This document shows, in pieces, positions 1 through 64,000 of a stretch of DNA of 64,000 nucleotides. Positions within the stretch are counted from its first letter, which is position 1. The number at the start of each line of letters is the position of its first letter. The notes below the pieces were generated by a model, which saw only the letters and a program-made list of their open reading frames with translations, made no database searches and was not told where the DNA came from. Both the position numbers and the translations under genes were made by a program. Origin of the DNA: Gammaproteobacteria bacterium (lineage in GTDB: Bacteria; Pseudomonadota; Gammaproteobacteria; Ga0077536); assembly GCA_963662545.2 (NCBI GenBank), contig CAXXLL010000002.1, positions 704,001 to 768,000 on the forward strand, given 5' to 3'.

Positions 1-253
1 AGAGCTTGTCCTTGGTGGGCATATCCGACGGGTTGCCGTCCCACTCGAGCACGCGCTTGTCGATCGGGTTGACGTCCTGAATAAAGGGCAGCTTAACCTT
101 CAGGCCGGCGGTAGTCACGGGCGCGCCGACCGGCTTGCCGAACTGCGTGATAATCATCTGCTCGACTTCGCTCACGGTATAGATCGAACTCATCGCGACG
201 AACGCCCCGATGCCCAAAACCACCACGATAGCTATTTGCTTGATCTCATTCAT
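1..253 (-). CDS. hflC: HflC protease modulator (SPFH), 5' part, runs off the window
   Basis: Manual translation MNEIKQIAIVVVLGIGAFVAMSSIYTVSEVEQMIITQFGKPVG...IDKRVLEWDG; ATGA overlap with the hflK stop. Confidence 0.9.
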   Translation of the reverse strand, partial: MNEIKQIAIVVVLGIGAFVAMSSIYTVSEVEQMIITQFGKPVGAPVTTAGLKVKLPFIQDVNPIDKRVLEWDGNPSDMPTKDKL

Positions 254-1335
254 GGCCGATCTCCCTGCTGGGAGTCGAGATTCATCAGCAATGGCAGGAT
301 GCTGCGCGTCTGTTCATCGACAATGATCTTGGAGCGTATGCCCGGCATGACGTCCTGCAGGGTCTCGATATAGATGCGGCGGCGAGTGACCTCTGGGGCC
401 TTGCTGTATTCGGCCAATAAGGCACTGAACCGAGCGACATCGCCTTCCGCTTCATTGATTCGCTTGAGACGGTAGCCGTCGGCCTCGCGAATGCGCTGAT
501 CCTTCTCTCCCTCGGCCAGCGGGATCACCTTGTTGTATTCGCGCCGGGCTTCGTTGATCAGCTTCTCTTTCTCCTGCTGGGCCTGGTTGACTTCGTTGAA
601 TGATTCCTGCACTGGTTCGGGCGGATTGATGTTCTTCAACTGCACTTGGTCAATGCTGATCCCCATCGCGTACTTGGTTGAGAGCGCCTGCATCTTGATC
701 AGCGTTTCCGTTTCGATTTCCTGTCGGCCGATGGTAATCACCTCGTCCACGGTGCGATCGCCGACGACTTCCCGCATGACGGATTCGGAAACGTAGCGCA
801 GGGTTTCACTCGGTTCCCGAACCTCGAAAAGGAATTTAACGGGATCCGAAATGCGGTATTGAACCACCCATTCCACCAACGCAGCGTTCAGGTCACCGGT
901 CACCATCTCCGTTTCCCGCTTTTCATCGTGTGAACTCTGGTACGGATCGCTGGCGCCTGGGGTCGTGAACCCGAATTCCTGCTTCAGCTGCCGTTTGACA
1001 GGAACGATCGTTGCCACATCAATACCCAGTGGCAGCTTGAAATGCAGTCCCGGCGGAACGTCCTTGAGATATTTACCGAAACGTTGCACGACAGCGACAG
1101 AGTCGCTCGGCACAGTGTAATAGGCCGTCCATGCGCCTAGGGCGGCCAGAGCGAGGACGGCAAGGACGATTACTCCGCGCGGGCCACCACTCGGCATGAC
1201 CTGCTTGAGCAGATCCTGCCCCTGCCGGACCAGATCCTGAATATCGGGAGGAGATGACCCCCGGCTATCCCGTGGGCCGCCCCGCCCGCCGTTACCTTTC
1301 TGCGGTGGCATTGGGATACCCTCTCTTGTGCACAC
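250..1335 (-). CDS. hflK: HflK FtsH protease modulator (SPFH/band 7)
   Basis: Gly-rich N-terminus, TM helix, VVQRFGKY..PGLHFKLP, MVTGDLN, APEVTRRRIYIET. Confidence 0.93.
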   Translation of the reverse strand: MCTREGIPMPPQKGNGGRGGPRDSRGSSPPDIQDLVRQGQDLLKQVMPSGGPRGVIVLAVLALAALGAWTAYYTVPSDSVAVVQRFGKYLKDVPPGLHFKLPLGIDVATIVPVKRQLKQEFGFTTPGASDPYQSSHDEKRETEMVTGDLNAALVEWVVQYRISDPVKFLFEVREPSETLRYVSESVMREVVGDRTVDEVITIGRQEIETETLIKMQALSTKYAMGISIDQVQLKNINPPEPVQESFNEVNQAQQEKEKLINEARREYNKVIPLAEGEKDQRIREADGYRLKRINEAEGDVARFSALLAEYSKAPEVTRRRIYIETLQDVMPGIRSKIIVDEQTRSILPLLMNLDSQQGDRP

Positions 1336-1677
1336 TATAGGCGCGTGTTGGCAGCACGTTATCGAACCCGCTAAGAACGAAGGGCCTCCTGAAGGTCACT
1401 GTCATCTTGCTCGCGCGTATCGTCATTTGATACCTCCTGGTATACTTCGTCAAAACCTTTCGGACGAAAGGTGCTCGAAATTAAGAGCGTATCCGACTCA
1501 TCAAGTTTGCCATTCAAGCTGCCTTGCGTTTGTAGTGTAACTGCCGGCTCTGTTCAAACGGGTGCCGATTGATATTCTGTCGTATCGATAAAATTTTCTC
1601 GCCTCGTCCATAGTAAACGTCGGCCGGTGTGACGTTATTGTACTGACCTTTTCTCAGCGACGTTAGCGAGAATCGAT

Positions 1678-1991
1678 GTCCGCTCAGGGTCCAGTCCGCT
1701 CTCCAGTGTGAAAACTCAAAAATACGACGACGAAATAAAAATATTCCCCACCAGCATAGTTGTTATGCCCCTCGAATAGGGATCGGCATTTCAATTAGAT
1801 CCAATTTCGAGGGTAGTTCCCCCACTTTTGAAAAATGAAAATAGTTTTCACACACTCTGGGTCGTCAGCCGCCTTATCGCGGCAGTGCAGCACTGCTCTA
1901 GATTACGTCTGGAGTTCCCTCGATAGCGGTCATCCCGACGATTCCAATGCAGTGCTGAGGGAGGGGGCGGCTCACGGCCACAAGCGGCCAT
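1678..1991 (+). repeat. Multi-hairpin dispersed repeat copy R1, interrupted by a MITE at 1692-1859
   Basis: gtccgctcagggtc|MITE|ggtcgtcagccgccttatcgcggcagtgcagcactgctctagattacgtctgga..tagcggtc..ggccacaagcggcc. Confidence 0.9.
1692..1859. mobile_element. Non-autonomous IS1182-like MITE
   Basis: Ends gtgtgaaaactc / agttttcacacactctg match the IRs of the IS1182 at 9067-10751; GGTC on both sides. Confidence 0.75.
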
Positions 1992-2028
1992 CGCGACCAG
2001 GCAAAAGGCAAGATCTGACCCTTAGAAT

Positions 2029-2223
2029 CTAATATTGCTTCGGACCGGACACGGAATGCACTGAGCCGGAATTAGATTTGCTCGGCGCGACGATCTGACC
2101 GTCTGCATTCGCTGAGACCTGACTGCCGATGAAAAGCAGATTATCGACGAGCCAAACCTGCGAGATTGAGACTGGTATCGGCCAGTCCCAGTGACCGGTA
2201 GGCATCAATCGCTTATTCCGCAC
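2029..2223 (-). pseudogene. RidA/YjgF family N-terminal fragment
   Basis: SQVWLVDNLLFIGSQVSANADGQIVAP resembles a RidA N-terminus; truncated. Confidence 0.55.
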
Positions 2224-2246
2224 TTCCCGTCCCTCCTAATCTTTAT

Positions 2247-3631
2247 GGGTCTACGCGGAAACGTGTGGGTTGATATTGGCATTTCTGGGTAGTGGCGGAA
2301 GAAATGCCGCAATGATTTTCAGTTTGAGGAATTCCTCATCACGATAGCCATAGGCGCGTCGTTGCAGGACCCGGATTTTGTTGTTGACCCCTTCGACCAA
2401 TCCAAGACTGACTTTATTCTTAGCATCACAATAGGAAGCAATGCCATCCCAATGGGATTCAATCAGCTCAGCAAACTTGCGATACGGCGCCAATCGCTGC
2501 CATTTCAGACTGTCCTTCCAGCGCTCGAAAAAGGCACGCGCGCCGCGCTCGGTACGGTAGTCCCAGAGTTGGCCGAAGGTTTCCTTGAGGACGTAGGCGG
2601 TGTTCAGACGCCGGTTGGCCTGGAGCAGTTTTTTCAGGGCTCGTCTGCCATCCAGATTCAGGTTCTCGCGTCGCGAGAGCAAGGTATATCGCTGGCCTTT
2701 GATGTAACTCCTGTCCTTGCCGCGGAGACGTTTGTATTCACGGCGCCGGACTTCATCGAGAGCCTTTGAGAGGTGGCGCATGATATGGAACTTGTCATAG
2801 ATGATCCGCGCCTGCGGTGCGTTGTTCATGACCGAGTTACGGAACGGCTTCCACATGTCCATCGCCGCCAGTTCGATGCGAGCGCTCTTGTTCTCGCCCA
2901 ATGCCTGGAAAAACAGGTCGATGTCAGCCTCTTTGCGACCTTCACCACCGACCCAGATAGGACGCCCCCGATCCAGGTCACTGACGATGACCCGGTAGTT
3001 ATGTCCTTTGCGGATGGAGATCTCATCAATACCGATGGCCCGGGGTGCTGGCATGCCCGCCAGCTCAACCTGCTTTTGCATGTACAGCTTATCGAGGTCT
3101 TTCACCGTGCTGTGGTGCAGGCGTTCCCTCTCGGCGACAGCCTGGTTCGGCATGTCCCGGCACAGCTTGCCCACCTGCATGGCAAAGCGCTGCGTATAGC
3201 GAGGGTTCTTTGCCAGCCAGTCAAGATGTTCTACCTGCACGCCGCCGCACCTCCGGCAACTGACACGCCAGCGTTCGAACTCCAGGTAGATTCGCCATCC
3301 GGCAACTGACAGGTCTCGTACTCGCAGCACCTTCTTGTCGTAACGCCCGCGGCACCGGTGAGCACAGTGAGAACAGATCGCTGTTTTTTTCGCCTCTTGA
3401 GTTGGATCACACGGGCATACCGATCACCAAACATGCCCACCAATTTCGATGCGGCGGTAAAACCAGGGAACGCAAACAGCGCTCGGATCGACTTGGGATT
3501 CTTCATGGCCCTAGCCTACCCACAAAATGAAACCACTTTCACCCCATACGAAATCTCTGAATGTCTACATGATTTCAATGGTTTACACTTGGTCTAATTC
3601 AGAATTTACCCATATGAATCCGCGTAGACCC
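2247..3631 (-). mobile_element. ISL3-family IS, copy 1
   Basis: IRs gggtctacgcgga / tccgcgtagaccc; 8-bp target duplication ATCTTTAT. Confidence 0.95.
2251..3506 (-). CDS. ISL3 transposase (two ORFs joined by a probable -1 frameshift)
   Basis: IGIDEISIRKGH, MDMWKPF, DKFHI, EGVNNKIRVLQRRAYGYR; A7 slippery run at 3384-3390. Confidence 0.9.
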
Positions 3632-3668
3632 ATCTTTATAATACCCAGTTCATCCGGGACCGACCTGC

Positions 3669-4715
3669 ATGCAAGACATCGATCACACTCGACGCGCCAT
3701 GTTGCAGATGTCGGCCGCGAGCGCGCTCCTTGGTGTACTTACTGTGCCGTGCGTCGCCGCGCGGGCAGGTGGGTTCAGCGTGAATCTGTACGTCGACGAT
3801 CATTTGGCTGCTTACGGTTTCCCCGACGGACACCCGTTGGGTATCGATCGGCAAGGCGCGTTTCTGCGCGAGGCGCGCAACCAGGGCTTGGTCACCCGGG
3901 CGACGACGCGGGGCTCGCGCGCTGCTACGCGCGAAGAGCTCGGAAGGTTCCATCACCGCGATTACGTCAGCCGCGTGTCTACGGCGGAGGAAAGCGGTCT
4001 CGTTCTGCTGGACGGCGGCGATACGCCCGTTTTCCCCGGCGTCTATTCCACGTCAGCGCATATCGTCGGCGCCGCCCTCGATGGTGTGGAACAGTTGATG
4101 AAAGCGCACAGCCAGCGCACCCTGCAACCCATCGGCGGATTGCATCACGCGGCACGCGGTCACGCTTCGGGATTTTGCGTGTTCAACGACCCCGGAGTGG
4201 TGATCGAAACACTACGAGAAGTTTATGGCATCAGGCGCGTCGGTTATCTCGACATCGACGTGCATCATGGGGACGGCGTGTTCTACGCATTCGAAGACGA
4301 CCCCGATCTGATCTTCGCGGATATTCACCAGGACGGGCGTACGCTCTTTCCCGGCACGGGCCGAGAGCACGAGACGGGGAAAGGTGCAGCACAAGGCACC
4401 AAGCTCAATATCGAGCTCGCGCCGTATTCAGGGGATCGTGAATTCATGCAGGCGTGGCCGCGGATCGAGGCGCATTTCGAAGAATTCAAACCGGAGTTCT
4501 TCATCTTCCAGTGTGGCGCCGACGGACTGAAGGGTGATCCGCTGGCGCAGCTCCAATATACACCTGCGGTGCATGCGCACGCCGCGAAACGACTGGTTAC
4601 GCTAGCGGATCAATTCGCCAAGGGCCGCATCATGGCGTTCGGCGGCGGTGGCTATGATCGCACTAACCTCGCCCACGCTTGGAGCGCCGTGCTGCGGGAG
4701 TTCGTCGGCAGTTAA
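3669..4715 (+). CDS. Histone deacetylase/AcuC-family Zn-dependent deacetylase
   Basis: GGLHHA, SGFCVFND, DIDVHHGDG, QCGADGLKGDPL, GGGGY. Confidence 0.92.
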   Translation: MQDIDHTRRAMLQMSAASALLGVLTVPCVAARAGGFSVNLYVDDHLAAYGFPDGHPLGIDRQGAFLREARNQGLVTRATTRGSRAATREELGRFHHRDYVSRVSTAEESGLVLLDGGDTPVFPGVYSTSAHIVGAALDGVEQLMKAHSQRTLQPIGGLHHAARGHASGFCVFNDPGVVIETLREVYGIRRVGYLDIDVHHGDGVFYAFEDDPDLIFADIHQDGRTLFPGTGREHETGKGAAQGTKLNIELAPYSGDREFMQAWPRIEAHFEEFKPEFFIFQCGADGLKGDPLAQLQYTPAVHAHAAKRLVTLADQFAKGRIMAFGGGGYDRTNLAHAWSAVLREFVGS

Positions 4716-4910
4716 AGATTCGCCCGCAAGCGTGCGTATGAAGGATCAATTTGTGCCTGACATCCATCGCGGAAAGTTTAGACGTCGTTACACTTCAACC
4801 GGCGCATCCGGCCTACTGGATCAACAAGACGAATCGAAATCTAATCAGACACTGACCGCTATCTCACCCGCCACAGGGATTGGTGTCAGGTCTTGCCTTT
4901 TGCCCGTGAT

Positions 4911-5035
4911 ATCCGGAATGGGTCAGCGGCCTGATCGCGGCAGTGGAGGAGTGCTCTAGATTATGTCTGCAGTACCCTCCATAGCGGTCGCGCAGTAGCG
5001 TTCAACAGAACGTTAATGGAGCTGTTCGGCTCCTA
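4911..5035 (+). repeat. Multi-hairpin repeat copy R2
   Basis: gggtcagcggcctgatcgcggcagtggaggagtgctctagattatgtctgcagtaccctccatagcggtcg. Confidence 0.88.
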
Positions 5036-5162
5036 TTACCTTGACGGAAATGTAATACAGAAGATTTCACTTAGCAGCCCCGATCAGCTGTCCAATCGAT
5101 GGGGTCCACCTCTCTGGCGGATACGGTGTTAATGGGCACCTATTGTCGGTCACAATAAGGCG

Positions 5163-5948
5163 ATGGGTAGGCACGGCCGGACAAGGAGCGCGGCGGCGTT
5201 CGTCATCGCGGCAGGCGTCTGCTTCAAGCCCGTGGCGGCGGACCTTGCGTCAGGTGAGCCGCAGGAGGATCTCTCAATCGCGGCGTTGGAACGCGAATGG
5301 ACTGAAGGCCGGGGGGAGGTGGTGACTGCACCGGGGGGCTGCAGCCTCGGGCTCCACGTGGAAGAGCGCGGTAGGCGCATCATCGGGATCAGTCCACCGG
5401 CCGTGGGTACGCCCATCGCGCACGGCGACACGCTGGTCGCGGTGAACTCGCTACCCGTGGCCGATGGCGCGGCCTTCGACGCCTTGCTCAGCGGCTTGCC
5501 CGGTGCCGGCGTCGCCACGGTTACCATTGAACGATATCGGAAGCTGCGCGATGTCGAGATAGGGTGTGCGGATCGCGACGCTTGGCGACGCAAACTGATC
5601 GAGGGAATCGATGCGGCGCTCGGCGGCCGTTCTTATGAATGCAGGATTGTCACGCTAGAACTCGACGCTATGGCGGGCCTGCGCACCGGGCACGCAAAGC
5701 TGCGTTATGAATGCGCACAGGCCCGGCGCATTGCCGATGGCCGGGCACGGAGCGCGGACGATGCAATGCTCTATTATGAAATCTACTATCGGCTGGGTGC
5801 GGCGGCACGGTTTTCGGGAGCTTACCGTGAACAGGTGCGCGCCGAGGTCGAGCGTGCTGCGGATCATCTTCGCGGGGAGGGTTTCAGCGCGCTCGCCGCC
5901 GAACTTGAGCGTCTGCTGGAGACTCCGACCCGAACTCGTGAGCGCTAA
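5163..5948 (+). CDS. Exported hypothetical protein with a PDZ-like segment
   Basis: Signal-like N-terminus; GDTLVAVNSLPV...VTIER PDZ-like pattern. Confidence 0.5.
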   Translation: MGRHGRTRSAAAFVIAAGVCFKPVAADLASGEPQEDLSIAALEREWTEGRGEVVTAPGGCSLGLHVEERGRRIIGISPPAVGTPIAHGDTLVAVNSLPVADGAAFDALLSGLPGAGVATVTIERYRKLRDVEIGCADRDAWRRKLIEGIDAALGGRSYECRIVTLELDAMAGLRTGHAKLRYECAQARRIADGRARSADDAMLYYEIYYRLGAAARFSGAYREQVRAEVERAADHLRGEGFSALAAELERLLETPTRTRER

Positions 5949-6330
5949 AATGTAGAAGTTCACGCTTGATCGCAATTGGAGAAAAGGGACTGTTTTCTAT
6001 ATCGATTCGGAATACCCGCATCACCGAAAGGAGACGTTGAAATATTTGTGCTTGTACGGCTGGAGTGGGTCCTTTCCGGCCTCCTCGCGGCACCGGAGCA
6101 CTGATTAGGGTTAAGTCTGCAATTCCCTCAGAAGCGGGCATAAACTTCTTCACACTCTGCAAAAGAAAACCCCGCACTGAGGCGGGGCTTCGTATGCTGA
6201 TAAATGACTTGGGAGCGTTCATCGAAACCTGTGACACACGCCGCGGCGGTCTAGAAGGCAAATCGACTTAGATACATATCCATTTAAATGGTTAACTTGT
6301 AAGTACCCAGTCGCGATATCCCGGCTCCCT

Positions 6331-6777
6331 TTAAGCAGCAGCCTTTGCCTTGCTCGCCGAGAAGTGTTGTTCCTTCCCCTGCATCATTTCGAGCGCGGTT
6401 TCGTGGTTCAGGATTTGCGAGACTGATCCGTCTTCGTTGAAGAAGATGCTGGGACCATACGCATTGAACGTGAGCTCCGTTTCTTCGTCGCAGGTCGTGG
6501 TTTCGTGCACGGCACCCGTCGGCTCGTAACCGTAGGCACCCGCGGGAGCTTCTCCCATCCGGTATTTCAGCTTGCCTTTCAGTATCAAGAAGTCCGCAGC
6601 AGCCAGATGTTTGTGCGAAGCAAAGACGGCACCAGGTTGCATGCGAATGATGGCGCTCCAGAAGCCCGTCTCTTCGCTCACCCGCAGCACCTTGATATCA
6701 ACGCCGTCCCCCATTTTTACCCAGGGAAGATCTTCGGTGTGGATCAGGATTTCTGTGTTTTCGGCGGTCGTTGTCAT
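6331..6777 (-). CDS. ChrR-like cupin (2,4'-dihydroxyacetophenone dioxygenase family)
   Basis: LPWV, HKH and YEPTGAVH cupin motifs; GGAGG before the ATG at 6777. Confidence 0.8.
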   Translation of the reverse strand: MTTTAENTEILIHTEDLPWVKMGDGVDIKVLRVSEETGFWSAIIRMQPGAVFASHKHLAAADFLILKGKLKYRMGEAPAGAYGYEPTGAVHETTTCDEETELTFNAYGPSIFFNEDGSVSQILNHETALEMMQGKEQHFSASKAKAAA

Positions 6778-6859
6778 AGCGTGCCCTCCAACATTGGGTA
6801 GACGGTCATGATACTGCGGCGGGAGTGGCGATAAAAGAGAACGCGCTGGGGCCCATACC

Positions 6860-8140
6860 ATGGGGTCGTATCCGGCCCCATCGCGGCACTGCAGCACTGC
6901 TCTAGTGTGCTGTCCCGCAAAGAAGTTTCGAAAGTCGGGCGAGTTTTTTCAAGATTGAATCGGCGGTTGCGGTCCATGCGAAAGGCACGGGGTTGGCGTT
7001 GTGCTGAGCAATATAGTGCTCGATACACGCAATGAGTTCTTTCACCTTTCGGAATGAACCGCGCTTGATAGCGCGCTGACTGATGAGACCAAACCAACGT
7101 TCGACCTGGTTGAGCCATGCAGCGTAGGTTGGCGTAAAGTGGACGTGAAATCGAGGTCGGCGAGCGAACCAGGCACGGACTTTCGGATGCTTGTGCGTGC
7201 CATAGTTGTCCATCACCAGATGCACATCCAGGTCGGCCGGAACGTTTTTCTCGAGGTGCTTGAGGAAGGACAGAAATTCCTGATGACGATGCCGCGCTTT
7301 GCACTGCCCGATGACGGTGCCGTTGGCGATATCGAGCGCCGCGAACAACGTGGTCGTGCCGTGCCGGAAGTAATCATGCGTGACGCCCTCGACATAACCG
7401 AGCCCCATCGGCAGAACCGGCTGACTGCGTTCCAGTGCCTGGATTTGGGTTTTTTCATCCACACACAAAACCAGCGCATTATCGGGTGGATTCAGGTACA
7501 AGCCGACGATATCGCGCACTTTCTCGACCAAGAACAGGTCGGTAGAGAGCTTGAACGTGCGGCTGCGATGCGGCTGGATCCCGAACAACGTGAAATAGCG
7601 ATGAACCGTACTCTTCGAGGGCTCGCTCACGCGTGCAAACGAACGGGTGCTCCAATGGGTCGCGTCCTCCGGTTGCTCGCGCAGCGATCAAGCGCGCAAC
7701 CTCATCGTCGTCATACGTCCGCCGACGATGACCCGGCGGCAGGTCATACAATCCGGCGACCCCGTTGGCGATATACCGGCGACACCAATTCGTGACCGTC
7801 GGATTGGACACATCGAGCTTTCTGGCAAGCGCGCTGTTAGACAGCCCATCGGCTGCCATCACGACGATCTTTGCGCGCCGTGCCAGCGCATGCGGCAGAC
7901 TGCGCGACCTCGCGTAACTGTTGAGGACCTCGTGTCCCTCCTCGCTCAGTTTAACCGTAAAGGATCTGGGTCGACCGCTAACCATCGCCTTGCTCCTGCA
8001 TGACACAATAGCCGATCTGATCATCACGACTTATGAAAGTTCATCGTGGGACAGCACACTAGATTACGTCTGCAATCCACTCAAGAGCGGTCGTCGAGTT
8101 GGTATCTTCGCCTTGCCGTGGGTGCACTGCGGCAGTCCTC
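6860..8140 (+). repeat. Multi-hairpin repeat copy R3, split by IS630 (halves 6860-6904 and 8060-8140)
   Basis: ggggtcgtatccggccccatcgcggcactgcagcactgctcTA|IS630|TAgattacgtctgcaatccactcaagagcggtcgtc. Confidence 0.9.
6905..8059 (-). mobile_element. IS630-family IS with frameshifted transposase (ORFs 7479-8027 and 6902-7630)
   Basis: IRs gtgtgctgtccc / gggacagcacac; TA duplication; VDEKTQIQAL, MDNYGTHK, WLNQVERWF. Confidence 0.93.
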
Positions 8141-8203
8141 ACGCTAAGTTGGTGCATCCCCCGCCGATCGATTCCGAACAGGGTAACCCGGCTCGGCGAT
8201 GAC

Positions 8204-8917
8204 TCAGAGTTCGGCGCGTTTGCTACCCAAATAATCGCTGATCTTCCAGAAATCCCCAGTGAGGCCAATCTCGTCGAGGTATTTCTGCAGATTGTCGATC
8301 CGTGGCATGCGGTAATCTTTAGAGAAGCGATCGAGGCCGCCGATCAATCCTGCCTCGTGCAACGATATGAGGTGGCCGCCTGCGTAATGCGGATTCTCTT
8401 CTCCCCAGCGTTCGACATGTTCTTCAGACCTGAAGAAATTGAGTCCGTTTCAGGCCATTTCCCAGTTGTGAAACCACTCCCGAAAAGGGAGCCCGACATG
8501 GATGCGCAGCTCAGAGTGACTTTGTGCGACGACTTGTCGATCTTTGCAACGGACTTCGAAGGGCTCCCCGCAGTGCGGACAGCACGAGCAGATCAGCGCC
8601 TCATCGTCGGGGAACATGTAGGACAGCCCCAATGCGTCGAGTCCACATACCGTGTAGGCGGTGTGCCCGCCACTGTAAGTCACATGATGGATTGTCGGGA
8701 CATTCGAGTACGGAAAGGCCATCAGCAGGTTCTGTGTACCACGAACGCGGACGATGTCATGCTGCCTTTCCAATTCGTCCAAGACCTCGATCACACGTTC
8801 ACGGCTGATGCTAAAGTGCTGCATCAAGTCGCTTAAGTTGGGCGTGCGGCCTGTTTTGTAACAATGATCGAGAATGTGCAGACGAACAGGCTGCGAGAGT
8901 TCGAGTTTGTAAGGCAA
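8204..8917 (-). CDS. MerB-like organomercurial lyase family protein, probable selenoprotein (UGA at 8450-8452)
   Basis: HTH, AFPYSNVPTIH, VCGLDALG, CPHCGEP; frame stays open past TGA as NGLNFFRSEEHVERW...GLTGDFW; GAGGAGG before the TTG start. Confidence 0.82.
8420..8452 (-). promoter_or_regulatory. Candidate bacterial SECIS element
   Basis: UGA AACGGACUCAAU UUCUUC-AGGUCU-GAAGAA: perfect stem with the AGGUCU apex of the E. coli fdhF SECIS at near-identical spacing. Confidence 0.75.
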
Positions 8918-9066
8918 GTTACTACCTCCTCATGCCGCTGGGGTGAACGTGCGCGGTCAGCGGAACGAGCGCGCGGCTCTACTCGAGTATATAGGCAAGA
9001 AAAGCGGGGTTGTAAGTACAGAAATTTTGGGGTCAGGGTAAAAACCCATTAGGACCGCTTCGGGTC

Positions 9067-10751
9067 CAGAGTGTGTGAAAACTCGGAATGAAGAGGAATC
9101 ACGTCGAGAACTCCTCGTCAGACGCAACGCGGCGCGGTTACGACGGCCGCGCTCGCGGTCCAATGCGATCGGTTAGTTAATGGAACATTCCTTAGAACGG
9201 CCCCAGAAGCCGGCAGTGAAGCCGTGGATCAGGGAGTTTTCGAGGCCACAGAGGGTCTCATGCCGTCATCGCTTCGATGAGCGTAGCGACACCCAGTAGA
9301 TTCATCACGCGTTTCATGTTGTAAGCGAGCACGTGCAGACTCATTTCCGTACCAACGTGTTTCAGCGTGCGCATCTGGAAGTGGGTCGAACCCATCCAGG
9401 ATTTGATCGTGCCAAATGGATGCTCGACCGTCTCTCGGCGGACACGCATAGGGTCAGGTTCACGATCCAATCGCGCCTGCACCGCTTCAACAACCGCTTC
9501 ATGTTCCCAACGGCTGACGCGCCGGTATCGACCCGTTGTGCATTTAGATTTGATCGGGCAGCGGGGACACGCCGAACTCCAGTAGCGCCGGATCTGCTTG
9601 CCTTTCTCCACTCGGGTGAACCGGTAAATCAGTCGCTCACCGGCCGGGCATTCATACGCATCCTCTTCGGGTTGGTAAATGAAGTCGCGCTTGCCAAACA
9701 AGCCCTTCGCCTGGTTACCCGAGGTCTGCGGTTTCGGCAGATAGGTCGTGATGCCGGCTTTAGCGCACGCCAAGATCTCTTCGCCACTGAAGTACCCGCG
9801 ATCCGCAACGACGGTCAACTCCTTCTTATCCAGCGCCTCTTTGGCTTTCTCCGACATGTTCGACAGTTGCGCCCGGTCATGACCTACGTTCGTCACTTCA
9901 TGTGCCACAATCAGATGACTCTTCGTGTCGACCGCCGTCTGCACGTTGTACCCCACCATGCCGCTGCCACGGCCGCTCGTCGCCATCGAGCGCGCGTCCG
10001 GGTCCGTCAGTGAGACCTGATGGTCCGGCGTCTCCTCGAGCCGTACCTCGAGCTTTTTTAGGCGGCCTATCTCTTCCTTCAGTACCTCGATCTTGTCCTT
10101 CAAACGCTGCGACTTGTCACCTGACACCGCACGCTCCTGGCGGTCGGCACTTGCAATTTCCGCCAGGTACCGCTCAACGCTCTCGTCAATCTGCTGCAAC
10201 CGACGTTTCAGCTTCGCCTTCGTGAAGTTCCGGTCACGGTTGTTTACCGCTTTGAACTTGCTGCCATCTATCGCCACGAAGGCTTCCGAAAACAGCTGCA
10301 GCTTACGGCACAGCATCACGAACTCCCGGCATACCAGACGAATGGCGTCACCGTTATCTTTGCGGAAATCGGCAATGGTCTTGAAATCAGGCGCCAGACG
10401 ACCCGTCAGCCACATCAGTTCCACGTTCCGCTGCGCCTCCCGTTCCAGGCGACGGCTCGATTGAACCCGGTTCAGGTAACCGTAGATATAGAGCTTCAGC
10501 ATCGTCGCCGGGTGATACCCCGGTCGACCCGTCTCATGCGCATCGGTTCTGAAACTCAGACCTGACAGATCCAACTCATCGACGAACACATCGATGACCC
10601 GCACCGCACTCTCCTCAGCGACATAATCGTCCAGACACTCGGGAAACAGCGTTGTTTGGCGGCGGTCCGCGCCTTCAATGAACCCGCTCATCAACGACTC
10701 CCCAGGACCGAAAGAGTGATCTTATCTGATGCAGAGTTTTCACACACTCTG
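9067..10751 (-). mobile_element. IS1182-family IS
   Basis: IRs cagagtgtgtgaaaactc / gagttttcacacactctg; 4-bp duplication GGTC. Confidence 0.92.
9258..10694 (-). CDS. IS1182-family transposase
   Basis: GRPGYHP..LYIYGY, SSRRLE, PDFKTIADFR, AIDGSK, ADRGY, VEHPFGTIK. Confidence 0.95.
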   Translation of the reverse strand: MMSGFIEGADRRQTTLFPECLDDYVAEESAVRVIDVFVDELDLSGLSFRTDAHETGRPGYHPATMLKLYIYGYLNRVQSSRRLEREAQRNVELMWLTGRLAPDFKTIADFRKDNGDAIRLVCREFVMLCRKLQLFSEAFVAIDGSKFKAVNNRDRNFTKAKLKRRLQQIDESVERYLAEIASADRQERAVSGDKSQRLKDKIEVLKEEIGRLKKLEVRLEETPDHQVSLTDPDARSMATSGRGSGMVGYNVQTAVDTKSHLIVAHEVTNVGHDRAQLSNMSEKAKEALDKKELTVVADRGYFSGEEILACAKAGITTYLPKPQTSGNQAKGLFGKRDFIYQPEEDAYECPAGERLIYRFTRVEKGKQIRRYWSSACPRCPIKSKCTTGRYRRVSRWEHEAVVEAVQARLDREPDPMRVRRETVEHPFGTIKSWMGSTHFQMRTLKHVGTEMSLHVLAYNMKRVMNLLGVATLIEAMTA

Positions 10752-10951
10752 GGTCGTCAGCGGTCCCCTAGTCGCAGTGCAGCAATGTTAATCGTCACGT
10801 CTGCAATACACTCATAAGCGGTCTTCTAGTAGCGTTCGACGGCGGGATTATTGTGGACGGCGGCTCTCAGCCGAGGACGTGGCGGGAAAGTCGTGCTACC
10901 GGACCTTTCCGTCCGTTGTCCGGCAGACAAGCGAAGCGCCCGGCTGGAACT

Positions 10952-12433
10952 CTACCACTGCAGTAGGTTGTCCCGCATCATCGGGCCGATATACTCTTTC
11001 CGGTAACGCCCGCGGCGCTGCATCTCCGGCACTACCATGTCCGCAATATCTACCCAGCATTGTGGAGAAGCGGTAGAGACCAACATAAAGCCGTCGGCGC
11101 CGCCCTCATCCATATAGTATTCCATCTGATCAGCTACATCCTTCGCCGTGCCGACAGCATGGGGCATGCACAAGCTGGCGCCATATATCTTGGCGCCTTC
11201 TCGCAGGGTGACCGGCACGCCATCTTTGAGCTGGCTCATCGCATCCATTACGCCCTGGATCCCCGGGACCTCGATGTTCTTAACGTCATCGTCTAAATCG
11301 AACTCGGAGAAGTCCACCATCATGTGGCCCGACATAATGGTCAAGGCCGCTTCGAGAGGCAGATGAGACTTTATGAACTCCCACTTCTCCTGCGCTCTCT
11401 CGCGGGTGATATCGACGACGGTTTGAAGACCGTATATGAGCTTCACGCTACCTGGCGGCCGGCCGAATTTTCCCAGGCGGTTATTGAGATCCGCGGAGTA
11501 CGCCCTCATCGTGTTTATCGTGGGTAAGATAGCGAAGATCGCCTCTGCGTGCTTGGCCGCGAAATCGCGCCCGCGATCAGATGAGCCGGCCTGCCAGAGT
11601 ACCGGATAAACCTGCGGCGATCGGTAAGCGATTGGCCGCCCATGACACTTGTAATACTTGCCTTTGTGGTTGACCGTATGAACCTTCGCCGGATCAGCGA
11701 AGATGCCGCTCTCCCGATCCCGAACGATGGCGTCGGGCTCCCATGCGTCCCAGAGCTTATAGCAGACGTCCAGGTACTCATCGAGCATGTCATAGCGGTC
11801 GCCGCGCGGTACGTAATCCCGTCCATATGCGTCAAATTCGCACTTGTTGAAGGAGGCGACGATATTCCATGCGACACGGCCCCCTGATAGGTGATCCATG
11901 GTCGATAGCCTGCGTGCCATCGAATAGGGGTGTTCAAAGGCGTTCGAGAGCGTGACCCCGATGCCTAAGTGCTTGGTGGCGCAGGCGACGATCGGCACCA
12001 GGGTGCCCGGCTCATGGACGGGGCATTGGACGCCCCACTTCACGGTCGCGTCTGAACTTCCCTCGTAGGTATCGTAGGGGGCGAGCACGTCAGCAATGAA
12101 CATTGCATCGAATAGCCCACGCTCCATCACTTGCGCTGCGACCTGCCAGTAATCGGGCCGGCTAAGGGGTAGATTAGCCCTGTCCCCAGGGAGACGCCAC
12201 ATACTTGGGCAGTGATGTGCGGCGATGGCATGTTGAAGGAATCCTACGAAGTGCGCTATTTTTTTCTTCCCTTTTATCTCGCGGCCCGTTTTGACGCCAG
12301 GTGTGGTCAGCAGGCTGCTCTCGTTGCGAAGCCTTGTAGCCTCTTCCTTTCGTGTTGCGTCCCGTGGTGTTTTCAGGCCAGTGGTGGCCTGGCGACTGGT
12401 CTTCTTTGCCACTACACCCTCCCGATTCTTCAA
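10952..12433 (-). CDS. LLM-class flavin-dependent monooxygenase (NtaA/DszA/SnaA family)
   Basis: ERGLFDAMFIAD, DHLSGGRVAWNIV, HKGKYY, PVLWQAGSSDRGRDFAAKHAE. Confidence 0.93.
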   Translation of the reverse strand: MKNREGVVAKKTSRQATTGLKTPRDATRKEEATRLRNESSLLTTPGVKTGREIKGKKKIAHFVGFLQHAIAAHHCPSMWRLPGDRANLPLSRPDYWQVAAQVMERGLFDAMFIADVLAPYDTYEGSSDATVKWGVQCPVHEPGTLVPIVACATKHLGIGVTLSNAFEHPYSMARRLSTMDHLSGGRVAWNIVASFNKCEFDAYGRDYVPRGDRYDMLDEYLDVCYKLWDAWEPDAIVRDRESGIFADPAKVHTVNHKGKYYKCHGRPIAYRSPQVYPVLWQAGSSDRGRDFAAKHAEAIFAILPTINTMRAYSADLNNRLGKFGRPPGSVKLIYGLQTVVDITRERAQEKWEFIKSHLPLEAALTIMSGHMMVDFSEFDLDDDVKNIEVPGIQGVMDAMSQLKDGVPVTLREGAKIYGASLCMPHAVGTAKDVADQMEYYMDEGGADGFMLVSTASPQCWVDIADMVVPEMQRRGRYRKEYIGPMMRDNLLQW

Positions 12434-12571
12434 TTACATGACCCTATGCAAGCCAATCTACTATCGCAGTAGGTTGTCTCGTGGTGACGACCCATTGTAC
12501 TCATGCGATTGAATGGTCTCGCAGTGGGATTTTGAGTGTCATGACTTCCAAGGCCTGATTCTTGCGCACGA

Positions 12572-12716
12572 TGATCGCAAAGTGGTCGTCAGCGGCCTCG
12601 TCGCGGCATCGCCGCACTGCTAAGGTTTACGTCAGCAATGCGCTTGAAAGCGGTCGTTCGGCGGCGTTCAGTGGGGCGTTAAGCGAGGACTTCGGCTCCC
12701 GGGCAAGAGCGGTCGC
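12572..12716 (+). repeat. Multi-hairpin repeat copy R5
   Basis: ggtcgtcagcggcctcgtcgcggcatcgccgcactgctaaggtttacgtcagcaatgcgcttgaaagcggtcg. Confidence 0.88.
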
Positions 12717-12792
12717 CCGCGCGCGAAACCCGTCGGAAATTTCCGTGGGTATACAGCGGTCCATCCGACATAATCGGTTAACCGATTATGAG

Positions 12793-13854
12793 TCAGCGCA
12801 TGCGGGCGATCACGGCGTTGGCAAACTCGTTGCACATCTCGTACTGACGGTCCGCTTGAGCGATGAAGTTGATGCCGGTCAGACCCTGGGCCTCGAGCTC
12901 GGTTAGCTGCTCGACGATGTCACCGGGCTGACCGGCGATGCAGAAGGCGCGGATGATCTCAGGGGTTACGAACCGTGCCTCGGCCGGGTCAAGGTGGCCG
13001 TAGTGGCTGTGGTGAGCTTCGGTAAACGACCGATCGGCGTCGCGTTCCTCGCGGAACGCCACGTACTCCTCCCAGATCGACCCGGCGTAGGCGGGCGGCT
13101 CGGCGCCGACCTCGCGGTAGCGGTCGTACATGAAGTGAATATTCACCATGATTGACGACCCGACTTCACCGAGCACTCGGTCGGACTGTAGCGTTTCACC
13201 GCGTCGCAAAAGCAAGAGGTTCACGAGAGCGTAGGTCTCGAAGTCGTCCATCGAGCGGCCCGATCGGTCGGCGCCGATCTTCACATTTACCAGGGCATCC
13301 GGAATGGATCCACCCCGCGGAATGGAGGTGATCAGACCCTCGCCGTACTCTCCCGCCAAGGCTTGTGCTAATGGACCGAACCCGCCGACGTGGATCGGTA
13401 TCGGATTGTCGAGGTTAATGTGTCCCAGCTCGAGGCTCTGGAACGCGATGTCTTCGCTGATACCGTTTGCCTCAAAGGTCACGGTCTCACCCGAGAGTAG
13501 GCCTCGAATTACCTGGAGATGGGCCTCAAACGTCGCGATTCGCATCGGTAACTGTCCCATCGCCCGCATTGCAGTGTTGCCGGTGCCGACTCCCAGGAAA
13601 GTCCGCCCTGGAGCGATCGCATTAATCGTGGCGATCGCGTTCGCCGTAACCGGTGCCATCGACAGGGCGGGGACGGCAACGCCAGGTCCGACAGCGATGC
13701 GGCTCGTCCTATCGGCTACGAGTGCAAGCAGCGCCCAGACGTTCGAGCGAATCATCGGGCTGTCCCACACCCAGCAGAAGTCGTAGCCCACTTGCTCGGC
13801 TCGGACGACGAGATCGACCTCCTTGATCTGGCTGACGGTGATTCCGAACTTCAC
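12793..13854 (-). CDS. LLM-class (Mer-like) flavin/F420-dependent oxidoreductase
   Basis: AEQVGYDFCWVWDS, TSRIAVGPGV, PGRTFLGVGTG, IPIHVGGFGP. Confidence 0.9.
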   Translation of the reverse strand: MKFGITVSQIKEVDLVVRAEQVGYDFCWVWDSPMIRSNVWALLALVADRTSRIAVGPGVAVPALSMAPVTANAIATINAIAPGRTFLGVGTGNTAMRAMGQLPMRIATFEAHLQVIRGLLSGETVTFEANGISEDIAFQSLELGHINLDNPIPIHVGGFGPLAQALAGEYGEGLITSIPRGGSIPDALVNVKIGADRSGRSMDDFETYALVNLLLLRRGETLQSDRVLGEVGSSIMVNIHFMYDRYREVGAEPPAYAGSIWEEYVAFREERDADRSFTEAHHSHYGHLDPAEARFVTPEIIRAFCIAGQPGDIVEQLTELEAQGLTGINFIAQADRQYEMCNEFANAVIARMR

Positions 13855-13987
13855 GCGATTTCTCCTTGAACTGGCTTGCCCGGAACGGTTTCATTAGCAA
13901 CTATAAGAAGAACAAAGCCAAATATCGAATGGCCGGAACGGGTTGCGGATTCAACCGGTCGATGTAACACATTGGCTAAAACGCTGC

Positions 13988-14152
13988 GCCGGTGTTACCA
14001 AGGCACGGTGCTTGCTGTTGGGCGCGAACACGCCATGACAAATTCATCAGGAGTGAATTTGGACGCACGCAGTGCGCCCGTAGGGCGCGCGCCAGGGATG
14101 GCGCGCATCCAACCTTGTCAGGTTCACTCTGGGCTTGGGCACCAGCGCCACC
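13988..14152 (-). pseudogene. IS91/ISCR transposase remnant carrying a palindromic insert
   Basis: Near-identical to 19880-19980 (ALVPKPRVNLTR..HGVFAPNSKHRALVTP). Confidence 0.85.
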
Positions 14153-14434
14153 AAGCAGGCGCTCAAGCTGTATCCGTGGATCTGCGGGCGTTGTTCGCGC
14201 GAGTTCACCCACGCCAATCTGCACGAGTTGACCGTCCATCATCGCGACCACGATCACGACAATAACCCGCCGGACGGCAGCAACTGGGAACTGCTATGCC
14301 TTTACTGCCACGATAACGAGCACCAGCGGATGGTCGCAGAGCACGGAGCGCCTGAGCAATCGGCCGACGCCAAGGACGACAGCGCGACGCATCGGCCGTT
14401 TCCCGGACTCGACGAGATATTAAAGCGCGACTAA
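14153..14434 (+). pseudogene. yajD: YajD-family HNH nuclease, 5' end replaced by the ISCR remnant
   Basis: QALKLYPWICGRCSREF..LTVHHRDHDHDNNPPDGSNWELLCLYCHDNEH; no native start. Confidence 0.75.
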
Positions 14435-14579
14435 GCGGCTTTTATAGACGCCTGCTCCTTCGCTTTTTCGACTCACTCCGGTTCATGCCCGGGTTTGACC
14501 CGGCATGGAATGGTCGTCATGTCGACCACGCCCTGTTCCTTGTCCTGAAAATCTTCAGTGTCCGGCACCAGCAGGGCGT

Positions 14580-14745
14580 CGGCGTGCAGCCACAAGGCCG
14601 CATCTTTGACATGCGCGTTCGGACGTGGATCCAGCACGATCATCTTTGCACCGCGATCCAGTGCGCGGGTCAGGCGCCCCCACATCGCGCTCCAGTTCTG
14701 CCGTGTCGGCACGTGGCCGCCGAGCATGTTGGAGTCTACGATCCG
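14580..14745 (-). pseudogene. Molybdopterin oxidoreductase internal fragment
   Basis: RALDRGAKMIVLDPR...AALWL motif only. Confidence 0.5.
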
Positions 14746-14788
14746 GCGGTTCGTGTTCGTAAGCTGATCGCGGAGATTATTAAAGTCT

Positions 14789-16225
14789 GTGCGTGTAAGA
14801 AAATTGAGTAGAATGCGCACCACCGCATGGCTGTGTGGCGGTCTATACAAGCTCACGATCTGCATCTCCATCCCGACAAAGCCCCACCTCTTGCTAGATA
14901 AAGAACGGTTCGACCGCATCCTGGCCCTCGCGTTGCCGATCGTCGGCGGCATGGTGTCCCAGAACATCTTCAACCTCGTCGATTCGGCGATGGTGAGCCG
15001 TTTGGAAAACAGCAACGCGGCGCTCGCAGCCGTCGGCGTAGCTGGTTTCACGCTGTTCGTCATGCAGGCCATCATCCTCGGTTTCTCGACCGGGGTGCAG
15101 GCCTCGGCCTCGCGCCGCAAAGGCCAGGGGCGCTTGAATGAGACGGCGTTGTTCCTCAATGCGGCGCTCATCATTGTCATGTTGGCCGCACCACTCTTGT
15201 CGCTCTTGGTGATCAATGGGGTGCCGGACGTTTTTCACTATATCAATGAAGATCCCGATGTCATCGCACTCGGGGTTCCTTACCTGCAGATCCGAGCGTT
15301 CGGAATCGTGTTCGTCGCGATGAACTTTTCGTTTCGCGGTTATTGGAACGCTGTCGATCTCACGCACGTGTATATGCGGACTTTGATCTCGATGCACGTG
15401 CTCAATATCGTGTTGAATTACATTCTCATTTTCGGCAACTTCGGCGCGCCGGCACTAGGTGTGCGTGGTGCCGCCATCGCGTCGGTGTCGGCGCTGGGTT
15501 TCGGCACCTTGATCTATTGTCTGTTTGGCCTGCGTTATGCGCGCGAGAACGGTTTTCTACGCGGCCTACCGCCGCGCGCGGATATCAAGACCTTGATTCG
15601 GCTATCCATTCCTCCGGGCATCCAGCAGATGTTTTTCGCGGCCGGATTTCTCGCGACCTACTGGATCATCGGAAAAGTCGGTACCGCAGAAGTCGCCGCT
15701 GCCAACGTGCTGCTCAACGTCATGCTGATCGCGATGTTGCCGGGCATGGGCCTTGGTCTGTCAGCGGCGACCCTGGTCGGACAGGCGCTCGGCCGTGAAG
15801 ATCCCAACGATGCGGCGCGATGGGGTTGGGACGTGGTCAAGGTCGCGATGATCGGCATGGGCGTACTGGCGTTGCCAATGATCTTTTTTCCGGAACAGCT
15901 CATCGCCTCTATCTACGAGTTGGAAGCCGCAACGCTCGAGCTAGCCCTATGGCCGTTGCGGTTGATCGGCCTCAGCATGATCTTCGAGGCGGCGGGCATG
16001 GTGCTTATGAACGCGTTGTTAGGTGCTGGGTATAACCGTCGCGTCATGGCGGTCTCCATTACGAATCAATGGTTGATCTTCCTGCCGCTCGCCTACCTCG
16101 TTGGGCCCGTGCTGGGATACGGCTTGACCGCTATCTATCTGGTACAGGTTATTTATCGCGCTTTTCAGGCGTTCGTCTTTTCAGGTTTCTGGCTAAAACG
16201 CAATTGGGCGGAGGTGAAGATCTGA
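14789..16225 (+). CDS. MATE-family efflux transporter (true start probably near 14890)
   Basis: ILALALPIV, LNYILIFGNFGAPALGVRGAAIAS, ATLVGQALG; many TM helices. Confidence 0.93.
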   Translation: MRVRKLSRMRTTAWLCGGLYKLTICISIPTKPHLLLDKERFDRILALALPIVGGMVSQNIFNLVDSAMVSRLENSNAALAAVGVAGFTLFVMQAIILGFSTGVQASASRRKGQGRLNETALFLNAALIIVMLAAPLLSLLVINGVPDVFHYINEDPDVIALGVPYLQIRAFGIVFVAMNFSFRGYWNAVDLTHVYMRTLISMHVLNIVLNYILIFGNFGAPALGVRGAAIASVSALGFGTLIYCLFGLRYARENGFLRGLPPRADIKTLIRLSIPPGIQQMFFAAGFLATYWIIGKVGTAEVAAANVLLNVMLIAMLPGMGLGLSAATLVGQALGREDPNDAARWGWDVVKVAMIGMGVLALPMIFFPEQLIASIYELEAATLELALWPLRLIGLSMIFEAAGMVLMNALLGAGYNRRVMAVSITNQWLIFLPLAYLVGPVLGYGLTAIYLVQVIYRAFQAFVFSGFWLKRNWAEVKI

Positions 16226-16247
16226 TATATAACTCGATCAAGCAAAG

Positions 16248-16314
16248 GATTCGCCCGCAAGCGGGCTCCTACGATTCGTGGTTTAACTCCCGTAGGAGCG
16301 CGCTTGCGCGCGAA
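16248..16314. repeat. Inverted pair of GTAG-type REP elements
   Basis: ttcgcccgcaagcgggctcctac ... gtaggagcgcgcttgcgcgcgaa; related partial copy near 4717. Confidence 0.7.
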
Positions 16315-16334
16315 GCCGAACTCAAGAAAACCTT

Positions 16335-16805
16335 ATGACAGGCCAGATCGACAAGCGCCTCGTAGAACTCGGTATCTCGCTTCCCCAAGCGCAAAAGCCC
16401 GTGGTCGCTAAAATCAAGGGTACGTCTATTATCGGCAACACGCTCTACGTATCCGGCATGATCCCGCAATGGGAGGGCGAGGTGCGTTACGTCGGCACGG
16501 TCGGCCGGGAATTCACCATCGAGGAAGGCCGCGCGGCAGCGCGTTTGAGCGCGCTCAACGTGCTGGCGCAAGCGCGCGTTGCACTGGATGGGGATCTCGA
16601 CCGCATCAAGCAGATCGCGAAGGTCTCGGGCTTCGTCAAATGCACACCTGACGTCATCGAAGTAGCAGCGGTGGTGAACGGGGCGTCGGAGCTTTTTATC
16701 GAGGTGTTCGCCCAGCGCGGAGAACACGCGCGGATCGCCGTGGGCGCAGCAACAATGCCGCTCGGCGTAGTGGTCGAGATCGAGGCGATCATGGAGATTG
16801 AGTGA
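16335..16805 (+). CDS. RidA/YjgF family protein
   Basis: LYVSGMIP, VVNGASEL, GEHARIAVG..PLGVVVEIE. Confidence 0.9.
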   Translation: MTGQIDKRLVELGISLPQAQKPVVAKIKGTSIIGNTLYVSGMIPQWEGEVRYVGTVGREFTIEEGRAAARLSALNVLAQARVALDGDLDRIKQIAKVSGFVKCTPDVIEVAAVVNGASELFIEVFAQRGEHARIAVGAATMPLGVVVEIEAIMEIE

Positions 16806-16872
16806 CGACGTCGCCGGCTCCTCTACTCTCTCATAAACCGCCACAGCGCCCACTATCGCCTTCAGATTGCCG

Positions 16873-17125
16873 CTAGTGCTGCGGCATCAGTCCGAAGTTG
16901 AACTCGAGCCTTGTAAAAGGCGTCTCTATTCCGTTTTGTTCCCCGAGCGCCCCATCGGTGCAGACCTTGAACTCACCAACCAATGATTCCTTAGTCGCGA
17001 ATACGGCATCTGAATCGAGATATTTATCACCCTTGACAAATACATGCGTCGTCAATGGCTACGTAACCGTCGGCATCGACAATGAAATGAATATGCGCGG
17101 GCCGGAAGACGTGACGTCCAGCCGC
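16873..17125 (-). pseudogene. Intradiol ring-cleavage dioxygenase C-terminal fragment
   Basis: RPAHIHFIV..GY..LTTHVFVKGDKYLDSDAVFATKESL. Confidence 0.75.
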
Positions 17126-17258
17126 GTTTAGCATGCGGGCGACCGGGCCGTTCTCAAGGTCGTTGCCCGATTATTCAGGTTGCGAGTGTTCACCGCTTGG
17201 CAGATTGGAACCAACTCCCAAACGATCGCGACTCCGTGAATGACATGTCGAGGTGGAG

Positions 17259-19170
17259 TTAATGTGGCAATGCCAGATCTCGGTACCATAGCTGCCGGGT
17301 CGTCGTAGCCCGGCTTGCAACTATCCAACGACCGTCTGGGGAGACTTGCGGCATTAGAAGATTACCTCGCATTGAATGCGTAAGCTTCTCGACCTTCCCG
17401 CCCGAGGCCGACACCCGAAAGAGCTGATATCGACCATCGATACGGCCCGAGAACACTATGGTGCGGCCGTCTGGAGACCAATCTAGACCAGTAAACGTCG
17501 TGCTGTTGAATTCTGCAATCTTACGCGTCTCCCGGCTTTCTAAATCAAGCAGAATTATCCGATGCACATCTCCGAGCGCCCAATCTTCAACCGCAATGAT
17601 GTCCGCTACGGGCGACCAATATTGCATGCGTGCATTCTCGATGTCGCCAGGCGTCCCGATCCATTCGACATTCTGCCTAGCGCCCGTCTCAGGGTCGATC
17701 GTTATAAGGACTAATTCGGTAACGAACGTCGGCCCACCCTGCCGCCAAGACGATAGGATAAAACGTCGACTGTCAGGCGCCCAATCCGCTAGACCAACCT
17801 CCCACAGCGTTGGCGGAGTCACATGGATCTCTTCCTCAATTCCCGCGCCTTCGCGCAGTAATGCGAGACCGTCGCGACAAATTTCCCCCCAGCCATGCAG
17901 GTAATGTGGCACCGAATGGTCGCAGCGATGCGTGTGATACAGCATCCATCGGCCGTCAGGCGACCACGCAGGCGTAAAGTCTTCGTGGTTGCCAACGATC
18001 AGCATCTCAGGTGGCGCGAGGACTCTCGCCTGAGTATCAACCTTCACCGCGGCAACGTCGTATAACATGGCGCTGTCGATCACTCGATTATCGCCAATCG
18101 TGTAGGCAATGCGTTTTCCATCGGGTGACCAGTAAGGCAATGATCCATTCTCAGCGACCAGCCGTGCGCGGCCACCGTTGAAGGGTACAACTACGATATC
18201 GTTCTCGAGAGCACTGCGGGTCCAATACAAAGACGTTCCTACGACGACGGGAGAAAAATCGTCGAACGGTGAATCGACGATTTTCTGAAGCGAACGGTTC
18301 GAGAGCTTGAACACGTATATATCAAGGTCCCTGTCGGGAGGATTTGGTACGTGCCGCGATTCGACCGATGGTTGTCCATCGCTCGCGAGGCTTAGATAAA
18401 TTAGTCCTCCAATCTTATCGACGCCGATTGAGGTTGAATTCGCGGCGGCGTCAAGTTCCCCTAGAAGCGGGGTAACCCGCCCCAGCGGAACATCAACCTC
18501 GACAAGCGACCCCAATCCAGTTTCAAAATCGTGTAGTACGACCGCAAGTGCGCGATCCGAAAGCCATTCAACTGCCACGATGCGACCATTCAGCTCGATC
18601 GTTTTGAGTGCTTCCGGCGTACCCACATTTAGGTGATTCCAGTCGGTGTGGCGTAGGAAGTAATGACCGGCACGAAAGAACGCGACCTGCGTTCTGCTTT
18701 CGTCCCAACGCTGTATGATGTTGCTGGGTAGCGACTCGATTGCCGCGGCGCCAGGAATATCCGTTTGCCAACCGTCGCCTGTGACCGGCACGAAAGAACG
18801 CGACCTGCGTTCTGCTTTCGTCCCAACGCTGTATGATGTTGCTGGGTAGCGACTCGATTGCCGCGGCGCCAGGAATATCCGTTTGCCAACCGTCGCCTGT
18901 ATCAAATGCGACGGTATCCTTCGATCCGACGAAGGCCGCAAATTGAGCGCCCTCGGGGATGCCGTCCAATAATCGGCCTGTCGCGAGGTCGACCATGCCG
19001 AACTGGGGCCCTCGTCCAAAGGTAGCCAGCTTTTCATCGGACGATACGGCCAGTTCAGTCGGATATGAGAATATCCAACCTCCGATCTGATCTTCATAAA
19101 TCAATCGGTCTGCGTTTGCGACTGCGCTGAAAATCATTGTGACTAGAGCGCCAGTCATCTTTCGTCGCAT
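17259..19170 (-). pseudogene. Secreted TolB-like/PD40 beta-propeller protein, frameshifted by a 118-bp tandem duplication
   Basis: Repeated WSPDG motifs; signal peptide MRRKMTGALVT; duplication 18664-18781 / 18782-18899. Confidence 0.8.
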
Positions 19171-19316
19171 CGCCGTGCGACCATTGTGTCGTTTGATAGG
19201 CATTATTAAAAGTCGGCCCCAACTACAGAAAAGGGAACGCACTTATTTCCTCCTTACCTTTTGAAGATATAGGGACGGACTAAAATAAATGCGTCCCCAG
19301 TGCCTCCGTCTTTTTC

Positions 19317-21400
19317 GAGTATAGGAAGCATAAACTCCGGTTCCCCAAGAATCCACCGCCTCTGAATAGCCGCCCACCCGACTCTTCGCCCTGCTCGCTG
19401 CACAATCTGCGCTGAATTCCACCACCAGTGCCTGAACTTTCCCCAGCTTTTCGCCCCTTTCCGTCCCATGCTTGCCTTCAAGCGAACAGCATCTCTGCCG
19501 CGCCGTCAAAGTTGCAGCAACTTGATTGGATTGGTTTATATTGCCGGTGTCAGCCGCACAGCTCTACCTGAGGCGGCGCCCTGCTTTGTGGCAACAACGC
19601 CGCCGGTTCCGGAGCCGGTTTTTCTTTCAGGTGAGTCAGTATCTTCTTGATCACCACCGGGTCTTCGATGCAGGCAATCACTTTGACGATGCCGCCGCAT
19701 TCACCGCAGGTCTCGATATCGATGTGGCCTACAGGGATGTAGGTCAGGGGCGTGAGCAGGACGCGGAAGCTTTGAAGACGCGCTTGAGTCGCGGTGCTTA
19801 AGGCTCATCGAAACCCGATGCGCGGCGGGCGTTGGCGGCTCATCTAATACTTTGGCCTTGTTGACTTTGCCGCGCTTCGCCGGTGTTACCAAGGCACGGT
19901 GCTTGCTGTTGGGCGCGCGCCAGGGATGGCGCGCATACAACCTTGTCAGGTTCACTCTGGGCTTGGGCACCAGCGCCACCCATCTTGCAATAAAGTATTC
20001 CGGGCATCCATGCCCGTCACCCCTTCGGGGCCAGCCTTCGGCTGTTCAAATTTGTTCCCGACAAATTTGTCCAGGGGCTCGAAAATGCCGTGCAGGGATG
20101 CGCGGGACTGGCCACATGCGTGGTGCCGTCGCGATACGGGGTTTTCAACGCGTAACGCACTTTGCCCTGCGCGGTGAGCGACAGGCGCTTTTCGGATACC
20201 GCCGGCCGGGTGATGTAGCGGCACAGGCGTTCCAACTTGTCCCGTTCATGGGCCTTGGCGGTGACGCCGGCGTGCAGGGAAAAACCGGCGACATTGCCGG
20301 GCGCCTCGCCATAGTGCTCTTCGGGGTCGCAGACGGGCAGGGTTTGCAAGGTGAATACTTTGCGCCCAGCATTTGGTCCCACAGCAATGCGGTAGGTAGC
20401 CGCTCTCGCGCGTCCCTGCGCTTCGCGGCATTCGTGCTTCCCTGCACATCATGGAATGCCCTTGCAGCTGTTCCATTGGCCCCATTTCCACGGCGTCCGC
20501 GGCGAGATAACTGTTTTCGATGTCACGTTCCAGTAAGCCCTGACGCTCGAGACAAATTTGCCAGGAGCAAATTTGGACGCACGAAGTGCGCCCGAAGGGG
20601 GCGCGCCAAGGACGGCACGCATCAAAGCGGCCGATGCCCTGGGCGATGGTGTGGACCAGTTGGGTGAGTTCGGCGCTTGTGGGCGCCTTCACCCAGCGGA
20701 ACTTGCCGCCGTCAACATACACCCGTCGAGGAACAGCATATGACAAATCGGCAGGACAGCCGATTTGCACAACCGGAGGTTGCCCCGCAAGGGTGGCACA
20801 CAGGGATGTGCGCCATGCAAATGGATATTCAGGTTGACCGCCGACCCGAAGCGCTGAATGAGTGTGACGGCATCAGCGCAAGCCGTGGTTTTTGTGTAAC
20901 CGGCTTTCCGGGTCAGATGCGTGGCGATGGTGCGGTAGACGATGCCCAGCACACGACTCATGACGTCTGGGCGACTGGCAAATAGAAAGCGTAGCGGGAA
21001 CGGTACGCTGAGCACCCACTGGCGCATCGGCTGTTCGGGCAAAACCTCATCCACCAACAAGGCGGCGCTTTGCGCCATGCGCCGTGTCCCGCAACTGGGG
21101 CAAAAGCCACGCCGTTTGCAGCTGAACGCCACCCGGCGTTCAGCATGGCAGGTGTCACAACGCACCCGTAGGAAGCCGTGCTCGCGGCGCCCGCATTTGA
21201 GGTACTCGTCGAACTCGCGCTCGACATACCCCGGCAATGTCGTTCCCTGAGCCGCCAAGTGGCCCTGGAACGCGGGATAATGCTCTTCAACAAGCTGGTA
21301 AAGGAGGGTGCGTTCCGGGCGATGGCGTTCGTAGACCGACGCAACAACCCCCGCACTGGCTTCCCTGCCAGCAGGCAACGGCAACATATTCGCATCCTTG
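19317..21400 (-). mobile_element. IS91/ISCR-type rolling-circle element, decayed
   Basis: oriIS-like end gagtataggaagcataaac at 19317, downstream of a Y2 HUH transposase. Confidence 0.85.
19550..21387 (-). pseudogene. IS91-family (Y2 HUH) transposase, disrupted
   Basis: YERHRPERTLLY, AFSCKRRGFCPSCG, QRFGSAVNLNIH, LCRYITRP, IACIEDPVVIKKIL; seven inserts and frameshifts. Confidence 0.9.
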
Positions 21401-21654
21401 CGAAATCGTCTTGAAGGTTAGCCTAACAGACCCCCTTCATCGTCGTCGCGGGCATTAGCCGATTTGGAGATCGCGTTAGGTAATGTATTTCTCTGTGATC
21501 TCTGTGGTTTTATTTTATTGTGCCGCTCCGTAGTACGTCTGCGTATCCATTCATGCCTTAAGATCCTGCCTACGATTCCCGACTAAATGCCAATCCGGTC
21601 GGCCATTTCCAAGAGATATTTGAGGTCTCCGCGCGTGCTGGCCTGCTCATCACC

Positions 21655-21709
21655 AGGGTGGGTCAGTTTTCAACCGGCCAGGTGGGCCAGTTTTCAACCG
21701 GCGTTGACA
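21655..21709. mobile_element. IS21-like terminal remnant
   Basis: Tandem gtgggYcagttttcaaccggc repeats ending gttgaca. Confidence 0.6.
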
Positions 21710-21792
21710 CGTGTTAGCGCCGGGCCGACCGAGACCCGACGCGCCGCCTGACAAAAAGCCCGACTCGTACGCTTGACCATGACTTTCTCATC

Positions 21793-21875
21793 GCTGACGG
21801 ACCCGGACGATGGCGACGAGCGGCCGTGGCAGCCATGGTGGGGTACAACGTGCAGACGGTCGACACGAAGAGTCG
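21793..21875 (+). pseudogene. Degenerate internal IS1182 transposase fragment
   Basis: Matches the reverse complement of ~9920-10010 (TDPDA..GYNVQT..DTKS). Confidence 0.7.
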
Positions 21876-21920
21876 CTCGGGTCCAAAAAAATCAATAACG
21901 TGGATAATGCAGCGCAACAA

Positions 21921-22035
21921 GTCCGCTTCGGGTCGTCAGCCGCCTGATCGCGGCAGTGCAGCACTGATTAGGATTACGTCTACAATGCTCTTCATAGCGG
22001 TCGTCGAGTTGCTTCAAGCGTCGTACAAACGCACG
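21921..22035 (+). repeat. Multi-hairpin repeat copy R6
   Basis: gtccgcttcgggtcgtcagccgcctgatcgcggcagtgcagcactgattaggattacgtctacaatgctcttcatagcggtcgtc. Confidence 0.92.
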
Positions 22036-22355
22036 ACCTAGCCTCGCGGCCAGATGCGGTCTGTCAGGTTTCCAATCCCCTTGGATATTCTGTCCCCTTG
22101 GTTTTGTGGACAGGGATTGGAAGAATCGGGTGAGATACTAAGGATAGAGACTCGTAATGGACCGGACCGAGGGCTTTGGTGAATATGAGCGTGAAATGAC
22201 TGTTCAGGAGATCGAGCGTGTAGACCAGCCAAAGGATTATGAACTGGTAGAACATACATTTAACAGAGGTAGCGGTACCTATCTCATAGGCGATCAAGGT
22301 AACTGGACTGTTGATTCTCCTGCCTACTCATTTGATTTTAAATCAAGGATCAAGA

Positions 22356-22979
22356 ATGGTTAAAACTCTCTATGAATGGGATCGTTGGGCGTGTGAGCGC
22401 TGGTTTATATCACCGCTTGTGGACGCTGGTGTGCACCCTAATGCAGTCACACTCTTTACTCTAATTGCTGCCGTTTCCGGGGCGTTGCTTATGCCTCAGT
22501 ATCTCTGGTTAGGTGTTCTGCTTTTTTTCATTGGGCGTTTCTTTGATAACGCAGATGGTGGCGTTGCGCGGGCATCAAATAAGGTCACTAAGTTTGGTGA
22601 GAGCTTCGACACATGGACTGGAGCTGCTTCATTAGGCGCTCTATTCTTCATGATGGGCAGCGGGGCATTGGCGTTTCTAGGTGTTGCTGGTGCAGTTCTA
22701 TCCCGTGTCCTGTGCCTATTTGTTGATGATGAAAAGGAGTTCTTCAACCCAACATGGCTACGTAAGTTTCCTTTAGTTGTTGAACTATTACGTAATGAGC
22801 TGGCTGGTATGCCCTACTTCCTACTCCCACTGTTCGCGGCCTTTGATTGTGTGGACATATTCCTGTGGCTCACCTTATTGGGGAACTGGCTCACTATCAT
22901 CGTCTTCACACCTATACTCCTAAAGTCAGGTGGTAAGGCCAGAAAATGTAAGCTCGTTCCTAAAACAGGGGCTATGTAA
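22356..22979 (+). CDS. CDP-alcohol phosphatidyltransferase family protein
   Basis: HPNAVT, DNADGGVARA..TKFGESFD signature; visibly AT-richer. Confidence 0.88.
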   Translation: MVKTLYEWDRWACERWFISPLVDAGVHPNAVTLFTLIAAVSGALLMPQYLWLGVLLFFIGRFFDNADGGVARASNKVTKFGESFDTWTGAASLGALFFMMGSGALAFLGVAGAVLSRVLCLFVDDEKEFFNPTWLRKFPLVVELLRNELAGMPYFLLPLFAAFDCVDIFLWLTLLGNWLTIIVFTPILLKSGGKARKCKLVPKTGAM

Positions 22980-23136
22980 TGGCAAAACAGATTGGGCGTT
23001 ATCAACTATTAAGTATTCTAGCCAACGGTTGCCTGCCCTTCCGTCGCTACCGCTGATGTCCGCAAAGCCAGAAGCGGACCGGACGGAGTCACATAAATCT
23101 GTCCCCATTCATTCTCTCTCCTTCCCGTTTTTCTAT

Positions 23137-24026
23137 TCAGCCGGTTTCCATGGGTAGATCAGGATCGCTCGTCCATTCCGTCAGCGAGCCGTCATAGAGT
23201 TCGACATTTTCGACACCCAGGCGGGTGAGCGCGAAAACGGTGTTACTCGCCGCTATTGCCCCGCCGCAGTACGCAATCACGCGCTCTTTGTCGAGAGCAC
23301 CGACGTCTTCGAACTGCTGCCGTAGCGCCGCATCATCTGCGAAGTATTGTGTCGGGAGGTCGACGGTCGTCGAAAACGGCACATTCACGCTGCCTGGGAT
23401 GCGGCCGGGGCGCGCATAGCGCTGCGGCGGACGCCCGGCGAACTCATCCGGGTCGAGGGCGTTGATCAGGCATGCTGCGCCATCGCCGATGGTCGTGAGC
23501 ACGTCATCGCGACTGGACTGGCGATCAGACCCGTACGCGGGCGCGCAGTAAATTTCGCGGCCGGATGGTCGGGCGCCACGGTTGAGGTCGGCAATCCCCG
23601 CGCGCTCCATGTCGTCCATCCGCCATTGAGAACGGCCGCGTTATCGAAGCCGAAACAGCGCAGCATCCACCACACTCGGGCGGCCCAGGAATTCATGCCG
23701 CGGTCGTAGAGCACTACTGCTGTACCGTCGCCGACCCCGATGGCTGACATCACCTGTGCGAAGCGGTCAGCGGACGGCATCGCATACATGAAATTGGTTT
23801 GCGAGCGGTCGGAGAGTTCGTGCAGTAAATCGACGTAGGTGGCGCCCGCAATGTGCACCTCATCGAACAACGGTCGGCCGCTGGTCATTTCCAGTCCCTC
23901 TGCCGCCGTCGGCTCGAAATAATTGGGTAGCTGCGAGGTACATTCAACGATCCGTAGCTCAGGCGCATCGAGGTGCGCGGCAAGCCAATCGCACTCGACC
24001 AGGTAATTCAGTTCAGCCAGGTCCAT
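23137..24026 (-). pseudogene. Tandem-domain rhodanese/sulfurtransferase, frameshifted by a 5-bp duplication
   Basis: AARVWWML, LNGGW, GRIPGSVNVP, YCGGAIAA, LYDGSLTEW; ccagt-ccagt near 23512-23521. Confidence 0.85.
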
Positions 24027-24287
24027 TACCGTTCTCTCCTGCGGGTTGGACAAAAGGTGTCAGATTTATTTAAGGATAAAGGGAACGGAGGGACTCAAAA
24101 TCAACCAGTTGGCAAAATTTGATTCCTTCGTCCCCTTTATTATGACCGAAAGGCGCCGGATAGCCGCCGTTCGTCCCTGACAGAGCTTTATCAACTCGTG
24201 CAGGCGCCTCCCGGCCAGGACCGGACACCGAAGGCCGGAAAAAAGAAACCCGCCGAAGTGGGTTTCTGCTGATACTCTTCAAACAGC

Positions 24288-24683
24288 TCAGGCGACGGCC
24301 GTTGCTTCGATTTCGATCATGATGCTTGGGTCGTAGAGGCGGGTCACCCCGAGGAGCGTGGACGCGGGCTTGCACCCGTCCGCCGCGACGATCCCGAGAA
24401 GTTCACCGGCCGCCTCCATGAAGCCGTCCACATCAGTGGTGTACATGTTCAGACGAATGACATTGCCAGGCGTCATCCCTGCCTCTGCCAGCGCGTCCTT
24501 CAGATTGGCCCAGGCGAACTTGAACTGCGCGGCGAAATCGCCCGGGTGCATTGGCGTGCCGTCGGCCGCGGTTGACGTCTGGCCAGAAAGGTAGAGCGTG
24601 CGCTCGCCGCCCGTCACTTCTACCCCATGGTTTATGTTGAAAGCCTGGAGCCAGGGCGTGGGATTTATATTACGAGTTTGCAT
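24288..24683 (-). CDS. RidA/YjgF family protein
   Basis: LYLSGQ, PASTLLGVTRL, IEIEATAVA; GAGGAGG RBS. Confidence 0.9.
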   Translation of the reverse strand: MQTRNINPTPWLQAFNINHGVEVTGGERTLYLSGQTSTAADGTPMHPGDFAAQFKFAWANLKDALAEAGMTPGNVIRLNMYTTDVDGFMEAAGELLGIVAADGCKPASTLLGVTRLYDPSIMIEIEATAVA

Positions 24684-24849
24684 GAAACGACCTCCTCGGA
24701 AAGTCCTGATAGAAACGTGCCTCGGCGAGGCGAAGCACCTGATCTGAGGCGCCAGTCCTGGCCGGCGCGCTTGTCCAGTGTATGCATCACAGCGCGGATG
24801 TTAAATCACCGCGCCGCACAATTGTCGTGTGTCAGCCCGGGACAGAACG

Positions 24850-25422
24850 TCAAGACGCGTAGCTCACTCGTTATCCTGGGACTCCCATAGGTGCCGTCAC
24901 TAGCAACGTGCACACGCCGTACCGCTTTCAGCAAGGCGCGGTCATCCCGTGCGTGTTGGCTCTCCGGCCGCCCACGCCAAGCGTAGTAGCCGCTCGATGA
25001 CACACCTGCCAGGCGGCACATCAAACGGATGGGATAGAGTCGGCGGTGTCGATGGATATGCGCATATCTCATATCGACTCCGTGGCAAAGTAAACCACCG
25101 CTTCCTTTAAAAAATCTCGTTCCTGTTCAACCTTGGCGAGTTTACGCTTCAACTGCGCGAGTTCTTCATCTCGCGCCTTAACCTTCACCGGGAAACGCAC
25201 TAACGCCGTGCTCCTCAACCGCGTCTCGCCAGCGCCGTAGCTGACGTGTGCTGATCCCCAACTCCTCTGCTACCAGTGCCGCCGTTACTCCCGGTTCATT
25301 GCATCGTCTCATCGCTTCTCGCTTGAACTCGGTGCTGTATCGCTTTCTTCGCGTCATGACCCACCTCCAGCAGGAGCATTATCCCGCTACATCTAGGTGT
25401 CCACGAAACTGAGGCAAGACCA
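24850..25422 (-). mobile_element. Truncated IS3-family element (left end, orfA, start of orfB)
   Basis: End tggtcttgcctcagtttcgtggaca; orfA MTRRKRYSTEFKREA; orf[22 protein letters not shown]. Confidence 0.85.
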
Positions 25423-25438
25423 ACAAGCGGCCATTGCC

Positions 25439-26044
25439 TCAAGGGCCCTGGTAGGAGAAGGCGGAGTAAAATCCGTTCTTGTTCGAAAATTCCCAGTTAA
25501 AGCCCAGATCTTTGTAGCTCAACTTGCTGGAGCGGGCGGCTACCGCCGATTCCCCCGGGGCTATGCACAGGGGATGGTTGGTGATGGTGACATCCTGCCC
25601 GCCCTGTCCCTCGATGGCTTCAATGGCCACTTCCGCAAAGCTACCGATGCGTAGCCGGCGTTGCTTACCGTCGATGGTGAATTCCATGGGTGCCGAAGCC
25701 AGTCCGACGATCTCCGCTACGTGTGATGCCAGTATGGCCGGATGACCGCCGGCGTGGCCTCCAAATATTTGCTTCAGGGCCTCCCGCTGTCGGTCATTGG
25801 CCTTGTCGTCTAGGTAGACCGCGGCCTTCCACTTGACCTCCGCCATATGGCCGGGGGAATGCACCGCCAGGGCAACATTCAATCCGTCGAGGGACATGCC
25901 CTCGAAACTGCCTTTTTCGATGTGCCAGGCTATCAAGACCTCGCATTCGCCGGTGGTAGGCTTGCTGAGAAATACACACGGACAGGCCGTTTCGCAATTG
26001 CAACTTTCAAAATACTGTCCGCTCAAATTCCAGTCGTTCGCCAT
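25439..26044 (-). CDS. DUF1326 family protein
   Basis: W.LSGQYFESCNCETACPC signature. Confidence 0.85.
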   Translation of the reverse strand: MANDWNLSGQYFESCNCETACPCVFLSKPTTGECEVLIAWHIEKGSFEGMSLDGLNVALAVHSPGHMAEVKWKAAVYLDDKANDRQREALKQIFGGHAGGHPAILASHVAEIVGLASAPMEFTIDGKQRRLRIGSFAEVAIEAIEGQGGQDVTITNHPLCIAPGESAVAARSSKLSYKDLGFNWEFSNKNGFYSAFSYQGP

Positions 26045-26465
26045 GGCAGTACCCTCCTCATGTGAATGAACGCCCGTGGTTTCGTGAACCGGGCGCTATG
26101 GTGTATAGATTCTATAATTGAAGCATAATCCGCGAAGTGTATATTCGGGTCGAAATGAGTATGGAACGAATAAGTCGCTTCTACCCCAGCACGCTCAATC
26201 TGGACGATTTCGGGCAGGGATGAACATACGAGGACGAATAACTCCTACATTTTCTGAGTAAAGTTGACGTGGTCGGTGAGTTTGGTCAGAGAGCACGATT
26301 ATATGTGAGCAGAAGCGGCCAGAAGCCGACGTAAAGGTATAGCCCACTGAATTCAAGGGGCAGGATCCTTGAACACCGAATGAGGTTTTCAAAGGATCCG
26401 ACCTCTTGAACGCTTGCCCTGGTACGTTTGCGATTGGCGGGTGTCGCTTCGCCGAAGAAGTTCCG

Positions 26466-27797
26466 ATGTCCCGATTGAACTATATGAAGTCGTTTGTCAT
26501 CTGCGTGTTTATGACTTGGGCGTTGTCTGTCTCTGGTAGCGAGGTCTCGTATCAGGACGTGAGGGATTGGCTGCAAACCGATGCAGCCGCACCTGTCGAC
26601 GGCATCGCCCCGGGTGTCTATGGCGTACGGGATCTGGCGAAACTCCGGCACTACCTTCCGCCGGGCTTTGCCGAAGAATTCGATTTCTCCGAATTGTCAG
26701 TCGAGATCGCCGAAACCGAACACTACCTTCCGCACAAAAGCTACCGCGCGGCGACAGAGCGATTCGAAGGCACCGCGAGCATCGGTCCGGACGGCGCGAT
26801 CGGATCCTATACCGCGGGACGCCCATTCTCGGCAGCTGCGATCGACGCCGCACCACCAGAAAAAGCGGGCTATATGGTTGCCTGGAGCCACATATTCCGG
26901 TGGCAACATTACGGTTACGAAACCGACATTCTGATGAGCTATGTCGAGCCGAACGCATCGGGCGACCGGCACACCGCCGGCATGGAGGGCGGCGGTAACG
27001 TAATTCGATCAATGACGCTCTACTATCGCCGGGTCTACCTGAACAAGCTCGCACATCAACCTGATGGTGACTACCGGTTGGACATCGACAACACCGATGA
27101 GCTGCATTGGAAAGAGTACATCGAATTTTTAGATCCCTTCGATGTGGCGGGTTCAAAATTTGTCGTCGAGCGATCGCTCGACCCGAACCTCGGTGATCAG
27201 ATGTATTCCTACCTGCCGAATGAACGGAGAGTACGACGATTATCGGTCAAGGAACGATCCGATAGCTTTATGGGCAGTGACCTGACCTTTGACGATCTAC
27301 AGGGCTTCTCCGGTCGTGTGCTGGACTATTCCTGGAAATATCTGGGACGCAAAGTCGTAATGCACGTCAGCGCGTCGCGACATGAGCAAGCAGTGTTTTT
27401 CGGGCCGCGCAGTCACGTTCCATCGGACCGATGGCAATTGCGACCGTGCTACGTCGTTGAACTCATCCCGAAGTGGGAAGGGCACCCTTACGGCCGTCGC
27501 GTCCAGTTTATCGACGCCGATTCGTTCAATACGGTGGTGTCGTTGATCTTCGACCGGGGTGATTCCTTATGGAAAATCGTGTATACGGCGTACGAACACG
27601 CAGATGTGCCGGCCGGTACCGAGCCGAACGCGGAAGAGTCCGTACACCGCTGGTCCGCCCTGGTGGCCATCGATCTACACAACAACACGACCACGGTCTC
27701 GCGCGAACCGCCAGGAACTCAGTCGCGATACGAGGCGGTGTCGCCCTCTCGGGTGAGGCGGATATTCGATGTGTCGAACCTCACAGGCGGCCGTTGA
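26466..27797 (+). CDS. DUF1329 family exported protein
   Basis: Signal peptide; YTAGRPF, YLPNERRVRRLS, DDLQGFSG, WQLRPCYVVE. Confidence 0.8.
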   Translation: MSRLNYMKSFVICVFMTWALSVSGSEVSYQDVRDWLQTDAAAPVDGIAPGVYGVRDLAKLRHYLPPGFAEEFDFSELSVEIAETEHYLPHKSYRAATERFEGTASIGPDGAIGSYTAGRPFSAAAIDAAPPEKAGYMVAWSHIFRWQHYGYETDILMSYVEPNASGDRHTAGMEGGGNVIRSMTLYYRRVYLNKLAHQPDGDYRLDIDNTDELHWKEYIEFLDPFDVAGSKFVVERSLDPNLGDQMYSYLPNERRVRRLSVKERSDSFMGSDLTFDDLQGFSGRVLDYSWKYLGRKVVMHVSASRHEQAVFFGPRSHVPSDRWQLRPCYVVELIPKWEGHPYGRRVQFIDADSFNTVVSLIFDRGDSLWKIVYTAYEHADVPAGTEPNAEESVHRWSALVAIDLHNNTTTVSREPPGTQSRYEAVSPSRVRRIFDVSNLTGGR

Positions 27798-28111
27798 CAA
27801 AGCGGCCGTTATGAGGGTGCCAAGGTGTGTTTTGCCCGGTACGACAACATGGACCAGCACCGATTGCTGGCGCGGGGTGCCGTTCATTTCAAAAATCGCT
27901 CGATGCTGAGTCGCCGGTGGCAGGTGATGGGCCGCACGGTGGCCGGGGGCGGCTTGGGTGAGAAACAAAACCTGTCCTTTTTAATTATTTGTGTTTATAG
28001 ATGCCTAATCGTCGTTTAACGTGACAATACCTCCATGATGCTTTCCCCTCAATGAACTGGTGGGGGCAGCATAAAGGCGGAATACTCAACCAGCTAATAT
28101 AATGCCAAGAA

Positions 28112-28255
28112 TGTCGCCTTCGGGTCGTCAGCGGCCTGATCGCGCCAGCGCAATACCGCTCTAGATTACGTCTGCGATGCTCTCGGAAGCGGTCGTCGAA
28201 CTGCATTAAACGCCTTGCGAAAGCGCGACTATGGCTGGTGGGCATGCGCCGTCGT
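28112..28255 (+). repeat. Multi-hairpin repeat copy R7
   Basis: cgggtcgtcagcggcctgatcgcgccagcgcaataccgctctagattacgtctgcgatgctctcggaagcggtcgtc. Confidence 0.9.
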
Positions 28256-28301
28256 CTCCTTCAGGAATATGCTATCGATTCGTCATTTAGGGGGCAAAAA
28301 A

Positions 28302-28823
28302 ATGAACTGGGAAACAATAGGCGTATTTGCGGAAGTAGTCGCAGCGGTAGCCATCGTTGTGACACTCGTCTACCTCGTTATCGAATTACGTCGAAACACC
28401 GCAGCGACGCAGAGCGCAACACACCAGCAACAAGTCGATACCACAGTAGCGCTAAACACAAATGTTTCGAACGATCCGCAGCTCGCGACCCTAATCGCCC
28501 GAGCTAATGACGATTACACTTCTCTTGAGCCTTCCGAACAAATTCAACTTCAATATTTGTATACGAGCTACTTGAATATGTGGCATTACCAATATTCTAA
28601 TAAACAGAAGAAATTTCTCGATTTGGATGTTTTCACTGTATGGGATAAAGGAATGTCAATTTTGCTCAATACTCAAATCGGAATAAGGGAGACATGGGCT
28701 GCCATCGCCCACATTTACGACAACGACTTTCGAAATCACGTCGAAACTGAGATAAGCAGATTAGGACCCGTGGAAAGTCATACGGGTATGCTTGAGGAAG
28801 GGCCGAAGGAAAACGCACCCTAA
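28302..28823 (+). CDS. Membrane-anchored hypothetical protein (sole gene between R7 and R8)
   Basis: MNWETIGVFAEVVAAVAIVVTLVYL TM helix; AT-richer. Confidence 0.75.
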   Translation: MNWETIGVFAEVVAAVAIVVTLVYLVIELRRNTAATQSATHQQQVDTTVALNTNVSNDPQLATLIARANDDYTSLEPSEQIQLQYLYTSYLNMWHYQYSNKQKKFLDLDVFTVWDKGMSILLNTQIGIRETWAAIAHIYDNDFRNHVETEISRLGPVESHTGMLEEGPKENAP

Positions 28824-28973
28824 AAAGGCGCACAAACCCCGCGCCTGGCTATAGCTTTCATTTCGTCGGCGATGACAAGTGCCGACCGCCAGGAGCGATG
28901 CGGTGACCCTCGGTGTCCCTGATCCACGGCAGGGTGACTGAAGGAAAGTAGGCCTATGCCTATCACTCTTTCG

Positions 28974-29095
28974 GTCCCGTTGATGGGTCGTCAGCGGCCT
29001 AATCACGGCAATGCAGCACCGCTCTAAATTGCGTCTGCAATGCGCTCCATAACGGTCGTCCTATTGTTTTAAGCGTCGCGCTCGAAGCCAGTCCT
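28974..29095 (+). repeat. Multi-hairpin repeat copy R8
   Basis: gggtcgtcagcggcctaatcacggcaatgcagcaccgctctaaattgcgtctgcaatgcgctccataacggtcgtc. Confidence 0.9.
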
Positions 29096-29108
29096 CGGTA
29101 CCTGCAGT

Positions 29109-29435
29109 TCATTCGGTCGGGAGCGCGGGGACGATGTTCGTGTCAGAGCGGGTGCGCAGGGTCTCGTACTCGGTGCCTGCGGGCGGGGGGGTGTCGGTTA
29201 TGTTCCAGTTGCCCTGCACGTCGCGCCATTTATAAGCCTGTGTCACGGTCTGGGGCCGTTCCAGCGGGGTGCCCTTCAGCATCTTCTCGATACGGGCCTG
29301 CTCGAAGACGTAAACGTAGGTACCGGCAGCGCCCAGCACGAGCAACAGCAGCAGCCAACGCCAAGGAACTCGCCACTTGCGCTCGGGCGTAGTGTCGGCG
29401 AACTCAAACTGCTGAAAGCGATCGTCGCGCGCCAT
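29109..29435 (-). CDS. DUF4124-like small membrane protein (sole gene between R8 and R9)
   Basis: TM helix then YKWRDVQGNWNITDTPP. Confidence 0.7.
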   Translation of the reverse strand: MARDDRFQQFEFADTTPERKWRVPWRWLLLLLVLGAAGTYVYVFEQARIEKMLKGTPLERPQTVTQAYKWRDVQGNWNITDTPPPAGTEYETLRTRSDTNIVPALPTE

Positions 29436-29649
29436 GCTCGTCTACCCTCTCGAAGCGCCGGCGAACCAGCCGAACGATACGGGCCTGCTCGAAGACGTAA
29501 ACGTAGGTACCGGCAGCGCCCAGCACGAGCAACAGCAGCAGCCAACGCCAAGGAACTCGCCAGTTGCCCTCGCGCGCCATGCTCGTCTACCCTCTCGAAC
29601 GGCGAACCAGCCGAACAATTTAGCCAATGCGTTGCGTCGATCGGTTGAA

Positions 29650-29778
29650 ACCGCAGTCGATAGCCGCCGAATTGCGGTAGCGCAGCACTATTTTAGATTA
29701 CGTCTGCAATCCTCTCGTAAGTGGTCGTCCAATAGCGTTAGGGAGCGCGACTATGAAGAGCGGCAACAGTCGGCCATT
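29650..29778 (+). repeat. Multi-hairpin repeat copy R9
   Basis: gtcgatagccgccgaattgcggtagcgcagcactattttagattacgtctgcaatcctctcgtaagtggtcgtc. Confidence 0.85.
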
Positions 29779-29844
29779 TGCAGACTATATAACCCAATTT
29801 CAGGCAGGCGCTTGCGTAGCTGAAATAAGAGAGCCCGCCTCGAC

Positions 29845-30207
29845 TTAAAATGCCCCTCTCCATTGTTGGGTGTCTACGAACCAACGCTCCTCATAAATCT
29901 TGTCACCGCGAAATCGAAACAGTGCCGCAAGTTGCGAAGCTTCGACCTTTGCGGACTTCCACGAGCAGATCGTCACGACCTCGTCATTTTCTTCGATATG
30001 CCGCAGGCCCGTTATCTCGAAACCAGCTGGCACCGCCGCGCCCAAATTTTCAACGGCGGCACGAAAACCCGGAATGCCCTCAATCAGGTCTGTTTGACCG
30101 GGCATGACGAAAATCATGTCCTCTGTGTAATCCGCGACCAAAGTATCCATATCGCCTTCGGCTACCGCATCCCAGCCGCGTTGGACAATTTCTGTGAGCG
30201 TCGTCAT
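29845..30207 (-). CDS. SnoaL/NTF2-like protein
   Basis: GDMDTLVADYTED..FRFRGDKI. Confidence 0.8.
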   Translation of the reverse strand: MTTLTEIVQRGWDAVAEGDMDTLVADYTEDMIFVMPGQTDLIEGIPGFRAAVENLGAAVPAGFEITGLRHIEENDEVVTICSWKSAKVEASQLAALFRFRGDKIYEERWFVDTQQWRGAF

Positions 30208-30388
30208 GAGATTTCCTCTTGTTCTTATACCTGAGGTTATGGAGTGTAGCGCGAACCAAAAGCGGAACGCGACCCGAAACCGATAGGCGAGCGCGGCGGT
30301 ATCGACACGCACGACGGATAAGCAGGCTACCCCGGCCGCCGAATTATCCTGGCAAGGTTTTTATGAATTGCAACAATAGTCCGCTATG

Positions 30389-30446
30389 TGGTCTTGCCTC
30401 AGTTTCGTGGACATCTAAATGTAGCAGGATAATGCTCCTGCTGGAG
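30389..30446 (+). mobile_element. Solitary IS3 left end
   Basis: Near-identical to the reverse complement of 25365-25422. Confidence 0.75.
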
Positions 30447-30677
30447 CCAGGCGTTACCGCTCCATGGTGCCAAATGCGGAGATGCCTCGGAAGAGCGTGC
30501 GGACCTCAGTCGGCGGCGCGATGCAAAAACTCCGATAGGCGTCCACGATGGGGAGTCATCATTTTGGGCCGAATTGCAGGTCATTATCGACCTTCCGTTG
30601 GGATCCTTTCCAACACCGCGCCAATTATCGAGTCGGTTGAAACGCCCTCAACCTTGCCGCCGCGTCTTTTTCTCTCC

Positions 30678-31991
30678 TTAGAAGAACACAAAGGATCGCA
30701 CGACAACGTTTTTGCGGCAGGGAGCGTCGTTGGGCGCGGTCGTGTCGACACAGGCCGTGTGGAAGGACCAGCGCGAGACGGAGCCGTCGGTGACGGAGTC
30801 GTAGCACTTGAGCATCGAGACCTCGGTGGGCTTTTGCTGCGGAAGCCAGTACCACTCGTGGTCGGGCCTGTAGGTGAAGCGAGTAGTCTCGCCAACGCGG
30901 TCGTCGTAGACGCGATAGCTGGTGATGTAGGGCTGGTCGGCGAACGAGGGCCAGGCGCAGAGCACGAAGGGGTTCTGACGCACGGTTTCCATCGGCTTGG
31001 CAAGATTGATCGACATGAACCGCCGCGACATCTTCGCGTCGGCCTGCTCTTCCGTATAGTGCTGTTCGCGCCCGAAGTTCCGCAGGTTTCTCGTAAGGAG
31101 CTCGCGGCAGCGGACACGGCCGCTGTTGTCGTTCAGGTCGTTGTGTACGATGTTGGCGTAGAAGTTGTTCACGCCCGGATTCTTGTTATCCTGGTCCTCC
31201 GTGCGGTCGCCCGCATAGTCCTTGTCAAACACGTCGTGGTTGTACACGAGCGCATCCGTCGCGCCCGGGAAGAATTCCAAGAGGAGCTTTTCCATCTCGG
31301 GATAGAACACCCGCTCCACCTCGGCAGCGTCGTAGAAGTTCTCGCACTTGGACTCGCAGTGCGCCAACGAGACTCCGAGCTTGTCCATGCACTCGGGGCT
31401 ATAGGGCGAGAGGCCAGGGTAGTACTCCTCGATTCGTCGCGCGTCGCGCATCACCTGCGGGAAATAGAGGCGTCGCCGCTCGATGTCTTCCTCTTCCTTA
31501 CGCAACGCGTTGGCCTCGGCGTCGCGCGCGTGGTCGCGCCAGAATGCGTTGGACGTGACGATGGTGTAGGACGGCCGCTCGTGGATGGTGTAGCGAAGCG
31601 GAACCGCCAGACCGCCTTCAGGGGATTCGATGGCGCTCGCCCGAATATGTTCCACGCACTCCGAGTAGGTCCGAAATCCGACGCCCCACTTGGTCTCGAT
31701 GGGGCCGGGGGGAGCGTTGTCGAGCATGTCGATGATTGCCTGCCCCTCCCCCTCGGCAATCTGGAGGAGCGCCGCCTCTGTCGCCGCCGCCGTTCCCGCA
31801 TCGCCATCCTGATCGAACGACATGTAGGACAAGCCTCCGTTCGCGGCGATGGGCGGTGGCTGCCCTTCTGTGAGTTCGAGGGGAGGCACATAGGCCGATG
31901 AAACTGCCTCCGTATCTGCCGCGACGTGGTTCGTCATGTCTTTGAGCTGGTCCATTACATGCACCCGATTAGATAGACCCCATCTTGGCAC
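30678..31991 (-). CDS. CmcJ/NvfI-like oxidoreductase
   Basis: VFYPEMEKLL, VHND, HEWYWLPQQKPTEV..KCYDS, FHTA..RKNVVVR. Confidence 0.65.
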   Translation of the reverse strand: MPRWGLSNRVHVMDQLKDMTNHVAADTEAVSSAYVPPLELTEGQPPPIAANGGLSYMSFDQDGDAGTAAATEAALLQIAEGEGQAIIDMLDNAPPGPIETKWGVGFRTYSECVEHIRASAIESPEGGLAVPLRYTIHERPSYTIVTSNAFWRDHARDAEANALRKEEEDIERRRLYFPQVMRDARRIEEYYPGLSPYSPECMDKLGVSLAHCESKCENFYDAAEVERVFYPEMEKLLLEFFPGATDALVYNHDVFDKDYAGDRTEDQDNKNPGVNNFYANIVHNDLNDNSGRVRCRELLTRNLRNFGREQHYTEEQADAKMSRRFMSINLAKPMETVRQNPFVLCAWPSFADQPYITSYRVYDDRVGETTRFTYRPDHEWYWLPQQKPTEVSMLKCYDSVTDGSVSRWSFHTACVDTTAPNDAPCRKNVVVRSFVFF

Positions 31992-32054
31992 ACGAGACTT
32001 TTACTTCCCAGGGATGCTCACGGCGTATTTGGGGTCAGTGTAAAAACTCGCGAA

Positions 32055-32145
32055 GACCGCTTCGGGTCGGTAGCCGCCTGATCGCGGCAGTGCAGCACTA
32101 GTAAGGATTACGTCTGCAGTACCTTCAATAGCGGTCGCCGAGTTG
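32055..32145 (+). repeat. Multi-hairpin repeat copy R10
   Basis: gaccgcttcgggtcggtagccgcctgatcgcggcagtgcagcactagtaaggattacgtctgcagtaccttcaatagcggtcg. Confidence 0.9.
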
Positions 32146-32226
32146 AAGCAAAAAGCAAGACCTTGACCCGGCAGCCCCTAAGGGGCAAAGCGCGGGCACG
32201 CTGGTCTTTATCTATTGCTTAAATAT

Positions 32227-32964
32227 CTAATGTGGGACATGAACTCCTGCAGTGGCAGATGATGCAAAGGATGCCACCATCGCAGCCCACATCTCTGTGC
32301 TTACAAACAAACTACCAAACGTGCCGCCCACAAAAAAACAGACAAAACCTAACGTTATGCCCAGTGACAGTCGTTTGAGTTGTCTAAAATCCCGGTAGAT
32401 CATGAAGCCTATAAAAACCGCTGCGAAAAACAGGACGATCATTTGTGCGTTTTTCGTTGTAAATGTGGGAAAGCTGGGCTGAACGATATTTCGAATCAAA
32501 CGATCAAAGCCAGGCACAGTTAATAGCGCTGCGGCCATAATCATCAAACGCTTATGTACCTCAGGTTTTCGATGAAAATAAACGCCGACGGCAACGCAGC
32601 AGGTAAATGCTGAGGTCAGAATAATATTAAATCGCGCACCACCCGTGATATGCCCACCTGTGCCGGTTAGATAGGCTACCGCCACATAGGTGAGAATAAA
32701 TACACTGATCGTAATAAATGCCGAAACAATGCCTAACTCTCGATGCAGGACTCGTCTATTTTTCAAGATCAGCCATGCCTGTAAAATGGCCGCGAAATAC
32801 CAGAGCGTAAACAGGACGCCATGAAAATTCATCCATACTGGCAGGGGATCATCAAAGAACCGGGGTCTTAGAAAAAAGCTCGGGACGAAGCCGCCAAGAC
32901 AAAGAATAGCCATGACAATGAATGAGAAAAAATAGAACCGGTCCTGGGACATCGGCGTAGTCAT
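32227..32964 (-). CDS. Multi-pass membrane protein (sole gene between R10 and R11)
   Basis: About 7 hydrophobic helices; FHG..W, LHRELG, HKRLM His motifs; AT-richer. Confidence 0.75.
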   Translation of the reverse strand: MTTPMSQDRFYFFSFIVMAILCLGGFVPSFFLRPRFFDDPLPVWMNFHGVLFTLWYFAAILQAWLILKNRRVLHRELGIVSAFITISVFILTYVAVAYLTGTGGHITGGARFNIILTSAFTCCVAVGVYFHRKPEVHKRLMIMAAALLTVPGFDRLIRNIVQPSFPTFTTKNAQMIVLFFAAVFIGFMIYRDFRQLKRLSLGITLGFVCFFVGGTFGSLFVSTEMWAAMVASFASSATAGVHVPH

Positions 32965-33107
32965 AAAATTTTCTCCACCGAACTAACTCATCAACTAATC
33001 AACCTGTACAAGTAGAGCAGCATTGCGAGTCCCTCTGTTCAATTCGGGTTAATTGTTAAAGTACTCTAACCAGCAACAAATCGATTCGCACGGCTGCAGC
33101 TTCGCTG

Positions 33108-33250
33108 ATGTAGCCTTAGGGTCGTGAGCCGCCTGATCGCGGCGGTGCAGCACTGTTGTAGATTACGTCTGGAATAACCTCGGAAGCGGTCGTCCATTAG
33201 CGTTTGGCGACGTGAGCGTGACGAGCGGCGGCTCTCGACCAATATCGAAC
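33108..33250 (+). repeat. Multi-hairpin repeat copy R11
   Basis: gggtcgtgagccgcctgatcgcggcggtgcagcactgttgtagattacgtctggaataacctcggaagcggtcgtc. Confidence 0.9.
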
Positions 33251-33332
33251 TCGATCATGCTCGCTGCCAATTTTTACTCTGGCCCCATTTATTTATCGAG
33301 TTGAACCGGCTCCGCCTTACACAGCGTCGCTC

Positions 33333-33710
33333 TTACAATGGATCTTTCTGCTTCACAAACGTCTGCTTGCGTACGATTTTATCGCCCTCGAAGTAAAGCA
33401 AATCAAGTCCTTTCAACACCACTGGTGCGCCGTCCTTTTCCATATGCAGATCCCAACCGCTCATGATCTTGCCGGCGTCAGCGTCAATAAAGGTGTCGTC
33501 TTCTATGAATTCCATTTTGCCGAACTTGCCGTCGAATTGGGGAGCAAAGGCCTCGCGAACTGCGTCCTTGCCATCGTTAATCTTGCCATGCAGCTCTTCA
33601 TAAACGGCGTCATTGGAGAAAAATGACATGACGTCATCGAGATCGTTACGATTAAATGCGTCGAGGAATTTCAGTGTGATTGCGTAAAGTTCGCTGTGTC
33701 GTTCTGACAT
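33333..33710 (-). CDS. SnoaL/NTF2-like protein
   Basis: FLDAFNRNDLDDVMSFFSNDAVY..GLDLLYFEGDKIVRK; AGGAGG RBS. Confidence 0.85.
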   Translation of the reverse strand: MSERHSELYAITLKFLDAFNRNDLDDVMSFFSNDAVYEELHGKINDGKDAVREAFAPQFDGKFGKMEFIEDDTFIDADAGKIMSGWDLHMEKDGAPVVLKGLDLLYFEGDKIVRKQTFVKQKDPL

Positions 33711-33830
33711 GGTGATTCCTCCTTTGTGCGTTGAAATGGATTGTACAACCTTCTTCGCGGGCGCTCTGGGAGACTCTCGGATCCCTCACCCAGTAAGTTG
33801 AATAAATTTATATGGGTGGCTGCAAAGGGT

Positions 33831-33990
33831 CTATTGTGTTGAAAAAGTCCGATTCGCCGTCGGTCGCGACGTGCGCAGAAAAACCGACCGCTCAGGATCG
33901 CCTATAAGCGACGATCGGCACTCCGGTAATGGTTTGACGACCCCCAAATATATCGAAATCGTATGCCGTACGACTTTTTCAACAGAATAG
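33831..33990. mobile_element. MITE inserted in a hairpin unit
   Basis: IRs ctattgtgttgaaaaagtc / gactttttcaacagaatag (18 of 19 match). Confidence 0.8.
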
Positions 33991-34039
33991 GCCAGCTGCG
34001 GACGTTCACGCCACCAACACCCTCGGATATGCTGCCCGT

Positions 34040-34172
34040 TGGAATTGCCCCGCCTGGCCGGCGTCACCAACGCACGGTATTTGCTGTTCGGCGCGAAAAC
34101 CCCATGGAAGCGTGTCAGGTCGACCCGCAGTTTCGGCACCAGGGCCGCCAGCCGGGCGATGAAGTCCAGTGG
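34040..34172 (-). pseudogene. IS91/ISCR transposase remnant
   Basis: PLDFIARLAALVPKLRVDLTRFHGVFAPNSKYRALVTPA. Confidence 0.85.
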
Positions 34173-34187
34173 GCTTTTCTAGTTCGA

Positions 34188-35552
34188 TCAACGCCCGCTT
34201 GTAAGATTCGAAACATCGAAGGTCCGGCGGACCTTCGATGCACTCATCGTCGGATGTGATGTGGGCAGCCCAATTCCCACCGACCCACGGTCGTTCTTGT
34301 GGTCGATAGAAATTGACGCGCGCCGGATCACGACGCTCTTCTCTTCCGCGGCCGACCTGCCCCGCATATCTTGTGGTGCCTTGACGACGGTATATAGCGA
34401 TTTCCACAGATTGCCGCCCTTTTCGAATATCGATGCGAACGTAGCCTCGAAGTTTTCCATATCGATGAACATGATGCGGCTAGCGTAGGGGTGGTCCTCC
34501 CACACCGGGGTCAACTCGACCACATAGCACGGCCGTACCTGCCAGCGGTCGTTCGGGATGCGGCTGCTGGGACCATAAAATCTGGCGCTTTCGTGTTTCG
34601 AATTCGCGACGAATAATATCGACTTTTGCCCGATGTAGGTCCATTTGAAATCGAACACGCGCCCTGAAAAGACGGCGAAGTCGTCGAGCGTAAAATCGGT
34701 GCCCATGAACGAATCCGCGCGTTCCTTTGCGGACAGTCGCCGCACGCGCCGCTGCGTCGGAAGATAGGAATTCACCTGGTCGTCTTCGTTAGCGAAGGCG
34801 CGCTCGACCACGAACTTAGTACCCTTGACATCGAACGGTTCGACGAACTCGAAGAAATCCTTCCATAGTAGCCGCTTAGCGTCATCCAGATTGAACCGGT
34901 ATTGTTGATCCGGAAGCATCGCAATATGGCTGAGATACGCCCGCTGGTAGGACATCATCATGAAGCGATCGACTGTGCCACCGCCTTCGAGCCCTGGGGT
35001 CAGTACGGCACTCTCGCCGCCGGCCGTCGGGCGCACCAAGTTGATCTTAATCCCAGCCGTTTTGTAACCGTAGTACTGCCAGCGCTGGATGTGATTCCAC
35101 GCAACCATCTGGCCTGCATCATCGGGTGAGGCTGCGGCAATCCGGGCGTGCGAGAATGGCAAGCCGGCAGCGTAATTTTCGAGTGCGCCGTCGACCCCTA
35201 GGCTGGCGCGATCGCCTCCGTTTACAGTCGCTTCTTGGTACGTCGCCGGTGCTCCGAAGTGGTAGGGCGCTTCGATTTCAACGGCGACTTCGGGAAACTG
35301 TAGGTCGTCGAAAAAACCAGGGACGACGAAGGGTCTTAGTAGTTCGAGATCCTCGACCCCGACGATCGTTCCCGCAATTGGGCCATCGTGTGCGTAGCGA
35401 TATTCTTCCAACCACGCGAGTACGCCATCTCGGGTTGGTGCGGCCAGGGTCGTTTGCATCATGATCATCGCGATAGCAACTATCAGCAGCCGCGACCATG
35501 AGGCTGCTGATATCAACAGATGATATCGGATGACGTCTTCTTTAAAATGCAA
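34188..35552 (-). CDS. DUF1329 family exported protein (paralog of 26466-27797)
   Basis: YAAGLPF, YLPTQRRVRRLS, WQVRPCYVVE, C-terminal FDVSNLTSGR. Confidence 0.8.
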   Translation of the reverse strand: MHFKEDVIRYHLLISAASWSRLLIVAIAMIMMQTTLAAPTRDGVLAWLEEYRYAHDGPIAGTIVGVEDLELLRPFVVPGFFDDLQFPEVAVEIEAPYHFGAPATYQEATVNGGDRASLGVDGALENYAAGLPFSHARIAAASPDDAGQMVAWNHIQRWQYYGYKTAGIKINLVRPTAGGESAVLTPGLEGGGTVDRFMMMSYQRAYLSHIAMLPDQQYRFNLDDAKRLLWKDFFEFVEPFDVKGTKFVVERAFANEDDQVNSYLPTQRRVRRLSAKERADSFMGTDFTLDDFAVFSGRVFDFKWTYIGQKSILFVANSKHESARFYGPSSRIPNDRWQVRPCYVVELTPVWEDHPYASRIMFIDMENFEATFASIFEKGGNLWKSLYTVVKAPQDMRGRSAAEEKSVVIRRASISIDHKNDRGSVGIGLPTSHPTMSASKVRRTFDVSNLTSGR

Positions 35553-35891
35553 TGAGTTTGCCGGCGCATTGTCTTAGACAAGTGATCGTGTTCGATAACC
35601 GATTTTGACACTACCATAAACCTACGCAGCACCAAAACCATCTATCGGTGACATCCGAGTTTCACCAAGAATAGCAAAAACAAACGCTGTTTATCCCGAT
35701 TTTCAACAATGAATCGAGTCGCTACCCAGTGTAACCGACCGTTCGCTCTACTGAGCTGGATATTTGACGGTCGCCGCTTGTGGAAAGGCCGCAGTAACAC
35801 GCGGGTTATCGTTGCGCCAGGAACCTGTTGCAATCCGGAACGAGACGACTATAGATCGCCCGTTAACGGACGTACACCACCGCGAAAGCCA

Positions 35892-35985
35892 ATGAGCACA
35901 AACGGTCGTCAGCGGTCTCCACGTGGCAGTGCAGCACTTTCAAAGATTATGTCTGGAATGCCCTTGAAAGCGGCCATCCTGCTTC
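35892..35985 (+). repeat. Multi-hairpin repeat copy R12
   Basis: ggtcgtcagcggtctccacgtggcagtgcagcactttcaaagattatgtctggaatgcccttgaaagcggcc. Confidence 0.88.
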
Positions 35986-36116
35986 TGTAGACATTATTGC
36001 TTGGGCGACTTTGATCTTGAGCAGGAGCGAACGTTCACTGTCTTAGCCTCAACCGCTATGCTACCGACTCGTTATAGAAGCGAGGTTTGAATCATGAATA
36101 GCAGAGGAACGCACAC

Positions 36117-36674
36117 ATGAACGACAAATTTCTCGGTGATCGCAGAAGAGCATTGGAGGAATCATTCTTCGCCAAGGAAAACGAAAAACTCCGCAAGGCG
36201 CTACAAGAAAAAGAGGAAGCGAAGAACAAGAAGGAGGCCCTTTCGGCCGCGTCTGGCATAACGGATGACACGGTGCTCGAACACCTTGTCGTGCTCAACA
36301 TCGGCAGTGATACATTGGCAGCGCTAGCCCTTGTCCCACTAGTAGAAGTCGCCTGGGCGGACGGCACTATGGACGATAGCGAACGCAGCGCCATTCTGTC
36401 CGCCGCCGAAGATGCAGGCCTCAGCGGTGAAAGCGCGGTCCTGCTGGACGGATGGCTGGCCACACGACCGAGCTATAAAGTGCTTTCAGCTTGGAAAGAC
36501 TATGTCTCGGCGCTTGCGAGTACGATGGATGCGGGGGCCAAGGATCAACTCAAGCAAGAGCTACTAGGTCGCGCGCGCACGGTCGCAGAGTCAGCCGGCG
36601 GGTTTCTCGGTATCGGCAAGATATCGAGCGAAGAGGAAGATAAGCTAGAAGAGTTAGCAGGTGCGTTTTCTTAG
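36117..36674 (+). CDS. Conserved hypothetical protein with a TerB-like segment
   Basis: DRRRALEESFF, VEVAWADG, VAESAGGFLGIGKIS. Confidence 0.7.
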   Translation: MNDKFLGDRRRALEESFFAKENEKLRKALQEKEEAKNKKEALSAASGITDDTVLEHLVVLNIGSDTLAALALVPLVEVAWADGTMDDSERSAILSAAEDAGLSGESAVLLDGWLATRPSYKVLSAWKDYVSALASTMDAGAKDQLKQELLGRARTVAESAGGFLGIGKISSEEEDKLEELAGAFS

Positions 36675-36692
36675 GCTTAAGGCTCTCTGCTT

Positions 36693-36778
36693 GTCTAAAC
36701 GCGAGCAGCACTTTTCGCGCGCTCCCTTCGCTGCCGCTCCGGTCGGTTGCCGTAAAGCGCGGCTGAGCTTCATTAGGC
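36693..36778 (+). other. Degenerate integron attC-like site
   Basis: ..ccttcgctgccgctccggtcggttgc..gcggctgagcttcATTAGGC directly before an ORF; homologous to 40868-40966. Confidence 0.55.
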
Positions 36779-36790
36779 GGCAACGAATTC

Positions 36791-37176
36791 ATGACTGAAT
36801 ACGAATACTTAGATTTAATCGTCACCTCTCGCGATTCGGTCGGCTACCACGCGATGAATTACATAGGTGTAATGTTTGCGTATGTTGTTGCCGCTTATTT
36901 AGTTGGCGTGAACTTTCACGGTTCCAAGCGTTCGCGATCACAATTTTATACGCGATTTTCTCGCCATATCCGTGCATTTCTTCGCACGAATCGTTGAAAA
37001 TAAATCAAACAGCGATCATTGAATATTTCGCGAAATACAAGCCCGAGGAATCCGTCTCCATAGTAGTCTTATACGGTACAGAATTGCTGGTCGTGTTATT
37101 CGTTGGGACGTGGATACTTAGCGTAATCTTTATGATCCAGACTGGAGCGTTTAGCGATAGTAATGATGATGCCTAA
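36791..37176 (+). pseudogene. Frameshifted cassette-like membrane protein
   Basis: Two ORF pieces; the stop lies within GCCTAAC as in integron cassettes. Confidence 0.55.
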
Positions 37177-37219
37177 CACTGCCCCGGCATTTGACTGTTC
37201 TCTTCCTTCGCTGCCGCTG

Positions 37220-37365
37220 ATGTCCGCAATGATCGTCAGCGGCCTCCTCGCCGCAGTGCAGCACTGATTAGCGTTTTGTCTGCAATTCTCTCCATAGCGG
37301 TCGTTAGCGGTCGTTCTGTTGCTTCGAGCTTCGTGCCCCAAGCCCACTTCGGCTTACGGCCGAGG
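37220..37365 (+). repeat. Multi-hairpin repeat copy R13, fused to a half attC (37171-37219)
   Basis: atgtccgcaatgatcgtcagcggcctcctcgccgcagtgcagcactgattagcgttttgtctgcaattctctccatagcggtcg. Confidence 0.9.
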
Positions 37366-37771
37366 GCGTGTGAAAAGAACAGTATTGTTACGCAAATCGG
37401 GGAGTGATCGAAAACGCGCTCAAATTTTTGTGTCACTAAGTGACATTAGTAGTAGCGGCACAGTCGTTCGAGTTTCTGTTTTTCCCAGGGCTCAATGCAA
37501 CCCCGGCATGCAATGAGAATCCTGATGCTTTGGCATCGCGCTCGCAGATTTTTTGGTCGCCATGTGCGGCACCGGGCACAATAAGCGTTGCAGCACATAG
37601 TTTAGTGCGAAAAATTCAAACGAGGAGCGATTATGCCGACACCGACAAAAAGCGGCGTGGCTATTCGGATGGCTGATCACCCGACACGAGAGCCTGCATG
37701 CTGAACGGCAGACATCGTCAGCTGATTCACACCGCCTCGGTTCACACCTGAAGATTAAGGAGGACAAAAAA

Positions 37772-38533
37772 GTGGCAACCAGGAAAAAGCCTACCATCAG
37801 AACGAGTGCCGACCCCAGGCAAGCCTACAGCATGCCCTACATGTCGCCCCTGTATTTCGCGCCGCCCATGGAATACCGCGGCAACTGGTCGCAACACGTG
37901 ACGTTCAGGAGCGACCCCAAGGTCATTTCCAGATGGATCCCGAAGCAGCTGGTTCCCGATCCCGACGGTTTGATGTTTATGTTGACCAGCTATTTTTTTG
38001 CCACGGGGTTCGGTCATTATCGAGAAGCGACGCTGTGTGCACACGCCAGGTTCAAAGAAAAACCCGTGAACTACACGTTGTTTCTCATACTGGACAACGA
38101 TATGGCGATTTGCGGCGGACGGGAAATCTGGGGTTGGCCCAAAAAGATGGGGACCATCGAGGTCGATGAGAACGACGCGGTGGTGCAGGCGCGGGTCGGG
38201 CGCGGCGGTGTTGAATTAGTGCGCGCAAACGTCGTCTTGAACGAACTTGTCGATGCGAGTGCGCTGGGCGGTACCACGAAGTATGTGAACTGGAAATTCA
38301 TCCCATCGGTCAAGAATGGTGCGCCGCCGGACGTCAATCAGCTGACCTTGACCGAGCTCACCAATTTTGTACCCGACAAGGTCTATCGCGGGCCGGCCAC
38401 GATCGAGTTCGGTCGCTCTCCATGCGATCATTATGCGGAGATACCCGTCGTCGAGGTGATCGAAGGGTTTTATTACAGCTCAGACTTCACCCTGGAAGAT
38501 GGTGAAGTCATCCACGACTATTTGAAGTCATGA
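37772..38533 (+). CDS. Acetoacetate decarboxylase family protein
   Basis: YSMP, GREIWGWPKK (Schiff-base Lys), VIHDYL. Confidence 0.9.
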   Translation: MATRKKPTIRTSADPRQAYSMPYMSPLYFAPPMEYRGNWSQHVTFRSDPKVISRWIPKQLVPDPDGLMFMLTSYFFATGFGHYREATLCAHARFKEKPVNYTLFLILDNDMAICGGREIWGWPKKMGTIEVDENDAVVQARVGRGGVELVRANVVLNELVDASALGGTTKYVNWKFIPSVKNGAPPDVNQLTLTELTNFVPDKVYRGPATIEFGRSPCDHYAEIPVVEVIEGFYYSSDFTLEDGEVIHDYLKS

Positions 38534-38622
38534 ATGGGCCGGCCACTTTCCGCATTTCACTCCGCGTAGACGTGAATTCCGCTCGCCTCGTAGGGCGGAA
38601 TTGCTGGAGTATAAGAAAAACA

Positions 38623-40007
38623 GGGTCTACGCGGAAACGTGTGGGTTGATATTGGCATTTCTGGGTAGTGGCGGAAGAAATGCCGCAATGATTTTCAGTT
38701 TGAGGAATTCCTCATCACGATAGCCATAGGCGCGTCGTTGCAGGACCCGGATTTTGTTGTTGACCCCTTCGACCAATCCAAGACTGACTTTATTCTTAGC
38801 ATCACAATAGGAAGCAATGCCATCCCAATGGGATTCAATCAGCTCAGCAAACTTGCGATACGGCGCCAATCGCTGCCATTTCAGACTGTCCTTCCAGCGC
38901 TCGAAAAAGGCACGCGCGCCGCGCTCGGTACGGTAGTCCCAGAGTTGGCCGAAGGTTTCCTTGAGGACGTAGGCGGTGTTCAGACGCCGGTTGGCCTGGA
39001 GCAGTTTTTTCAGGGCTCGTCTGCCATCCAGATTCAGGTTCTCGCGTCGCGAGAGCAAGGTATATCGCTGGCCTTTGATGTAACTCCTGTCCTTGCCGCG
39101 GAGACGTTTGTATTCACGGCGCCGGACTTCATCGAGAGCCTTTGAGAGGTGGCGCATGATATGGAACTTGTCATAGATGATCCGCGCCTGCGGTGCGTTG
39201 TTCATGACCGAGTTACGGAACGGCTTCCACATGTCCATCGCCGCCAGTTCGATGCGAGCGCTCTTGTTCTCGCCCAATGCCTGGAAAAACAGGTCGATGT
39301 CAGCCTCTTTGCGACCTTCACCACCGACCCAGATAGGACGCCCCCGATCCAGGTCACTGACGATGACCCGGTAGTTATGTCCTTTGCGGATGGAGATCTC
39401 ATCAATACCGATGGCCCGGGGTGCTGGCATGCCCGCCAGCTCAACCTGCTTTTGCATGTACAGCTTATCGAGGTCTTTCACCGTGCTGTGGTGCAGGCGT
39501 TCCCTCTCGGCGACAGCCTGGTTCGGCATGTCCCGGCACAGCTTGCCCACCTGCATGGCAAAGCGCTGCGTATAGCGAGGGTTCTTTGCCAGCCAGTCAA
39601 GATGTTCTACCTGCACGCCGCCGCACCTCCGGCAACTGACACGCCAGCGTTCGAACTCCAGGTAGATTCGCCATCCGGCAACTGACAGGTCTCGTACTCG
39701 CAGCACCTTCTTGTCGTAACGCCCGCGGCACCGGTGAGCACAGTGAGAACAGATCGCTGTTTTTTTCGCCTCTTGAGTTGGATCACACGGGCATACCGAT
39801 CACCAAACATGCCCACCAATTTCGATGCGGCGGTAAAACCAGGGAACGCAAACAGCGCTCGGATCGACTTGGGATTCTTCATGGCCTTAGCCTACCCACA
39901 AAATGAAACCACTTTCACCCCATACGAAATCTCTGAATGTCTACATGATTTCAATGGTTTACACTTGGTCTAATTCAGAATTTACCCACATGAATCCGCG
40001 TAGACCC
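38623..40007 (-). mobile_element. ISL3-family IS, copy 2 (transposase 38627-39882)
   Basis: Same IRs as copy 1; target duplication GAAAAACA. Confidence 0.95.
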
Positions 40008-40110
40008 GAAAAACAAGATGTCGGCTCGCGTCGGCTGTGCATCGCGCCGGTCGAGATGCTCGAGAATGCGTTGGATGACGGCGGGATCTTTGATGCGGGC
40101 AATGACTGCG
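40008..40110 (-). pseudogene. IS91/ISCR transposase C-terminal remnant
   Basis: VIARIKDPAVIQRILEHL; oriIS-like gagtataagaaaaaca at 38607 split off by ISL3 copy 2. Confidence 0.65.
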
Positions 40111-40198
40111 GAGCACTGTACCTGTGTGTGTGGCCTCTAGAACTATTTTCACGGTCGGGTTGGGCCGGAAGCAAGCGTTCTAAAACTGGAGCTCCGAG

Positions 40199-40263
40199 GT
40201 CCGCGTGGGGTCGTCAGCGGTCTGATCGCGGCAGTGCAGCACTGCTAAGCGCTATGTCTGCAC
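40199..40263 (+). repeat. Multi-hairpin repeat copy R14 (3' truncated)
   Basis: gtccgcgtggggtcgtcagcggtctgatcgcggcagtgcagcactgctaagcgctatgtctgca. Confidence 0.88.
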
Positions 40264-40348
40264 CGAAATTATGCGTCACAATGACACGATTAATCGCGTC
40301 AATTTGACGACCATTTATCGTTAGGCGGAAGGGGATCACTCCGCGCTA

Positions 40349-40843
40349 TTGCTAGAAGAATGGGCGTTAATCGCAGAAATCGTCGCCGCTTTGGGGGTGA
40401 TTGCTTAGCTCATATATCCTGCGGTTCAAATGCGACTCACGCGCGTGGCTTCCGAAGCGCAGCTTTCGTATTTGTCTGTGGAAGTCTATTAACGTTGGCG
40501 TACGGCCCTGATGGATAATTCAGATCTCCCCCGCGCTATTGCGAAGGGCAATCGGGGAGACGCTCTATGCGACGATGAAGAAATTCAGATTCGCGCACTG
40601 ATGGATGAGCTGTTTATAGTTTCAGCTATTTCGCATAAGAGCACGATCCATTCGGACTCGCTCCACGATCGCTCGTTAGACATTGATTATGTAGTTGGTA
40701 TTCTTGAAAAGAATTCCGGATTAATATCGCAGTGGGCGAGATTTCGAAATTTTGCGGAGCTAATATCGCCAGAATATGGGCAATCCATAGATAGACGCTT
40801 AGATCAGATTGGAAACAATCGAGGGGACGATGGTGCCGCTTGA
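40349..40843 (+). pseudogene. Cassette-like membrane-anchored protein with internal stops
   Basis: LEEWALIAEIVAALGVIA*LIY resembles the N-terminus of 28302-28823; preceded by GTTAGGC at 40320. Confidence 0.55.
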
Positions 40844-40867
40844 GTTCATATTTGAAGTGAAACATCC

Positions 40868-40966
40868 ACTTAACAGAATGTTGCAGCCGACCCCTGACCG
40901 CGAGTTCCCTTCGCTGCCGCTCCGATCGGTTGCATTAATGCGCGGCTGAGCTTAGCTTTGTGTGGC
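40868..40966 (+). other. Degenerate integron attC-like site
   Basis: ACTTAAC-agaatgttgcagccgac...gcgcggctgagc; right core site eroded. Confidence 0.6.
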
Positions 40967-41054
40967 ATAGTAAATCTGTGACGTCGCGTCCGCAATCGAA
41001 AGTAGTAATTCACAGAATGATAACGTCGCGCACTCCATTATTGACGAGGAGTAA

Positions 41055-41336
41055 TTGTTGATGACTAGTCCATTGACGGCAACCGTTTTGGGGTTAGCTC
41101 TAGCCATGACATCTGGTGTGAATGCATACGATCCGATGCCTGATCCGAGGATGTCGCCAAACCCGCCGGTAACCGGATCGACACAAAGCCGAAGCGAAAA
41201 TCCGGATGCTGACAGCGGCGAACACGATTCGCGTTTAAATGATCGTACCCGTCGTCATGGAGAGCCTGAATTCGGGTCAAGCGCCAGCCGTAGAAATGGG
41301 TACAATTATGGAAGCGGTGCCCGCAGCGGCAACTAG
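41055..41336 (+). CDS. Small secreted hypothetical protein
   Basis: GAGGAG RBS; signal peptide; low complexity. Confidence 0.45.
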   Translation: MLMTSPLTATVLGLALAMTSGVNAYDPMPDPRMSPNPPVTGSTQSRSENPDADSGEHDSRLNDRTRRHGEPEFGSSASRRNGYNYGSGARSGN

Positions 41337-41622
41337 CAACGAATTGTGTGACTCTCGCTGAAATAAACACGCATATATTCAAATCTGAAGTGCAACATCC
41401 GCCTGGCAATATATCGTAGCCGGCACTTGATCGCGCCCTTCCTTCGGTGCCACTGATGACTGCTGTGGGTCATCCGCGGAAGTCAAAGGCGAACGTTCCT
41501 CGCATCACAGGCGATCCGTCTGGAGCGACCGCTTTGGCTCTCATAGCAGTCTTTCGCCGAGTCGGAAAAGTTGGAAGCGACCAGGGCTCTCCCCGAACCG
41601 CTTTCACAGACGCGACAGCGTT

Positions 41623-41935
41623 TTAGACTTCTGTCTGCTCAGCCATCTCAAGCGCGTCATCGACCTCGACCCGGATCTCCCTCTGCTCCGCAAGACGCCA
41701 GAATACTTTTCCCAATTCCCGGCGTATTTGACCAAATATCGCTTTCTTCCGGTACTTCGGAATGAACACGACGTGATACTTACACTTCCATCGGCTGTGC
41801 CTTAAACTCCCATCTAGTCTCATGATTGACTCCCTTTCGTGATGCTCTGGCGGCTCACGTCAGGGAGTCCGTCATGGGACTCCCGGAATTGTCAAACTTT
41901 TGCGGTCTCCCCAGCAGAGCTGGGGGGTTTACCAA
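41623..41935 (-). mobile_element. IS200/IS605 tnpA remnant with terminal hairpin
   Basis: HSRWKCKYHVVFIPKYRKK; ccccagcagagctgggg hairpin near 41910. Confidence 0.85.
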
Positions 41936-42093
41936 TCTGGGCTAAGGCGAAACAAATTATCCGACCATCACTTCCTTCGGAAAACGTGCACCGTAGGACA
42001 CCAAAGTATTTGGTAATGATCGGTTACTTATGACCCCCTTAGTAACTTGTCAGTACCTTACCGACCGCGACACCCAATCCAAGGGATCTTCAC

Positions 42094-44668
42094 GTGCCAT
42101 TGAGAGACTGTGCCCGCTACTGGTTCCTGCCTCGCATCCTCGCGCTACTTTTTGTATCGGCGGCGATCTCTGAGGCAGTGTCGGCGCAAACCGATGAATT
42201 AGATCAAGTCCGCAATCTGCTACTCGTTTCCGAAGCCACCTCGGTTGCCCGGGACCTGAGCGTTTCCGACGACATGTTCGATCAAATAGCGGCTGTCGCG
42301 GTGCTGGCCGACGTCGGTGATAAGGCGGCGATCGAGTTTCTCGCCGCTGGGCTTGAGTCTACGGATTTCCTCTACCAACGTGCTGTGGTCGACACACTAT
42401 TGAGTCTGCGCAGCGCAGACGGTGTCGAAGTCTTACGTCGCTATATGGAGGCCGCTGAGGACCTGGGCTTTTTGCGCTATCTGATGGAATCGCTTGCCTC
42501 CCATCCGCTCCCGGTAATGATAAGTTTTCTGGGTCTACGCGGAAACGTGTGGGTTGATATTGGCATTTCTGGGTAGTGGCGGAAGAAATGCCGCAATGAT
42601 TTTCAGTTTGAGGAATTCCTCATCACGATAGCCATAGGCGCGTCGTTGCAGGACCCGGATTTTGTTGTTGACCCCTTCGACCAATCCAAGACTGACTTTA
42701 TTCTTAGCATCACAATAGGAAGCAATGCCATCCCAATGGGATTCAATCAGCTCAGCAAACTTGCGATACGGCGCCAATCGCTGCCATTTCAGACTGTCCT
42801 TCCAGCGCTCGAAAAAGGCACGCGCGCCGCGCTCGGTACGGTAGTCCCAGAGTTGGCCGAAGGTTTCCTTGAGGACGTAGGCGGTGTTCAGACGCCGGTT
42901 GGCCTGGAGCAGTTTTTTCAGGGCTCGTCTGCCATCCAGATTCAGGTTCTCGCGTCGCGAGAGCAAGGTATATCGCTGGCCTTTGATGTAACTCCTGTCC
43001 TTGCCGCGGAGACGTTTGTATTCACGGCGCCGGACTTCATCGAGAGCCTTTGAGAGGTGGCGCATGATATGGAACTTGTCATAGATGATCCGCGCCTGCG
43101 GTGCGTTGTTCATGACCGAGTTACGGAACGGCTTCCACATGTCCATCGCCGCCAGTTCGATGCGAGCGCTCTTGTTCTCGCCCAATGCCTGGAAAAACAG
43201 GTCGATGTCAGCCTCTTTGCGACCTTCACCACCGACCCAGATAGGACGCCCCCGATCCAGGTCACTGACGATGACCCGGTAGTTATGTCCTTTGCGGATG
43301 GAGATCTCATCAATACCGATGGCCCGGGGTGCTGGCATGCCCGCCAGCTCAACCTGCTTTTGCATGTACAGCTTATCGAGGTCTTTCACCGTGCTGTGGT
43401 GCAGGCGTTCCCTCTCGGCGACAGCCTGGTTCGGCATGTCCCGGCACAGCTTGCCCACCTGCATGGCAAAGCGCTGCGTATAGCGAGGGTTCTTTGCCAG
43501 CCAGTCAAGATGTTCTACCTGCACGCCGCCGCACCTCCGGCAACTGACACGCCAGCGTTCGAACTCCAGGTAGATTCGCCATCCGGCAACTGACAGGTCT
43601 CGTACTCGCAGCACCTTCTTGTCGTAACGCCCGCGGCACCGGTGAGCACAGTGAGAACAGATCGCTGTTTTTTTCGCCTCTTGAGTTGGATCACACGGGC
43701 ATACCGATCACCAAACATGCCCACCAATTTCGATGCGGCGGTAAAACCAGGGAACGCAAACAGCGCTCGGATCGACTTGGGATTCTTCATGGCCTTAGCC
43801 TACCCACAAAATGAAACCACTTTCACCCCATACGAAATCTCTGAATGTCTACATGATTTCAATGGTTTACACTTGGTCTAATTCAGAATTTACCCACATG
43901 AATCCGCGTAGACCCAGTTTTCTTATAGAGGCGCTCGACCATTATGACCCAGTGGTTAAAAAGTTCGCCCTGCAATCGCTCTCTCAGTTACATTTTGAGA
44001 ACCACGACTCACGAATTCACCTACTGGCGAGCGATGCCGGAGAAATCGTGCAGGTGCGGGCATACGCCTGGAATGTATTACTGGATTCGCCACATCGGCG
44101 AGAGTCGATCGAACGCCTGCTGGAAATGTCTCGGCTTGGAAGTCCCGAAGCAAAGGAAGTCGTGGCAGTGGCGCTCGGCCGTGTTGACACACCACGAACT
44201 CGCGAAGCATTGGTTGAGTTGATGTCGAGTAACGACAACCGCGTAGCGCTTGCTGCGCTTACAAGTTCTGCCGGGTTGCGGGATGAGGCAGCAGCGCGTG
44301 AGCTCGAATGGACCATCGTTTACGGTGATGGACTTCATCGTGCTGCCGCGGCTGGCGGACTAAAGCGTATCGACCCGGCGGTCGCCTCGCGTGTTACCGA
44401 GAACCTAATGTCCTGTTACCTGCTTGGTCCGTTCACGGGGATGCGCCTTGTCGAAGCGTGGGCCATGATCGATGCCGACCCAAGCACCGTATATGGTTGG
44501 GGTTTGTCCCACGAAGACGAAGGAGTTCGCATGCAGAGCATTTGGTTAATAGGTCAACGTCGCGATGTAGAATACTTAGAACGAGTTGCTGCCTTCCTCC
44601 GCGATCCGAGTCCTGCCATCCGAGGCCTCGCGGCGTGGGCGGTGTTGCGCCTGGCTAGAGGGCCATAG
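42094..44668 (+). pseudogene. HEAT-repeat exported protein interrupted by ISL3 copy 3
   Basis: HEAT-like repeats on both sides; frame restored across the AGTTTTCT duplication (VMISFLIEALD). Confidence 0.8.
42531..43915 (-). mobile_element. ISL3-family IS, copy 3 (transposase 42535-43790)
   Basis: Same IRs; target duplication AGTTTTCT. Confidence 0.95.
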
Positions 44669-44863
44669 CTTATCTAGCCTGTTACCAAAACCCCTGTGAC
44701 GCTCCCGAATGGACCGATTGCTGGCGCTGGCGGCCTAACGCCCACACAAACCGCCATTGGCGTAAAAAGGGGCAAGCACTTATTTTTGTCCGTTCCTATA
44801 TCTTCAAAAGGCAAAGAGGAAATAAGTGCGTCGCCTTTTGGGTGCTGCCGCGAATACGTAAAG

Positions 44864-45010
44864 GGCCGCTATATTGGGTCCATAGCCGCCTCATCGCTAC
44901 AGTGCAGCACCGTTCCAAATCACGTCTGCAATGCGCTCGTAAGCGGTTGTCGAATTGCTTCAAGCGTTAAGTCGAGAGGGTATGACGGTTTTCGGCCACA
45001 AGCAGTCCTT
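44864..45010 (+). repeat. Multi-hairpin repeat copy R15
   Basis: gggtccatagccgcctcatcgctacagtgcagcaccgttccaaatcacgtctgcaatgcgctcgtaagcggttgtc..ggccacaagcagtc. Confidence 0.88.
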
Positions 45011-45137
45011 CGAAAATCGCCTGCCCAGCATCGGTACACGGTGAGAAAAAGGGAAAGGTGCCAGGTTTATTTAGAGCGGTTCGCTAACTACCAAAAATAA
45101 ACCTGATGCCCTTTTCTCAAAACGAGGAAGTCATAAA

Positions 45138-45587
45138 ATGTCAGATAGGGATCAAATATTGAGTTTGCTAAACAAATACAGCCACACCGTAGATGGCGGT
45201 GACATAGATGGGTTTGTCGCGTTATTCGAAAAGGGCGAATGGTACGTCGAAGGCTCTACTCCGAATCGCGGTTCGAAGGAAATTTACGATAACGTCCTGT
45301 CGAAAGTCATTATTTACAAGTGCGGGACGCCCAGAACGAGGCACGTGAATACGAACATCGAATTGTCGATCGATGAAAGCGCGGGTACTGCAAAAGGTCA
45401 ACGTTACGTGACAGTCCTCCAACAAACGGATTCACTTCCTCTTCAACCGATATTTTCAGGGCACTATTTTGACGAGTTCGTTAAAGAAGATGGGAACTGG
45501 CGTTTCGCAAAGACAACCATCCATCGTCCCATGGTTGGCGATATGAGCCAACACCTCACGAATGATGAGTTTATTGACCCGAATTAG
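45138..45587 (+). CDS. SnoaL-like (SnoaL_4) protein
   Basis: TPRTRHVNTN, GHYFDEFVKEDGNWRF. Confidence 0.85.
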   Translation: MSDRDQILSLLNKYSHTVDGGDIDGFVALFEKGEWYVEGSTPNRGSKEIYDNVLSKVIIYKCGTPRTRHVNTNIELSIDESAGTAKGQRYVTVLQQTDSLPLQPIFSGHYFDEFVKEDGNWRFAKTTIHRPMVGDMSQHLTNDEFIDPN

Positions 45588-45719
45588 CGAAAAATAAACG
45601 CGGCTAACAAACCAATGAGCCCGACGCTTGACCTGTCGGTGGCGAATTAGATGTTCAAGGGGTCTGACCCCTTGATTAGCAGCTCATCGTGCCGCGATGA
45701 ATTCTCCTGTATTGACGTC

Positions 45720-46313
45720 CTAGCTGGCCTTCTTGAGTAGGCTGCGGTTCATCTCGAGGTATTCGGGAGGGGGCTTGAGGCCGATCGCCTGTGCCATGCG
45801 GTTAGCGCTCGCGTAAAAACAGGCAGTCGAAGTGACGCTCCAGATGGCTTCGTCGTCGAAGCCTGCATCTCTCATCGTCTGACGGTCGTCGTCGTCGATG
45901 GATTCCGCGTGCTTCAACACCTTGACGACGTAATCGAGCATTGCACGGTGCCGCTGGGAGAGATCGGCGAGCGCGTAGTTTCTCGACAGGTACTCGGTAA
46001 ACATCGTATCCCCGGTTTTTTCGCGTAGCAAGGCGCCGTGATGCGTGGTGCAATAGAAACAACCGTTGGTCGCTGCGCACACCAGCGCGATCATTTCGTG
46101 TTCCAGCTCGCTGAGCCCTGAGTCCGCGCGAAGCACCTCTTTATACGAGGTCATGAATGCCCGCAAGCGCTGGTTGTCGGTCTTGAAGAACTTCAGGAAG
46201 TTGGGCATGAATCCGTAGTTCTTCTCGATGCCCTTGACCAGCGCGGTCATCTCTTCGTCGAGATTGTCGCGATCCTTGATATCGAGCGCATAGGGTCGTT
46301 CTTCGTTGGACAT
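45720..46313 (-). CDS. AhpD/CMD-family peroxidase-related enzyme
   Basis: GFMPN, EMIAL..NGCFYCTTHH. Confidence 0.88.
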   Translation of the reverse strand: MSNEERPYALDIKDRDNLDEEMTALVKGIEKNYGFMPNFLKFFKTDNQRLRAFMTSYKEVLRADSGLSELEHEMIALVCAATNGCFYCTTHHGALLREKTGDTMFTEYLSRNYALADLSQRHRAMLDYVVKVLKHAESIDDDDRQTMRDAGFDDEAIWSVTSTACFYASANRMAQAIGLKPPPEYLEMNRSLLKKAS

Positions 46314-46628
46314 GATTGAGCTCTCCTGGATCGGTGTGGTGGCCGGTTCGCGCCACGGGTATCTATCTGCAATGCTAATTCGCGCGCGCTCGCTGATCTA
46401 CTACTAGTGAGCCTGCCCGTGGCCGCCGCGCGGCAATCGGGACGGCAGCCCGCAACGAGGCCCGGTTCAGACGCATGGCGCTGGTCGCGCCCGCCGGTAT
46501 CCCCCCGCCGGAGGGCGACATCCTGGATATGTACGTGGGCCCTTCCGAGCGCTACCACAGGTGCGCAACCAGCACGGGGAACTCGTGATGGTGTTTACAC
46601 CCTTGCGTATGATCAAAGCCAGCGCTTA

Positions 46629-46792
46629 AGGGACCTCTGAATAAGTCATGGTGCGTCTGAATGGTTCATGCGATGGTCCAGATCAAGACACGAGTCGCCG
46701 GCCATAGTGGGGACTATGGGTAAGGTTCGTAACGTAAGGCTCCGCGATTTCATGGGCAAGGCAGATGGGCCATGACTTTTTCAGAGGTTCTT
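46629..46792. mobile_element. MITE with ~23-bp terminal inverted repeats
   Basis: agggacctctgaataagtcatgg / ccatgactttttcagaggttctt. Confidence 0.7.
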
Positions 46793-46938
46793 TAAAGCAT
46801 CACCTGCTTGAGCGAGACTGGTCGTTGAATTTGCATCGGCGCCACCAAATCCCATTGGATAAATTCGCCAACGCCGTGCGCATCGCCCAGATGATCGGGA
46901 ATTTCCGTTTCTACGTTATTTCCCCCAATTTCGTCTGA

Positions 46939-47640
46939 TTACGCGCTCCGAGTGGTCTTCGGCGAGAAAAAGTAGGCGCCTGCGCCTAGCACGACCACCG
47001 CCAACACCCACTTCAGGGGTCCCCACCAGTTCACCACGCCCACCGAAAACGGAAATACCGAGACATATTCGCGGCCGGTACCGGGATCAACGGCACTCAA
47101 TACACCGATGAACGAACCGGCGGTGTCGAATTTCAAGCTCACGTCGAAATTCCCATTGGGGTAGCGCTGAGACGGGCGGTAAGCGACGGTAGCCGATTCG
47201 ATATCTTCGATCGAACCGAGATCGGTATAAGTGGCGGTAACCCCAATGTTGTTTACGTCACGTAGGATGCGAAAATCAACCGGCATGTCGCGCAATGCCT
47301 GGCTGACGAAATCGAGGACGATAATGGCATCGGCGACGACCGGAATATCTTCGCAAAATTCTTTTGCGCCCCTGACTTTCGGTTGATACCCAGTGAAATG
47401 GGCACGGTAGGGACCGATGCTCATAATGCACCGATCGTCCTCGATCGACACACCGCCGTGCGCATCACCGCGTGTCGGTGCGATCGCGAGTAAAACGAGG
47501 CAACCCAGCATCAAGCGCGAGATGAGTTTATGCGGGTTAGCCTCTAGGTTGGAATCATGCGGCATATTGCTGGTCGGCGTTTGCACGATGAGCCGGGGGG
47601 GCGCAGGAAAGCGCATGCCATAGCGATCTTTTGACAGCAA
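46939..47640 (-). CDS. pmoD: PmoD/AmoD-like periplasmic copper-binding protein (start may be 47565)
   Basis: Signal peptide, HGGVSIEDDRC..HFTGYQP..EFCEDIP, C-terminal TM; directly after the B subunit. Confidence 0.8.
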   Translation of the reverse strand: MLSKDRYGMRFPAPPRLIVQTPTSNMPHDSNLEANPHKLISRLMLGCLVLLAIAPTRGDAHGGVSIEDDRCIMSIGPYRAHFTGYQPKVRGAKEFCEDIPVVADAIIVLDFVSQALRDMPVDFRILRDVNNIGVTATYTDLGSIEDIESATVAYRPSQRYPNGNFDVSLKFDTAGSFIGVLSAVDPGTGREYVSVFPFSVGVVNWWGPLKWVLAVVVLGAGAYFFSPKTTRSA

Positions 47641-47693
47641 CCGTAAAGCATTCCGAAGTCAGGCGCGCCAGCCCGATAATACCGAGGCACCGA

Positions 47694-48923
47694 TTACTCG
47701 AATACCGGAATCAGCGATCCAGCGACTTCGACAATTTCGCGACTGCCGTCGTCACCGTAGAAGAACAGCAACCCGGCGATGACGCTATCGGGATCGTTAA
47801 TCATGCGGGTCAGACGCTGGGTCTCCCATAAAGCATCTTCGGCAAACACCTCGACGCTTTTTGTTTCGCCGGGCGCAATGCCATCATTCACCACCCGCAG
47901 TCCCGCACTCGCGATCAAGTCATGTTCGTCTAACGGTGTGACCGTTCGCACAGCCGGATTGATAAATCGAATGTTTGCCGTCATGAACTCGCCGACGTAA
48001 AGGGTCGCCGGCCCGTTATTCATCACTAAAAGCTCCATTCTGAAGCTGCGGCCGGGAATACGGTAAGTGGCTTTCTCGACCTGCACGTTGACCTTAGATA
48101 CGGGATAAGGTTTGTCGGCCGGTATACTGATCTTAGACGTTCGCAGAGGAATGGTGACGGGAGCCGCGCGCTCGCCCCACATAAAACCCGCGACGATAAT
48201 CAACAACGTGACGGTAATAAACCCGACGGCAACCTTTACATCCCCGTCGGTAATCAGGTCGTCCCCGTCTCCGCCTTTATTCTCGGCTTCCGTTACCGCG
48301 CGAAGACGCGGAACGAGCAACGGACGCTGTCGCAGCCAATAAAAAAGCCACGCCCCGCCGATGACTATCCAAATCAAATGCCAAGCAGCAATCGTGCCCA
48401 GATTGAATCTTTCCAAATCGACTTCGCGCCCGAACATCGTCTCCACCTTGTTCTCGAAATCGTCAAACGAACCGCTTACCTCGACCCAGCGTCCAGGTCC
48501 GGCCAGGGTACCGGCATCCTTGACATTGAGCACCGGATGTACGTGGAAACGTCCCGGCTTGCGGGCCTTTAGTTCGATTGCGAAGCTATAATCCTTGCCC
48601 TGTTCGAGCGAGGTGGACTGCACGGCGCTGATGCCGTCGATATTGGACGATACCCGTACGAAATTCGGTCCCCCGGTCGACACGTTCAAGAATACCCGGT
48701 CCTCAACCGACGGGATCTGCTCCGGCCAATAGCTCGATACGCGTAGGCGTCCCTTAATCTTTACGACTTCTCCAATCGCAACCGTGGGCGGCCCAATTTT
48801 AACGTCATACCAGTTGATGGTGCGCATGCGGGTGGTGGCCTGCATCGCGCGCTCACCGTGCGCGAGCCCCTCCAGCGGCACAAAAACCAGCAAGAACAAC
48901 AGTGCTGCTGCTCGGATCAACAT
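47694..48923 (-). CDS. pmoB: Copper membrane monooxygenase subunit B (PmoB/AmoB family)
   Basis: AHGER..RMRTINWYD, PGRFHVHP, ATYRIPGRS, GEFMTANIRF, DPDSVIAGLLFF. Confidence 0.95.
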   Translation of the reverse strand: MLIRAAALLFLLVFVPLEGLAHGERAMQATTRMRTINWYDVKIGPPTVAIGEVVKIKGRLRVSSYWPEQIPSVEDRVFLNVSTGGPNFVRVSSNIDGISAVQSTSLEQGKDYSFAIELKARKPGRFHVHPVLNVKDAGTLAGPGRWVEVSGSFDDFENKVETMFGREVDLERFNLGTIAAWHLIWIVIGGAWLFYWLRQRPLLVPRLRAVTEAENKGGDGDDLITDGDVKVAVGFITVTLLIIVAGFMWGERAAPVTIPLRTSKISIPADKPYPVSKVNVQVEKATYRIPGRSFRMELLVMNNGPATLYVGEFMTANIRFINPAVRTVTPLDEHDLIASAGLRVVNDGIAPGETKSVEVFAEDALWETQRLTRMINDPDSVIAGLLFFYGDDGSREIVEVAGSLIPVFE

Positions 48924-48955
48924 ATGCCAACCAAGTTAAGACAGTTATTACGGAT

Positions 48956-49690
48956 TCAGGCTTTCGTTATCCAGGTCTGCCTGTTAAGGATCGATCCGAA
49001 CGCCCACGACACATAAAAGACCAAGGTGCAGACGAAACCCGCGAAGACGGCCGTGAGCGGCGTGACCGCATCACCGAAAGTCCGCAATACTGATCGCTCC
49101 ACCAGGCGAATATATTCCGGTAAGCCGGTACGAATATATTCGTAACCGAGAAGGTCTGCCGTCGTCAGCATTTCCCCGTTGTAGTTGATGGGTTCATGGA
49201 AGGCGGCCAGCAACGGCCAGTTAACCGGGTAGACCAACAGCCCCCACAGAAACGCACCCGAGAGGCCGGTCAGGAAGACACTGCGCGTAATAAGCAGCGA
49301 GCAATCGATGAGGATGGCGAGCGGAATGAAGATTGACGGCCAGACAAAGCTCATCGGGTAGCCGGCGAACAGGTGGAAATTCAGGTAGACGCTGAACCAA
49401 CGCATGATCGTGTAGAGCAGCACAACGCCCGTGCAGCCGATGGGCAGCCTGAATCGGGACCAAAATGCAGCGGCGAGCCCGGCGGGAAAGACGAGCAGGG
49501 CCGCTACCGGTAACAGGGGCCAGAAGCGCCGGTCTTTCCAGTCGACCCAGAACTCCCAATCGCCGATCGTCACCGACATGACGAAAACCGTCGCACCCGC
49601 GACGGCAAACAGAATCACGGCGAACAACGCCAGATCGACGTTGCTCTCGAGGTATTCGGTGATTCTGGAACGCTCAGCTACCGTAGCCAC
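48956..49690 (-). CDS. pmoA: Copper membrane monooxygenase subunit A (PmoA/AmoA family)
   Basis: GDWEFWVDWKDRRFWP, YPVNWP, GYEYIRTGLPEYIR..LRTFG. Confidence 0.95.
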   Translation of the reverse strand: MATVAERSRITEYLESNVDLALFAVILFAVAGATVFVMSVTIGDWEFWVDWKDRRFWPLLPVAALLVFPAGLAAAFWSRFRLPIGCTGVVLLYTIMRWFSVYLNFHLFAGYPMSFVWPSIFIPLAILIDCSLLITRSVFLTGLSGAFLWGLLVYPVNWPLLAAFHEPINYNGEMLTTADLLGYEYIRTGLPEYIRLVERSVLRTFGDAVTPLTAVFAGFVCTLVFYVSWAFGSILNRQTWITKA

Positions 49691-49751
49691 AAAAGCCTTT
49701 TACCTCTCGATTCGCGCGTCTGGCGCCGGTCCCGGATACGGCCGACAGAAA

Positions 49752-50534
49752 TCAGGTCTTCGCAACGACCTCGTCGATCAATTCAGTCATGCGCGAGACG
49801 ACGTGTATCACCACGCCACCGAGACCCAGTAATGCGAGCCCCAAGATGGAAAAGCCCCAGTGAATCGACGCATTGAACGTTTCTTCGGCATAGAAGAAAG
49901 TATGGCCCCACTCGTTGTATCCGACGGTCGGCATGATCAGGATCGGGCCGCCGATAGCTATGACCAGCGCGAGCAAGTGCTTTTTATTGTGCATTGGCAG
50001 GCGTGTCTTCGCATACACAAACGACCCGACGCCCGTGATGATCAATGCCGGGATGAGAAGGTAGAAAAGTTCAATATGCGTCGGCGTGAAATCCGTGTCG
50101 CGAATCACCACCTGGTGCCACGCGGCGTCGCTCTCGGCGCCCATCACGCCCGTGATGAACACCACCAGGGTGTATGACGCGAGCCAGGTTATCCACTTGA
50201 AGTATCGGGACAGCTCGATTTCGGGTGTGACCGTATCCCAAGCCCGTTCTCGCGTTTGCCACAAATAGAGCACCACGCCGATCAAAACCACCACGGCGAT
50301 GCCGATCTGGGCGTATAACAACCGCATCCAGTAGACGGCGAATTCGGGTTCGAAATAATCGAGCCCGACCGAGAACGCGTAATTGTGCAGGTAGACGCGG
50401 TAGGCGAAATAGCCCAAGGCGATGCCTGCAATCACCTTGATATATGCGCCCCAGCGAATGACCACAGGGGCGGTCGCGTGCTCGCGGGTCACCGCGTGTT
50501 GATCAGAATCGATGGCGCCGGCAGTTACACTCAT
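49752..50534 (-). CDS. pmoC: Copper membrane monooxygenase subunit C (PmoC/AmoC family)
   Basis: GLDYFEPEF..YWM, DAAWHQVVIRDTDFTPTH, NEWGHTFF..EE.F..IHWGF. Confidence 0.95.
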   Translation of the reverse strand: MSVTAGAIDSDQHAVTREHATAPVVIRWGAYIKVIAGIALGYFAYRVYLHNYAFSVGLDYFEPEFAVYWMRLLYAQIGIAVVVLIGVVLYLWQTRERAWDTVTPEIELSRYFKWITWLASYTLVVFITGVMGAESDAAWHQVVIRDTDFTPTHIELFYLLIPALIITGVGSFVYAKTRLPMHNKKHLLALVIAIGGPILIMPTVGYNEWGHTFFYAEETFNASIHWGFSILGLALLGLGGVVIHVVSRMTELIDEVVAKT

Positions 50535-50569
50535 GATACTGGCTCCTGGTGCGGCATTGGCGGGGGCAA

Positions 50570-50606
50570 TTTAATGATAATCTACTCAATATAATTGTGT
50601 GACAAG
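50570..50606 (-). promoter_or_regulatory. Possible sigma70-type promoter of the CuMMO operon
   Basis: AT-rich patch with TTGTCA followed by TAGATT/GATTAT just upstream of the C subunit; spacing imperfect. Confidence 0.3.
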
Positions 50607-50849
50607 TATACGCACCAAACGGGCCGCAGAGCCAGATACTCAGGAGCGAAGGCTTGTTAATGTCATTGAGATACTAAACCGGACCGAACGCGCCGATTGC
50701 GGATAGCTCCGGCGCTGGTGATGCCTTTGGGTTCGATATGTTCTCGAGTGGGCGGGCGCGATCCCGCGCTCTGGGAATGGCGGGGTCCGCGTTTCGGCGC
50801 GCACACGAAATTCCTCACCGCCGGACGCTTTCCGACCGAGGCCTTGCTC

Positions 50850-51065
50850 AGGGTCGAGCGTGAAAATGCGATGCTGAGCCTGGAAGATGCTCATTGGCGT
50901 TTAGCCGCGCTGCCCGCGCAACTTGCCGGCGTGGCCGAGCGGGGCGTGCTGAACACCGGCGCGCCGGCCGACATCATCGTCTACGACTTGGAAAACCCGG
51001 CGATACTTCCCGCTGAAGTGGTGCACGATTTGTCCGGCGGGGAGTGGCGCCGGATCGCCGCGTAA
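50850..51065 (+). pseudogene. N-acyl-D-amino-acid deacylase C-terminal fragment
   Basis: LSLEDAHWRL..PA..G..ERGVL..GAPADIIVYD. Confidence 0.7.
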
Positions 51066-51122
51066 GATCTCCGGGGCGGTCTCACTCGGGTGCTGATTTT
51101 CTGGTGAAACGGACAACGCATT

Positions 51123-51923
51123 ATGGACTTGGAACTCAATGATAAATCGGTGATCGTTACCGGTGGCGCGTCCAATATCGGGCGGGCGATCGTGCTGGCG
51201 TTTGCTCGTGAAGGCGCGCGGATCACGGTGGGCGACATCGACGTCGAGCAGGCGGAACGGGTCGCGGAAGTCGCGCGGCGGCAAGGCGCCGCAGAGATAA
51301 TAGTGCTTGAGACCGACATCACTGATCTGCAGCAGGTGAAGTCGATGACCAAGGCAGCGGAAGATCGCTACGGTTGTATCGATATTTTGGTCAACAATGT
51401 CGGCTGGGATCAGCTCATGTTTTTTTCGCAGACAACACCGGAGTTCTGGGAAAAGGTGATCCGCATCAACTACGTCGGCAACCTGAACTGCACCCACACC
51501 GTGCTCGGTATCATGCTCGAGAATAAAACGCCGGGCGCTATCGTCTCTCTGAGCTCGGACGCCGGTCGGCAGGGAGAGCCGCGCGAAGCGGTGTACGGCG
51601 GTATCAAGGCCGGAATTAACGCCTTTATGAAAACCCTCGCTAAAGAAAATGGCCGCTATGGGATCCGCTGCAATACGGTTTGTCCCGGTGTGACGGTTCC
51701 GGAGGACGACGAGGAGGTCGGCGCGACCAGCATGTGGACCGACAAGACGTCATTATTTACCCCAGACCAACTCGAGGCCGTTGCCCGGGCAATGCCGCTG
51801 AAAAAACTGGGGCGGGCGCGAGACGTGGCCAACGCAGTGCTTTTTCTTGCCTCTAACTCAGCCGCGGGTCATATAACGGGCCAGGTGCTGAGCGTCAGTG
51901 GCGGCTATAGTATGGTGGGTTAG
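51123..51923 (+). CDS. SDR oxidoreductase (BadH-like acyl-CoA dehydrogenase)
   Basis: TGGASNIG, NNVGWD, SSDAGR, YGGIK. Confidence 0.9.
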   Translation: MDLELNDKSVIVTGGASNIGRAIVLAFAREGARITVGDIDVEQAERVAEVARRQGAAEIIVLETDITDLQQVKSMTKAAEDRYGCIDILVNNVGWDQLMFFSQTTPEFWEKVIRINYVGNLNCTHTVLGIMLENKTPGAIVSLSSDAGRQGEPREAVYGGIKAGINAFMKTLAKENGRYGIRCNTVCPGVTVPEDDEEVGATSMWTDKTSLFTPDQLEAVARAMPLKKLGRARDVANAVLFLASNSAAGHITGQVLSVSGGYSMVG

Positions 51924-51946
51924 CAACCGAATTTTATCGAGTATCA

Positions 51947-53653
51947 ATGATGAATAATCACTATGACCTGAAGATCGTCAATGCGCAGATCGCCGATGGC
52001 TCGGGCGGGCCGCTGTTCGGCGGCGACATTGGTATTCGCGACGGTCTGCTGACTGACGTTGGTGCGGCGCCGGGTGACGCATCTGAAACGATCGATGCCG
52101 CAGGCCACGTCGTTGCACCGGGTTTCGTCGATATTCATACGCACTACGATGCCCAGATCCTATGGGATCGAATGTTGACGATCTCCCCGTGGCATGGCGT
52201 CACTACGGTGGTGATGGGCAATTGCGGTTTCAGCGTTGCCCCGACGCGTCCAGCGCATCGCGACATGATGATCCGTACCCTGGAAAACGTTGAGGGCATG
52301 ACCGCCAGTGCGCTGCAAGCGGGACTCGGCGAAGACTGGCCGTTCGAGACTTTCCCCGAGTATCTCGACGTGATCGAATCACGCGGCATCGCGATCAACG
52401 TGGGCGCGATGATCGGACATACCGCATTGCGTACCTATGTCATGGGCGAGGAAGCGACAGAGCGCGAAGCGACGACCGCTGAGATCGACCATATGCGCGC
52501 GCTGGTCGACGAGGCGATGACAGCCGGTGCGCTCGGTTTCGCCACGTCGAAGGCCATTACCCATGTCGGCTACCAGGGTAAGCCGGTACCCAGCCGGGCG
52601 GCTTCGTTCGATGAGATCCGAAGCCTCGCGGCTGTCCTGCGCGACACCGGCCGCAGTGGCGTGATTCAGGCGACCGTTGGACCGACTCTTTCCTATGACG
52701 AATTCTCGGAACTCAATGAAGTTTCGGGATGCACGGTCACTTGGACCGCGCTGCTCGCCGGCGCCGCGATCCATGAAGGCACCGCCAGCGAACAGTTACG
52801 TCATTCCGAGGCCTTGATCGCGCGGGGCTATGACGTCGTTCCCCAGGTGACGCCGCGGCCGTTGAATTTCGAGTTTCAGCTCAAGGCGCCTTTTGTGCTC
52901 GAGGCGATGCGATTGTTCCGTCCGGTATCCGAAGCGGACCATGAGGGTAAGAAGCGACTCTACGCCGACCCCGCGTTCCGCGCCAAGGTGTGGGAGAAGC
53001 TCGACGGGCGCATACCCTGGACGTTCAAAAACGGCTTCCGGGGAACGGTCATATCGGAGGTGCCGGGAAAACCGGAGCTCGGTGAACGCGGCCTGTTTGA
53101 ATTGGCGCAAGAGCGCGGCGTGACGCCGGTCGAATTGTTGTTCGATCTCGGTCTTGAATCCGATCTGGAAGCGCGCTTCCGCATGCCGGTAGCCAATCAC
53201 GACGAGGACGAGGTCGAAGAGCTGTTGCTGAGCACCGATACCGTGATCGGTCTTTCCGATGCCGGCGCCCACGCCAGCCAACTCTGCGACGCGTGTCTGA
53301 CGACTTATCTTTTCCGCCGCTGGGTGCGCGAGAAACAGGTGATCAAACTGGAAGAGGCGGTGCGGATGGTAACCTCAAGGCCGGCCGAGGTGTTCGGCAT
53401 TCACGATCGCGGGCGATTGCTGGCCGGCTTCGCGGGCGATGTCGTGATCTTTGATCCCGATACCATCGGCGATGAGCCGCTACGGCGCGTTTGGGATTTT
53501 CCCGGCGGCGCCGATCGCCTGGTATCCAGCGCCCTCGGCATCGATGCCGTCATCGTCAACGGCAAGGTCCTGCGGCGGCATAACCAGGATTGCGTTGATG
53601 TCGATGGCCCGCTGCCGGGACGCCTGCTGAGAAATGGCCGGGCAAGGTCATGA
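51947..53653 (+). CDS. N-acyl-D-amino-acid deacylase family amidohydrolase
   Basis: APGFVDIHTHYDAQ, GVTTVVMGNCG, SDAGAH. Confidence 0.92.
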   Translation: MMNNHYDLKIVNAQIADGSGGPLFGGDIGIRDGLLTDVGAAPGDASETIDAAGHVVAPGFVDIHTHYDAQILWDRMLTISPWHGVTTVVMGNCGFSVAPTRPAHRDMMIRTLENVEGMTASALQAGLGEDWPFETFPEYLDVIESRGIAINVGAMIGHTALRTYVMGEEATEREATTAEIDHMRALVDEAMTAGALGFATSKAITHVGYQGKPVPSRAASFDEIRSLAAVLRDTGRSGVIQATVGPTLSYDEFSELNEVSGCTVTWTALLAGAAIHEGTASEQLRHSEALIARGYDVVPQVTPRPLNFEFQLKAPFVLEAMRLFRPVSEADHEGKKRLYADPAFRAKVWEKLDGRIPWTFKNGFRGTVISEVPGKPELGERGLFELAQERGVTPVELLFDLGLESDLEARFRMPVANHDEDEVEELLLSTDTVIGLSDAGAHASQLCDACLTTYLFRRWVREKQVIKLEEAVRMVTSRPAEVFGIHDRGRLLAGFAGDVVIFDPDTIGDEPLRRVWDFPGGADRLVSSALGIDAVIVNGKVLRRHNQDCVDVDGPLPGRLLRNGRARS

Positions 53654-53690
53654 AGGTCCTGCGGACCGCGGCAAGAAAGGAGACAGGCGT

Positions 53691-54812
53691 ATGTTGAAAC
53701 CCATCATTTCCGCGGACAGCCATGTCAGCGAACCGCCTAACTGCTACGTGGATTTCATCGATATAAAATTCAAAGCACGCGCGCCACGGCTGGAACATGA
53801 TGCAAAGCGCGGCGATATATTCAGGATCGAGGGCAGCAAGCAGCCGATCCCGATGTCCCTTGTCTCTGCGGCCGGTAAGGCGCCGGAGGAACTGTCGGCC
53901 AGGGGCGCGCGCTTCGAAAAGCTCCACCGGGGCGGTTGGGAGCCTCATGCGCGGATCAGGGATCAGGAAACCGACGGCATTGCGGCGGAAGTCATCTATC
54001 CGTCGGTGGGCATGGAGCTCTGCAATATACCCGACATTGATTTAAAGCAGGCCTGTATGGAAGCCTACAATCGCTGGTTGGTCGAATTTTGCGCCCCCTA
54101 TCCCCATCGGCTGATCGGGCTCGGGCAGTGCGCGGTGCGCACACCTGCCGATGGCATCAAGGAACTCGAGGCGATCAAGAAGCTTGGGTTCAAAGGCGTG
54201 ATGCTACCGGGATTGCCGGCGCGCGAAGACTACGCCCATGAGATGTACGGCGAATTCTTTGATGCGGTGATCGAACTCGAATTAGTGCCGAGTTTCCACA
54301 TTCTCACTTCGGGCGAGGCTTTGTTGCAAGGTTTTCGCGGTTCGAAAATCAACTCTTTCATGGCCGTGGTGCGCGGCAACCAGGAGCTGATGAGCATGTT
54401 TGTCTTCGACGGCATTTTCATGCGGCACCCCAATCTTAAAATCGTTTCGGTCGAGGCCGACGGCGGCTGGATCCCGCATTACATGTATCGCATGGACCAC
54501 GCCTATGAGCGGCACCGCCACTGGATGCGCGGCAGGGAACTCGACAGGCGTCCCAGCGAATACTTCCGCGAGCATATCTACTTTACGTTCCAGGACGATC
54601 ACACCGCATTTCAATTCAAGGATTACGTCAATATAGAGCGCATGATGTGGGCGAACGACTTTCCCCACTCGGATTCGACCTGGCCTTGGTCGCAGCAACT
54701 ATTGAAAAAGGAATTGGCACACATGACGGAGGCCGAGAAGAACCTGATCCTGCACGAGAACGTCGCGAAGCTATACCAACTCGATACCTCAGCACTGCGA
54801 GCGGCGGCGTAA
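53691..54812 (+). CDS. Amidohydrolase_2 family protein
   Basis: ISADSHVSEP, DGIAAEVIYPS, MWANDFPHSDSTWP. Confidence 0.9.
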   Translation: MLKPIISADSHVSEPPNCYVDFIDIKFKARAPRLEHDAKRGDIFRIEGSKQPIPMSLVSAAGKAPEELSARGARFEKLHRGGWEPHARIRDQETDGIAAEVIYPSVGMELCNIPDIDLKQACMEAYNRWLVEFCAPYPHRLIGLGQCAVRTPADGIKELEAIKKLGFKGVMLPGLPAREDYAHEMYGEFFDAVIELELVPSFHILTSGEALLQGFRGSKINSFMAVVRGNQELMSMFVFDGIFMRHPNLKIVSVEADGGWIPHYMYRMDHAYERHRHWMRGRELDRRPSEYFREHIYFTFQDDHTAFQFKDYVNIERMMWANDFPHSDSTWPWSQQLLKKELAHMTEAEKNLILHENVAKLYQLDTSALRAAA

Positions 54813-54858
54813 AGTCTCCATCGCGCTGCATTGGATTTTGAAAGAGAGGCGAGGGAAG

Positions 54859-55503
54859 ATGGCCAAACCGGTATTACGTAACCGTCAGTGTGAGGATCTG
54901 GGTATCGAATATCCGATTTTTCTCCCCGGGATGGCGGGGCGGGGCGATCCGACGCCGCCGGAAATGGTCGCCGCCGAATCGGAGGCGGGGGGTATGGGCG
55001 TACTCGGTACGTCCGGGTTCGAACCCGACGAGATCCGCCGCCGCATACGCGAAGTGCGTAAATTGACCGACAAACCGTTCGGGGTCGATTGCTTGTTACC
55101 CGTCCGGCACGTCGATGCCGCGCCGACCCGGTCGGGGGTCCGTGAACAGATCAAGAAGGAGTATCCCGCGCACGCCCAAGGCACCAAGCTCATGGGGATT
55201 GCCGGCAACGTGCGTCATGCCCACCGCCAAATTGCGGCGGGGACCGATATCGTGATCGCCGCCGGTCATGAAGGCGGCGGCCATGTCGGGCCGATTGGTA
55301 CCTTTCCACTGATACCGCAAATCGTGGATGCGATCGCGCCAGCGCCGGTGGCGGCGGCCGGCGGGATCGGGGACAGCCGCGGCGTCGCGGCGGCGTTAGC
55401 GTTGGGGGCGCAGGCCATTTGGGTCGGAACCGCCTTTCTCGTTGCCGATGAATGTGCCATCCCCGATGCCCGCTCATTATTGAAACGTTTTCGCGCCGAG
55501 TAA
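54859..55503 (+). pseudogene. Nitronate monooxygenase/FabK-like, internally deleted and truncated
   Basis: LGIEYPI, TDKPFGVD, GHEGGGH, AAGGIGD..ALALGA..VGTAFL; much shorter than family members. Confidence 0.75.
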
Positions 55504-56004
55504 TCGCTGCGAAAACAATACACCTGTAGCAAGGTTCTCACTGAAGGCGATATTGGCCATCGACGCGACTGTCGGACGCACGTCGAGGGGAGCATCAACT
55601 GTTGCAAGCTTTACGCCAAGCGCTTCCAGCACGGGCGCGATTGCACGACCCATCGGGACCTGCCAGGGATTACCCTCGCCCTCTTCGCCTCTCATCGTGA
55701 TCAACAGCAACAATGGAAATTCGCACGCCCGCGCTATTGAGGCGATAGCATTGACGCAGTTGCCGACGCCGCTGGATTGCATCAGCAAGGCGCCGCGCTC
55801 GCCGCCCAGCCACGCGCCTGCCAGTAAACCGATACCTTCCTCTTCGCTCGCCAGTGGTACCGCACGCATATCGCCGTCGGCAATGCACAATTCAAGCAGG
55901 CGTTTGTGACCGGCATCGGGTACATAGACGATCTGGCGAACGTACAATTGCTTGAGTACGTCGTGAATATCCGCAGGCCAATCGATTGAATCGCTGGCGC
56001 TCAA
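55477..56004 (-). CDS. Sulfopyruvate/phosphonopyruvate decarboxylase alpha subunit (ComD-like)
   Basis: YVPD, EEEGIG, MQSSGVGN, NPWQVPMG. Confidence 0.85.
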   Translation of the reverse strand: MSASDSIDWPADIHDVLKQLYVRQIVYVPDAGHKRLLELCIADGDMRAVPLASEEEGIGLLAGAWLGGERGALLMQSSGVGNCVNAIASIARACEFPLLLLITMRGEEGEGNPWQVPMGRAIAPVLEALGVKLATVDAPLDVRPTVASMANIAFSENLATGVLFSQRLLGAKTFQ

Positions 56005-56131
56005 TAAGCTCCGTCCCGAAGAGACATGGATTTATTTCGGGCCAGCGTAACATTTTCGAAACCTGCATCACTCTGATCGTTTAAACTAGTCGATTCATGA
56101 ACCTAAGCTCTTGCGCGAGTGAATTTATCCG

Positions 56132-57022
56132 GTGCCGGTAGATACCGCTGTTGTCGGATGCACGACTGAGACTGTCGTTCACGAGGTCGACGCACGCTGG
56201 ATCATGGCTTACGGGGCGAGCCTTGGAGACATGCAGGCTTGCTACCTCGATACCACCCGCGAGGCCGGTATCGTCGCGCACCCGGTGTTTGCGATCTGCC
56301 CCGAATGGCCCGCAGTCGTGGCTTCCCGCGACTTGCTACATCCGCACGGTTTATCTCAAGAAGAATGCCGCCGGGGTGTCCATGGTACGCATGATCTGCA
56401 GGTTCACCGCCTCATCCGGCCGGGCGATCGGCTCTCCAGTCAGGCGACGATCGTGTCGGTCGAGGCGAAGAGACCCGGTGCACTCATTCTCGTGCGGATC
56501 GATACGCGCGATGAGAGTGGACGCGAGGTGGCGACCACGGTTCAAGGGCATGTGTATCGCGATGTCGCCGTAGTGGGGGAGCCGCCACCCCCATGCTTGG
56601 GCGTGCCCCACTGGCCTGAGCGCATTTCCGACCGCTCGTCCCCGATCAAAACGATCAAAGTTCCGATTGGCGCCAACGCGGCACATATCTACACCGAATG
56701 CGCGCGCATCTGGAACCCGGTTCACACCGACGTGGCCGTTGCCAAGGCGGCCGGGCTGCCAGACGTCATCCTGCACGGTAGCGCTACGCTGGCGCTCGCC
56801 GTATCGAACATCGTTGATCACGTGGGCGGCAACGAACCGAGCCGCGTCCAACGGGTCTACGGTAGATTCCGGGGCATGGTGCTAATGCCCTCAAGCATCA
56901 ATGTGATCATCTACGCGCCCGCCGAGCGTGAAGCAGCGATGGATGTTCGTTTCGAAGTCATCAATGCCGAGGGCCAAGCCGCCGTGGCTGATGGACTGGT
57001 AACGCTTACGGGTGCACTGTAA
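56132..57022 (+). CDS. MaoC-like double hot-dog dehydratase
   Basis: VHGTHD, WNPVHTD..AGLPDVILHG. Confidence 0.85.
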   Translation: MPVDTAVVGCTTETVVHEVDARWIMAYGASLGDMQACYLDTTREAGIVAHPVFAICPEWPAVVASRDLLHPHGLSQEECRRGVHGTHDLQVHRLIRPGDRLSSQATIVSVEAKRPGALILVRIDTRDESGREVATTVQGHVYRDVAVVGEPPPPCLGVPHWPERISDRSSPIKTIKVPIGANAAHIYTECARIWNPVHTDVAVAKAAGLPDVILHGSATLALAVSNIVDHVGGNEPSRVQRVYGRFRGMVLMPSSINVIIYAPAEREAAMDVRFEVINAEGQAAVADGLVTLTGAL

Positions 57023-57124
57023 GCGCGCCCGACGATTCACCACCCACAGCCGTTCGGATAAACGATTCCGGGACCACCGCCTTGCTTATTGCGGGCTACC
57101 TGAAATTAGAAATCTGTTCTAGCA

Positions 57125-57154
57125 GTTGCTCTAGGATTTAAATCCTAGAGCAAC
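57125..57154. repeat. Perfect 30-bp palindrome
   Basis: gttgctctaggattt|aaatcctagagcaac. Confidence 0.9.
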
Positions 57155-57156
57155 CT

Positions 57157-57184
57157 CCTGCTTTCTAGGCGGGGTTTTCTTTTT
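57157..57184 (+). terminator. Possible intrinsic terminator
   Basis: cctgctt-tct-aggcggg stem followed by a T-rich run. Confidence 0.4.
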
Positions 57185-57562
57185 GCGCGTGAGTTATGCT
57201 CTGCTGCGAGAGCCCCGCTTCAGGGCGGTTCTGTAGCAACCTCCGGCGAATTGCGGACTACAGTAGTTCTTTGCCAGTGTTGATTGGCTTTGGCTATCTT
57301 GTCTGACGATTGTTCCGGATTCTCACGCAAAACGGGAGCACGGAGTAAAGATTATCTGCACATAGATAACAAAGGGGGAAGGGCAAGCCGGGAATCTTTA
57401 TTTGTTCGCGATGTCTATATAGTTAGTCGATAACTTTCTGGTCTCGAGAGCGAAACTTAGAGGGCAAGAAGTTTGCGCAACACACGACACTGAGTTTGAA
57501 AACAACGATATTTGGCGAAATGCGCGCCGGTCGAAATTTCGGTGGTTCAGGAGGTCGATTCA

Positions 57563-58425
57563 ATGGCTGCCCGCAACGATTGTCAGCGCCCTTGGTTGCT
57601 CCTTGTGTTGGGGCTTTTCGTAATTTCGCCTGTTCATGCAATCGTCGTTGACTTTGAGACCCTCCCCATAGGGTCGTTTAGCGGCGAAACGTCTGAATCG
57701 GGCTACACTATTTCGCACGAGGGGGTAAGCCCCGCGAGCGCACTAGCTGCCATTGTAGGAGGAGGGCCTACCAATTGTGGCCCGCCATGCGCGTCCAACA
57801 CGACGAATAGTCTTGGTGGGTTTAACGCTAGTGCATTTGTAGTTACGAGCGATGCAGGTACGCCTTTTTCGCTATTTGCCTTTGACGCGGCGGAGACGTT
57901 CTCAGGTGAGCCGACTACTTGGGCAGATACTGTTGTGGTGGTCGGTGAACTTTTTGGCGGCGGCCAAATCATGCTCGGGTTCGCCCTGGATGGAATAAAT
58001 GACGCCTTCGGCGGGCAGGATGATTTCCAGCCTTTTCTCTTACCTAGCACATTCGCCGATTTGACAAGCGTCCGATTTGTAGGCGACGGAGGTTTTTCGC
58101 CGCTTAACAACGGGTTCATGTTGGACAACCTCGGGTTATCGGTGAACTTTTTGGCGGCGGCCAAATCATGCTCGGGTTCGCCCTGGATGGAATAAATGAC
58201 GCCTTCGGCGGGCAGGATGATTTCCAGCCTTTTCTCTTACCTAGCACATTCGCCGATTTGACAAGCGTCCGATTTGTAGGCGACGGAGGTTTTTCGCCGC
58301 TTAACAACGGGTTCATGTTGGACAATATCGTTTTATCACCATTATTAGTTCCTGCACCTCCAGGCTTGCCCGTTTTCGCCATATGTGCAGGTGGCGTGGC
58401 GTGGGTACGCCGCCGCTGTACGTAA
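57563..58425 (+). pseudogene. PEP-CTERM-like surface protein broken by a 187-bp duplication
   Basis: Signal peptide, VDFE start, DNI..VPAP + hydrophobic helix + RRR tail. Confidence 0.75.
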
Positions 58426-58739
58426 GGGAACCCGATGTAAGATGGGTAGCATTAAGCGCACTACGCCATAACTGCACCCCACGATGCACCTTAAGCGAGC
58501 GAAGTAGCCGCTTCCTGCGGCGAATCTCAGACCGAAGCATTTATATAGCTGGGCGCTCTGTAGCCGCGCTTTCGAACAAGCTATCTCAGCATTTCACCGT
58601 CCAACGCATTCTCGGGCGTTCTAGGCGGCGCTCCTTAGAATTTAGTACGCTGCTGCTCGAGGGACGAGAACGCCGCCTAGAAGCGGGCGCAGAGCATCCT
58701 GGCGAGTAGTTAAATATCAGAGCGAATATATAGCTGAAT

Positions 58740-58915
58740 TGTTCGCAATCACTCTAGACTTTCAACCCTCGGGCATCCTCCTGCGCCCTAGGCGATTTTT
58801 TAATGCTAGAGTATATTTGTGTGCGTCCATCGAGAACGGAATTTCGGATTGTGCTTTAGCCAGACGTGTGCCGCCTGCAAGCGGTATTGGAGCGTCCTCC
58901 GGCGAATTGCAGACC
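58740..58915 (+). repeat. Second repeat family, copy A
   Basis: ttcgcaatcactctaga..ctcgggcatcctcctgcgccctag..caagcggtat..cggcgaat shared with 60676-60815. Confidence 0.75.
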
Positions 58916-59212
58916 GGCCGCTTTCTTTTGGTAATCAGCCCCGCCATTCCGTGCGCACTGAATCGAACTAGACGGTTTGCTTGCCACCTTGCCACCGATA
59001 AACGCCGGACACGCGCCCTGTGCAGCGGGAGGACTCGACGCTATTACAAGGGTCGCGCCGACTCAGCTTCCAACCCCGTGTGACGCAAAACACCGGCGCC
59101 GTAGGGCGCCCATACCTCACATGAAGTATGGAATGTGTTCGGCTATGGCTACCATGCATCGAAATCGTGTTTTCTGGCGATGCTACTTTTCTAGGCGTAT
59201 AAGGAATTTATT

Positions 59213-60148
59213 GTGAAAAAGGTACTTTCATTAGATGGCGGCGGGATACGCGGGCTGATTCCCGCATTGGTTCTCGCAGCAATAGAAAACGCAACCGGAA
59301 AATCAATATCAGAGTCGTTTGATTTAATCGCTGGCACGTCGACAGGGGGAATACTCGCTCTGGGGCTTGTCAAGGACGAAGGAAATGGCGAGCCGCAATA
59401 CAGCGCAACGGCGCTAGCGAAGCTATACGAACAGAGGGGGAAGGATATATTTTCCCGTTCCCTGTGGAAAGGTGCTTCATCCGCAGGAGGGCTGCTCGAT
59501 GAGAAATACTCTGAAGATGGCTTGGAGGAAGTTCTCGACGAGTATTTCGATAACGAGCCTTTGGGGGCTGCTCTAACGAACGTGCTTGTCACGAGCTACG
59601 ACATTCAGAATCGAGCGCCGCATTTCTTCAAGAGCTGGCATCCGGATATGAGGGCGGTCGAAATGAAGTTCGTTGGGCGAGCCACTTCTGCTGCGCCCAC
59701 GTATTTCGAACCCGCTCTCGTCCCAGTGCAGGGTACGATGCGGGCGTTAATTGACGGCGGCGTTTTCGTAAACAACCCGGTTGTTTCCGCATATGCAGAG
59801 GCCAAACGAATTTTTCCTGGAGAAGAAGAAATGCTCGTTGTGTCTATCGGAACCGGGGAGCTGACTCGCCCAATCGCCTACAGCGATGCTAAAGACTGGG
59901 GCAAAGCGGGATGGATGTTGCCTGTTCTTAGTTGCGTATTTGACGGTGTTTCGGATGCGGCCAACTATCAGATGCAGCAGATACTTAATGATGGTTTTGT
60001 CAGATTCCAGACAAGCTTAACAATCGCTTCTGACGATATGGACAATGTTACAAATGGCAATATTCAAAACCTAAAGGCGGAGGCGAAAAAACTGATTAGA
60101 ACACACAAGCAAGAGTTAGAGCGGCTTGTCGAGGCGCTAAAAACGTAA
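59213..60148 (+). CDS. Patatin-like phospholipase
   Basis: LSLDGGGIRG, GTSTG, SAAPTYF, DGG. Confidence 0.93.
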   Translation: MKKVLSLDGGGIRGLIPALVLAAIENATGKSISESFDLIAGTSTGGILALGLVKDEGNGEPQYSATALAKLYEQRGKDIFSRSLWKGASSAGGLLDEKYSEDGLEEVLDEYFDNEPLGAALTNVLVTSYDIQNRAPHFFKSWHPDMRAVEMKFVGRATSAAPTYFEPALVPVQGTMRALIDGGVFVNNPVVSAYAEAKRIFPGEEEMLVVSIGTGELTRPIAYSDAKDWGKAGWMLPVLSCVFDGVSDAANYQMQQILNDGFVRFQTSLTIASDDMDNVTNGNIQNLKAEAKKLIRTHKQELERLVEALKT

Positions 60149-60328
60149 GGCTCCATAGCAGGATATTGTCATCGCGCTAGCAGACAATAATTACGCCGCG
60201 CGATGCAGTTGTCACGCGCTACAATAATGGAGAGCGGATAATTCTACGGACGGACGAAGATAGACAATACGACAACGACCACTTGATGTGCTTTGAGCAA
60301 GGCGGTGAATTGGACTGCAACAGAGTAG

Positions 60329-60613
60329 ATGTTATCGAGGAACAATAAAGTGCGACGGCTAAGTTTGTTATTAGTTTGCGTGAGCGTTGTTGCGCAAACG
60401 CAGATAGTGAAGGCCGAATTGTTCGGACCAGCTACCTTTGAGGATTGCATACTCGAAAATATGAAAGGTGTTACAAGTGATTTCGCGGCTCGCGCCATTC
60501 AAAGCGCATGCCGAGAAAAATTCCCTGCGAAACTACCAAAATGCACATCCATAAAGGATTCGGCAGAGCGATTCAAAGCAGAAAGGCGCCGCGAATGTAT
60601 AAAACCCGAGTAA
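60329..60613 (+). CDS. Small exported Cys-containing protein
   Basis: Signal peptide; FEDCILENMKG..ACREKF. Confidence 0.6.
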   Translation: MLSRNNKVRRLSLLLVCVSVVAQTQIVKAELFGPATFEDCILENMKGVTSDFAARAIQSACREKFPAKLPKCTSIKDSAERFKAERRRECIKPE

Positions 60614-60675
60614 CCGTTGAATCAGAAGAAGCCCAGCAAGCCATACGATAGACAATTAGCAACGTTCAATCTGTC

Positions 60676-60815
60676 TTCGCAATCACTTTAGATTATCAAT
60701 TCTCGGGCATCCTCCTGCGCCCTAGACGGTCTTCCGTCCCGGAGAGCATCTTCAATGCTGCGAGCGTCGAAAACCGCCTACAAGCGGTATCGGGGTGTCC
60801 TGCGGCGAATCTTAG
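60676..60815 (+). repeat. Second repeat family, copy B
   Basis: Matches 58740-58915 in ordered blocks. Confidence 0.75.
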
Positions 60816-61423
60816 GCTGCCTTCGCTCTGCGCAGTGCTTGCGATTTCGCAATCTGCGCTCGCGGCTAACGTCTAAATTCTATTCCTCGCGCATCCTCCT
60901 ACTTCCTAAGCGGTCTTCGACGCCCGTGAGTATATTGGCTCGCTCTGCTGCAGAAAATCGTCTTAGGGATGAAATGGCAACGTTCCATGTACCGAATGTG
61001 CGCCAGAGGCGAGCCAGGTGTTTTTCAAGTGAAACAGAATGAAGCGCTTAGTCTTGACTTGATGGGCGTGGATAGTCCTCGGGCTGGGGGCTTTACATTT
61101 CCGTGCAATCAATCATTGTTCGAATAGCTTCATAAATTGGCGCCCGCGTTTCGGTGGTTGCCGTGAATCGAGAAACCCACCTTCAACGTTCGACTTTGCC
61201 TACTGTCTGACGGTATGGGAGCAATCTTTATTAGCTGAGGAAATGGGACTAAGCTTCTGAGAAGGCGCAATCATTCTCAAATATATTAATTGACGAAACG
61301 TTCGCGCTTAATGCTTATGCAGGCCGTGAATTCAATGCGCTGTAGATACGAAATTTACCACAAACGGATTTTCTGCGAGCGCAAGCCTCCACGTAAATTT
61401 CTACTATTAAATTCGGGGTAGGT

Positions 61424-61696
61424 ATGGCCGAGTTATTGCTCTGGGCTGCTCGAATCGTTGTGGTAGCGATATTTGTACTCTTGCTTGCGGTCGTTTTCCG
61501 ATTCTTTCAACTCGAAGACGAGAGCGAGCGGCAAGAATATGGCGACGCTGGTAAGCCGTTCTTTAAACAAAATGTGGAAGTCGGAAGCCATTTCGGCCCG
61601 AAATCCAAAGTGCCTCGTTGGCAAGCGTGGCTAGGAGCGCTAGCTATTCCCATCGGCATACTGGTAGTGCTTATCGTGAGTTCATTTAACGATTGA
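61424..61696 (+). CDS. Small two-TM membrane protein
   Basis: Two hydrophobic helices; purine-rich RBS. Confidence 0.5.
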   Translation: MAELLLWAARIVVVAIFVLLLAVVFRFFQLEDESERQEYGDAGKPFFKQNVEVGSHFGPKSKVPRWQAWLGALAIPIGILVVLIVSSFND

Positions 61697-61799
61697 GCCG
61701 AAAGATGCTAGTGAAATCCACGACAAAACGTCATAGCGCGGCGCGCATACAGCGCCCGGGAGCGCGTCTTTATTCGCGATGAAGGGAGCAAGGGGGAAA

Positions 61800-62027
61800 A
61801 TGGCCTTCTATATATATGAAAACTGGCAGGCAGGGCCGCGCAAAGCCGTAATACATCATGGCTCCTGCGGATATTGTAAAGATGGCCGAGGGCAGGCCGG
61901 AGGCTATGACCCTGCCCACGCAGAATGGCACGGGCCATTTGGCAGCCTGCCGCAGGCTCGGGAAACACAAAACTCGATGAAGGTAATTGTACGAAAGAAA
62001 TGTCGTTGCGTCAGTGCGTTTGGATGA
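61800..62027 (+). CDS. Small Cys/His-rich hypothetical protein
   Basis: FYIYENW, IHHGSCGYC, WHGPF, CRC. Confidence 0.6.
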   Translation: MAFYIYENWQAGPRKAVIHHGSCGYCKDGRGQAGGYDPAHAEWHGPFGSLPQARETQNSMKVIVRKKCRCVSAFG

Positions 62028-62146
62028 AACTGGGAATCTTGTTCGACGATAGGATGGAGCGCTTAGCTTTCTTCGGCTCCGGACTTTTTCTACAGACTAG
62101 TTAGATGAAATAGACCGAAAGCCAATGTTCTGGGGGGAGTACTCAA

Positions 62147-62668
62147 ATGGGTGCAACGCTAATCACCACCGCTGGCACCATAATCGCCGTCAGTATTACC
62201 GCGGCCGGGGCCGCGTGGCGCTTCTATTATGAAAGAAATACCGAGCGTCGACGCATCAATATAGCCTTATTGGCGGAAATTCATCGCTTGCTTCACGATG
62301 TAATTCCTCGGCACTGGGGTTGGTGGGAAAGCAGGAGACCGCCCGATGACGAGAAACTTCCTCTCATCCCGTTTACTACACCTATATACGATGTACATGC
62401 GAAAAATATCGGATATCTTAACGAAGATATTGTTGCTAACGCCGCCAGCTTTTATGGGTATATTAAGTTCTTGAATTCCTTGCAGGCCTCTAAAGACGAA
62501 TACGAGAAACTCGGAGACCTTTCCGGATTTAGTAATACATACGAATCCGCTTTAGAGACAGCTTTTGAAGTATATAAAGATGAATTTCAGAAGACTTGGA
62601 CCATCGTTGGAATCGGTTGCGGGAAACGCTGCATTCTTGAACTAATAAAAAAACGTAATGCCGCCTAA
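62147..62668 (+). CDS. Membrane-anchored hypothetical protein, cassette-like
   Basis: TM helix, ALLAEI; stop inside GCCTAAC followed by an attC remnant (gcggctgagc). Confidence 0.65.
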   Translation: MGATLITTAGTIIAVSITAAGAAWRFYYERNTERRRINIALLAEIHRLLHDVIPRHWGWWESRRPPDDEKLPLIPFTTPIYDVHAKNIGYLNEDIVANAASFYGYIKFLNSLQASKDEYEKLGDLSGFSNTYESALETAFEVYKDEFQKTWTIVGIGCGKRCILELIKKRNAA

Positions 62669-62720
62669 CATTACGCTGCCCTCCGGCGGCGGCTGAGCGC
62701 GAGCGCTATTTACTCGGAAA

Positions 62721-63263
62721 ATGGCTGAAGTAAACGAAGAAGTATCGCGACTCTTCTTTGAGGCGAATGGATTCCTCGTGCGGACTAATCTGTCCTATTT
62801 TGTGAAGAAGCCTAAAGGACCAGGAGGGACGAGTGATATTGATTTATTAGTCGCGAACATGGCGCCTGAGTCTTCCATAGAGATGCCATTTATCCTAGAA
62901 GAAGAGCATCTCGCAGGCATCTCAAAGGCCATAATTGAAGTCAAAGGTTGGCATATGGAGCGTATCTCGCCGTCGCTGAGTAGTTTTGACCGCATTGCGT
63001 ATTTCACTAGGCCTGAAGCGATTCGGGCTGCTACCGATTTTTTTCACGCTTCCGACTTCAAGAATATATTAATAACGTCCGCGCTAGTAACAACTAAAAA
63101 GGCCCGAACTAAAGCCATCGATACACTGCGAACCATGAGCATCGACCATGTAATCGAATTTAAAACAATCATAGACGGATTATTCGAAAAACTAGACCCT
63201 ACCAAAAGCTCGAATTCGGAAGTGCTACAAACGCTTAGGCTGGTAAAGATATACCGCGGTTAG
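62721..63263 (+). CDS. PD-(D/E)XK nuclease-like protein
   Basis: E..GF.V, SDIDLL, IIEVKGW. Confidence 0.6.
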   Translation: MAEVNEEVSRLFFEANGFLVRTNLSYFVKKPKGPGGTSDIDLLVANMAPESSIEMPFILEEEHLAGISKAIIEVKGWHMERISPSLSSFDRIAYFTRPEAIRAATDFFHASDFKNILITSALVTTKKARTKAIDTLRTMSIDHVIEFKTIIDGLFEKLDPTKSSNSEVLQTLRLVKIYRG

Positions 63264-63478
63264 AATCGCACAGAGCCAGCGCTTCGAGCCTGATGCTCTA
63301 GCGCATGAAACCGCCCGCGGGCGAAGCAGGCGCGTTCTTGGACGCCTTGGTTCGGCGTCTCCTATTTCGACGGCGCTAAAAGAGTCTTATGCTAATAAGC
63401 CGTTTAAGTTGGGTGTCCGAGATATAGCGCGGACAATTGCGCCTGAAAAATTAAATCACACTCTAAAAGGGGCCTGTT

Positions 63479-64000
63479 ATGGCCGACCGCAACAATCCGA
63501 ATGAATGGGGCGAAGCTCGTCAGAAATTGCACGAGGCAAGGCTATCTTGGTATAAGGCCGCATCGCCGCTGTTGATGGTATTTGTTGCTGCTGTCGCCGC
63601 TTACTGGGGCGTAGATAGGCACGCGCAAGGAATGAGGGAAGCGGAACACGACCTTGAAACATTCAACATAATGTCTCAAGTAGAAAACGAACGGAGCGTA
63701 TACGATGAAAGAATACGAAGTCAATATTTGACAAAGGCAATTGAAAGTCCTGATGACAATGTGCGCCTAAAATATTTGCGCTATCTTTCTTTTTCGAGAG
63801 ATGAGGCTGGGTTTAGGGAGTGGGCAAGCAAAGAACTAGAGCTAGTGCAAGTAAGCTTGGGAGAAGCGAAGAAACGAGCGGACGACGCAATTAGGAAAGC
63901 GCAAGAAGCGGAGAAAAAATACCGGGAGGCCGAAGCCGAAAGAATCAGCGCTGAGATTAAGGCGAAAGTCGCCGCCGAAGAACTTCAGAAAGCGCGTAAA
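63479..64000 (+). CDS. TM plus coiled-coil protein, runs off the window
   Basis: Manual translation MADRNNPNEWGEARQ..LLMVFVAAVAAYWG..AQEAEKKYREAEAERI; open to the window end. Confidence 0.65.
   Translation, partial: MADRNNPNEWGEARQKLHEARLSWYKAASPLLMVFVAAVAAYWGVDRHAQGMREAEHDLETFNIMSQVENERSVYDERIRSQYLTKAIESPDDNVRLKYLRYLSFSRDEAGFREWASKELELVQVSLGEAKKRADDAIRKAQEAEKKYREAEAERISAEIKAKVAAEELQKARK

Follow-up and report, generated by a model that had tools for sequence, protein, structure and literature searches.

What kind of repeat recurs 16 times in 64 kb, invariably in one orientation and with unrelated genes lodged between its copies, and what assembled such an array? The repeat, here called R, was located by profile search and by direct-repeat search of the window (the whole 64-kb stretch that was analysed): 16/16 copies lie on the + strand, and the direct-repeat search yields a 15-copy family (94 nt) and a 16-copy family (43 nt), both wholly on that strand. 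An earlier inspection (the original prediction) had listed 15 copies, all on the + strand, and none after 45 kb. All 15 of its positions are found again, and the last copy ends at 45026, nothing being detected beyond that point by profile searches of the full window; the total of 15 has to be raised to 16, because a copy at 6052-6234 had been overlooked.

Three of these copies are split by an IS or MITE and one is truncated. Copy 1 has a displaced left arm (ATGTCCGC...GGGTC; 1676-1691), identified by its sequence and parted from the main body of the copy (1836-2016; nhmmer, 130 bits) by a ~150-nt MITE from an IS1182-family element (1692-1859), which sits at GGTC in sub-site 1 and has a degenerate left inverted repeat; the layout is that of 30 listed insertions. 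Copies 2 (4907-5078) and 3 (6052-6234, the one previously missed) are found by both kinds of search, as are the left (6858-6905) and right (8053-8137) halves of copy 4, which enclose an IS630-type element with a DDE_3 transposase (6906-8052, - strand; PF13358). In copy 5, an IS1182-family element of 1687 bp (9066-10752, - strand; NF033551, 466 bits) has entered sub-site 1 at GGTC and parts the left arm (9050-9065; GACCGCTTCGGGTC, then the IS inverted repeat) from the main part (10731-10910). The starts originally placed at 1678 and 9052 are accordingly the left arms of interrupted copies, and that at 6860 is the left half of copy 4. The profile search locates copies 6 (12577-12744), 7 (21920-22091), 8 (28110-28278), 9 (28982-29144), 10 (29654-29814), 11 (32052-32224), 12 (33102-33279), 13 (35887-36061) and 14 (37216-37396), then copy 15, truncated within sub-site 2 (40197-40262; profile columns 15-80 only), and copy 16, the final one of the array (44868-45026), downstream of which lies the pmoCAB operon (46939-50534).

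The window holds one end of a much longer array, which runs from C2:612974 to C2:749011 and comprises 39 copies, all on the + strand. Genome-wide there are 123 profile matches, grouped in 21 clusters or solo sites and confined to 305,636 of 5,583,118 bases (5.5%); a profile search of the genome finds no R in the other 94.5%, outside the arrays. Neighbouring copies less than 20 kb apart share their orientation in 99 of 102 pairs (3 are opposed). Clustering and polarity far exceed chance, and the random scatter that would have made R an ordinary dispersed repeat, against which the original prediction had asked to be checked, is not seen. Two sister species (G001, assembly 89% complete, and G002, in 150 contigs) also carry R arrays, all within one methane-oxidiser genus.

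R is ~150 bp long, bounded by ATGTCCGC ... GCGGACAT, with 8-bp terminal inverted repeats. It contains three sub-sites, imperfect dyads reading G(T/G)C(C/T/G)GC-N11/12-AGCGG(C/T/A)C and placed ~58-61 bp apart, and, between sub-sites 1 and 2, a 15-bp dyad, GCAGTGC-A-GCACTGC. This anatomy, first described as three GWCCGC/GTCTGC-N11-AGCGGYC units around the central dyad, is evident in a consensus built from 101 distinct copies. Pairwise identity has a median of 0.63 and exceeds 0.95 in 0 of 6288 pairs; to judge by their sequences, the copies are old. The longest identical blocks between copies are ~20 nt. Conservation is uneven (45 of 133 columns conserved at >=90%, 24 of 133 at <=50%), and the fact that single motifs are so strongly conserved implies a reader that recognises R by sequence.

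Does R fold? The original prediction had taken it to be multi-hairpin and probably single-stranded, a view that the folds do not support. In 10/10 of them (five copies, each strand) R gains no stability over its shuffles (z -1.36 to +1.33), while the same test applied to the genome's own attC sites returns z of -9.3 and -9.2; RNAalifold predicts no consensus pairing for either strand (energy 0.0), and the central dyad varies with almost no compensatory changes. The accompanying claim, that R is neither CRISPR nor attC, is upheld, and no Rfam family matches it at gathering thresholds. R is best read as a double-stranded element recognised by proteins through its sequence rather than as a folded single strand.

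Mobile elements evidently do recognise it: three families insert base-precisely in R. The IS1182-family element and its derived MITE enter at GGTC of sub-site 1 (the 30 listed insertions); 13 of 14 copies of the former and 21 of 22 of the latter adjoin R, as against 4 of 19 for a control, ISL3. A second MITE (~149 nt; 28 strand-wise matches, equivalent to ~14 elements) enters at the equivalent central position of sub-site 3, GGCC. Elements that join a tyrosine recombinase to an IS91 transposase, considered below, use sub-site 3 as well: in 6/6 cases they are inserted with GGCCA(A/G)nG on one side and AGCGGNC on the other, and their left flanks are of at least 4 kinds. R looks like a new protein-recognised site of recombination or landing, targeted precisely by several mobile elements.

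The cassettes between copies measure 0.5-5 kb and hold 1-3 genes, R itself always being intergenic; many contain several genes or gene fragments. Predicted cargo genes face along R 99 times and against it 100 times, and single-gene cassettes divide similarly (18 along, 21 against). GC content falls below 0.52 in 25 of 96 cassettes, compared with 24 of 480 length-matched random windows. These counts agree with the intervals as originally described: cassette-like, with unrelated cargo in either orientation and deviant base composition. (One cargo gene then called "MerB-like", the ORF at 8099-8836, matches no Pfam family at E up to 0.001 and no NCBIfam family.)

Cassettes recur in different arrays, some of them in different species at 91-97% identity, and their context switches inside R. 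In the window, the segment at 30544-32136 (+ strand; C2:734544-736136) is found at 93.4% identity, in another context, in an array of G001 (C14:36085-37676). That segment and C14:8511-10171 match this genome's arrays at 93-96%, and G002 array segments do so at 95-97%, whereas non-array segments of G001 are only ~75-85% identical to this genome. Cassettes ordered Y-R-X in G000 are ordered R-X-R-Y in G002. Fifteen pairs of R copies share only one flank: sequence passes from unrelated to 86-100% identical, with the changeover within R. (Pairs resting on IS1675 or MITE150 are not among these 15, two of which have the MITE of sub-site 3. Since pairs were picked for one shared flank, the breakpoint was bound to fall near R.) Both flanks are shared in only 3 pairs. 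The switches fall in three zones, approximately columns 29-42, 61-100 and 132-150, each of which contains or abuts AGCGGNC. Switches within R, together with precise insertion by three mobile-element families, fit a role for R in recombination or landing, the first of which was the original idea.

Tentatively, then, and with somewhat less than even confidence, R may be proposed as a double-stranded site of site-specific recombination or landing that bounds exchangeable cassettes. R would delimit exchangeable segments inside tRNA-linked genomic islands of a single methanotroph genus, and insertion or exchange would be orientation-specific, occurring at or beside the AGCGGNC motifs; such orientation-specific exchange would explain how co-oriented arrays come to hold cargo facing either way. 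There are precedents for the architecture. The res sites of Tn3-family resolvases, the IRS of Tn4430 and cer/psi together with their accessory sequences span ~120-180 bp and contain several imperfect dyads a few helical turns apart; they are functional only in direct repeat and occur once per replicon or transposon, beside their own recombinase. R resembles these in multi-dyad layout and size, and differs from them in being present 123 times in the genome with no cognate recombinase alongside; a single fragment is all that was found of resolvases in this genome. Xer sites of 28 bp in alternating orientation (pdif, Acinetobacter plasmids) and the 20-bp dRS3 of neisserial NIME arrays likewise bound cargo that is swapped between contexts; R, unlike these, is 150 bp long, has three sub-sites and no dif-like sequence, and is strictly co-oriented.

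A dedicated recombinase would be expected to act on R. Which one? The original prediction had favoured the window's IS91-type transposase, but that copy is a decayed remnant antisense to R (19852-21400, - strand), in which a 232-aa ORF (20689-21387) retains a Zn_Tnp_IS91 domain and a Y2 fragment is left (20113-20289; 44.9 bits). What can be kept of the proposal is the family: intact elements with a tyrosine recombinase and IS91 occupy sub-site 3 elsewhere in the array, beyond the limits of the window, and such an element is the best enzyme candidate in this genome. It is 2.5-2.8 kb long and encodes an Xer/IntI-like tyrosine recombinase and, after it, an IS91 transposase of the Y2 HUH type (NF033538, 423 bits). 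The elements share the orientation of their arrays and head three of them; all 6 recombinase-linked IS91-family genes in arrays are sense, and the 4 other IS91-family fragments there are all antisense. The recombinase matches the integron-integrase model below cut-off and in two parts (positions 3-178 and 238-315) that flank the IntI-specific insert. This split match fits the IS91-borne recombinases that a preprint (10.1101/542381) presents as the closest relatives of IntI, without the IntI-specific insert.

An association of enzyme and repeat, for which the original prediction had asked to test, is present within this genome, where the elements sit in R, and is not found in the sister species: in G001 and G002 the IS91 transposase query has no match and the recombinase query retrieves Xer-like proteins only (29-36% identity). 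IS copies may be unassembled in G002, given its many contigs. In four other genomes, homologues of the recombinase-plus-IS91 element have different flanks and no repeat arrays beside them, which likewise tells against the preferred reading. That no enzyme travels consistently with R across G001 and G002 tells against a dedicated site, as does the spread of the context switches, which favour no single position. The three zones coincide, moreover, with the most conserved blocks of R, and it is in conserved blocks that illegitimate or short-homology events would be resolved too. Nor is there any sign of recent activity, since no pair of copies is >95% identical and cassette order over 21.5-41.4 kb of the window is the same in four other public runs.

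These last points are what an unlikely but serious alternative would draw on: that R is a passive, BIME-like mosaic of short dyads native to the islands, with no recombinase of its own, serving as a harmless landing pad for IS, its cassettes being reshuffled rarely by illegitimate or short-homology events. Insertion sequences are well known to target REP-type repeats, and R is, like REP, BIME, REPIN and MITE sequences, short, intergenic, built of dyads, provided with terminal inverted repeats and IS-targeted. REP and MITE families, in contrast, are dispersed, randomly oriented and hairpin-forming, with near-identical recent copies; R, unlike REP and BIME units, does not fold, and passivity leaves both its co-orientation and its confinement to so little of the genome unexplained. 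Identical blocks of at most ~20 nt, at 63% median identity, are short for RecA-dependent exchange, the conserved motifs call for a sequence-specific reader, and no Y1 (RAYT-type) gene adjoins R, the nearest full-length one (C2:805572) being 56 kb from the array end.

It is rather improbable that the arrays grew by serial capture, with R as origin or terminator of non-autonomous units of a rolling-circle (IS91/ISCR-type) or similar strand-specific transposon, each inserted beside the previous one in fixed orientation and carrying adjacent DNA. IS91 inserts beside CAAG or GAAC, and the recombinase-plus-IS91 elements enter after GGCCAAG. Strict polarity of R, the random orientation of cargo, the IS91-family genes within arrays, and genes cut short at the edges of cassettes (at C3:2548483 a Y2 fragment stops ~25 nt from R) are in keeping with this account, and capture by read-through would leave cargo pointing either way. 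For ISwz1, of the IS91 family, copies in a common orientation are described that flank resistance genes and form circles (PMC11322121). R itself, however, is not homologous to the ends of these elements: searching its profile against four of them, ends and interior alike, gives nothing significant (best E 0.55), and they have conserved ends of their own, GACTAAACCGCTnnCGCGGTA ... ACAACCCTAAAC, in this genome and in G172. The hairpins expected at HUH transposon ends are absent from R, and the IS91 query has no match in the sister species. Close homologues of the element in other genomes are ordinary, solitary IS copies with no arrays.

A cis-regulatory or RNA element between island genes (terminator, insulator, small RNA or promoter cassette) would suit an intergenic repeat with conserved motifs, and is nevertheless very improbable: R has no Rfam match or conserved structure, is oriented independently of its flanking genes, and is missing from the genome outside the arrays. 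Scarcely credible is a divergent attC, the arrays being CALINs left by the genome's integrons: two integron integrases are encoded (above the TIGR02249 cut-off) and the arrays are cassette-like, but the 10 or more typical attC sites of the integron at C2:985242-996654 have CCTAAC...GTTAGG ends and folds of -40 to -48 kcal/mol (z -9.3), while R has neither RYYYAAC/GTTRRRY ends nor a hairpin (z ~0), no R match lies within 100 kb of either intI (the nearest intI is ~248 kb away), and cargo genes are not co-oriented.

The dedicated double-stranded site preferred here, with three sub-sites to each R and no adjacent intI, can be compared with integrons as an analogue. Its cassettes, often multigene or fragmentary, include truncated genes, which would not be expected of integron-style cassettes and which weigh against the preferred reading. 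The likeness to integron arrays and CALINs lies in long runs of co-oriented sites, each diverged from the next, that separate unrelated and often foreign cargo. It extends to the elements that enter the sites: integron sites attract IS1111-attC elements and group IIC-attC introns, and R similarly attracts specialised insertion elements.

The repeat that bounds the cassettes (R, about 150 bp) is organised over a much larger scale than the window. A profile built from the window copies finds 121 matches in the genome studied, G000 (5.58 Mb in 3 contigs, two of them C2 and C3), and a second profile, built from 101 distinct copies, finds 123. The clustering and strand bias implied by the original prediction hold genome-wide: R is confined to 21 clusters or solo sites spanning 305,636 of 5,583,118 bases (5.5%), and of the 102 pairs of neighbours separated by under 20 kb, 99 are co-oriented. 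The largest array, C2:612974-749011, contains the window, which corresponds to C2:704001-768000, and holds 39 copies, all on the + strand. In the window itself, direct-repeat families of 15 copies (94 nt) and 16 copies (43 nt) lie on the + strand throughout; the profile search places 16 copies of R between 1836 and 45026 and none beyond. All 15 positions predicted from the sequence were recovered, while one copy, at 6052-6234, had been overlooked. Some of the predicted positions are pieces of interrupted copies: 1678 is the left arm of a copy split by a 150-nt MITE, 9052 the left arm of one split by a 1687-bp IS1182-family element, and 6860 the left half of one split by an IS630-type element.

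Allowing for these IS and MITE insertions, the left terminus of R is ATGTCCGC, and the consensus of 101 copies runs from ATGTCCGC to GCGGACAT, with 8-bp inverted termini. From left to right it comprises sub-site 1 (GTCCGC-nnn-GGGTCGTC-AGCGGCC), a central-dyad block (ATCGCGGCAGTGC-A-GCACTGC, then AGATTAC), sub-site 2 (GTCTGC-N12-AGCGGTC, then a variable stretch of about 35 nt) and sub-site 3 (GGCGGC-TCTCGGCCAAG-AGCGGAC-AT). The anatomy of three related units and a central palindrome that had been read from the sequence is therefore correct: R consists of three G(T/G)CnGC-N11/12-AGCGGNC units, starting near profile columns 15, 72 and 134, plus the central dyad. The copies are old, with a median pairwise identity of 0.63 (5th-95th percentile, 0.54-0.74) and not one of 6288 pairs above 0.95. 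Conservation differs sharply from column to column, reaching 90% or more in 45 of 133 and no more than 50% in 24, a pattern that may be read as selection on particular bases.

What does R do? Strict polarity, confinement to islands, motif conservation and changes of flanking sequence inside R together put first the reading that R would be a double-stranded site-specific recombination or landing site bounding exchangeable cassettes. This is a tentative preference, held at somewhat less than even confidence; a sequence- and orientation-specific process acting at R is nevertheless suggested by observations that are hard to explain otherwise. The changes of flank were followed in 15 pairs of R copies with a single flank in common, none of them resting on IS1675 or MITE150 and two of them with the sub-site 3 MITE. 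In every one, unrelated sequence gives way to 86-100% identity inside R, in zones at columns of about 29-42 (the AGCGGCC of sub-site 1), 61-100 (compatible with sub-site 2) and 132-150 (sub-site 3). The pairs were chosen for having one shared flank, so that the breakpoint had to lie near R; the breakpoints are spread over the zones rather than falling at one base, and only 3 pairs share both flanks.

Comparison with two sister species of the same genus, G001 and G002, points in addition to a shared mobile pool from which cassettes may be drawn. Array segments of G001 are 93-96% identical to arrays of G000 (for example, G001:C14:8511-10171 with C2:1627117-1628774, and G001:C14:36085-37676 with window 30544-32136) and those of G002 95-97%, as against about 75-85% for non-array segments of G001. 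Cassette order differs: where G000 has Y-R-X (C2:247-251 kb), G002 has R-X-R-Y. The right flank of the window matches G001 and G002 at merely 67-76%, so that no orthologous locus was available for comparison. A separate case concerns C2:1112911-1113522, the whole interval between two R copies in G000: the same DNA, 88.5% identical, lies in a longer interval at G001:C14:30118-30729, with no R detected at the ends of the segment. It could be the pre-capture source sequence, or R could have been lost there.

Three mobile-element families strike R at fixed bases. The IS1182-family element (NF033551, 466 bits) and its 150-nt MITE target the GGTC at the middle of sub-site 1 and duplicate these 4 bases; 30 such insertions were catalogued, and 13 of 14 copies of the IS and 21 of 22 of its MITE abut R, compared with 4 of 19 for ISL3 as a control. 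Sub-site 3 receives a further MITE, about 149 nt long and with related inverted repeats, which inserts at the GGCC in its centre and duplicates these bases (28 strand-wise matches, or about 14 elements). The third family, a recombinase-plus-IS91 element of 2.5-2.8 kb, is present in 6 copies, all placed in sub-site 3 with GGCCA(A/G)nG on one side and AGCGGNC on the other. These landings bear on the first rival explanation, that R is a passive island repeat on which insertion sequences land and which is rearranged by illegitimate recombination. The strict polarity weighs against it, and we consider it unlikely, if the least unlikely of the rivals. Even so modest a reading has its interest: one short site struck at fixed bases by at least three unrelated mobile elements is useful for the study of transposon target choice.

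If R is instead a recombination site, which enzyme serves it? The original prediction had pointed to the IS91 transposase in the window; that copy turns out to be a decayed fragment, antisense to the repeats. Within G000 the best candidate is the intact recombinase-plus-IS91 element, which encodes a tyrosine recombinase of 293-319 aa followed immediately by a Y2 transposase of 384-397 aa (Pfam Y2_Tnp and Zn_Tnp_IS91; NF033538, 423 bits). IS91 follows the target rule CAAG/GAAC. The six copies of the element share the orientation of their arrays, have at least 4 different left flanks, and include one directly behind another; three stand at array heads (the first R of the window's array, and a degenerate R before arrays G and J, two of the lettered R clusters of G000). 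Against the integron-integrase model, the recombinase aligns over positions 3-178 and 238-315, skipping the IntI-specific middle, and scores below every curated cut-off. A preprint places the recombinases of IS91 elements next to IntI, lacking the IntI-specific insert, and describes them as the closest IntI relatives without the single-strand-specific insert (10.1101/542381).

A res-like site has several dyad sub-sites at helical-turn spacing, a feature that R shares in its three units and dyad, but it also needs a cognate recombinase; for R the observation on this point is co-location, six of six recombinase-plus-IS91 elements lying in sub-site 3. The sister species weaken the link to an enzyme. 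The Y2 transposase query has no match in G001 or G002, and the recombinase query finds only Xer-like proteins at 29-36% identity (G002 has a total of two tyrosine recombinases); with G001 89% complete and G002 in 150 contigs, the assemblies may lack IS copies. Of 400 genomes of the class, 33 have a close Y2 homologue; the figure includes G000 and three unpublished assemblies (G063, G164, G330), on which nothing else here depends. No repeat arrays surround 7 homologues of the element in four other genomes (4 copies in G172, and G276, G138 and G100), and the idea that arrays generally accompany such elements was dropped; the ends of the G172 copies are conserved in the same form and their flanks are unrelated, and the "repeats" of G138 proved to be paralogous coding sequence. 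The element could just as well parasitise R, as the IS1182-family element does. Other candidates were set aside: dedicated recombinases at array ends are P4-type integrases at arrays A and M and a 180-200-aa recombinase near arrays L and O, neither common to all, and for a resolvase the genome offers a single broken match.

A second rival would see in the arrays the footprints of serial rolling-circle capture. The shared orientation of the IS91-bearing elements within the arrays could accommodate it, but an IS91/ISCR end (oriIS/terIS) would resemble the ends of the resident elements and R does not: against the ends and interior of 4 recombinase-plus-IS91 elements the R profile reaches a best E of 0.55, by which R was dropped as a derivative of those ends, and a 12-nt likeness (ATCGCGG(C/T)AGTG) to the element's left end is treated as anecdotal. 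This rival we regard as improbable. In the window, 45-88-nt stretches are shared at 84-98% between 13982-14167 and the decayed IS91 remnant at 19873-20626, 6 kb downstream; one-ended transposition may have left the former behind as a solo IS91 end.

As a matter of description, the array is a cassette array bounded by recombination-type sites, but with a site different from that of integrons, without IntI and without attC features. To our knowledge, integrons are essentially the only setting in which recombination sites bound cassette arrays. Some 300 kb of a methanotroph genome is organised in this way. In the literature searched, at the level of listings and passages, no description of such arrays was found; the nearest report, to judge from passages of it, concerns co-oriented copies of ISwz1 (IS91 family) that flank resistance genes (PMC11322121). 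The boldest interpretation, that R arrays form a gene-cassette platform of their own beside integrons, and independent of them, whose three-sub-site double-stranded site is served by an IS91-borne Xer-like tyrosine recombinase, is a long shot, less probable still than rolling-circle capture. Were it true, the locus would show a pre-integron, double-strand cassette system, IS91-borne recombinases would gain a function, and the locus would bear directly on the origin of integrons; action of any recombinase on R would amount to a new bacterial way to stockpile and shuffle foreign genes.

Whatever its enzyme, R appears to be restricted to one lineage. By BLAST it is present in both other species of the genus and in 0 of 38 other relatives; the profile finds 24 copies in stretches from G001 and G002, co-oriented within each contig (14 of them in G001:C14, + strand). 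An exact 19-base R pattern has 13 single matches in unrelated taxa of the genome collection, where about 13 are expected by chance; an exact-pattern scan of the plasmid collection gives none; a 20-base pattern has matches in 4 metagenome contigs, 2 of which carry real R copies. Nor is the array visibly active among close strains: in contigs of 4 other public runs the cassette order is unchanged over window 21500-41400, and the differences are an ISL3 insertion and small indels. The ISL3 copy at about 38613-40008, one of three near-identical copies in the window (with 2237-3629 and 42521-43913), is absent from all 4 runs, which have a clean empty site. Joints between different R copies in the public runs have sides of only 22-36 letters at 90% likeness, and were taken for cross-alignment of other R copies rather than for excision products.

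That R might be a regulatory or RNA element is very improbable. Between 8 and 36% of copies lose pairing in the central dyad, and compensatory changes are almost absent (columns 49/59 are A-T in 66 copies and G-C in 4); RNAalifold finds no consensus pairs on either strand of 101 copies (energy 0.0), and no known family in Rfam matches the 64-kb window at gathering score. Folded as DNA, five window copies (both strands) give z of -1.36 to +1.33 against dinucleotide shuffles; in the same test G000's own attC (L001:200-340) gives -9.30 and -9.18. The prediction of a multi-hairpin, single-stranded site finds no support in these results. Dispersed repeats are no better a fit. REP, BIME and REPIN units are scattered genome-wide in mixed orientation, form stable stem-loops and flank a cognate RAYT (Y1 HUH) gene, whereas R is clustered and polar, lacks a stable fold and adjoins no Y1 gene in G000, G001 or G002, although all three have such genes. 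The only Y1 remnant in the array is a 78-aa fragment of an IS200/RAYT-type HUH transposase inside a cassette (window 41668-41793, - strand). MITEs come as recent near-identical bursts in random orientation, quite unlike R. A different repeat of about 170 nt, at window ~46626-46800, does behave as a dispersed MITE or REPIN, with at least 40 copies on both strands in G002 at 83-91% identity. CRISPR, as predicted, does not apply, its spacers being short and regular and its repeats identical, whereas the 99 intervals between consecutive co-oriented R copies in G000 measure 131-13,269 bp and the copies are about 63% identical.

An attC or CALIN identity, rightly denied from the start, deserves hardly any credence, since R departs from attC in ends, fold, distance from intI and cargo orientation, every point tested. 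The ends of attC are RYYYAAC and GTTRRRY, those of R are not, and R lacks the imperfect long single-strand hairpin of attC. G000 has two genuine integron integrases above the TIGR02249 cut-off, which provide the comparison: upstream of intI at C2:996654-997670 stand at least 10 classical attC sites (C2:985242-995550; about 110 nt, CCTAAC...GTTAGG ends, folding at -40 to -48 kcal/mol), and intI at C3:1527128-1528210 has a single attC (1524818-1524931). An integron array is headed by IntI with attI (CALINs exempt), but the profile search finds no R within 100 kb of either intI. Integron cassette ORFs are co-oriented, with the site at the 3' end; codon-usage gene calls in R cassettes, leaving out 17 multicopy genes, give 99 genes running with R and 100 against (18 and 21 in single-gene cassettes), an even-handedness that is a clear difference from integrons. 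On the preferred reading, the R array would resemble an integron array in its working while standing outside the integron family.

The cargo is of unrelated function and deviant composition, as had been predicted: cassettes are enriched in low-GC DNA (GC below 0.52 in 25 of 96, against 24 of 480 random windows of matched length). Pfam and NCBIfam identify in the window a histone-deacetylase-type enzyme, two luciferase-like monooxygenases, a MatE transporter, a WD40/PD40 propeller, a CDP-alcohol phosphatidyltransferase, a rhodanese, DUF1326, DUF1329 and SnoaL-like proteins, an acetoacetate decarboxylase and HEAT-repeat proteins; several ORFs match no family in either database, and neither bears out the "MerB-like" label given earlier to one cassette gene. 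In at least some cases an array forms the cargo region of a tRNA-linked island: arrays A and M directly adjoin a tRNA gene and then a P4-type integrase, and array J adjoins tRNA-Ser. The window's array stops just short of a pmoCAB operon (46939-50534, - strand), a sign that the host oxidises methane or ammonia. PmoB lies at 47694-48923 (-; PF04744, E 1e-126); upstream of it are a 244-aa ORF at 48956-49690 (-) and a 260-aa ORF at 49752-50534 (-), putatively pmoA and pmoC by order and size.

Duplications were also noted. R cassettes and the recombinase-plus-IS91 element are found in large near-identical segmental duplications at the end of C2 (2574-2591 kb), at the start of C3 (1-16 kb) and at C3:905-925 kb; these duplications may affect the assembly of contig ends. 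The window has exact or near-exact tandem duplications at 57937-58330 (2 x 197 nt) and 18664-18899 (2 x 118 nt), and, at 29288-29576, two 102-nt copies spaced by 187 nt; this last stretch varies in length between public runs, a joint at 29458-29600 skipping 141 bases. In its lower-GC right end, a 58-nt repeat with an internal dyad occurs at 57119-57176, 58742-58799 and 60676-60733, the copies being 69-86% identical.

Follow-up and report, generated by a model that had tools for sequence, protein, structure and literature searches.

A MerB-like gene with an in-frame UGA

The window (the whole 64-kb stretch of DNA analysed) carries, on its minus strand at 8204-8917, a putative selenoprotein gene of the MerB superfamily. 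The ORF listing gives a 155-aa ORF at 8450..8917 (minus strand), which starts with TTG and stops with TGA at 8452-8450. Read with TGA as U, the frame continues for 81 more sense codons (NGLNFFRSEEHVERW...IGLTGDFWKI...) up to a second TGA at 8206-8204, and the read-through product has 237 residues. This translation confirms the original prediction of a frame open for 81 sense codons past TGA 8450-8452, as far as 8204.

The features of the locus are given below. MerB residue numbers are those in the available text of bioRxiv 10.1101/2022.07.06.499078; L001 is an orthologous gene in a Gammaproteobacteria MAG, contig CBDCJB010000008.1.

8204..8917, minus strand: whole putative selenoprotein gene, MerB-like organometal lyase; TTG start at 8917-8915, 237 codons including Sec156
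8925..8931, minus strand: Shine-Dalgarno-like GAGGAGG, 7 nt upstream of the TTG; identical in the L001 ortholog
8645..8647, minus strand: Cys91 codon, equivalent of MerB Cys96; Cys in 148 of 154 aligned proteins, among the matches listed
8636..8638, minus strand: Asp94 codon, matching the proton donor Asp99 of MerB; of 154 aligned proteins, among the matches listed, 131 have Asp and 15 have Glu
8450..8452, minus strand: in-frame UGA, putative Sec156, at the MerB Cys159 column; TGA also in L001
8420..8437, minus strand: putative SECIS hairpin, 12 nt past the UGA; 7-bp stem UUCUUCA/UGAAGAA, GGUC tetraloop at 8430-8427
8382..8443, minus strand: longest stretch of the gene in which the window and L001 do not differ, 62 nt; starts 6 nt past the UGA codon and spans the hairpin
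8246..8266, minus strand: clade-specific C-terminal motif GLTGDFW, residues 218-224, 62-68 codons past the UGA
8168..9016, minus strand: block shared with the MAG ortholog, 89.9% nucleotide identity over 849 nt (blastn); the gene and its flanks, about 100 nt on the upstream side and about 35 nt on the downstream side

A scan of 8000-9260 for promoters and terminators returned no promoter-like site and three terminator-like sites, all on the wrong strand.

One predicted MerB-fold domain on both sides of the UGA

The read-through protein matches the Pfam MerB family (PF03243) at 84.8 bits, against a gathering threshold of 27. The match runs from residue 71 to 188, spans the TGA and covers positions 2-116 of the 126 in the profile. 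Taken alone, the part upstream of the TGA scores 53.2 bits (profile 2-78), and the 81 residues downstream match profile positions 88-117.

Alignment to PDB chains with phmmer places residue 156, the TGA codon, opposite the Cys of 'CKQIHYF' in MerB2 (5c17) and opposite Cys159, the Cys of 'FCSHVHFF', in the MerB C160S mutant 3f2g. The TGA had been predicted to fall at the second catalytic Cys of MerB, just before the FF motif, with the first catalytic Cys intact in VCGLD: the phmmer alignment agrees with the former, and both C91 and D94 are present, aligned with the Cys-x-x-Asp motif of MerB and MerB2.

The AlphaFold2 model of the read-through protein, computed from 62 aligned sequences, has a mean pLDDT of 93 and a pTM of 0.88; the blocks covering residues 151-190, past the UGA, reach 95-98. 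All 11 top matches of this model in a Foldseek search of the PDB are MerB2 or MerB, with E-values from 1.5e-13 to 1.2e-6. The best of them is MerB2 (5c17; E 1.5e-13, TM 0.67 by query length and 0.76 by target length). The read-through protein is thus confidently predicted to be one complete MerB-fold domain.

With MerB and MerB2 (3F0P, 3F2G, 5C17) it shares the fold (Foldseek E 1.5e-13 to 1e-9; TM 0.55-0.67 by query length, 0.60-0.76 by target length), the Pfam family, and the arrangement of a Cys-x-x-Asp motif with a distal chalcogen ligand before the aromatic 'FF' strand. It differs from them in the UGA (putative Sec) at Cys159, in an identity of only 20-26%, in about 40 extra C-terminal residues, and in having no merA/R/T/P nearby. 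Canonical MerB is also distinct at the level of curated families: the window protein scores 37.6 against a cutoff of 193 on NF009710, and 31.9 against a cutoff of 200 on NF033555.

The ortholog and the close homologs

L001 is the sole genome match to the window protein, with 91% amino acid identity over residues 1-237. It carries TGA at the same codon, and its downstream frame is open, with no frameshift or extra stop. Nucleotide similarity between the two sequences is confined to 8168-9016, and the flanks differ beyond. Within the 714 nt of the gene there are 62 differences. Upstream of the UGA they amount to 28 synonymous and 12 non-synonymous codons; downstream the numbers are 10 and 9, a weaker ratio than the 28:12 upstream, and third codon positions take 11 of the 21 base changes there. 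In simulations, a substitution-free run of at least 62 nt covered the hairpin in 0.8% of trials and occurred anywhere in the gene in 15%.

A word-indexed search found three close database homologs (72-93% identity), all of which end at residue 155, at about 65% of the query. Another database protein, the 52-aa P0014, is 90% identical to residues 186-236 and is distinct from both the window and L001. The entry P0002, from a 517-kb contig, reproduces the window's 155-aa N-terminal part, except that 25 residues (IVRVRGTQNLLMAFPYSNVPTIHHV) are duplicated in tandem and in frame; it is a variant from another strain or an artefact of assembly.

Public gene calls (P0002-P0004 and P0014) annotate the gene as if the UGA were a genuine stop. 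This would leave a 155-residue product, possibly a separate 52-aa product from the TTG at 8362, and a downstream homology that is only a relic. A shortage of selenium normally leads to some termination at Sec UGA codons, which also speaks for such an outcome in part. The 155-aa product, however, would be without the second metal ligand, the NFF strand and three helices, the very elements that AlphaFold2 packs into one domain at a pLDDT of 95-98. Moreover, such termination would leave the 29 codons from the UGA to the TTG at 8362 untranslated, although no part of the gene is more conserved and these codons fit the MerB profile (88-117). We therefore give little credence to genuine termination, and prefer to read the UGA as a Sec codon inside one continuous gene.

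A putative SECIS hairpin

The sequence UUCUUC-AGGUCU-GAAGAA, announced by the original prediction at 12 nt past the UGA, is present there, at 8437-8420. RNAfold predicts a 7-bp stem closed by a GGUC tetraloop, with -8.3 kcal/mol when a 3-bp lower stem is included. The claim that its apex is that of the E. coli fdhF SECIS also holds: in the fetched K-12 sequence the fdhF UGA is followed by 17 nt and then by AGGUCU, flanked by GC/GC, and in the window 18 nt separate the UGA from AGGUCU. Both hairpins lie within coding sequence just past the UGA, and both have the apical hexamer AGGUCU with its GGUC loop. They differ in the stem. That of the window is an uninterrupted A/U-rich helix of 7 bp; the bulged U, which is considered important in the fdhF element, is missing, and no extended lower helix is kept in the L001 ortholog.

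No second hairpin of this kind occurs in the window. It holds 591 GGTC sites on both strands, and closure by at least 6 contiguous pairs occurs only at 8437-8420. From 50 mononucleotide shuffles, the number of GGUC hairpins expected per window is 1.7 for stems of at least 6 bp and 0.5 for at least 7 bp; by arithmetic from these shuffles, the chance that one falls within the short stretch where a SECIS would follow a given UGA is of the order of 1e-4.

Folding stability provides no usable evidence for a SECIS, since the RNAfold z-scores are not significant (-0.8 and -0.7 for the window, -0.18 for L001). Over a 66-nt stretch the minimum free energy favours an alternative pairing, with a z-score of -1.2. 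The upper hairpin is identical in L001 and the 3-bp lower stem is broken there; the hairpin DNA was compared in these two sequences and, being identical, displays no covariation. An Rfam scan of 7900-9300 at E<=10 gave no match, which counts for little, given how short and varied bacterial SECIS elements are. Altogether, the putative element fits a bacterial SECIS by its position and sequence, while stability and covariation lend no support.

Putative Sec forms and Cys forms in the wider family

An exhaustive search of representatives yielded 723 matches at E<=1e-3. The best 150 of these 723 were retained in an alignment of 154 proteins, which includes two read-throughs with U written as C. 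The pairing of UGA with Cys implied by the original prediction is found at column 156: among the matches listed, Cys occupies it in 117 of the 154 aligned proteins, the two U-as-C read-throughs counted, and Trp in only 3. The other states are Ala (2), Asn, Tyr, Gly and Arg (1 each) and a gap (28).

Among the matches listed, 15 database proteins end exactly at column 155, three of them close and 12 distant (P0023, P0051, P0053, P0072, P0078, P0085, P0116, P0130, P0132, P0135, P0143 and P0152). The distant ones were seen as proteins, and their stop codons are deduced from the end point. Ends elsewhere before residue 195 are single and scattered, except for two at 187.

We built a FastTree phylogeny from the N-terminal 151 columns of 149 sequences, omitting P0002, one fragment and three short sequences. 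All 16 Sec-type entries (the 14 ending at residue 155, the window and L001) lie within one clade of 63 members, with a support of 0.90; none of the 86 sequences outside it ends at column 155. Inside the clade, the Sec-type entries make up 9 separate groups among 35 true Cys forms. To judge from the sequences, this scatter of putative Sec-type entries among Cys forms is the usual pattern of Sec/Cys interchange. The residue preceding the stop is T in 13 of the 16 Sec-type entries and A in 3.

The clade is marked by a GLxGxFW tail: W224 is found in all 42 members whose sequence extends this far, and 84 of the 86 non-members are gapped at its column. Because this tail lies downstream of the UGA, the region past the UGA is, by this evidence, coding and under selection. 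The CxxC pair C113/C116 was considered as a further feature specific to the clade and rejected, as it is about equally common outside. A tblastn search of plasmids returned 57 records, all less than 60% identical; one full-length, unannotated match, on S. fredii pNGR234a, is a normal Cys form that no stop interrupts.

A few clade members differ at column 156: Trp in P0049, P0050 and P0079, Arg in P0122 and Gly in P0113. These could be mutated Sec sites, or TGA codons translated by the gene caller under another code.

The presence of W (3), R (1) and G (1) at this column, each with codons one base away from TGA, could also be taken to mean that the UGA encodes a standard residue (Trp, Cys, Gly or Arg) and not Sec. 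Against this, table 11 gives normal readings for the genes of the window, where TGA is a common stop, and a GC content of 48-61% gives no hint of an organism using code 4 or 25. In such decoding, a hairpin that resembles a SECIS and bears the fdhF apex would have no role, and the homologs carry Cys, the chemical analogue of Sec. We regard decoding as a standard amino acid as very improbable; insertion of Sec opposite the UGA is consistent with both the hairpin and the Cys column.

Genomic neighbourhood and host

The gene is flanked by an IS630-type element (6902-8027) and by an IS5/IS1182-type transposase gene (9258-10694), neither of which is repeated within the window. The original prediction saw a stand-alone unit between R3 and R4, with no mer operon in the window. 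The lack of a mer operon holds: mer-operon families give no match at E<=1e-5 among the 47 window ORFs scanned. The flanks are the two IS types just named. The merR/T/P/A families are likewise absent among the 20 L001 ORFs scanned. Around L001, the neighbours are catabolic genes (PNPOx, enoyl-CoA hydratase and SDR), and IS elements are absent.

No selA, selB, selC or selD was found in the 64-kb window by profile scan of the 47 ORFs and by a tRNA scan, ARAGORN detecting 0 tRNA genes there. A mechanical listing gives 104 TGA read-through candidates in the window; nine read-through ORFs, chosen among them by length and context, were scanned with Pfam for further selenoproteins, and none has a domain spanning the TGA.

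The window is unusually rich in IS elements. An ISL3-family IS is present in three copies of about 1.39 kb, 99.8-100% identical (2242-3632, 38623-40007 and 42526-43916), each with a 359-aa transposase (DDE_Tnp_ISL3), and a truncated IS91-type gene at 20689-21387 retains the Zn-binding domain only. Two perfect tandem duplications are also found: one of 187 bp (57942-58128 / 58139-58325) and one of 119 bp (18664-18782 / 18782-18900), the latter within a PD40 beta-propeller gene at 17259-19097. A 245-aa ORF without Pfam family is shared with the MAG contig, with 87% DNA identity between 32226-33021 of the window and 11636-12431 of L001. In L001 this ORF follows the MerB-like gene at a distance of about 1 kb; in the window the two are 24 kb apart, a difference consistent with IS-driven rearrangement.

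Mutation of a Cys codon (TGC or TGT) to TGA in a gene now decaying in this IS-ridden region would agree with the place of the gene, wedged between two IS elements, with the single base change needed and with the lack of Sec machinery within the 64-kb window, but a pseudogene is strongly disfavoured: the TGA is shared with an ortholog about 10% diverged in nucleotides and sitting in an IS-free context, the 81 downstream codons are intact, a 72%-identical homolog and 12 more distant representatives also end at residue 155, the clade-specific C-terminal motif is kept, and an fdhF-like hairpin stands at the right distance. A functional gene with a Sec codon remains our preferred reading.

As to the host, a copper membrane monooxygenase operon is encoded at 47694-50534 on the minus strand, in the order C-A-B (AmoC, AMO, Monooxygenase_B; E 1e-71 to 1e-127), and points to an aerobic gammaproteobacterium that oxidises hydrocarbons, methane or ammonia. 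The window also encodes luciferase-like monooxygenases and further functions that depend on oxygen. From the copper membrane monooxygenase and these other O2-dependent genes, the host is likely aerobic. The window further contains two DUF1329/LolA-like genes and one DUF1326 gene, at 26406-27797 (plus strand), 34188-35552 (minus strand) and 25439-26044 (minus strand); these families are frequent at hydrocarbon-degradation loci.

Relation to SaoL

MerB-like selenoproteins had been stated to be known already, and one is: SaoL (NCBIfam NF040728), a MerB-like organometallic lyase selenoprotein of the SAO locus (Haft & Gwadz, bioRxiv 10.1101/2022.07.06.499078). According to the available text of that preprint, SaoL has a CU motif and about 50 residues after Sec, and it occurs in a nine-gene SAO neighbourhood (an ABC importer, an efflux pump and others) of exclusively anaerobic hosts. 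In the portions of the literature accessible to a full-text search, this was the sole primary description of a MerB-like selenoprotein found, and the accessible parts of reviews give SaoL as the only such entry.

As far as the available text describes SaoL, the window protein resembles it in the MerB fold, in the (putative) Sec at the MerB Cys159 column, and in the Cys and Asp equivalents of MerB Cys96/Asp99. For both, database entries are routinely cut at the UGA, and a classical mer operon is missing.

The differences are nonetheless numerous. The window protein scores 67.3 bits on NF040728, whose cutoff is 140; 12 of 13 residue-155 enders score 33.7-72 bits, and the remaining one, P0135, has no family match at E<=1e-6. 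A true SaoL, P0145 (224.8 bits), sits outside the 63-member clade. By the same preprint text, the CU of SaoL is replaced by AU in the window and L001 and by TU in their relatives, and the ~50 residues that follow Sec in SaoL compare with ~80 in the window, GLxGxFW tail included. A Pfam-level scan of the neighbours finds no nine-gene SAO set, as that text defines it, around the window or L001 gene. Finally, the SaoL hosts it reports are exclusively anaerobic, whereas the window encodes O2-dependent enzymes. The window protein thus belongs to the MerB superfamily but to neither curated family, because it falls below the NF040728 cutoff and both NCBIfam MerB cutoffs: the known MerB-like selenoprotein is another family, in another part of the tree.

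A probable selenocysteine in a MerB-type active site

We conclude, with a probability of roughly 0.85, that the window gene is a real selenoprotein gene encoding a MerB-like lyase with Sec in place of an active-site Cys. The original prediction of a Sec-containing MerB-like lyase is supported by the UGA, frame and hairpin conserved in L001, by close homologs that stop at residue 155, and by a read-through product modelled as one confident MerB domain.

What follows on Sec insertion, catalytic activity and the substrate is inferred. The UGA, at the position of the second metal-binding active-site residue (MerB Cys159), would be decoded as selenocysteine, with SelB-GTP-Sec-tRNA(Sec) recruited by the short GGUC-loop hairpin located within the coding sequence 12 nt downstream. 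The finished protein would then carry a Cys91/Asp94/Sec156 triad. If it works like MerB, an organometal cation would be held between the Cys91 thiolate and the Sec156 selenolate, and Asp94 would protonate the departing carbon, so that the carbon-metal bond is cleaved. A selenolate is more nucleophilic and softer than a thiolate; here it would make metal binding stronger or turnover faster. The substrate is perhaps not an organomercurial, since the window gene is not accompanied by mer genes.

On balance, we also lean towards a broader view, in which these genes form a second, solitary Sec branch of the MerB superfamily, previously undescribed and separate from SaoL. Its marks would be a (T/A)-U motif, a GLxGxFW tail, aerobic hosts and repeated Sec/Cys switches, with about a quarter of the clade representatives ending at the Sec column; its members may use non-mer organometal(loid) substrates.

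In the literature accessible to us, SaoL is the one case described so far of Sec at the active site of a MerB-type protein; it comes from strict anaerobes, where it belongs to a dedicated operon. A second clade, in bacteria with O2-dependent metabolism and without partner genes, would imply a broader origin or retention of the swap from Cys159 to Sec. It would also add another family that annotation pipelines cut, as the three close and 12 distant homologs end at the Sec column. The gene would make an experimentally convenient test case: its putative SECIS has exactly the apex of E. coli fdhF, so that E. coli could plausibly insert Sec when expressing it. The finding bears on microbial cleavage of carbon-metal bonds outside classical mercury resistance.

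Follow-up and report, generated by a model that had tools for sequence, protein, structure and literature searches.

Introduction

Copper membrane monooxygenases (CuMMOs) catalyze the first step in the oxidation of methane, ammonia and short alkanes, and to our knowledge a measured substrate is available for only a handful of CuMMO clades. What does such an enzyme oxidize when it is encoded by a bacterium that looks like a heterotroph? This question is raised by a four-gene operon in a 64,000-nucleotide stretch of DNA from a gammaproteobacterium (GCA_963662545.2, CAXXLL010000002.1:704001-768000), hereafter called the window; the analysis of this genome was confined to these 64 kb.

Operon organization and family membership

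Four intact genes lie on the minus strand in the order C-A-B-D, as a first-pass annotation had described (Table 1). The three monooxygenase subunits exceed the curated Pfam cut-offs, with 240.2 bits for AmoC (PF04896; cut-off 26.7), 239.6 bits for AMO (PF02461; cut-off 27.5) and 423.6 bits for Monooxygenase_B (PF04744; cut-off 22.7), and the operon is the xmoCAB-pmoD of a CuMMO from an uncultured gammaproteobacterial lineage. XmoB is the only subunit above an NCBIfam equivalog cut-off (AmoB_BACT, 482.8 versus 336); XmoA (AmoA_BACT, 251.9 versus 290) and XmoC (AmoC_BACT, 264.1 versus 319) fall below every NCBIfam cut-off. AmoB_BACT is thus passed alone among the three equivalog models that together would denote an ammonia monooxygenase (AMO), and the subunits also score below all TIGR equivalog cut-offs for the A, B and C subunits of particulate methane monooxygenase (pMMO).

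Table 1. Features at and around the CuMMO operon, numbered from the first nucleotide of the window.
Feature	Position	Strand	Description	Match
xmoC	49752..50534	-	260 aa, CuMMO subunit C	Pfam AmoC, 2.7e-71
xmoA	48956..49690	-	244 aa, CuMMO subunit A	Pfam AMO, 6e-71
xmoB	47694..48923	-	409 aa, CuMMO subunit B, signal peptide	Pfam Monooxygenase_B, 1.1e-126
pmoD-like gene	46939..47640	-	signal peptide, C-terminal membrane helix	PDB 6CPD
MITE-like imperfect palindrome	46618..46800	.	downstream of the pmoD-like gene	
Promoter-like hexamers	50574..50605	-	TTGTCA-17-GATTAT, overlapping alternative; ~40 nt upstream of the xmoC ATG	
Amidohydrolase remnant	50697..51065	+	C-terminal piece of an Amidohydro_3-type gene adjoining xmoC	
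SDR-family dehydrogenase	51123..51923	+	divergent from xmoC	Pfam adh_short_C2, 6.2e-55
Acetoacetate decarboxylase gene	37772-38533			

Copper sites

Alignments with PDB chains and within the clade place the CuC ligands of XmoC at D136, H140 and H153 and its CuD ligands at N207, H211 and H225. The CuB ligands of XmoB are H22, which directly follows the predicted signal peptide, and H127 and H129 of the HxH motif. All of these residues are kept in the window and in every aligned clade sequence. The bis-His positions of XmoB are N37 and R61, where the Methylococcus capsulatus chain has histidines within 'RTIHWYD' and 'KFHV', and XmoA contains the motif DWEFW but lacks both PmoA histidines, with 'TVFV' aligned to 'YHIH' of M. 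capsulatus. The ligand assignments of the first-pass annotation, including these absences, are therefore borne out. Given the family folds of XmoC, XmoA and XmoB and the full set of copper ligands, the usual membrane trimer is expected.

The same annotation had pointed to a pMMO-like aspartate in subunit C, and XmoC indeed reads 'RDTD' where HmoC of Mycolicibacterium chubuense NBB4 reads 'RDTA'. The spacing D136/H140/D146/D148 reproduces that of HmoC D139/H143/D149/A151, in the numbering used in the available portion of a review, which also reports that the HmoC substitution A151D cut butane oxidation more than ethane oxidation. An aspartate at this position would thus favor a small pocket over a cycloalkane-sized one.

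The PmoD-like gene

No match to the fourth open reading frame was returned by Pfam or NCBIfam searches. It aligns with the solved PmoD of Methylocystis sp. Rockwell (6CPD) at E 4e-13 and 27% identity, and its AF2 model (pLDDT 87.6), which has a signal helix at residues 11-28 and a C-terminal helix at 181-200, matches 6CPD by Foldseek with E 1.4e-12 and a TM score of 0.86. Together with the invariant C46 and C71 and both helices, this sequence match and predicted fold identify the product as a PmoD homologue, in line with its earlier labeling as pmoD-like. The start codon is uncertain (TTG 47640, ATG 47616 or ATG 47565).

The gene directly follows xmoB in 17 of the 18 related loci that we compared. 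Its product shares with PmoD and with the nitrifier proteins AmoD and AmoE a signal peptide, a cupredoxin-like periplasmic domain, two conserved cysteines, the C-terminal membrane helix and the place right after xmoB. The mature protein begins HGGVS and carries the motif C-x9-H-xn-C, and H36, C46, H56 and C71 are invariant among 53 sequences. Unlike 6CPD, the window homologue reads C46-x7-R54-A-H56 and has an invariant mature N-terminal His-Gly-Gly. R54 occupies the position of Met49 in Methylocystis PmoD, and arginine or lysine fills this column in all 17 locus homologues, so the CuA motif C-x7-M-x-H is absent; the protein belongs to the C-x9-H class and not to the CuA-forming subclass (Met at C+8, His at C+10). 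The study that defines PmoD states, in the text available, that C-x9-H members bind copper without forming CuA and regards the family as confined to methane and ammonia oxidizers (PMC6189053); the window lineage is not a known oxidizer of either. Copper handling for the monooxygenase is the most likely role of the protein.

Phylogenetic placement

XmoB trees were built with FastTree (76 rows) and with IQ-TREE in quick mode (43 rows). In both, the window falls in a clade of 12 rows from uncultured Gammaproteobacteria (99-100% support), which joins a clade of Nevskiales together with metagenome-assembled genomes (MAGs) of Pseudomonadales at 98-100% support. The XmoA FastTree (134 rows) gives a window clade of 54 rows at 99%, which grows to 70 rows (99%) once the sister clade is included. 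This clade is separate from the Pxm, Nitrospiraceae, Methylocystis, NC10, Cycloclasticus and actinobacterial HMO rows, and it does not branch with the NBB4 or Nocardioides enzymes, which lie in the opposite half of the XmoB tree. The window thus sits in its own starred clade in the XmoB and XmoA trees, not as an orphan and not among enzymes of proven methanotrophs; the verified pMMO rows were only Methylocystis SC2 and Methylomirabilota XmoA. As verified rows for M. capsulatus, Methylosinus, Nitrosomonas and Nitrosococcus are absent from the trees, and none of four tree representatives compared with the PDB was identical to a solved enzyme, separation from classical pMMO and AMO relies on bit scores and a few named rows.

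The closest PDB chains are PmoB for XmoB (~345 bits, 7.1e-102), PmoA for XmoA (204 bits, 3.1e-59) and AMO subunit C for XmoC (190 bits, 5.5e-55); a near-identical PDB chain was found for none of the three. By tblastn, XmoB is 37% identical to PxmB of Methylomagnum ishizawai and 25% identical to NBB4 HmoB. These distances agree with the proposal that the operon encodes a CuMMO of undefined substrate outside the anchored pMMO, AMO and HMO groups. Its description as highly divergent should not be taken as a statement of rarity: among the 120 XmoB matches listed, 75 are at least 53% identical and one is 100% identical (cluster P0121), and one public XmoA cluster is 97% identical. Several relatives already bear methane or ammonia monooxygenase subunit labels in MAG records, and the operon belongs to a large, already known group seen only in uncultured bacteria.

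The pMMOs of M. capsulatus and Methylotuvimicrobium (3RGB, 7S4H, 6CXH, 7S4L) share the subunits, the C-A-B order and the CuB, CuC and CuD ligands with the window operon. The enzyme could be a pMMO and its host an unrecognized, possibly facultative, methanotroph, as the best PDB matches of XmoB and XmoA, the aspartate in common with the Methylotuvimicrobium PmoC chain and the retained ligands would allow. We regard this as improbable. The B, A and C subunits score only 345, 204 and 189 bits against pMMO chains, and the first two values are close to the 308 and 163 bits obtained against AMO, which puts the window enzyme at a roughly equal distance from both. It also differs from pMMO in its clade and in lacking the M. 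capsulatus bis-His residues and the two PmoA histidines. A preprint, in the part accessible, judged sequences of the sister clade very unlike those of methane oxidizers (10.1101/2023.07.16.546273). Methanol dehydrogenase and a C1 assimilation pathway were found neither in the 64 kb window nor in the flanks of its relatives, PQQ dehydrogenase domains were absent from the window and from the flanks of the 14 related loci scanned, and the neighborhoods instead carry ketone, ester and fatty-acid genes.

PxmABC of gammaproteobacterial methanotrophs, including the M. ishizawai plasmid copy, is likewise a divergent CuMMO paralogue of unsettled substrate with its copper ligands kept, but it has the order A-B-C and the sequence 'RDTP', and stands apart in the trees as a starred pair of its own.

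Gene neighborhoods of related loci

A multicopper oxidase gene directly follows pmoD in 12 related loci. All ten informative closest relatives have a two-gene multicopper-oxidase module after pmoD, and three of these ten a divergent TetR gene; the window has neither. The operon is therefore complete, as had been claimed, with respect to C-A-B-D but not with respect to the oxidase pair. The sister clade, which comprises Nevskiales (Sinimarinibacterium, Panacagrimonas, Nevskia) and Pseudomonadales/UBA5335-type MAGs with proposed particulate hydrocarbon monooxygenases, shares the xmoCAB-pmoD order, a C-x9-H PmoD with the HGGVS N-terminus, and 'RDTD'. Its XmoB proteins are only 44-49% identical to that of the window, its XmoA retains one of the two histidines, and in four of its loci the oxidase pair is replaced by copC and a copD-cytochrome c fusion, which suggests that the oxidase module is replaceable.

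The oxidase matches the NCBIfam copper nitrite reductase model weakly (43.7 bits, far below cut-off) as well as the copper-resistance CopA and CueO models. The nitrite reductase match and the position after pmoD, taken with the AmoB_BACT score of XmoB and the AMO match of XmoC, could reflect an AMO whose partner oxidases in the relatives process hydroxylamine, so that heterotrophs would have a nitrification module based on copper alone. This is very improbable: the AmoB_BACT model is generic and the other two subunits miss their equivalog cut-offs, hydroxylamine oxidoreductase and its cytochromes were seen neither in the window nor in the related-locus flanks scanned, the oxidase pair is missing from the window, and the CopA and CueO matches make copper handling the simpler reading. 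For the window, a Pfam scan of 64 further open reading frames of at least 90 aa detected neither PQQ dehydrogenase nor hydroxylamine oxidoreductase domains, in accord with the first reading that methanol dehydrogenase and hao are missing.

Among the 17 related loci that have pmoD, a Baeyer-Villiger/FMO-type monooxygenase occurs in five (L007, L010, L012, L014 and L016; in L007 between xmoC and xmoA), an AMP-binding acyl-CoA synthetase in seven, an alpha/beta hydrolase in four and an SDR of the window type in five, as well as in the window itself. Other flanking genes encode an AlkB-type desaturase-family protein, Rieske oxygenases, a P450, luciferase-like monooxygenases and an epoxide hydrolase. 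The Baeyer-Villiger, acyl-CoA synthetase, SDR and esterase genes point to alkane or cycloalkane oxidation. This pathway argument is drawn from relatives (44-74% identical), because a tblastn search of the window (E 1e-3) detected none of the following: a Baeyer-Villiger monooxygenase, an acyl-CoA synthetase, CopC/CopD, an epoxide hydrolase or a multicopper oxidase.

These genes also bear on an unlikely alternative, in which the enzyme acts not on a hydrocarbon but on some oxygenated volatile, for example acetone or a different ketone. A pMMO homologue of verrucomicrobial methanotrophs oxidizes acetone according to the available part of one report (PMC8630023), Baeyer-Villiger genes lie beside or within the operon in relatives, and the window encodes an acetoacetate decarboxylase. 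The latter gene, however, is 9 kb away, past two IS copies, and a Baeyer-Villiger enzyme already handles ketones, so a second ketone oxygenase would be redundant.

Flanks of the window operon

The locus has clearly been rearranged and lies in an IS-rich region, with three identical ISL3 copies and IS91, IS5-like and DDE_3 transposases in the window. Homology to the related loci ends at both edges of the four genes, and window positions 50535-51122 have no DNA match in any of the 18 related loci. Next to xmoC, the truncated amidohydrolase noted in the first-pass annotation is real: residues 440-528 of the full-length amidohydrolase at 51947-53653 match window positions 50796-51062 by tblastn (29% identity, E 1e-8). 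The remnant, which has no Pfam match of its own, marks a rearrangement boundary. The promoter-like hexamers upstream of xmoC are weak evidence, since the consensus scan found 4 sites versus 2.5 expected. On the other side, the predicted MITE corresponds to a MITE-like palindrome, single-copy within the window, whose DNA fold of -43.4 kcal/mol (z -4.36) was equaled by none of 200 shuffles. It occupies the spot where relatives have the multicopper-oxidase pair, of which no remnant was found in the window.

It is unlikely that the window copy is a crippled remnant, severed by rearrangement from its oxidase pair and TetR gene and no longer expressed or assembled. The loss of a module kept in all ten informative relatives, the broken homology, the truncated gene and palindrome at either side and the many IS copies would fit. 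The four reading frames are nevertheless intact with all ligands kept, the missing genes could sit elsewhere in the genome, and the oxidase module is replaceable, as the sister clade suggests. Nor is the window form a one-off, as other public contigs contain clusters that are 97-100% identical to its XmoA, XmoB and PmoD.

The suggestion of lateral acquisition found no support as a recent event. The operon has a GC content of 0.56-0.58 against 0.52-0.61 in the surrounding 20 kb, and L001, the nearest genomic relative, has an SDR and an amidohydrolase 82% and 85% identical to those of the window, with XmoCAB at 73-80%. The L001 SDR lies 6 kb upstream of xmoC. The best NCBIfam model for the window SDR, 2-hydroxycyclohexanecarboxyl-CoA dehydrogenase, scores 219 against a cut-off of 431, and the enzyme is a candidate alcohol dehydrogenase for the monooxygenase product.

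Proposed substrate and pathway

The relatives' gene neighborhoods, together with the placement of the clade, suggest that in the cell the enzyme most likely acts on a hydrocarbon, be it an alkane of short or medium length, a cycloalkane or an alkene, and not on methane or ammonia. A pathway is proposed in which the XmoCAB trimer, using the copper site in subunit C, would insert one oxygen atom of O2 into a small substrate of low reactivity, while the membrane-anchored, periplasmic PmoD-type protein would handle copper for it. The hydroxylated hydrocarbon, an alcohol, could then be oxidized by SDR-type dehydrogenases, and in the relatives a Baeyer-Villiger monooxygenase, an esterase and an acyl-CoA synthetase may feed the product into central metabolism. 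The window copy has lost the oxidase pair and the TetR regulator found beside the operon in its closest relatives.

Two preprints, in the portions available, advance related hypotheses: a pmoCAB clade of Porticoccaceae is proposed to catalyze the first step of methylcyclohexane use (10.1101/2022.11.07.515388), and phmCAB of UBA5335 MAGs is described as encoding monooxygenases that differ from the methanotroph enzymes and putatively act on short-chain alkanes (10.1101/2023.07.16.546273). HmoCAB of NBB4, which acts on C2-C4 alkanes, is a CuMMO serving alkane use in a heterotroph and has the same ligand spacing in subunit C, but it is distant in XmoB, has alanine in place of the 'RDTD' aspartate and has no pmoD homologue annotated after hmoB. 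Taken as a whole, a hydrocarbon-oxidizing CuMMO operon with a PmoD-type partner in a heterotrophic host, from which the oxidase pair and TetR gene were lost, is somewhat more probable than its negation.

A broader reading, to which we assign a low probability, is that the clade represents a copper-only system by which widespread, uncultured, heterotrophic Gammaproteobacteria consume a trace gas or volatile so far not assigned to them, such as ambient methane, ethane or ethylene, or ammonia. It would consist of XmoCAB, a non-CuA PmoD with N-terminal histidine and, in most cases, the two-gene multicopper oxidase, which in the ammonia variant would handle hydroxylamine. If this were true, the window copy would demonstrate that the oxidase pair is dispensable for the core enzyme.

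Significance

Common pmoA/amoA primers would probably miss the window xmoA: there are 2 mismatches to the forward primer, and xmoA has no site for either reverse primer with up to 3 mismatches allowed. The operon is part of a populous clade, as judged from the XmoB clusters listed, that has no cultured or assayed member. Once its substrate is known, it would be clear whether a widespread group of heterotrophs removes hydrocarbons (less probably methane or ammonia) from soils and waters. The locus also extends the range of PmoD to a lineage beyond the methane and ammonia oxidizers, with a motif class that lacks the CuA center, and the link to the oxidase pair, conserved in relatives and lost in the window, offers a natural comparison for the function of that pair.

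The operon and its copper ligands

Four intact ORFs follow one another on the minus strand at 46939–50534 (Table), which confirms the four-gene operon reported in the first-pass annotation; Pfam assigns XmoC, XmoA and XmoB to AmoC, AMO and Monooxygenase_B. Only XmoB exceeds an NCBIfam equivalog cut-off (AmoB_BACT); XmoA and XmoC score under all cut-offs, as copper membrane monooxygenases (CuMMOs) outside the curated pMMO/AMO sets usually do. For the pmoD-like ORF, a start at ATG 47616 or ATG 47565 is likelier than the first TTG. Promoter-like hexamers with a weak consensus match lie ~40 nt 5′ of xmoC, and a terminator-like hairpin at 46973–46988 was set aside because it falls within the pmoD-like coding region.

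To read the residues, the subunits were aligned with solved pMMO and AMO chains, with 18 related operons and with two named references. XmoC retains the CuC ligands (D136, H140 and H153) and the CuD ligands (N207, H211 and H225), while XmoB retains those of CuB (H22, H127 and H129). XmoB N37 and R61 stand where the M. capsulatus chain has its bis-His pair, and XmoA carries the motif DWEFW, with V35 and V37 replacing the 'YHIH' histidines. The residue-level claims made earlier for all three subunits are thus confirmed. From family membership and the intact ligands it follows that the operon product is a predicted copper-dependent membrane monooxygenase.

Coordinates of the operon, of insertion elements and repeats in the window, and of the oxidase module in related loci
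Feature	Location	Strand	Details
xmoC	49752-50534	minus	260 aa; Pfam AmoC 2.7e-71
xmoA	48956-49690	minus	244 aa; Pfam AMO 6e-71
xmoB	47694-48923	minus	409 aa; Pfam Monooxygenase_B 1.1e-126
pmoD-like ORF	46939-47640	minus	233 aa counted from first TTG
ISL3 transposase, copy 1	2251-3330		three copies 100% identical
ISL3 transposase, copy 2	38627-39706		
ISL3 transposase, copy 3	42535-43614		
REP/MITE-like copies, examples	21917-22061; 28972-29076; 44863-45007		
Two-gene oxidase module	L001 11989-14249		also in L003-L011, L015, L017

The pmoD-like gene

No match to the pmoD-like ORF was found in Pfam or NCBIfam. Its product aligns with the sequence of Methylocystis PmoD (structure 6CPD) at E 4e-13 across 132 residues, and an AlphaFold model from 53 homologues (mean pLDDT 87.6, pTM 0.75) matches 6CPD in Foldseek with E 1.4e-12, a target-normalised TM of 0.86 and an rmsd of 2.4 Å. 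Modelled helices lie at 11–28 (signal-type) and 181–200 (C-terminal); the paper defining PmoD/AmoD (PMC6189053) gives as hallmarks a signal peptide, a C-terminal membrane helix and a periplasmic domain in which two Cys residues are strictly conserved. The sequence and structure comparisons identify the fourth gene as a PmoD homologue. The same paper confines CuA formation to C-x7-M-x-H-xn-C members and reports, for a C-x9-H class, copper binding with no CuA centre. The motif here is C46-x7-R54-x-H56...C71, and the Met position is Arg or Lys in 17 of 17 locus homologues, which places the protein in the C-x9-H class. H36, G37, G38, V39, C46, H56 and C71 are invariant across the 53-sequence alignment, and the His-Gly-Gly with which the mature protein is predicted to start may supply an extra N-terminal copper ligand. 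A copper-handling role would follow from the family and motif class. The PmoD-like family is large: 2004 proteins reach E ≤ 1e-3, and wherever a name is given it is 'hypothetical'.

Place in the family

Public data contain a cluster 97% identical to XmoA and one 100% identical to XmoB, and the named matches to both are MAG records labelled Gammaproteobacteria, Proteobacteria or Pseudomonadota. The operon had been called highly divergent; read as rare, this does not hold, since 75 of the 120 XmoB matches listed share 53% identity or more. Sinimarinibacterium, Panacagrimonas and Nevskia are among the matches of the next tier (44–49%). Scanning 185,579 species genomes yielded 18 loci, all from MAGs, with XmoB identities of 37–73%. 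Among 1.84 billion cluster representatives, 282 proteins reach E ≤ 1e-3 and 80 reach 1e-30; of those that are full-length, the best is 43% identical.

In the XmoB FastTree (76 rows; L015 left out for a run of X), the window's clade of uncultured Gammaproteobacteria comprises 12 rows (99% support) and, with its sister clade, 22 rows (100%). A quick IQ-TREE of XmoB (LG+C20, 43 rows) recovers the same two levels with 12 rows (100%) and, a long-branched trio included, 25 rows (98%); the XmoA FastTree (134 rows; L015 and L017 left out for over-long ORF calls) gives 54 and 70 rows, both at 99%. Support values from FastTree and the quick run carry less weight on long branches. The sister clade holds three Nevskiales proteins and Pseudomonadales-labelled MAGs. 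Both clades are separate from Methylomagnum Pxm, a Nitrospiraceae MAG and NBB4 HMO and, in the XmoA tree, also from Methylocystis SC2, Methylomirabilota, Stellaceae and Cycloclasticus rows, in trees whose rows come without verified M. capsulatus, Nitrosomonas or Nitrosococcus sequences. None of four 50%-cluster representatives from the XmoB tree compared with the PDB (P0362, P0363, P0365 and P0366) is identical to a solved enzyme; P0363 is the nearest of them to gammaproteobacterial pMMO (445 bits). We found no description of the window's clade, or of an xmoCAB-pmoD-oxidase operon, in the literature searched, where UBA981 is named once, in the legend of a soluble-monooxygenase tree. The core of the first-pass annotation, a CuMMO outside the characterised clades with no assigned substrate and in a heterotroph-like context, is supported. 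The clade is uncharacterised but populous, and the window's operon is not rare.

Neighbourhoods of related loci

The pmoD-like gene directly follows xmoB in 17 of the 18 loci, the exception being the Nitrospiraceae contig. In 12 related loci (Table) it is directly followed by a two-gene module encoding a 564-aa multicopper oxidase and a ~200-aa protein with a weak Cu-oxidase_2 match, for which copper handling and product oxidation are candidate roles. Within the window's own clade the oxidase gene occupies this position in 10 of 11 loci (in L008 only its first 140 residues are visible, at the contig end; L002 ends at the pmoD stop) and the ~200-aa protein comes next in nine of 11, while both genes are also present in sister-clade L015 and L017. 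Four other sister-clade loci carry copC and a copD-cytochrome c fusion in place of the oxidase pair, followed by genes for an acyl-CoA synthetase and an alpha/beta hydrolase; a Baeyer–Villiger-type monooxygenase (BVMO), a metal-dependent hydrolase and an SDR each occur in three of these four.

A BVMO/FMO-type gene lies between xmoC and xmoA in L007 (7468–9114), and similar genes occur near the operon in L010 (2.3 kb downstream), L012, L014 and L016. An acyl-CoA synthetase gene follows the oxidase pair in L006, L009 and L011, and a divergent TetR gene is present in L001, L002 and L009. Other flanking genes encode an AlkB-type desaturase-family protein, Rieske oxygenases, HpaB- and HsaA-like flavin monooxygenases, an epoxide hydrolase, a P450, luciferase-like monooxygenases and SCO1/SenC. 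In the L007 MAG, a phosphoribulokinase-family gene just 5′ of xmoC (5450–6403) may point to CO2 fixation.

A shortened copy in a rearranged region

The window holds no homologue of the oxidase pair, TetR, BVMO, acyl-CoA synthetase, CopC/D or epoxide hydrolase. Across the window and two flanking intergenic stretches, remnants of the multicopper-oxidase, TetR, BVMO, CopC/D and epoxide-hydrolase genes were absent at E 1e-3, with only noise at E 10. The earlier description of the operon as complete thus stands for its four intact genes but not relative to its kin, most of which carry the oxidase pair after pmoD. That the window's copy is crippled is an unlikely rival reading, which suits the missing pair and sits less easily with four intact ORFs and their retained ligands.

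DNA similarity to relatives stops at both borders of the four genes, and the flanks have no DNA homology to the 18 loci. An amidohydrolase C-terminal remnant (50796–51062; E 1e-8 to a full-length paralogue) lies 5′ of xmoC, with an SDR and two amidohydrolases beyond it; in L001, an SDR (82%) and an Amidohydro_2 gene (85%) are found ~6 kb upstream of that locus's own xmoC, in opposite relative orientation. GC over the operon (0.56–0.58) does not differ from that of the flanks. This, together with the neighbours shared with L001, favours inheritance within the lineage and later local rearrangement, and the suggested lateral acquisition, at least as a recent transfer, is not borne out. An Rfam scan of the window gave no matches, so no rRNA or tRNA was available for host placement.

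A single-copy imperfect palindrome of ~180 nt (46618–46800), with terminal inverted repeats of ~38 nt and a DNA fold z of −4.36, is found 140 bp beyond the stop codon of the pmoD-like gene. Besides ISL3, the window contains IS91, IS5-like and DDE_3 transposases. The third ISL3 copy separates HEAT-repeat ORFs 42094–42576 and 43811–44668, apparently parts of a single gene that it interrupted. REP/MITE-like repeats (13–16 copies within 1846–45007; ~45–140 nt, 60–88% identical) are mostly intergenic, with one inside a spurious ORF (44696–45100). Near-perfect duplications occur at 57937–58330 (2 × 197 nt, tandem), 18664–18899 (2 × 118 nt, tandem, within PD40 beta-propeller ORF 17259–19097) and 29288–29576 (2 × 102 nt, 187 nt spacing). 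The stretch 60001–64000 has a GC of 0.475–0.49, against a window mean near 0.55, and ORFs without Pfam matches; it may be of different origin. A nitronate monooxygenase ORF (54838–55503; 221 aa) matches two partial stretches of a 331-position Pfam profile and may be truncated. Two luciferase-like monooxygenase and two DUF1329/LolA-like genes (within 10952–13854, 26406–27797 and 34188–35552) strengthen the impression of a catabolic, heterotroph-like region; a DUF1329 gene also occurs near the L010 operon.

Substrate and detection

The motif 'RDTD' of XmoC is invariant across both clades, whereas NBB4 HmoC has 'RDTA' and Methylomagnum PxmC 'RDTP' at this position. A review (PMC13058606) gives D139, H143 and D149 as HmoC ligands and reports that HmoC A151D lowers the oxidation of butane more than that of ethane. 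The spacing of D136, H140, D146 and D148 matches HmoC, so the final Asp had been placed correctly at the substrate-size position; by analogy it would weigh against a large substrate. Two preprints hypothesise methylcyclohexane use in Porticoccaceae (10.1101/2022.11.07.515388) and short-chain alkane use in UBA5335 (10.1101/2023.07.16.546273), and the enzymes in both appear to be sister-clade members. Methane, ammonia and ketones are less likely rival substrates; PQQ dehydrogenase and hydroxylamine oxidoreductase domains were not found in the related-locus flanks or the window. With moderate confidence we favour a hydrocarbon (alkane, cycloalkane or alkene), because the clade is sister to groups found in hydrocarbon degraders, a BVMO gene sits within an operon of one clade member, the operons are repeatedly flanked by BVMO, esterase, acyl-CoA synthetase and SDR genes, and no C1 or nitrification genes were seen.

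The common forward pmoA/amoA primer matches xmoA with two mismatches (49547–49564) and neither reverse primer matches it at ≤3 mismatches. Because of these mismatches, amplicon surveys would probably miss the clade. The operon would be of far greater interest with methane, ammonia or a trace gas as its substrate.
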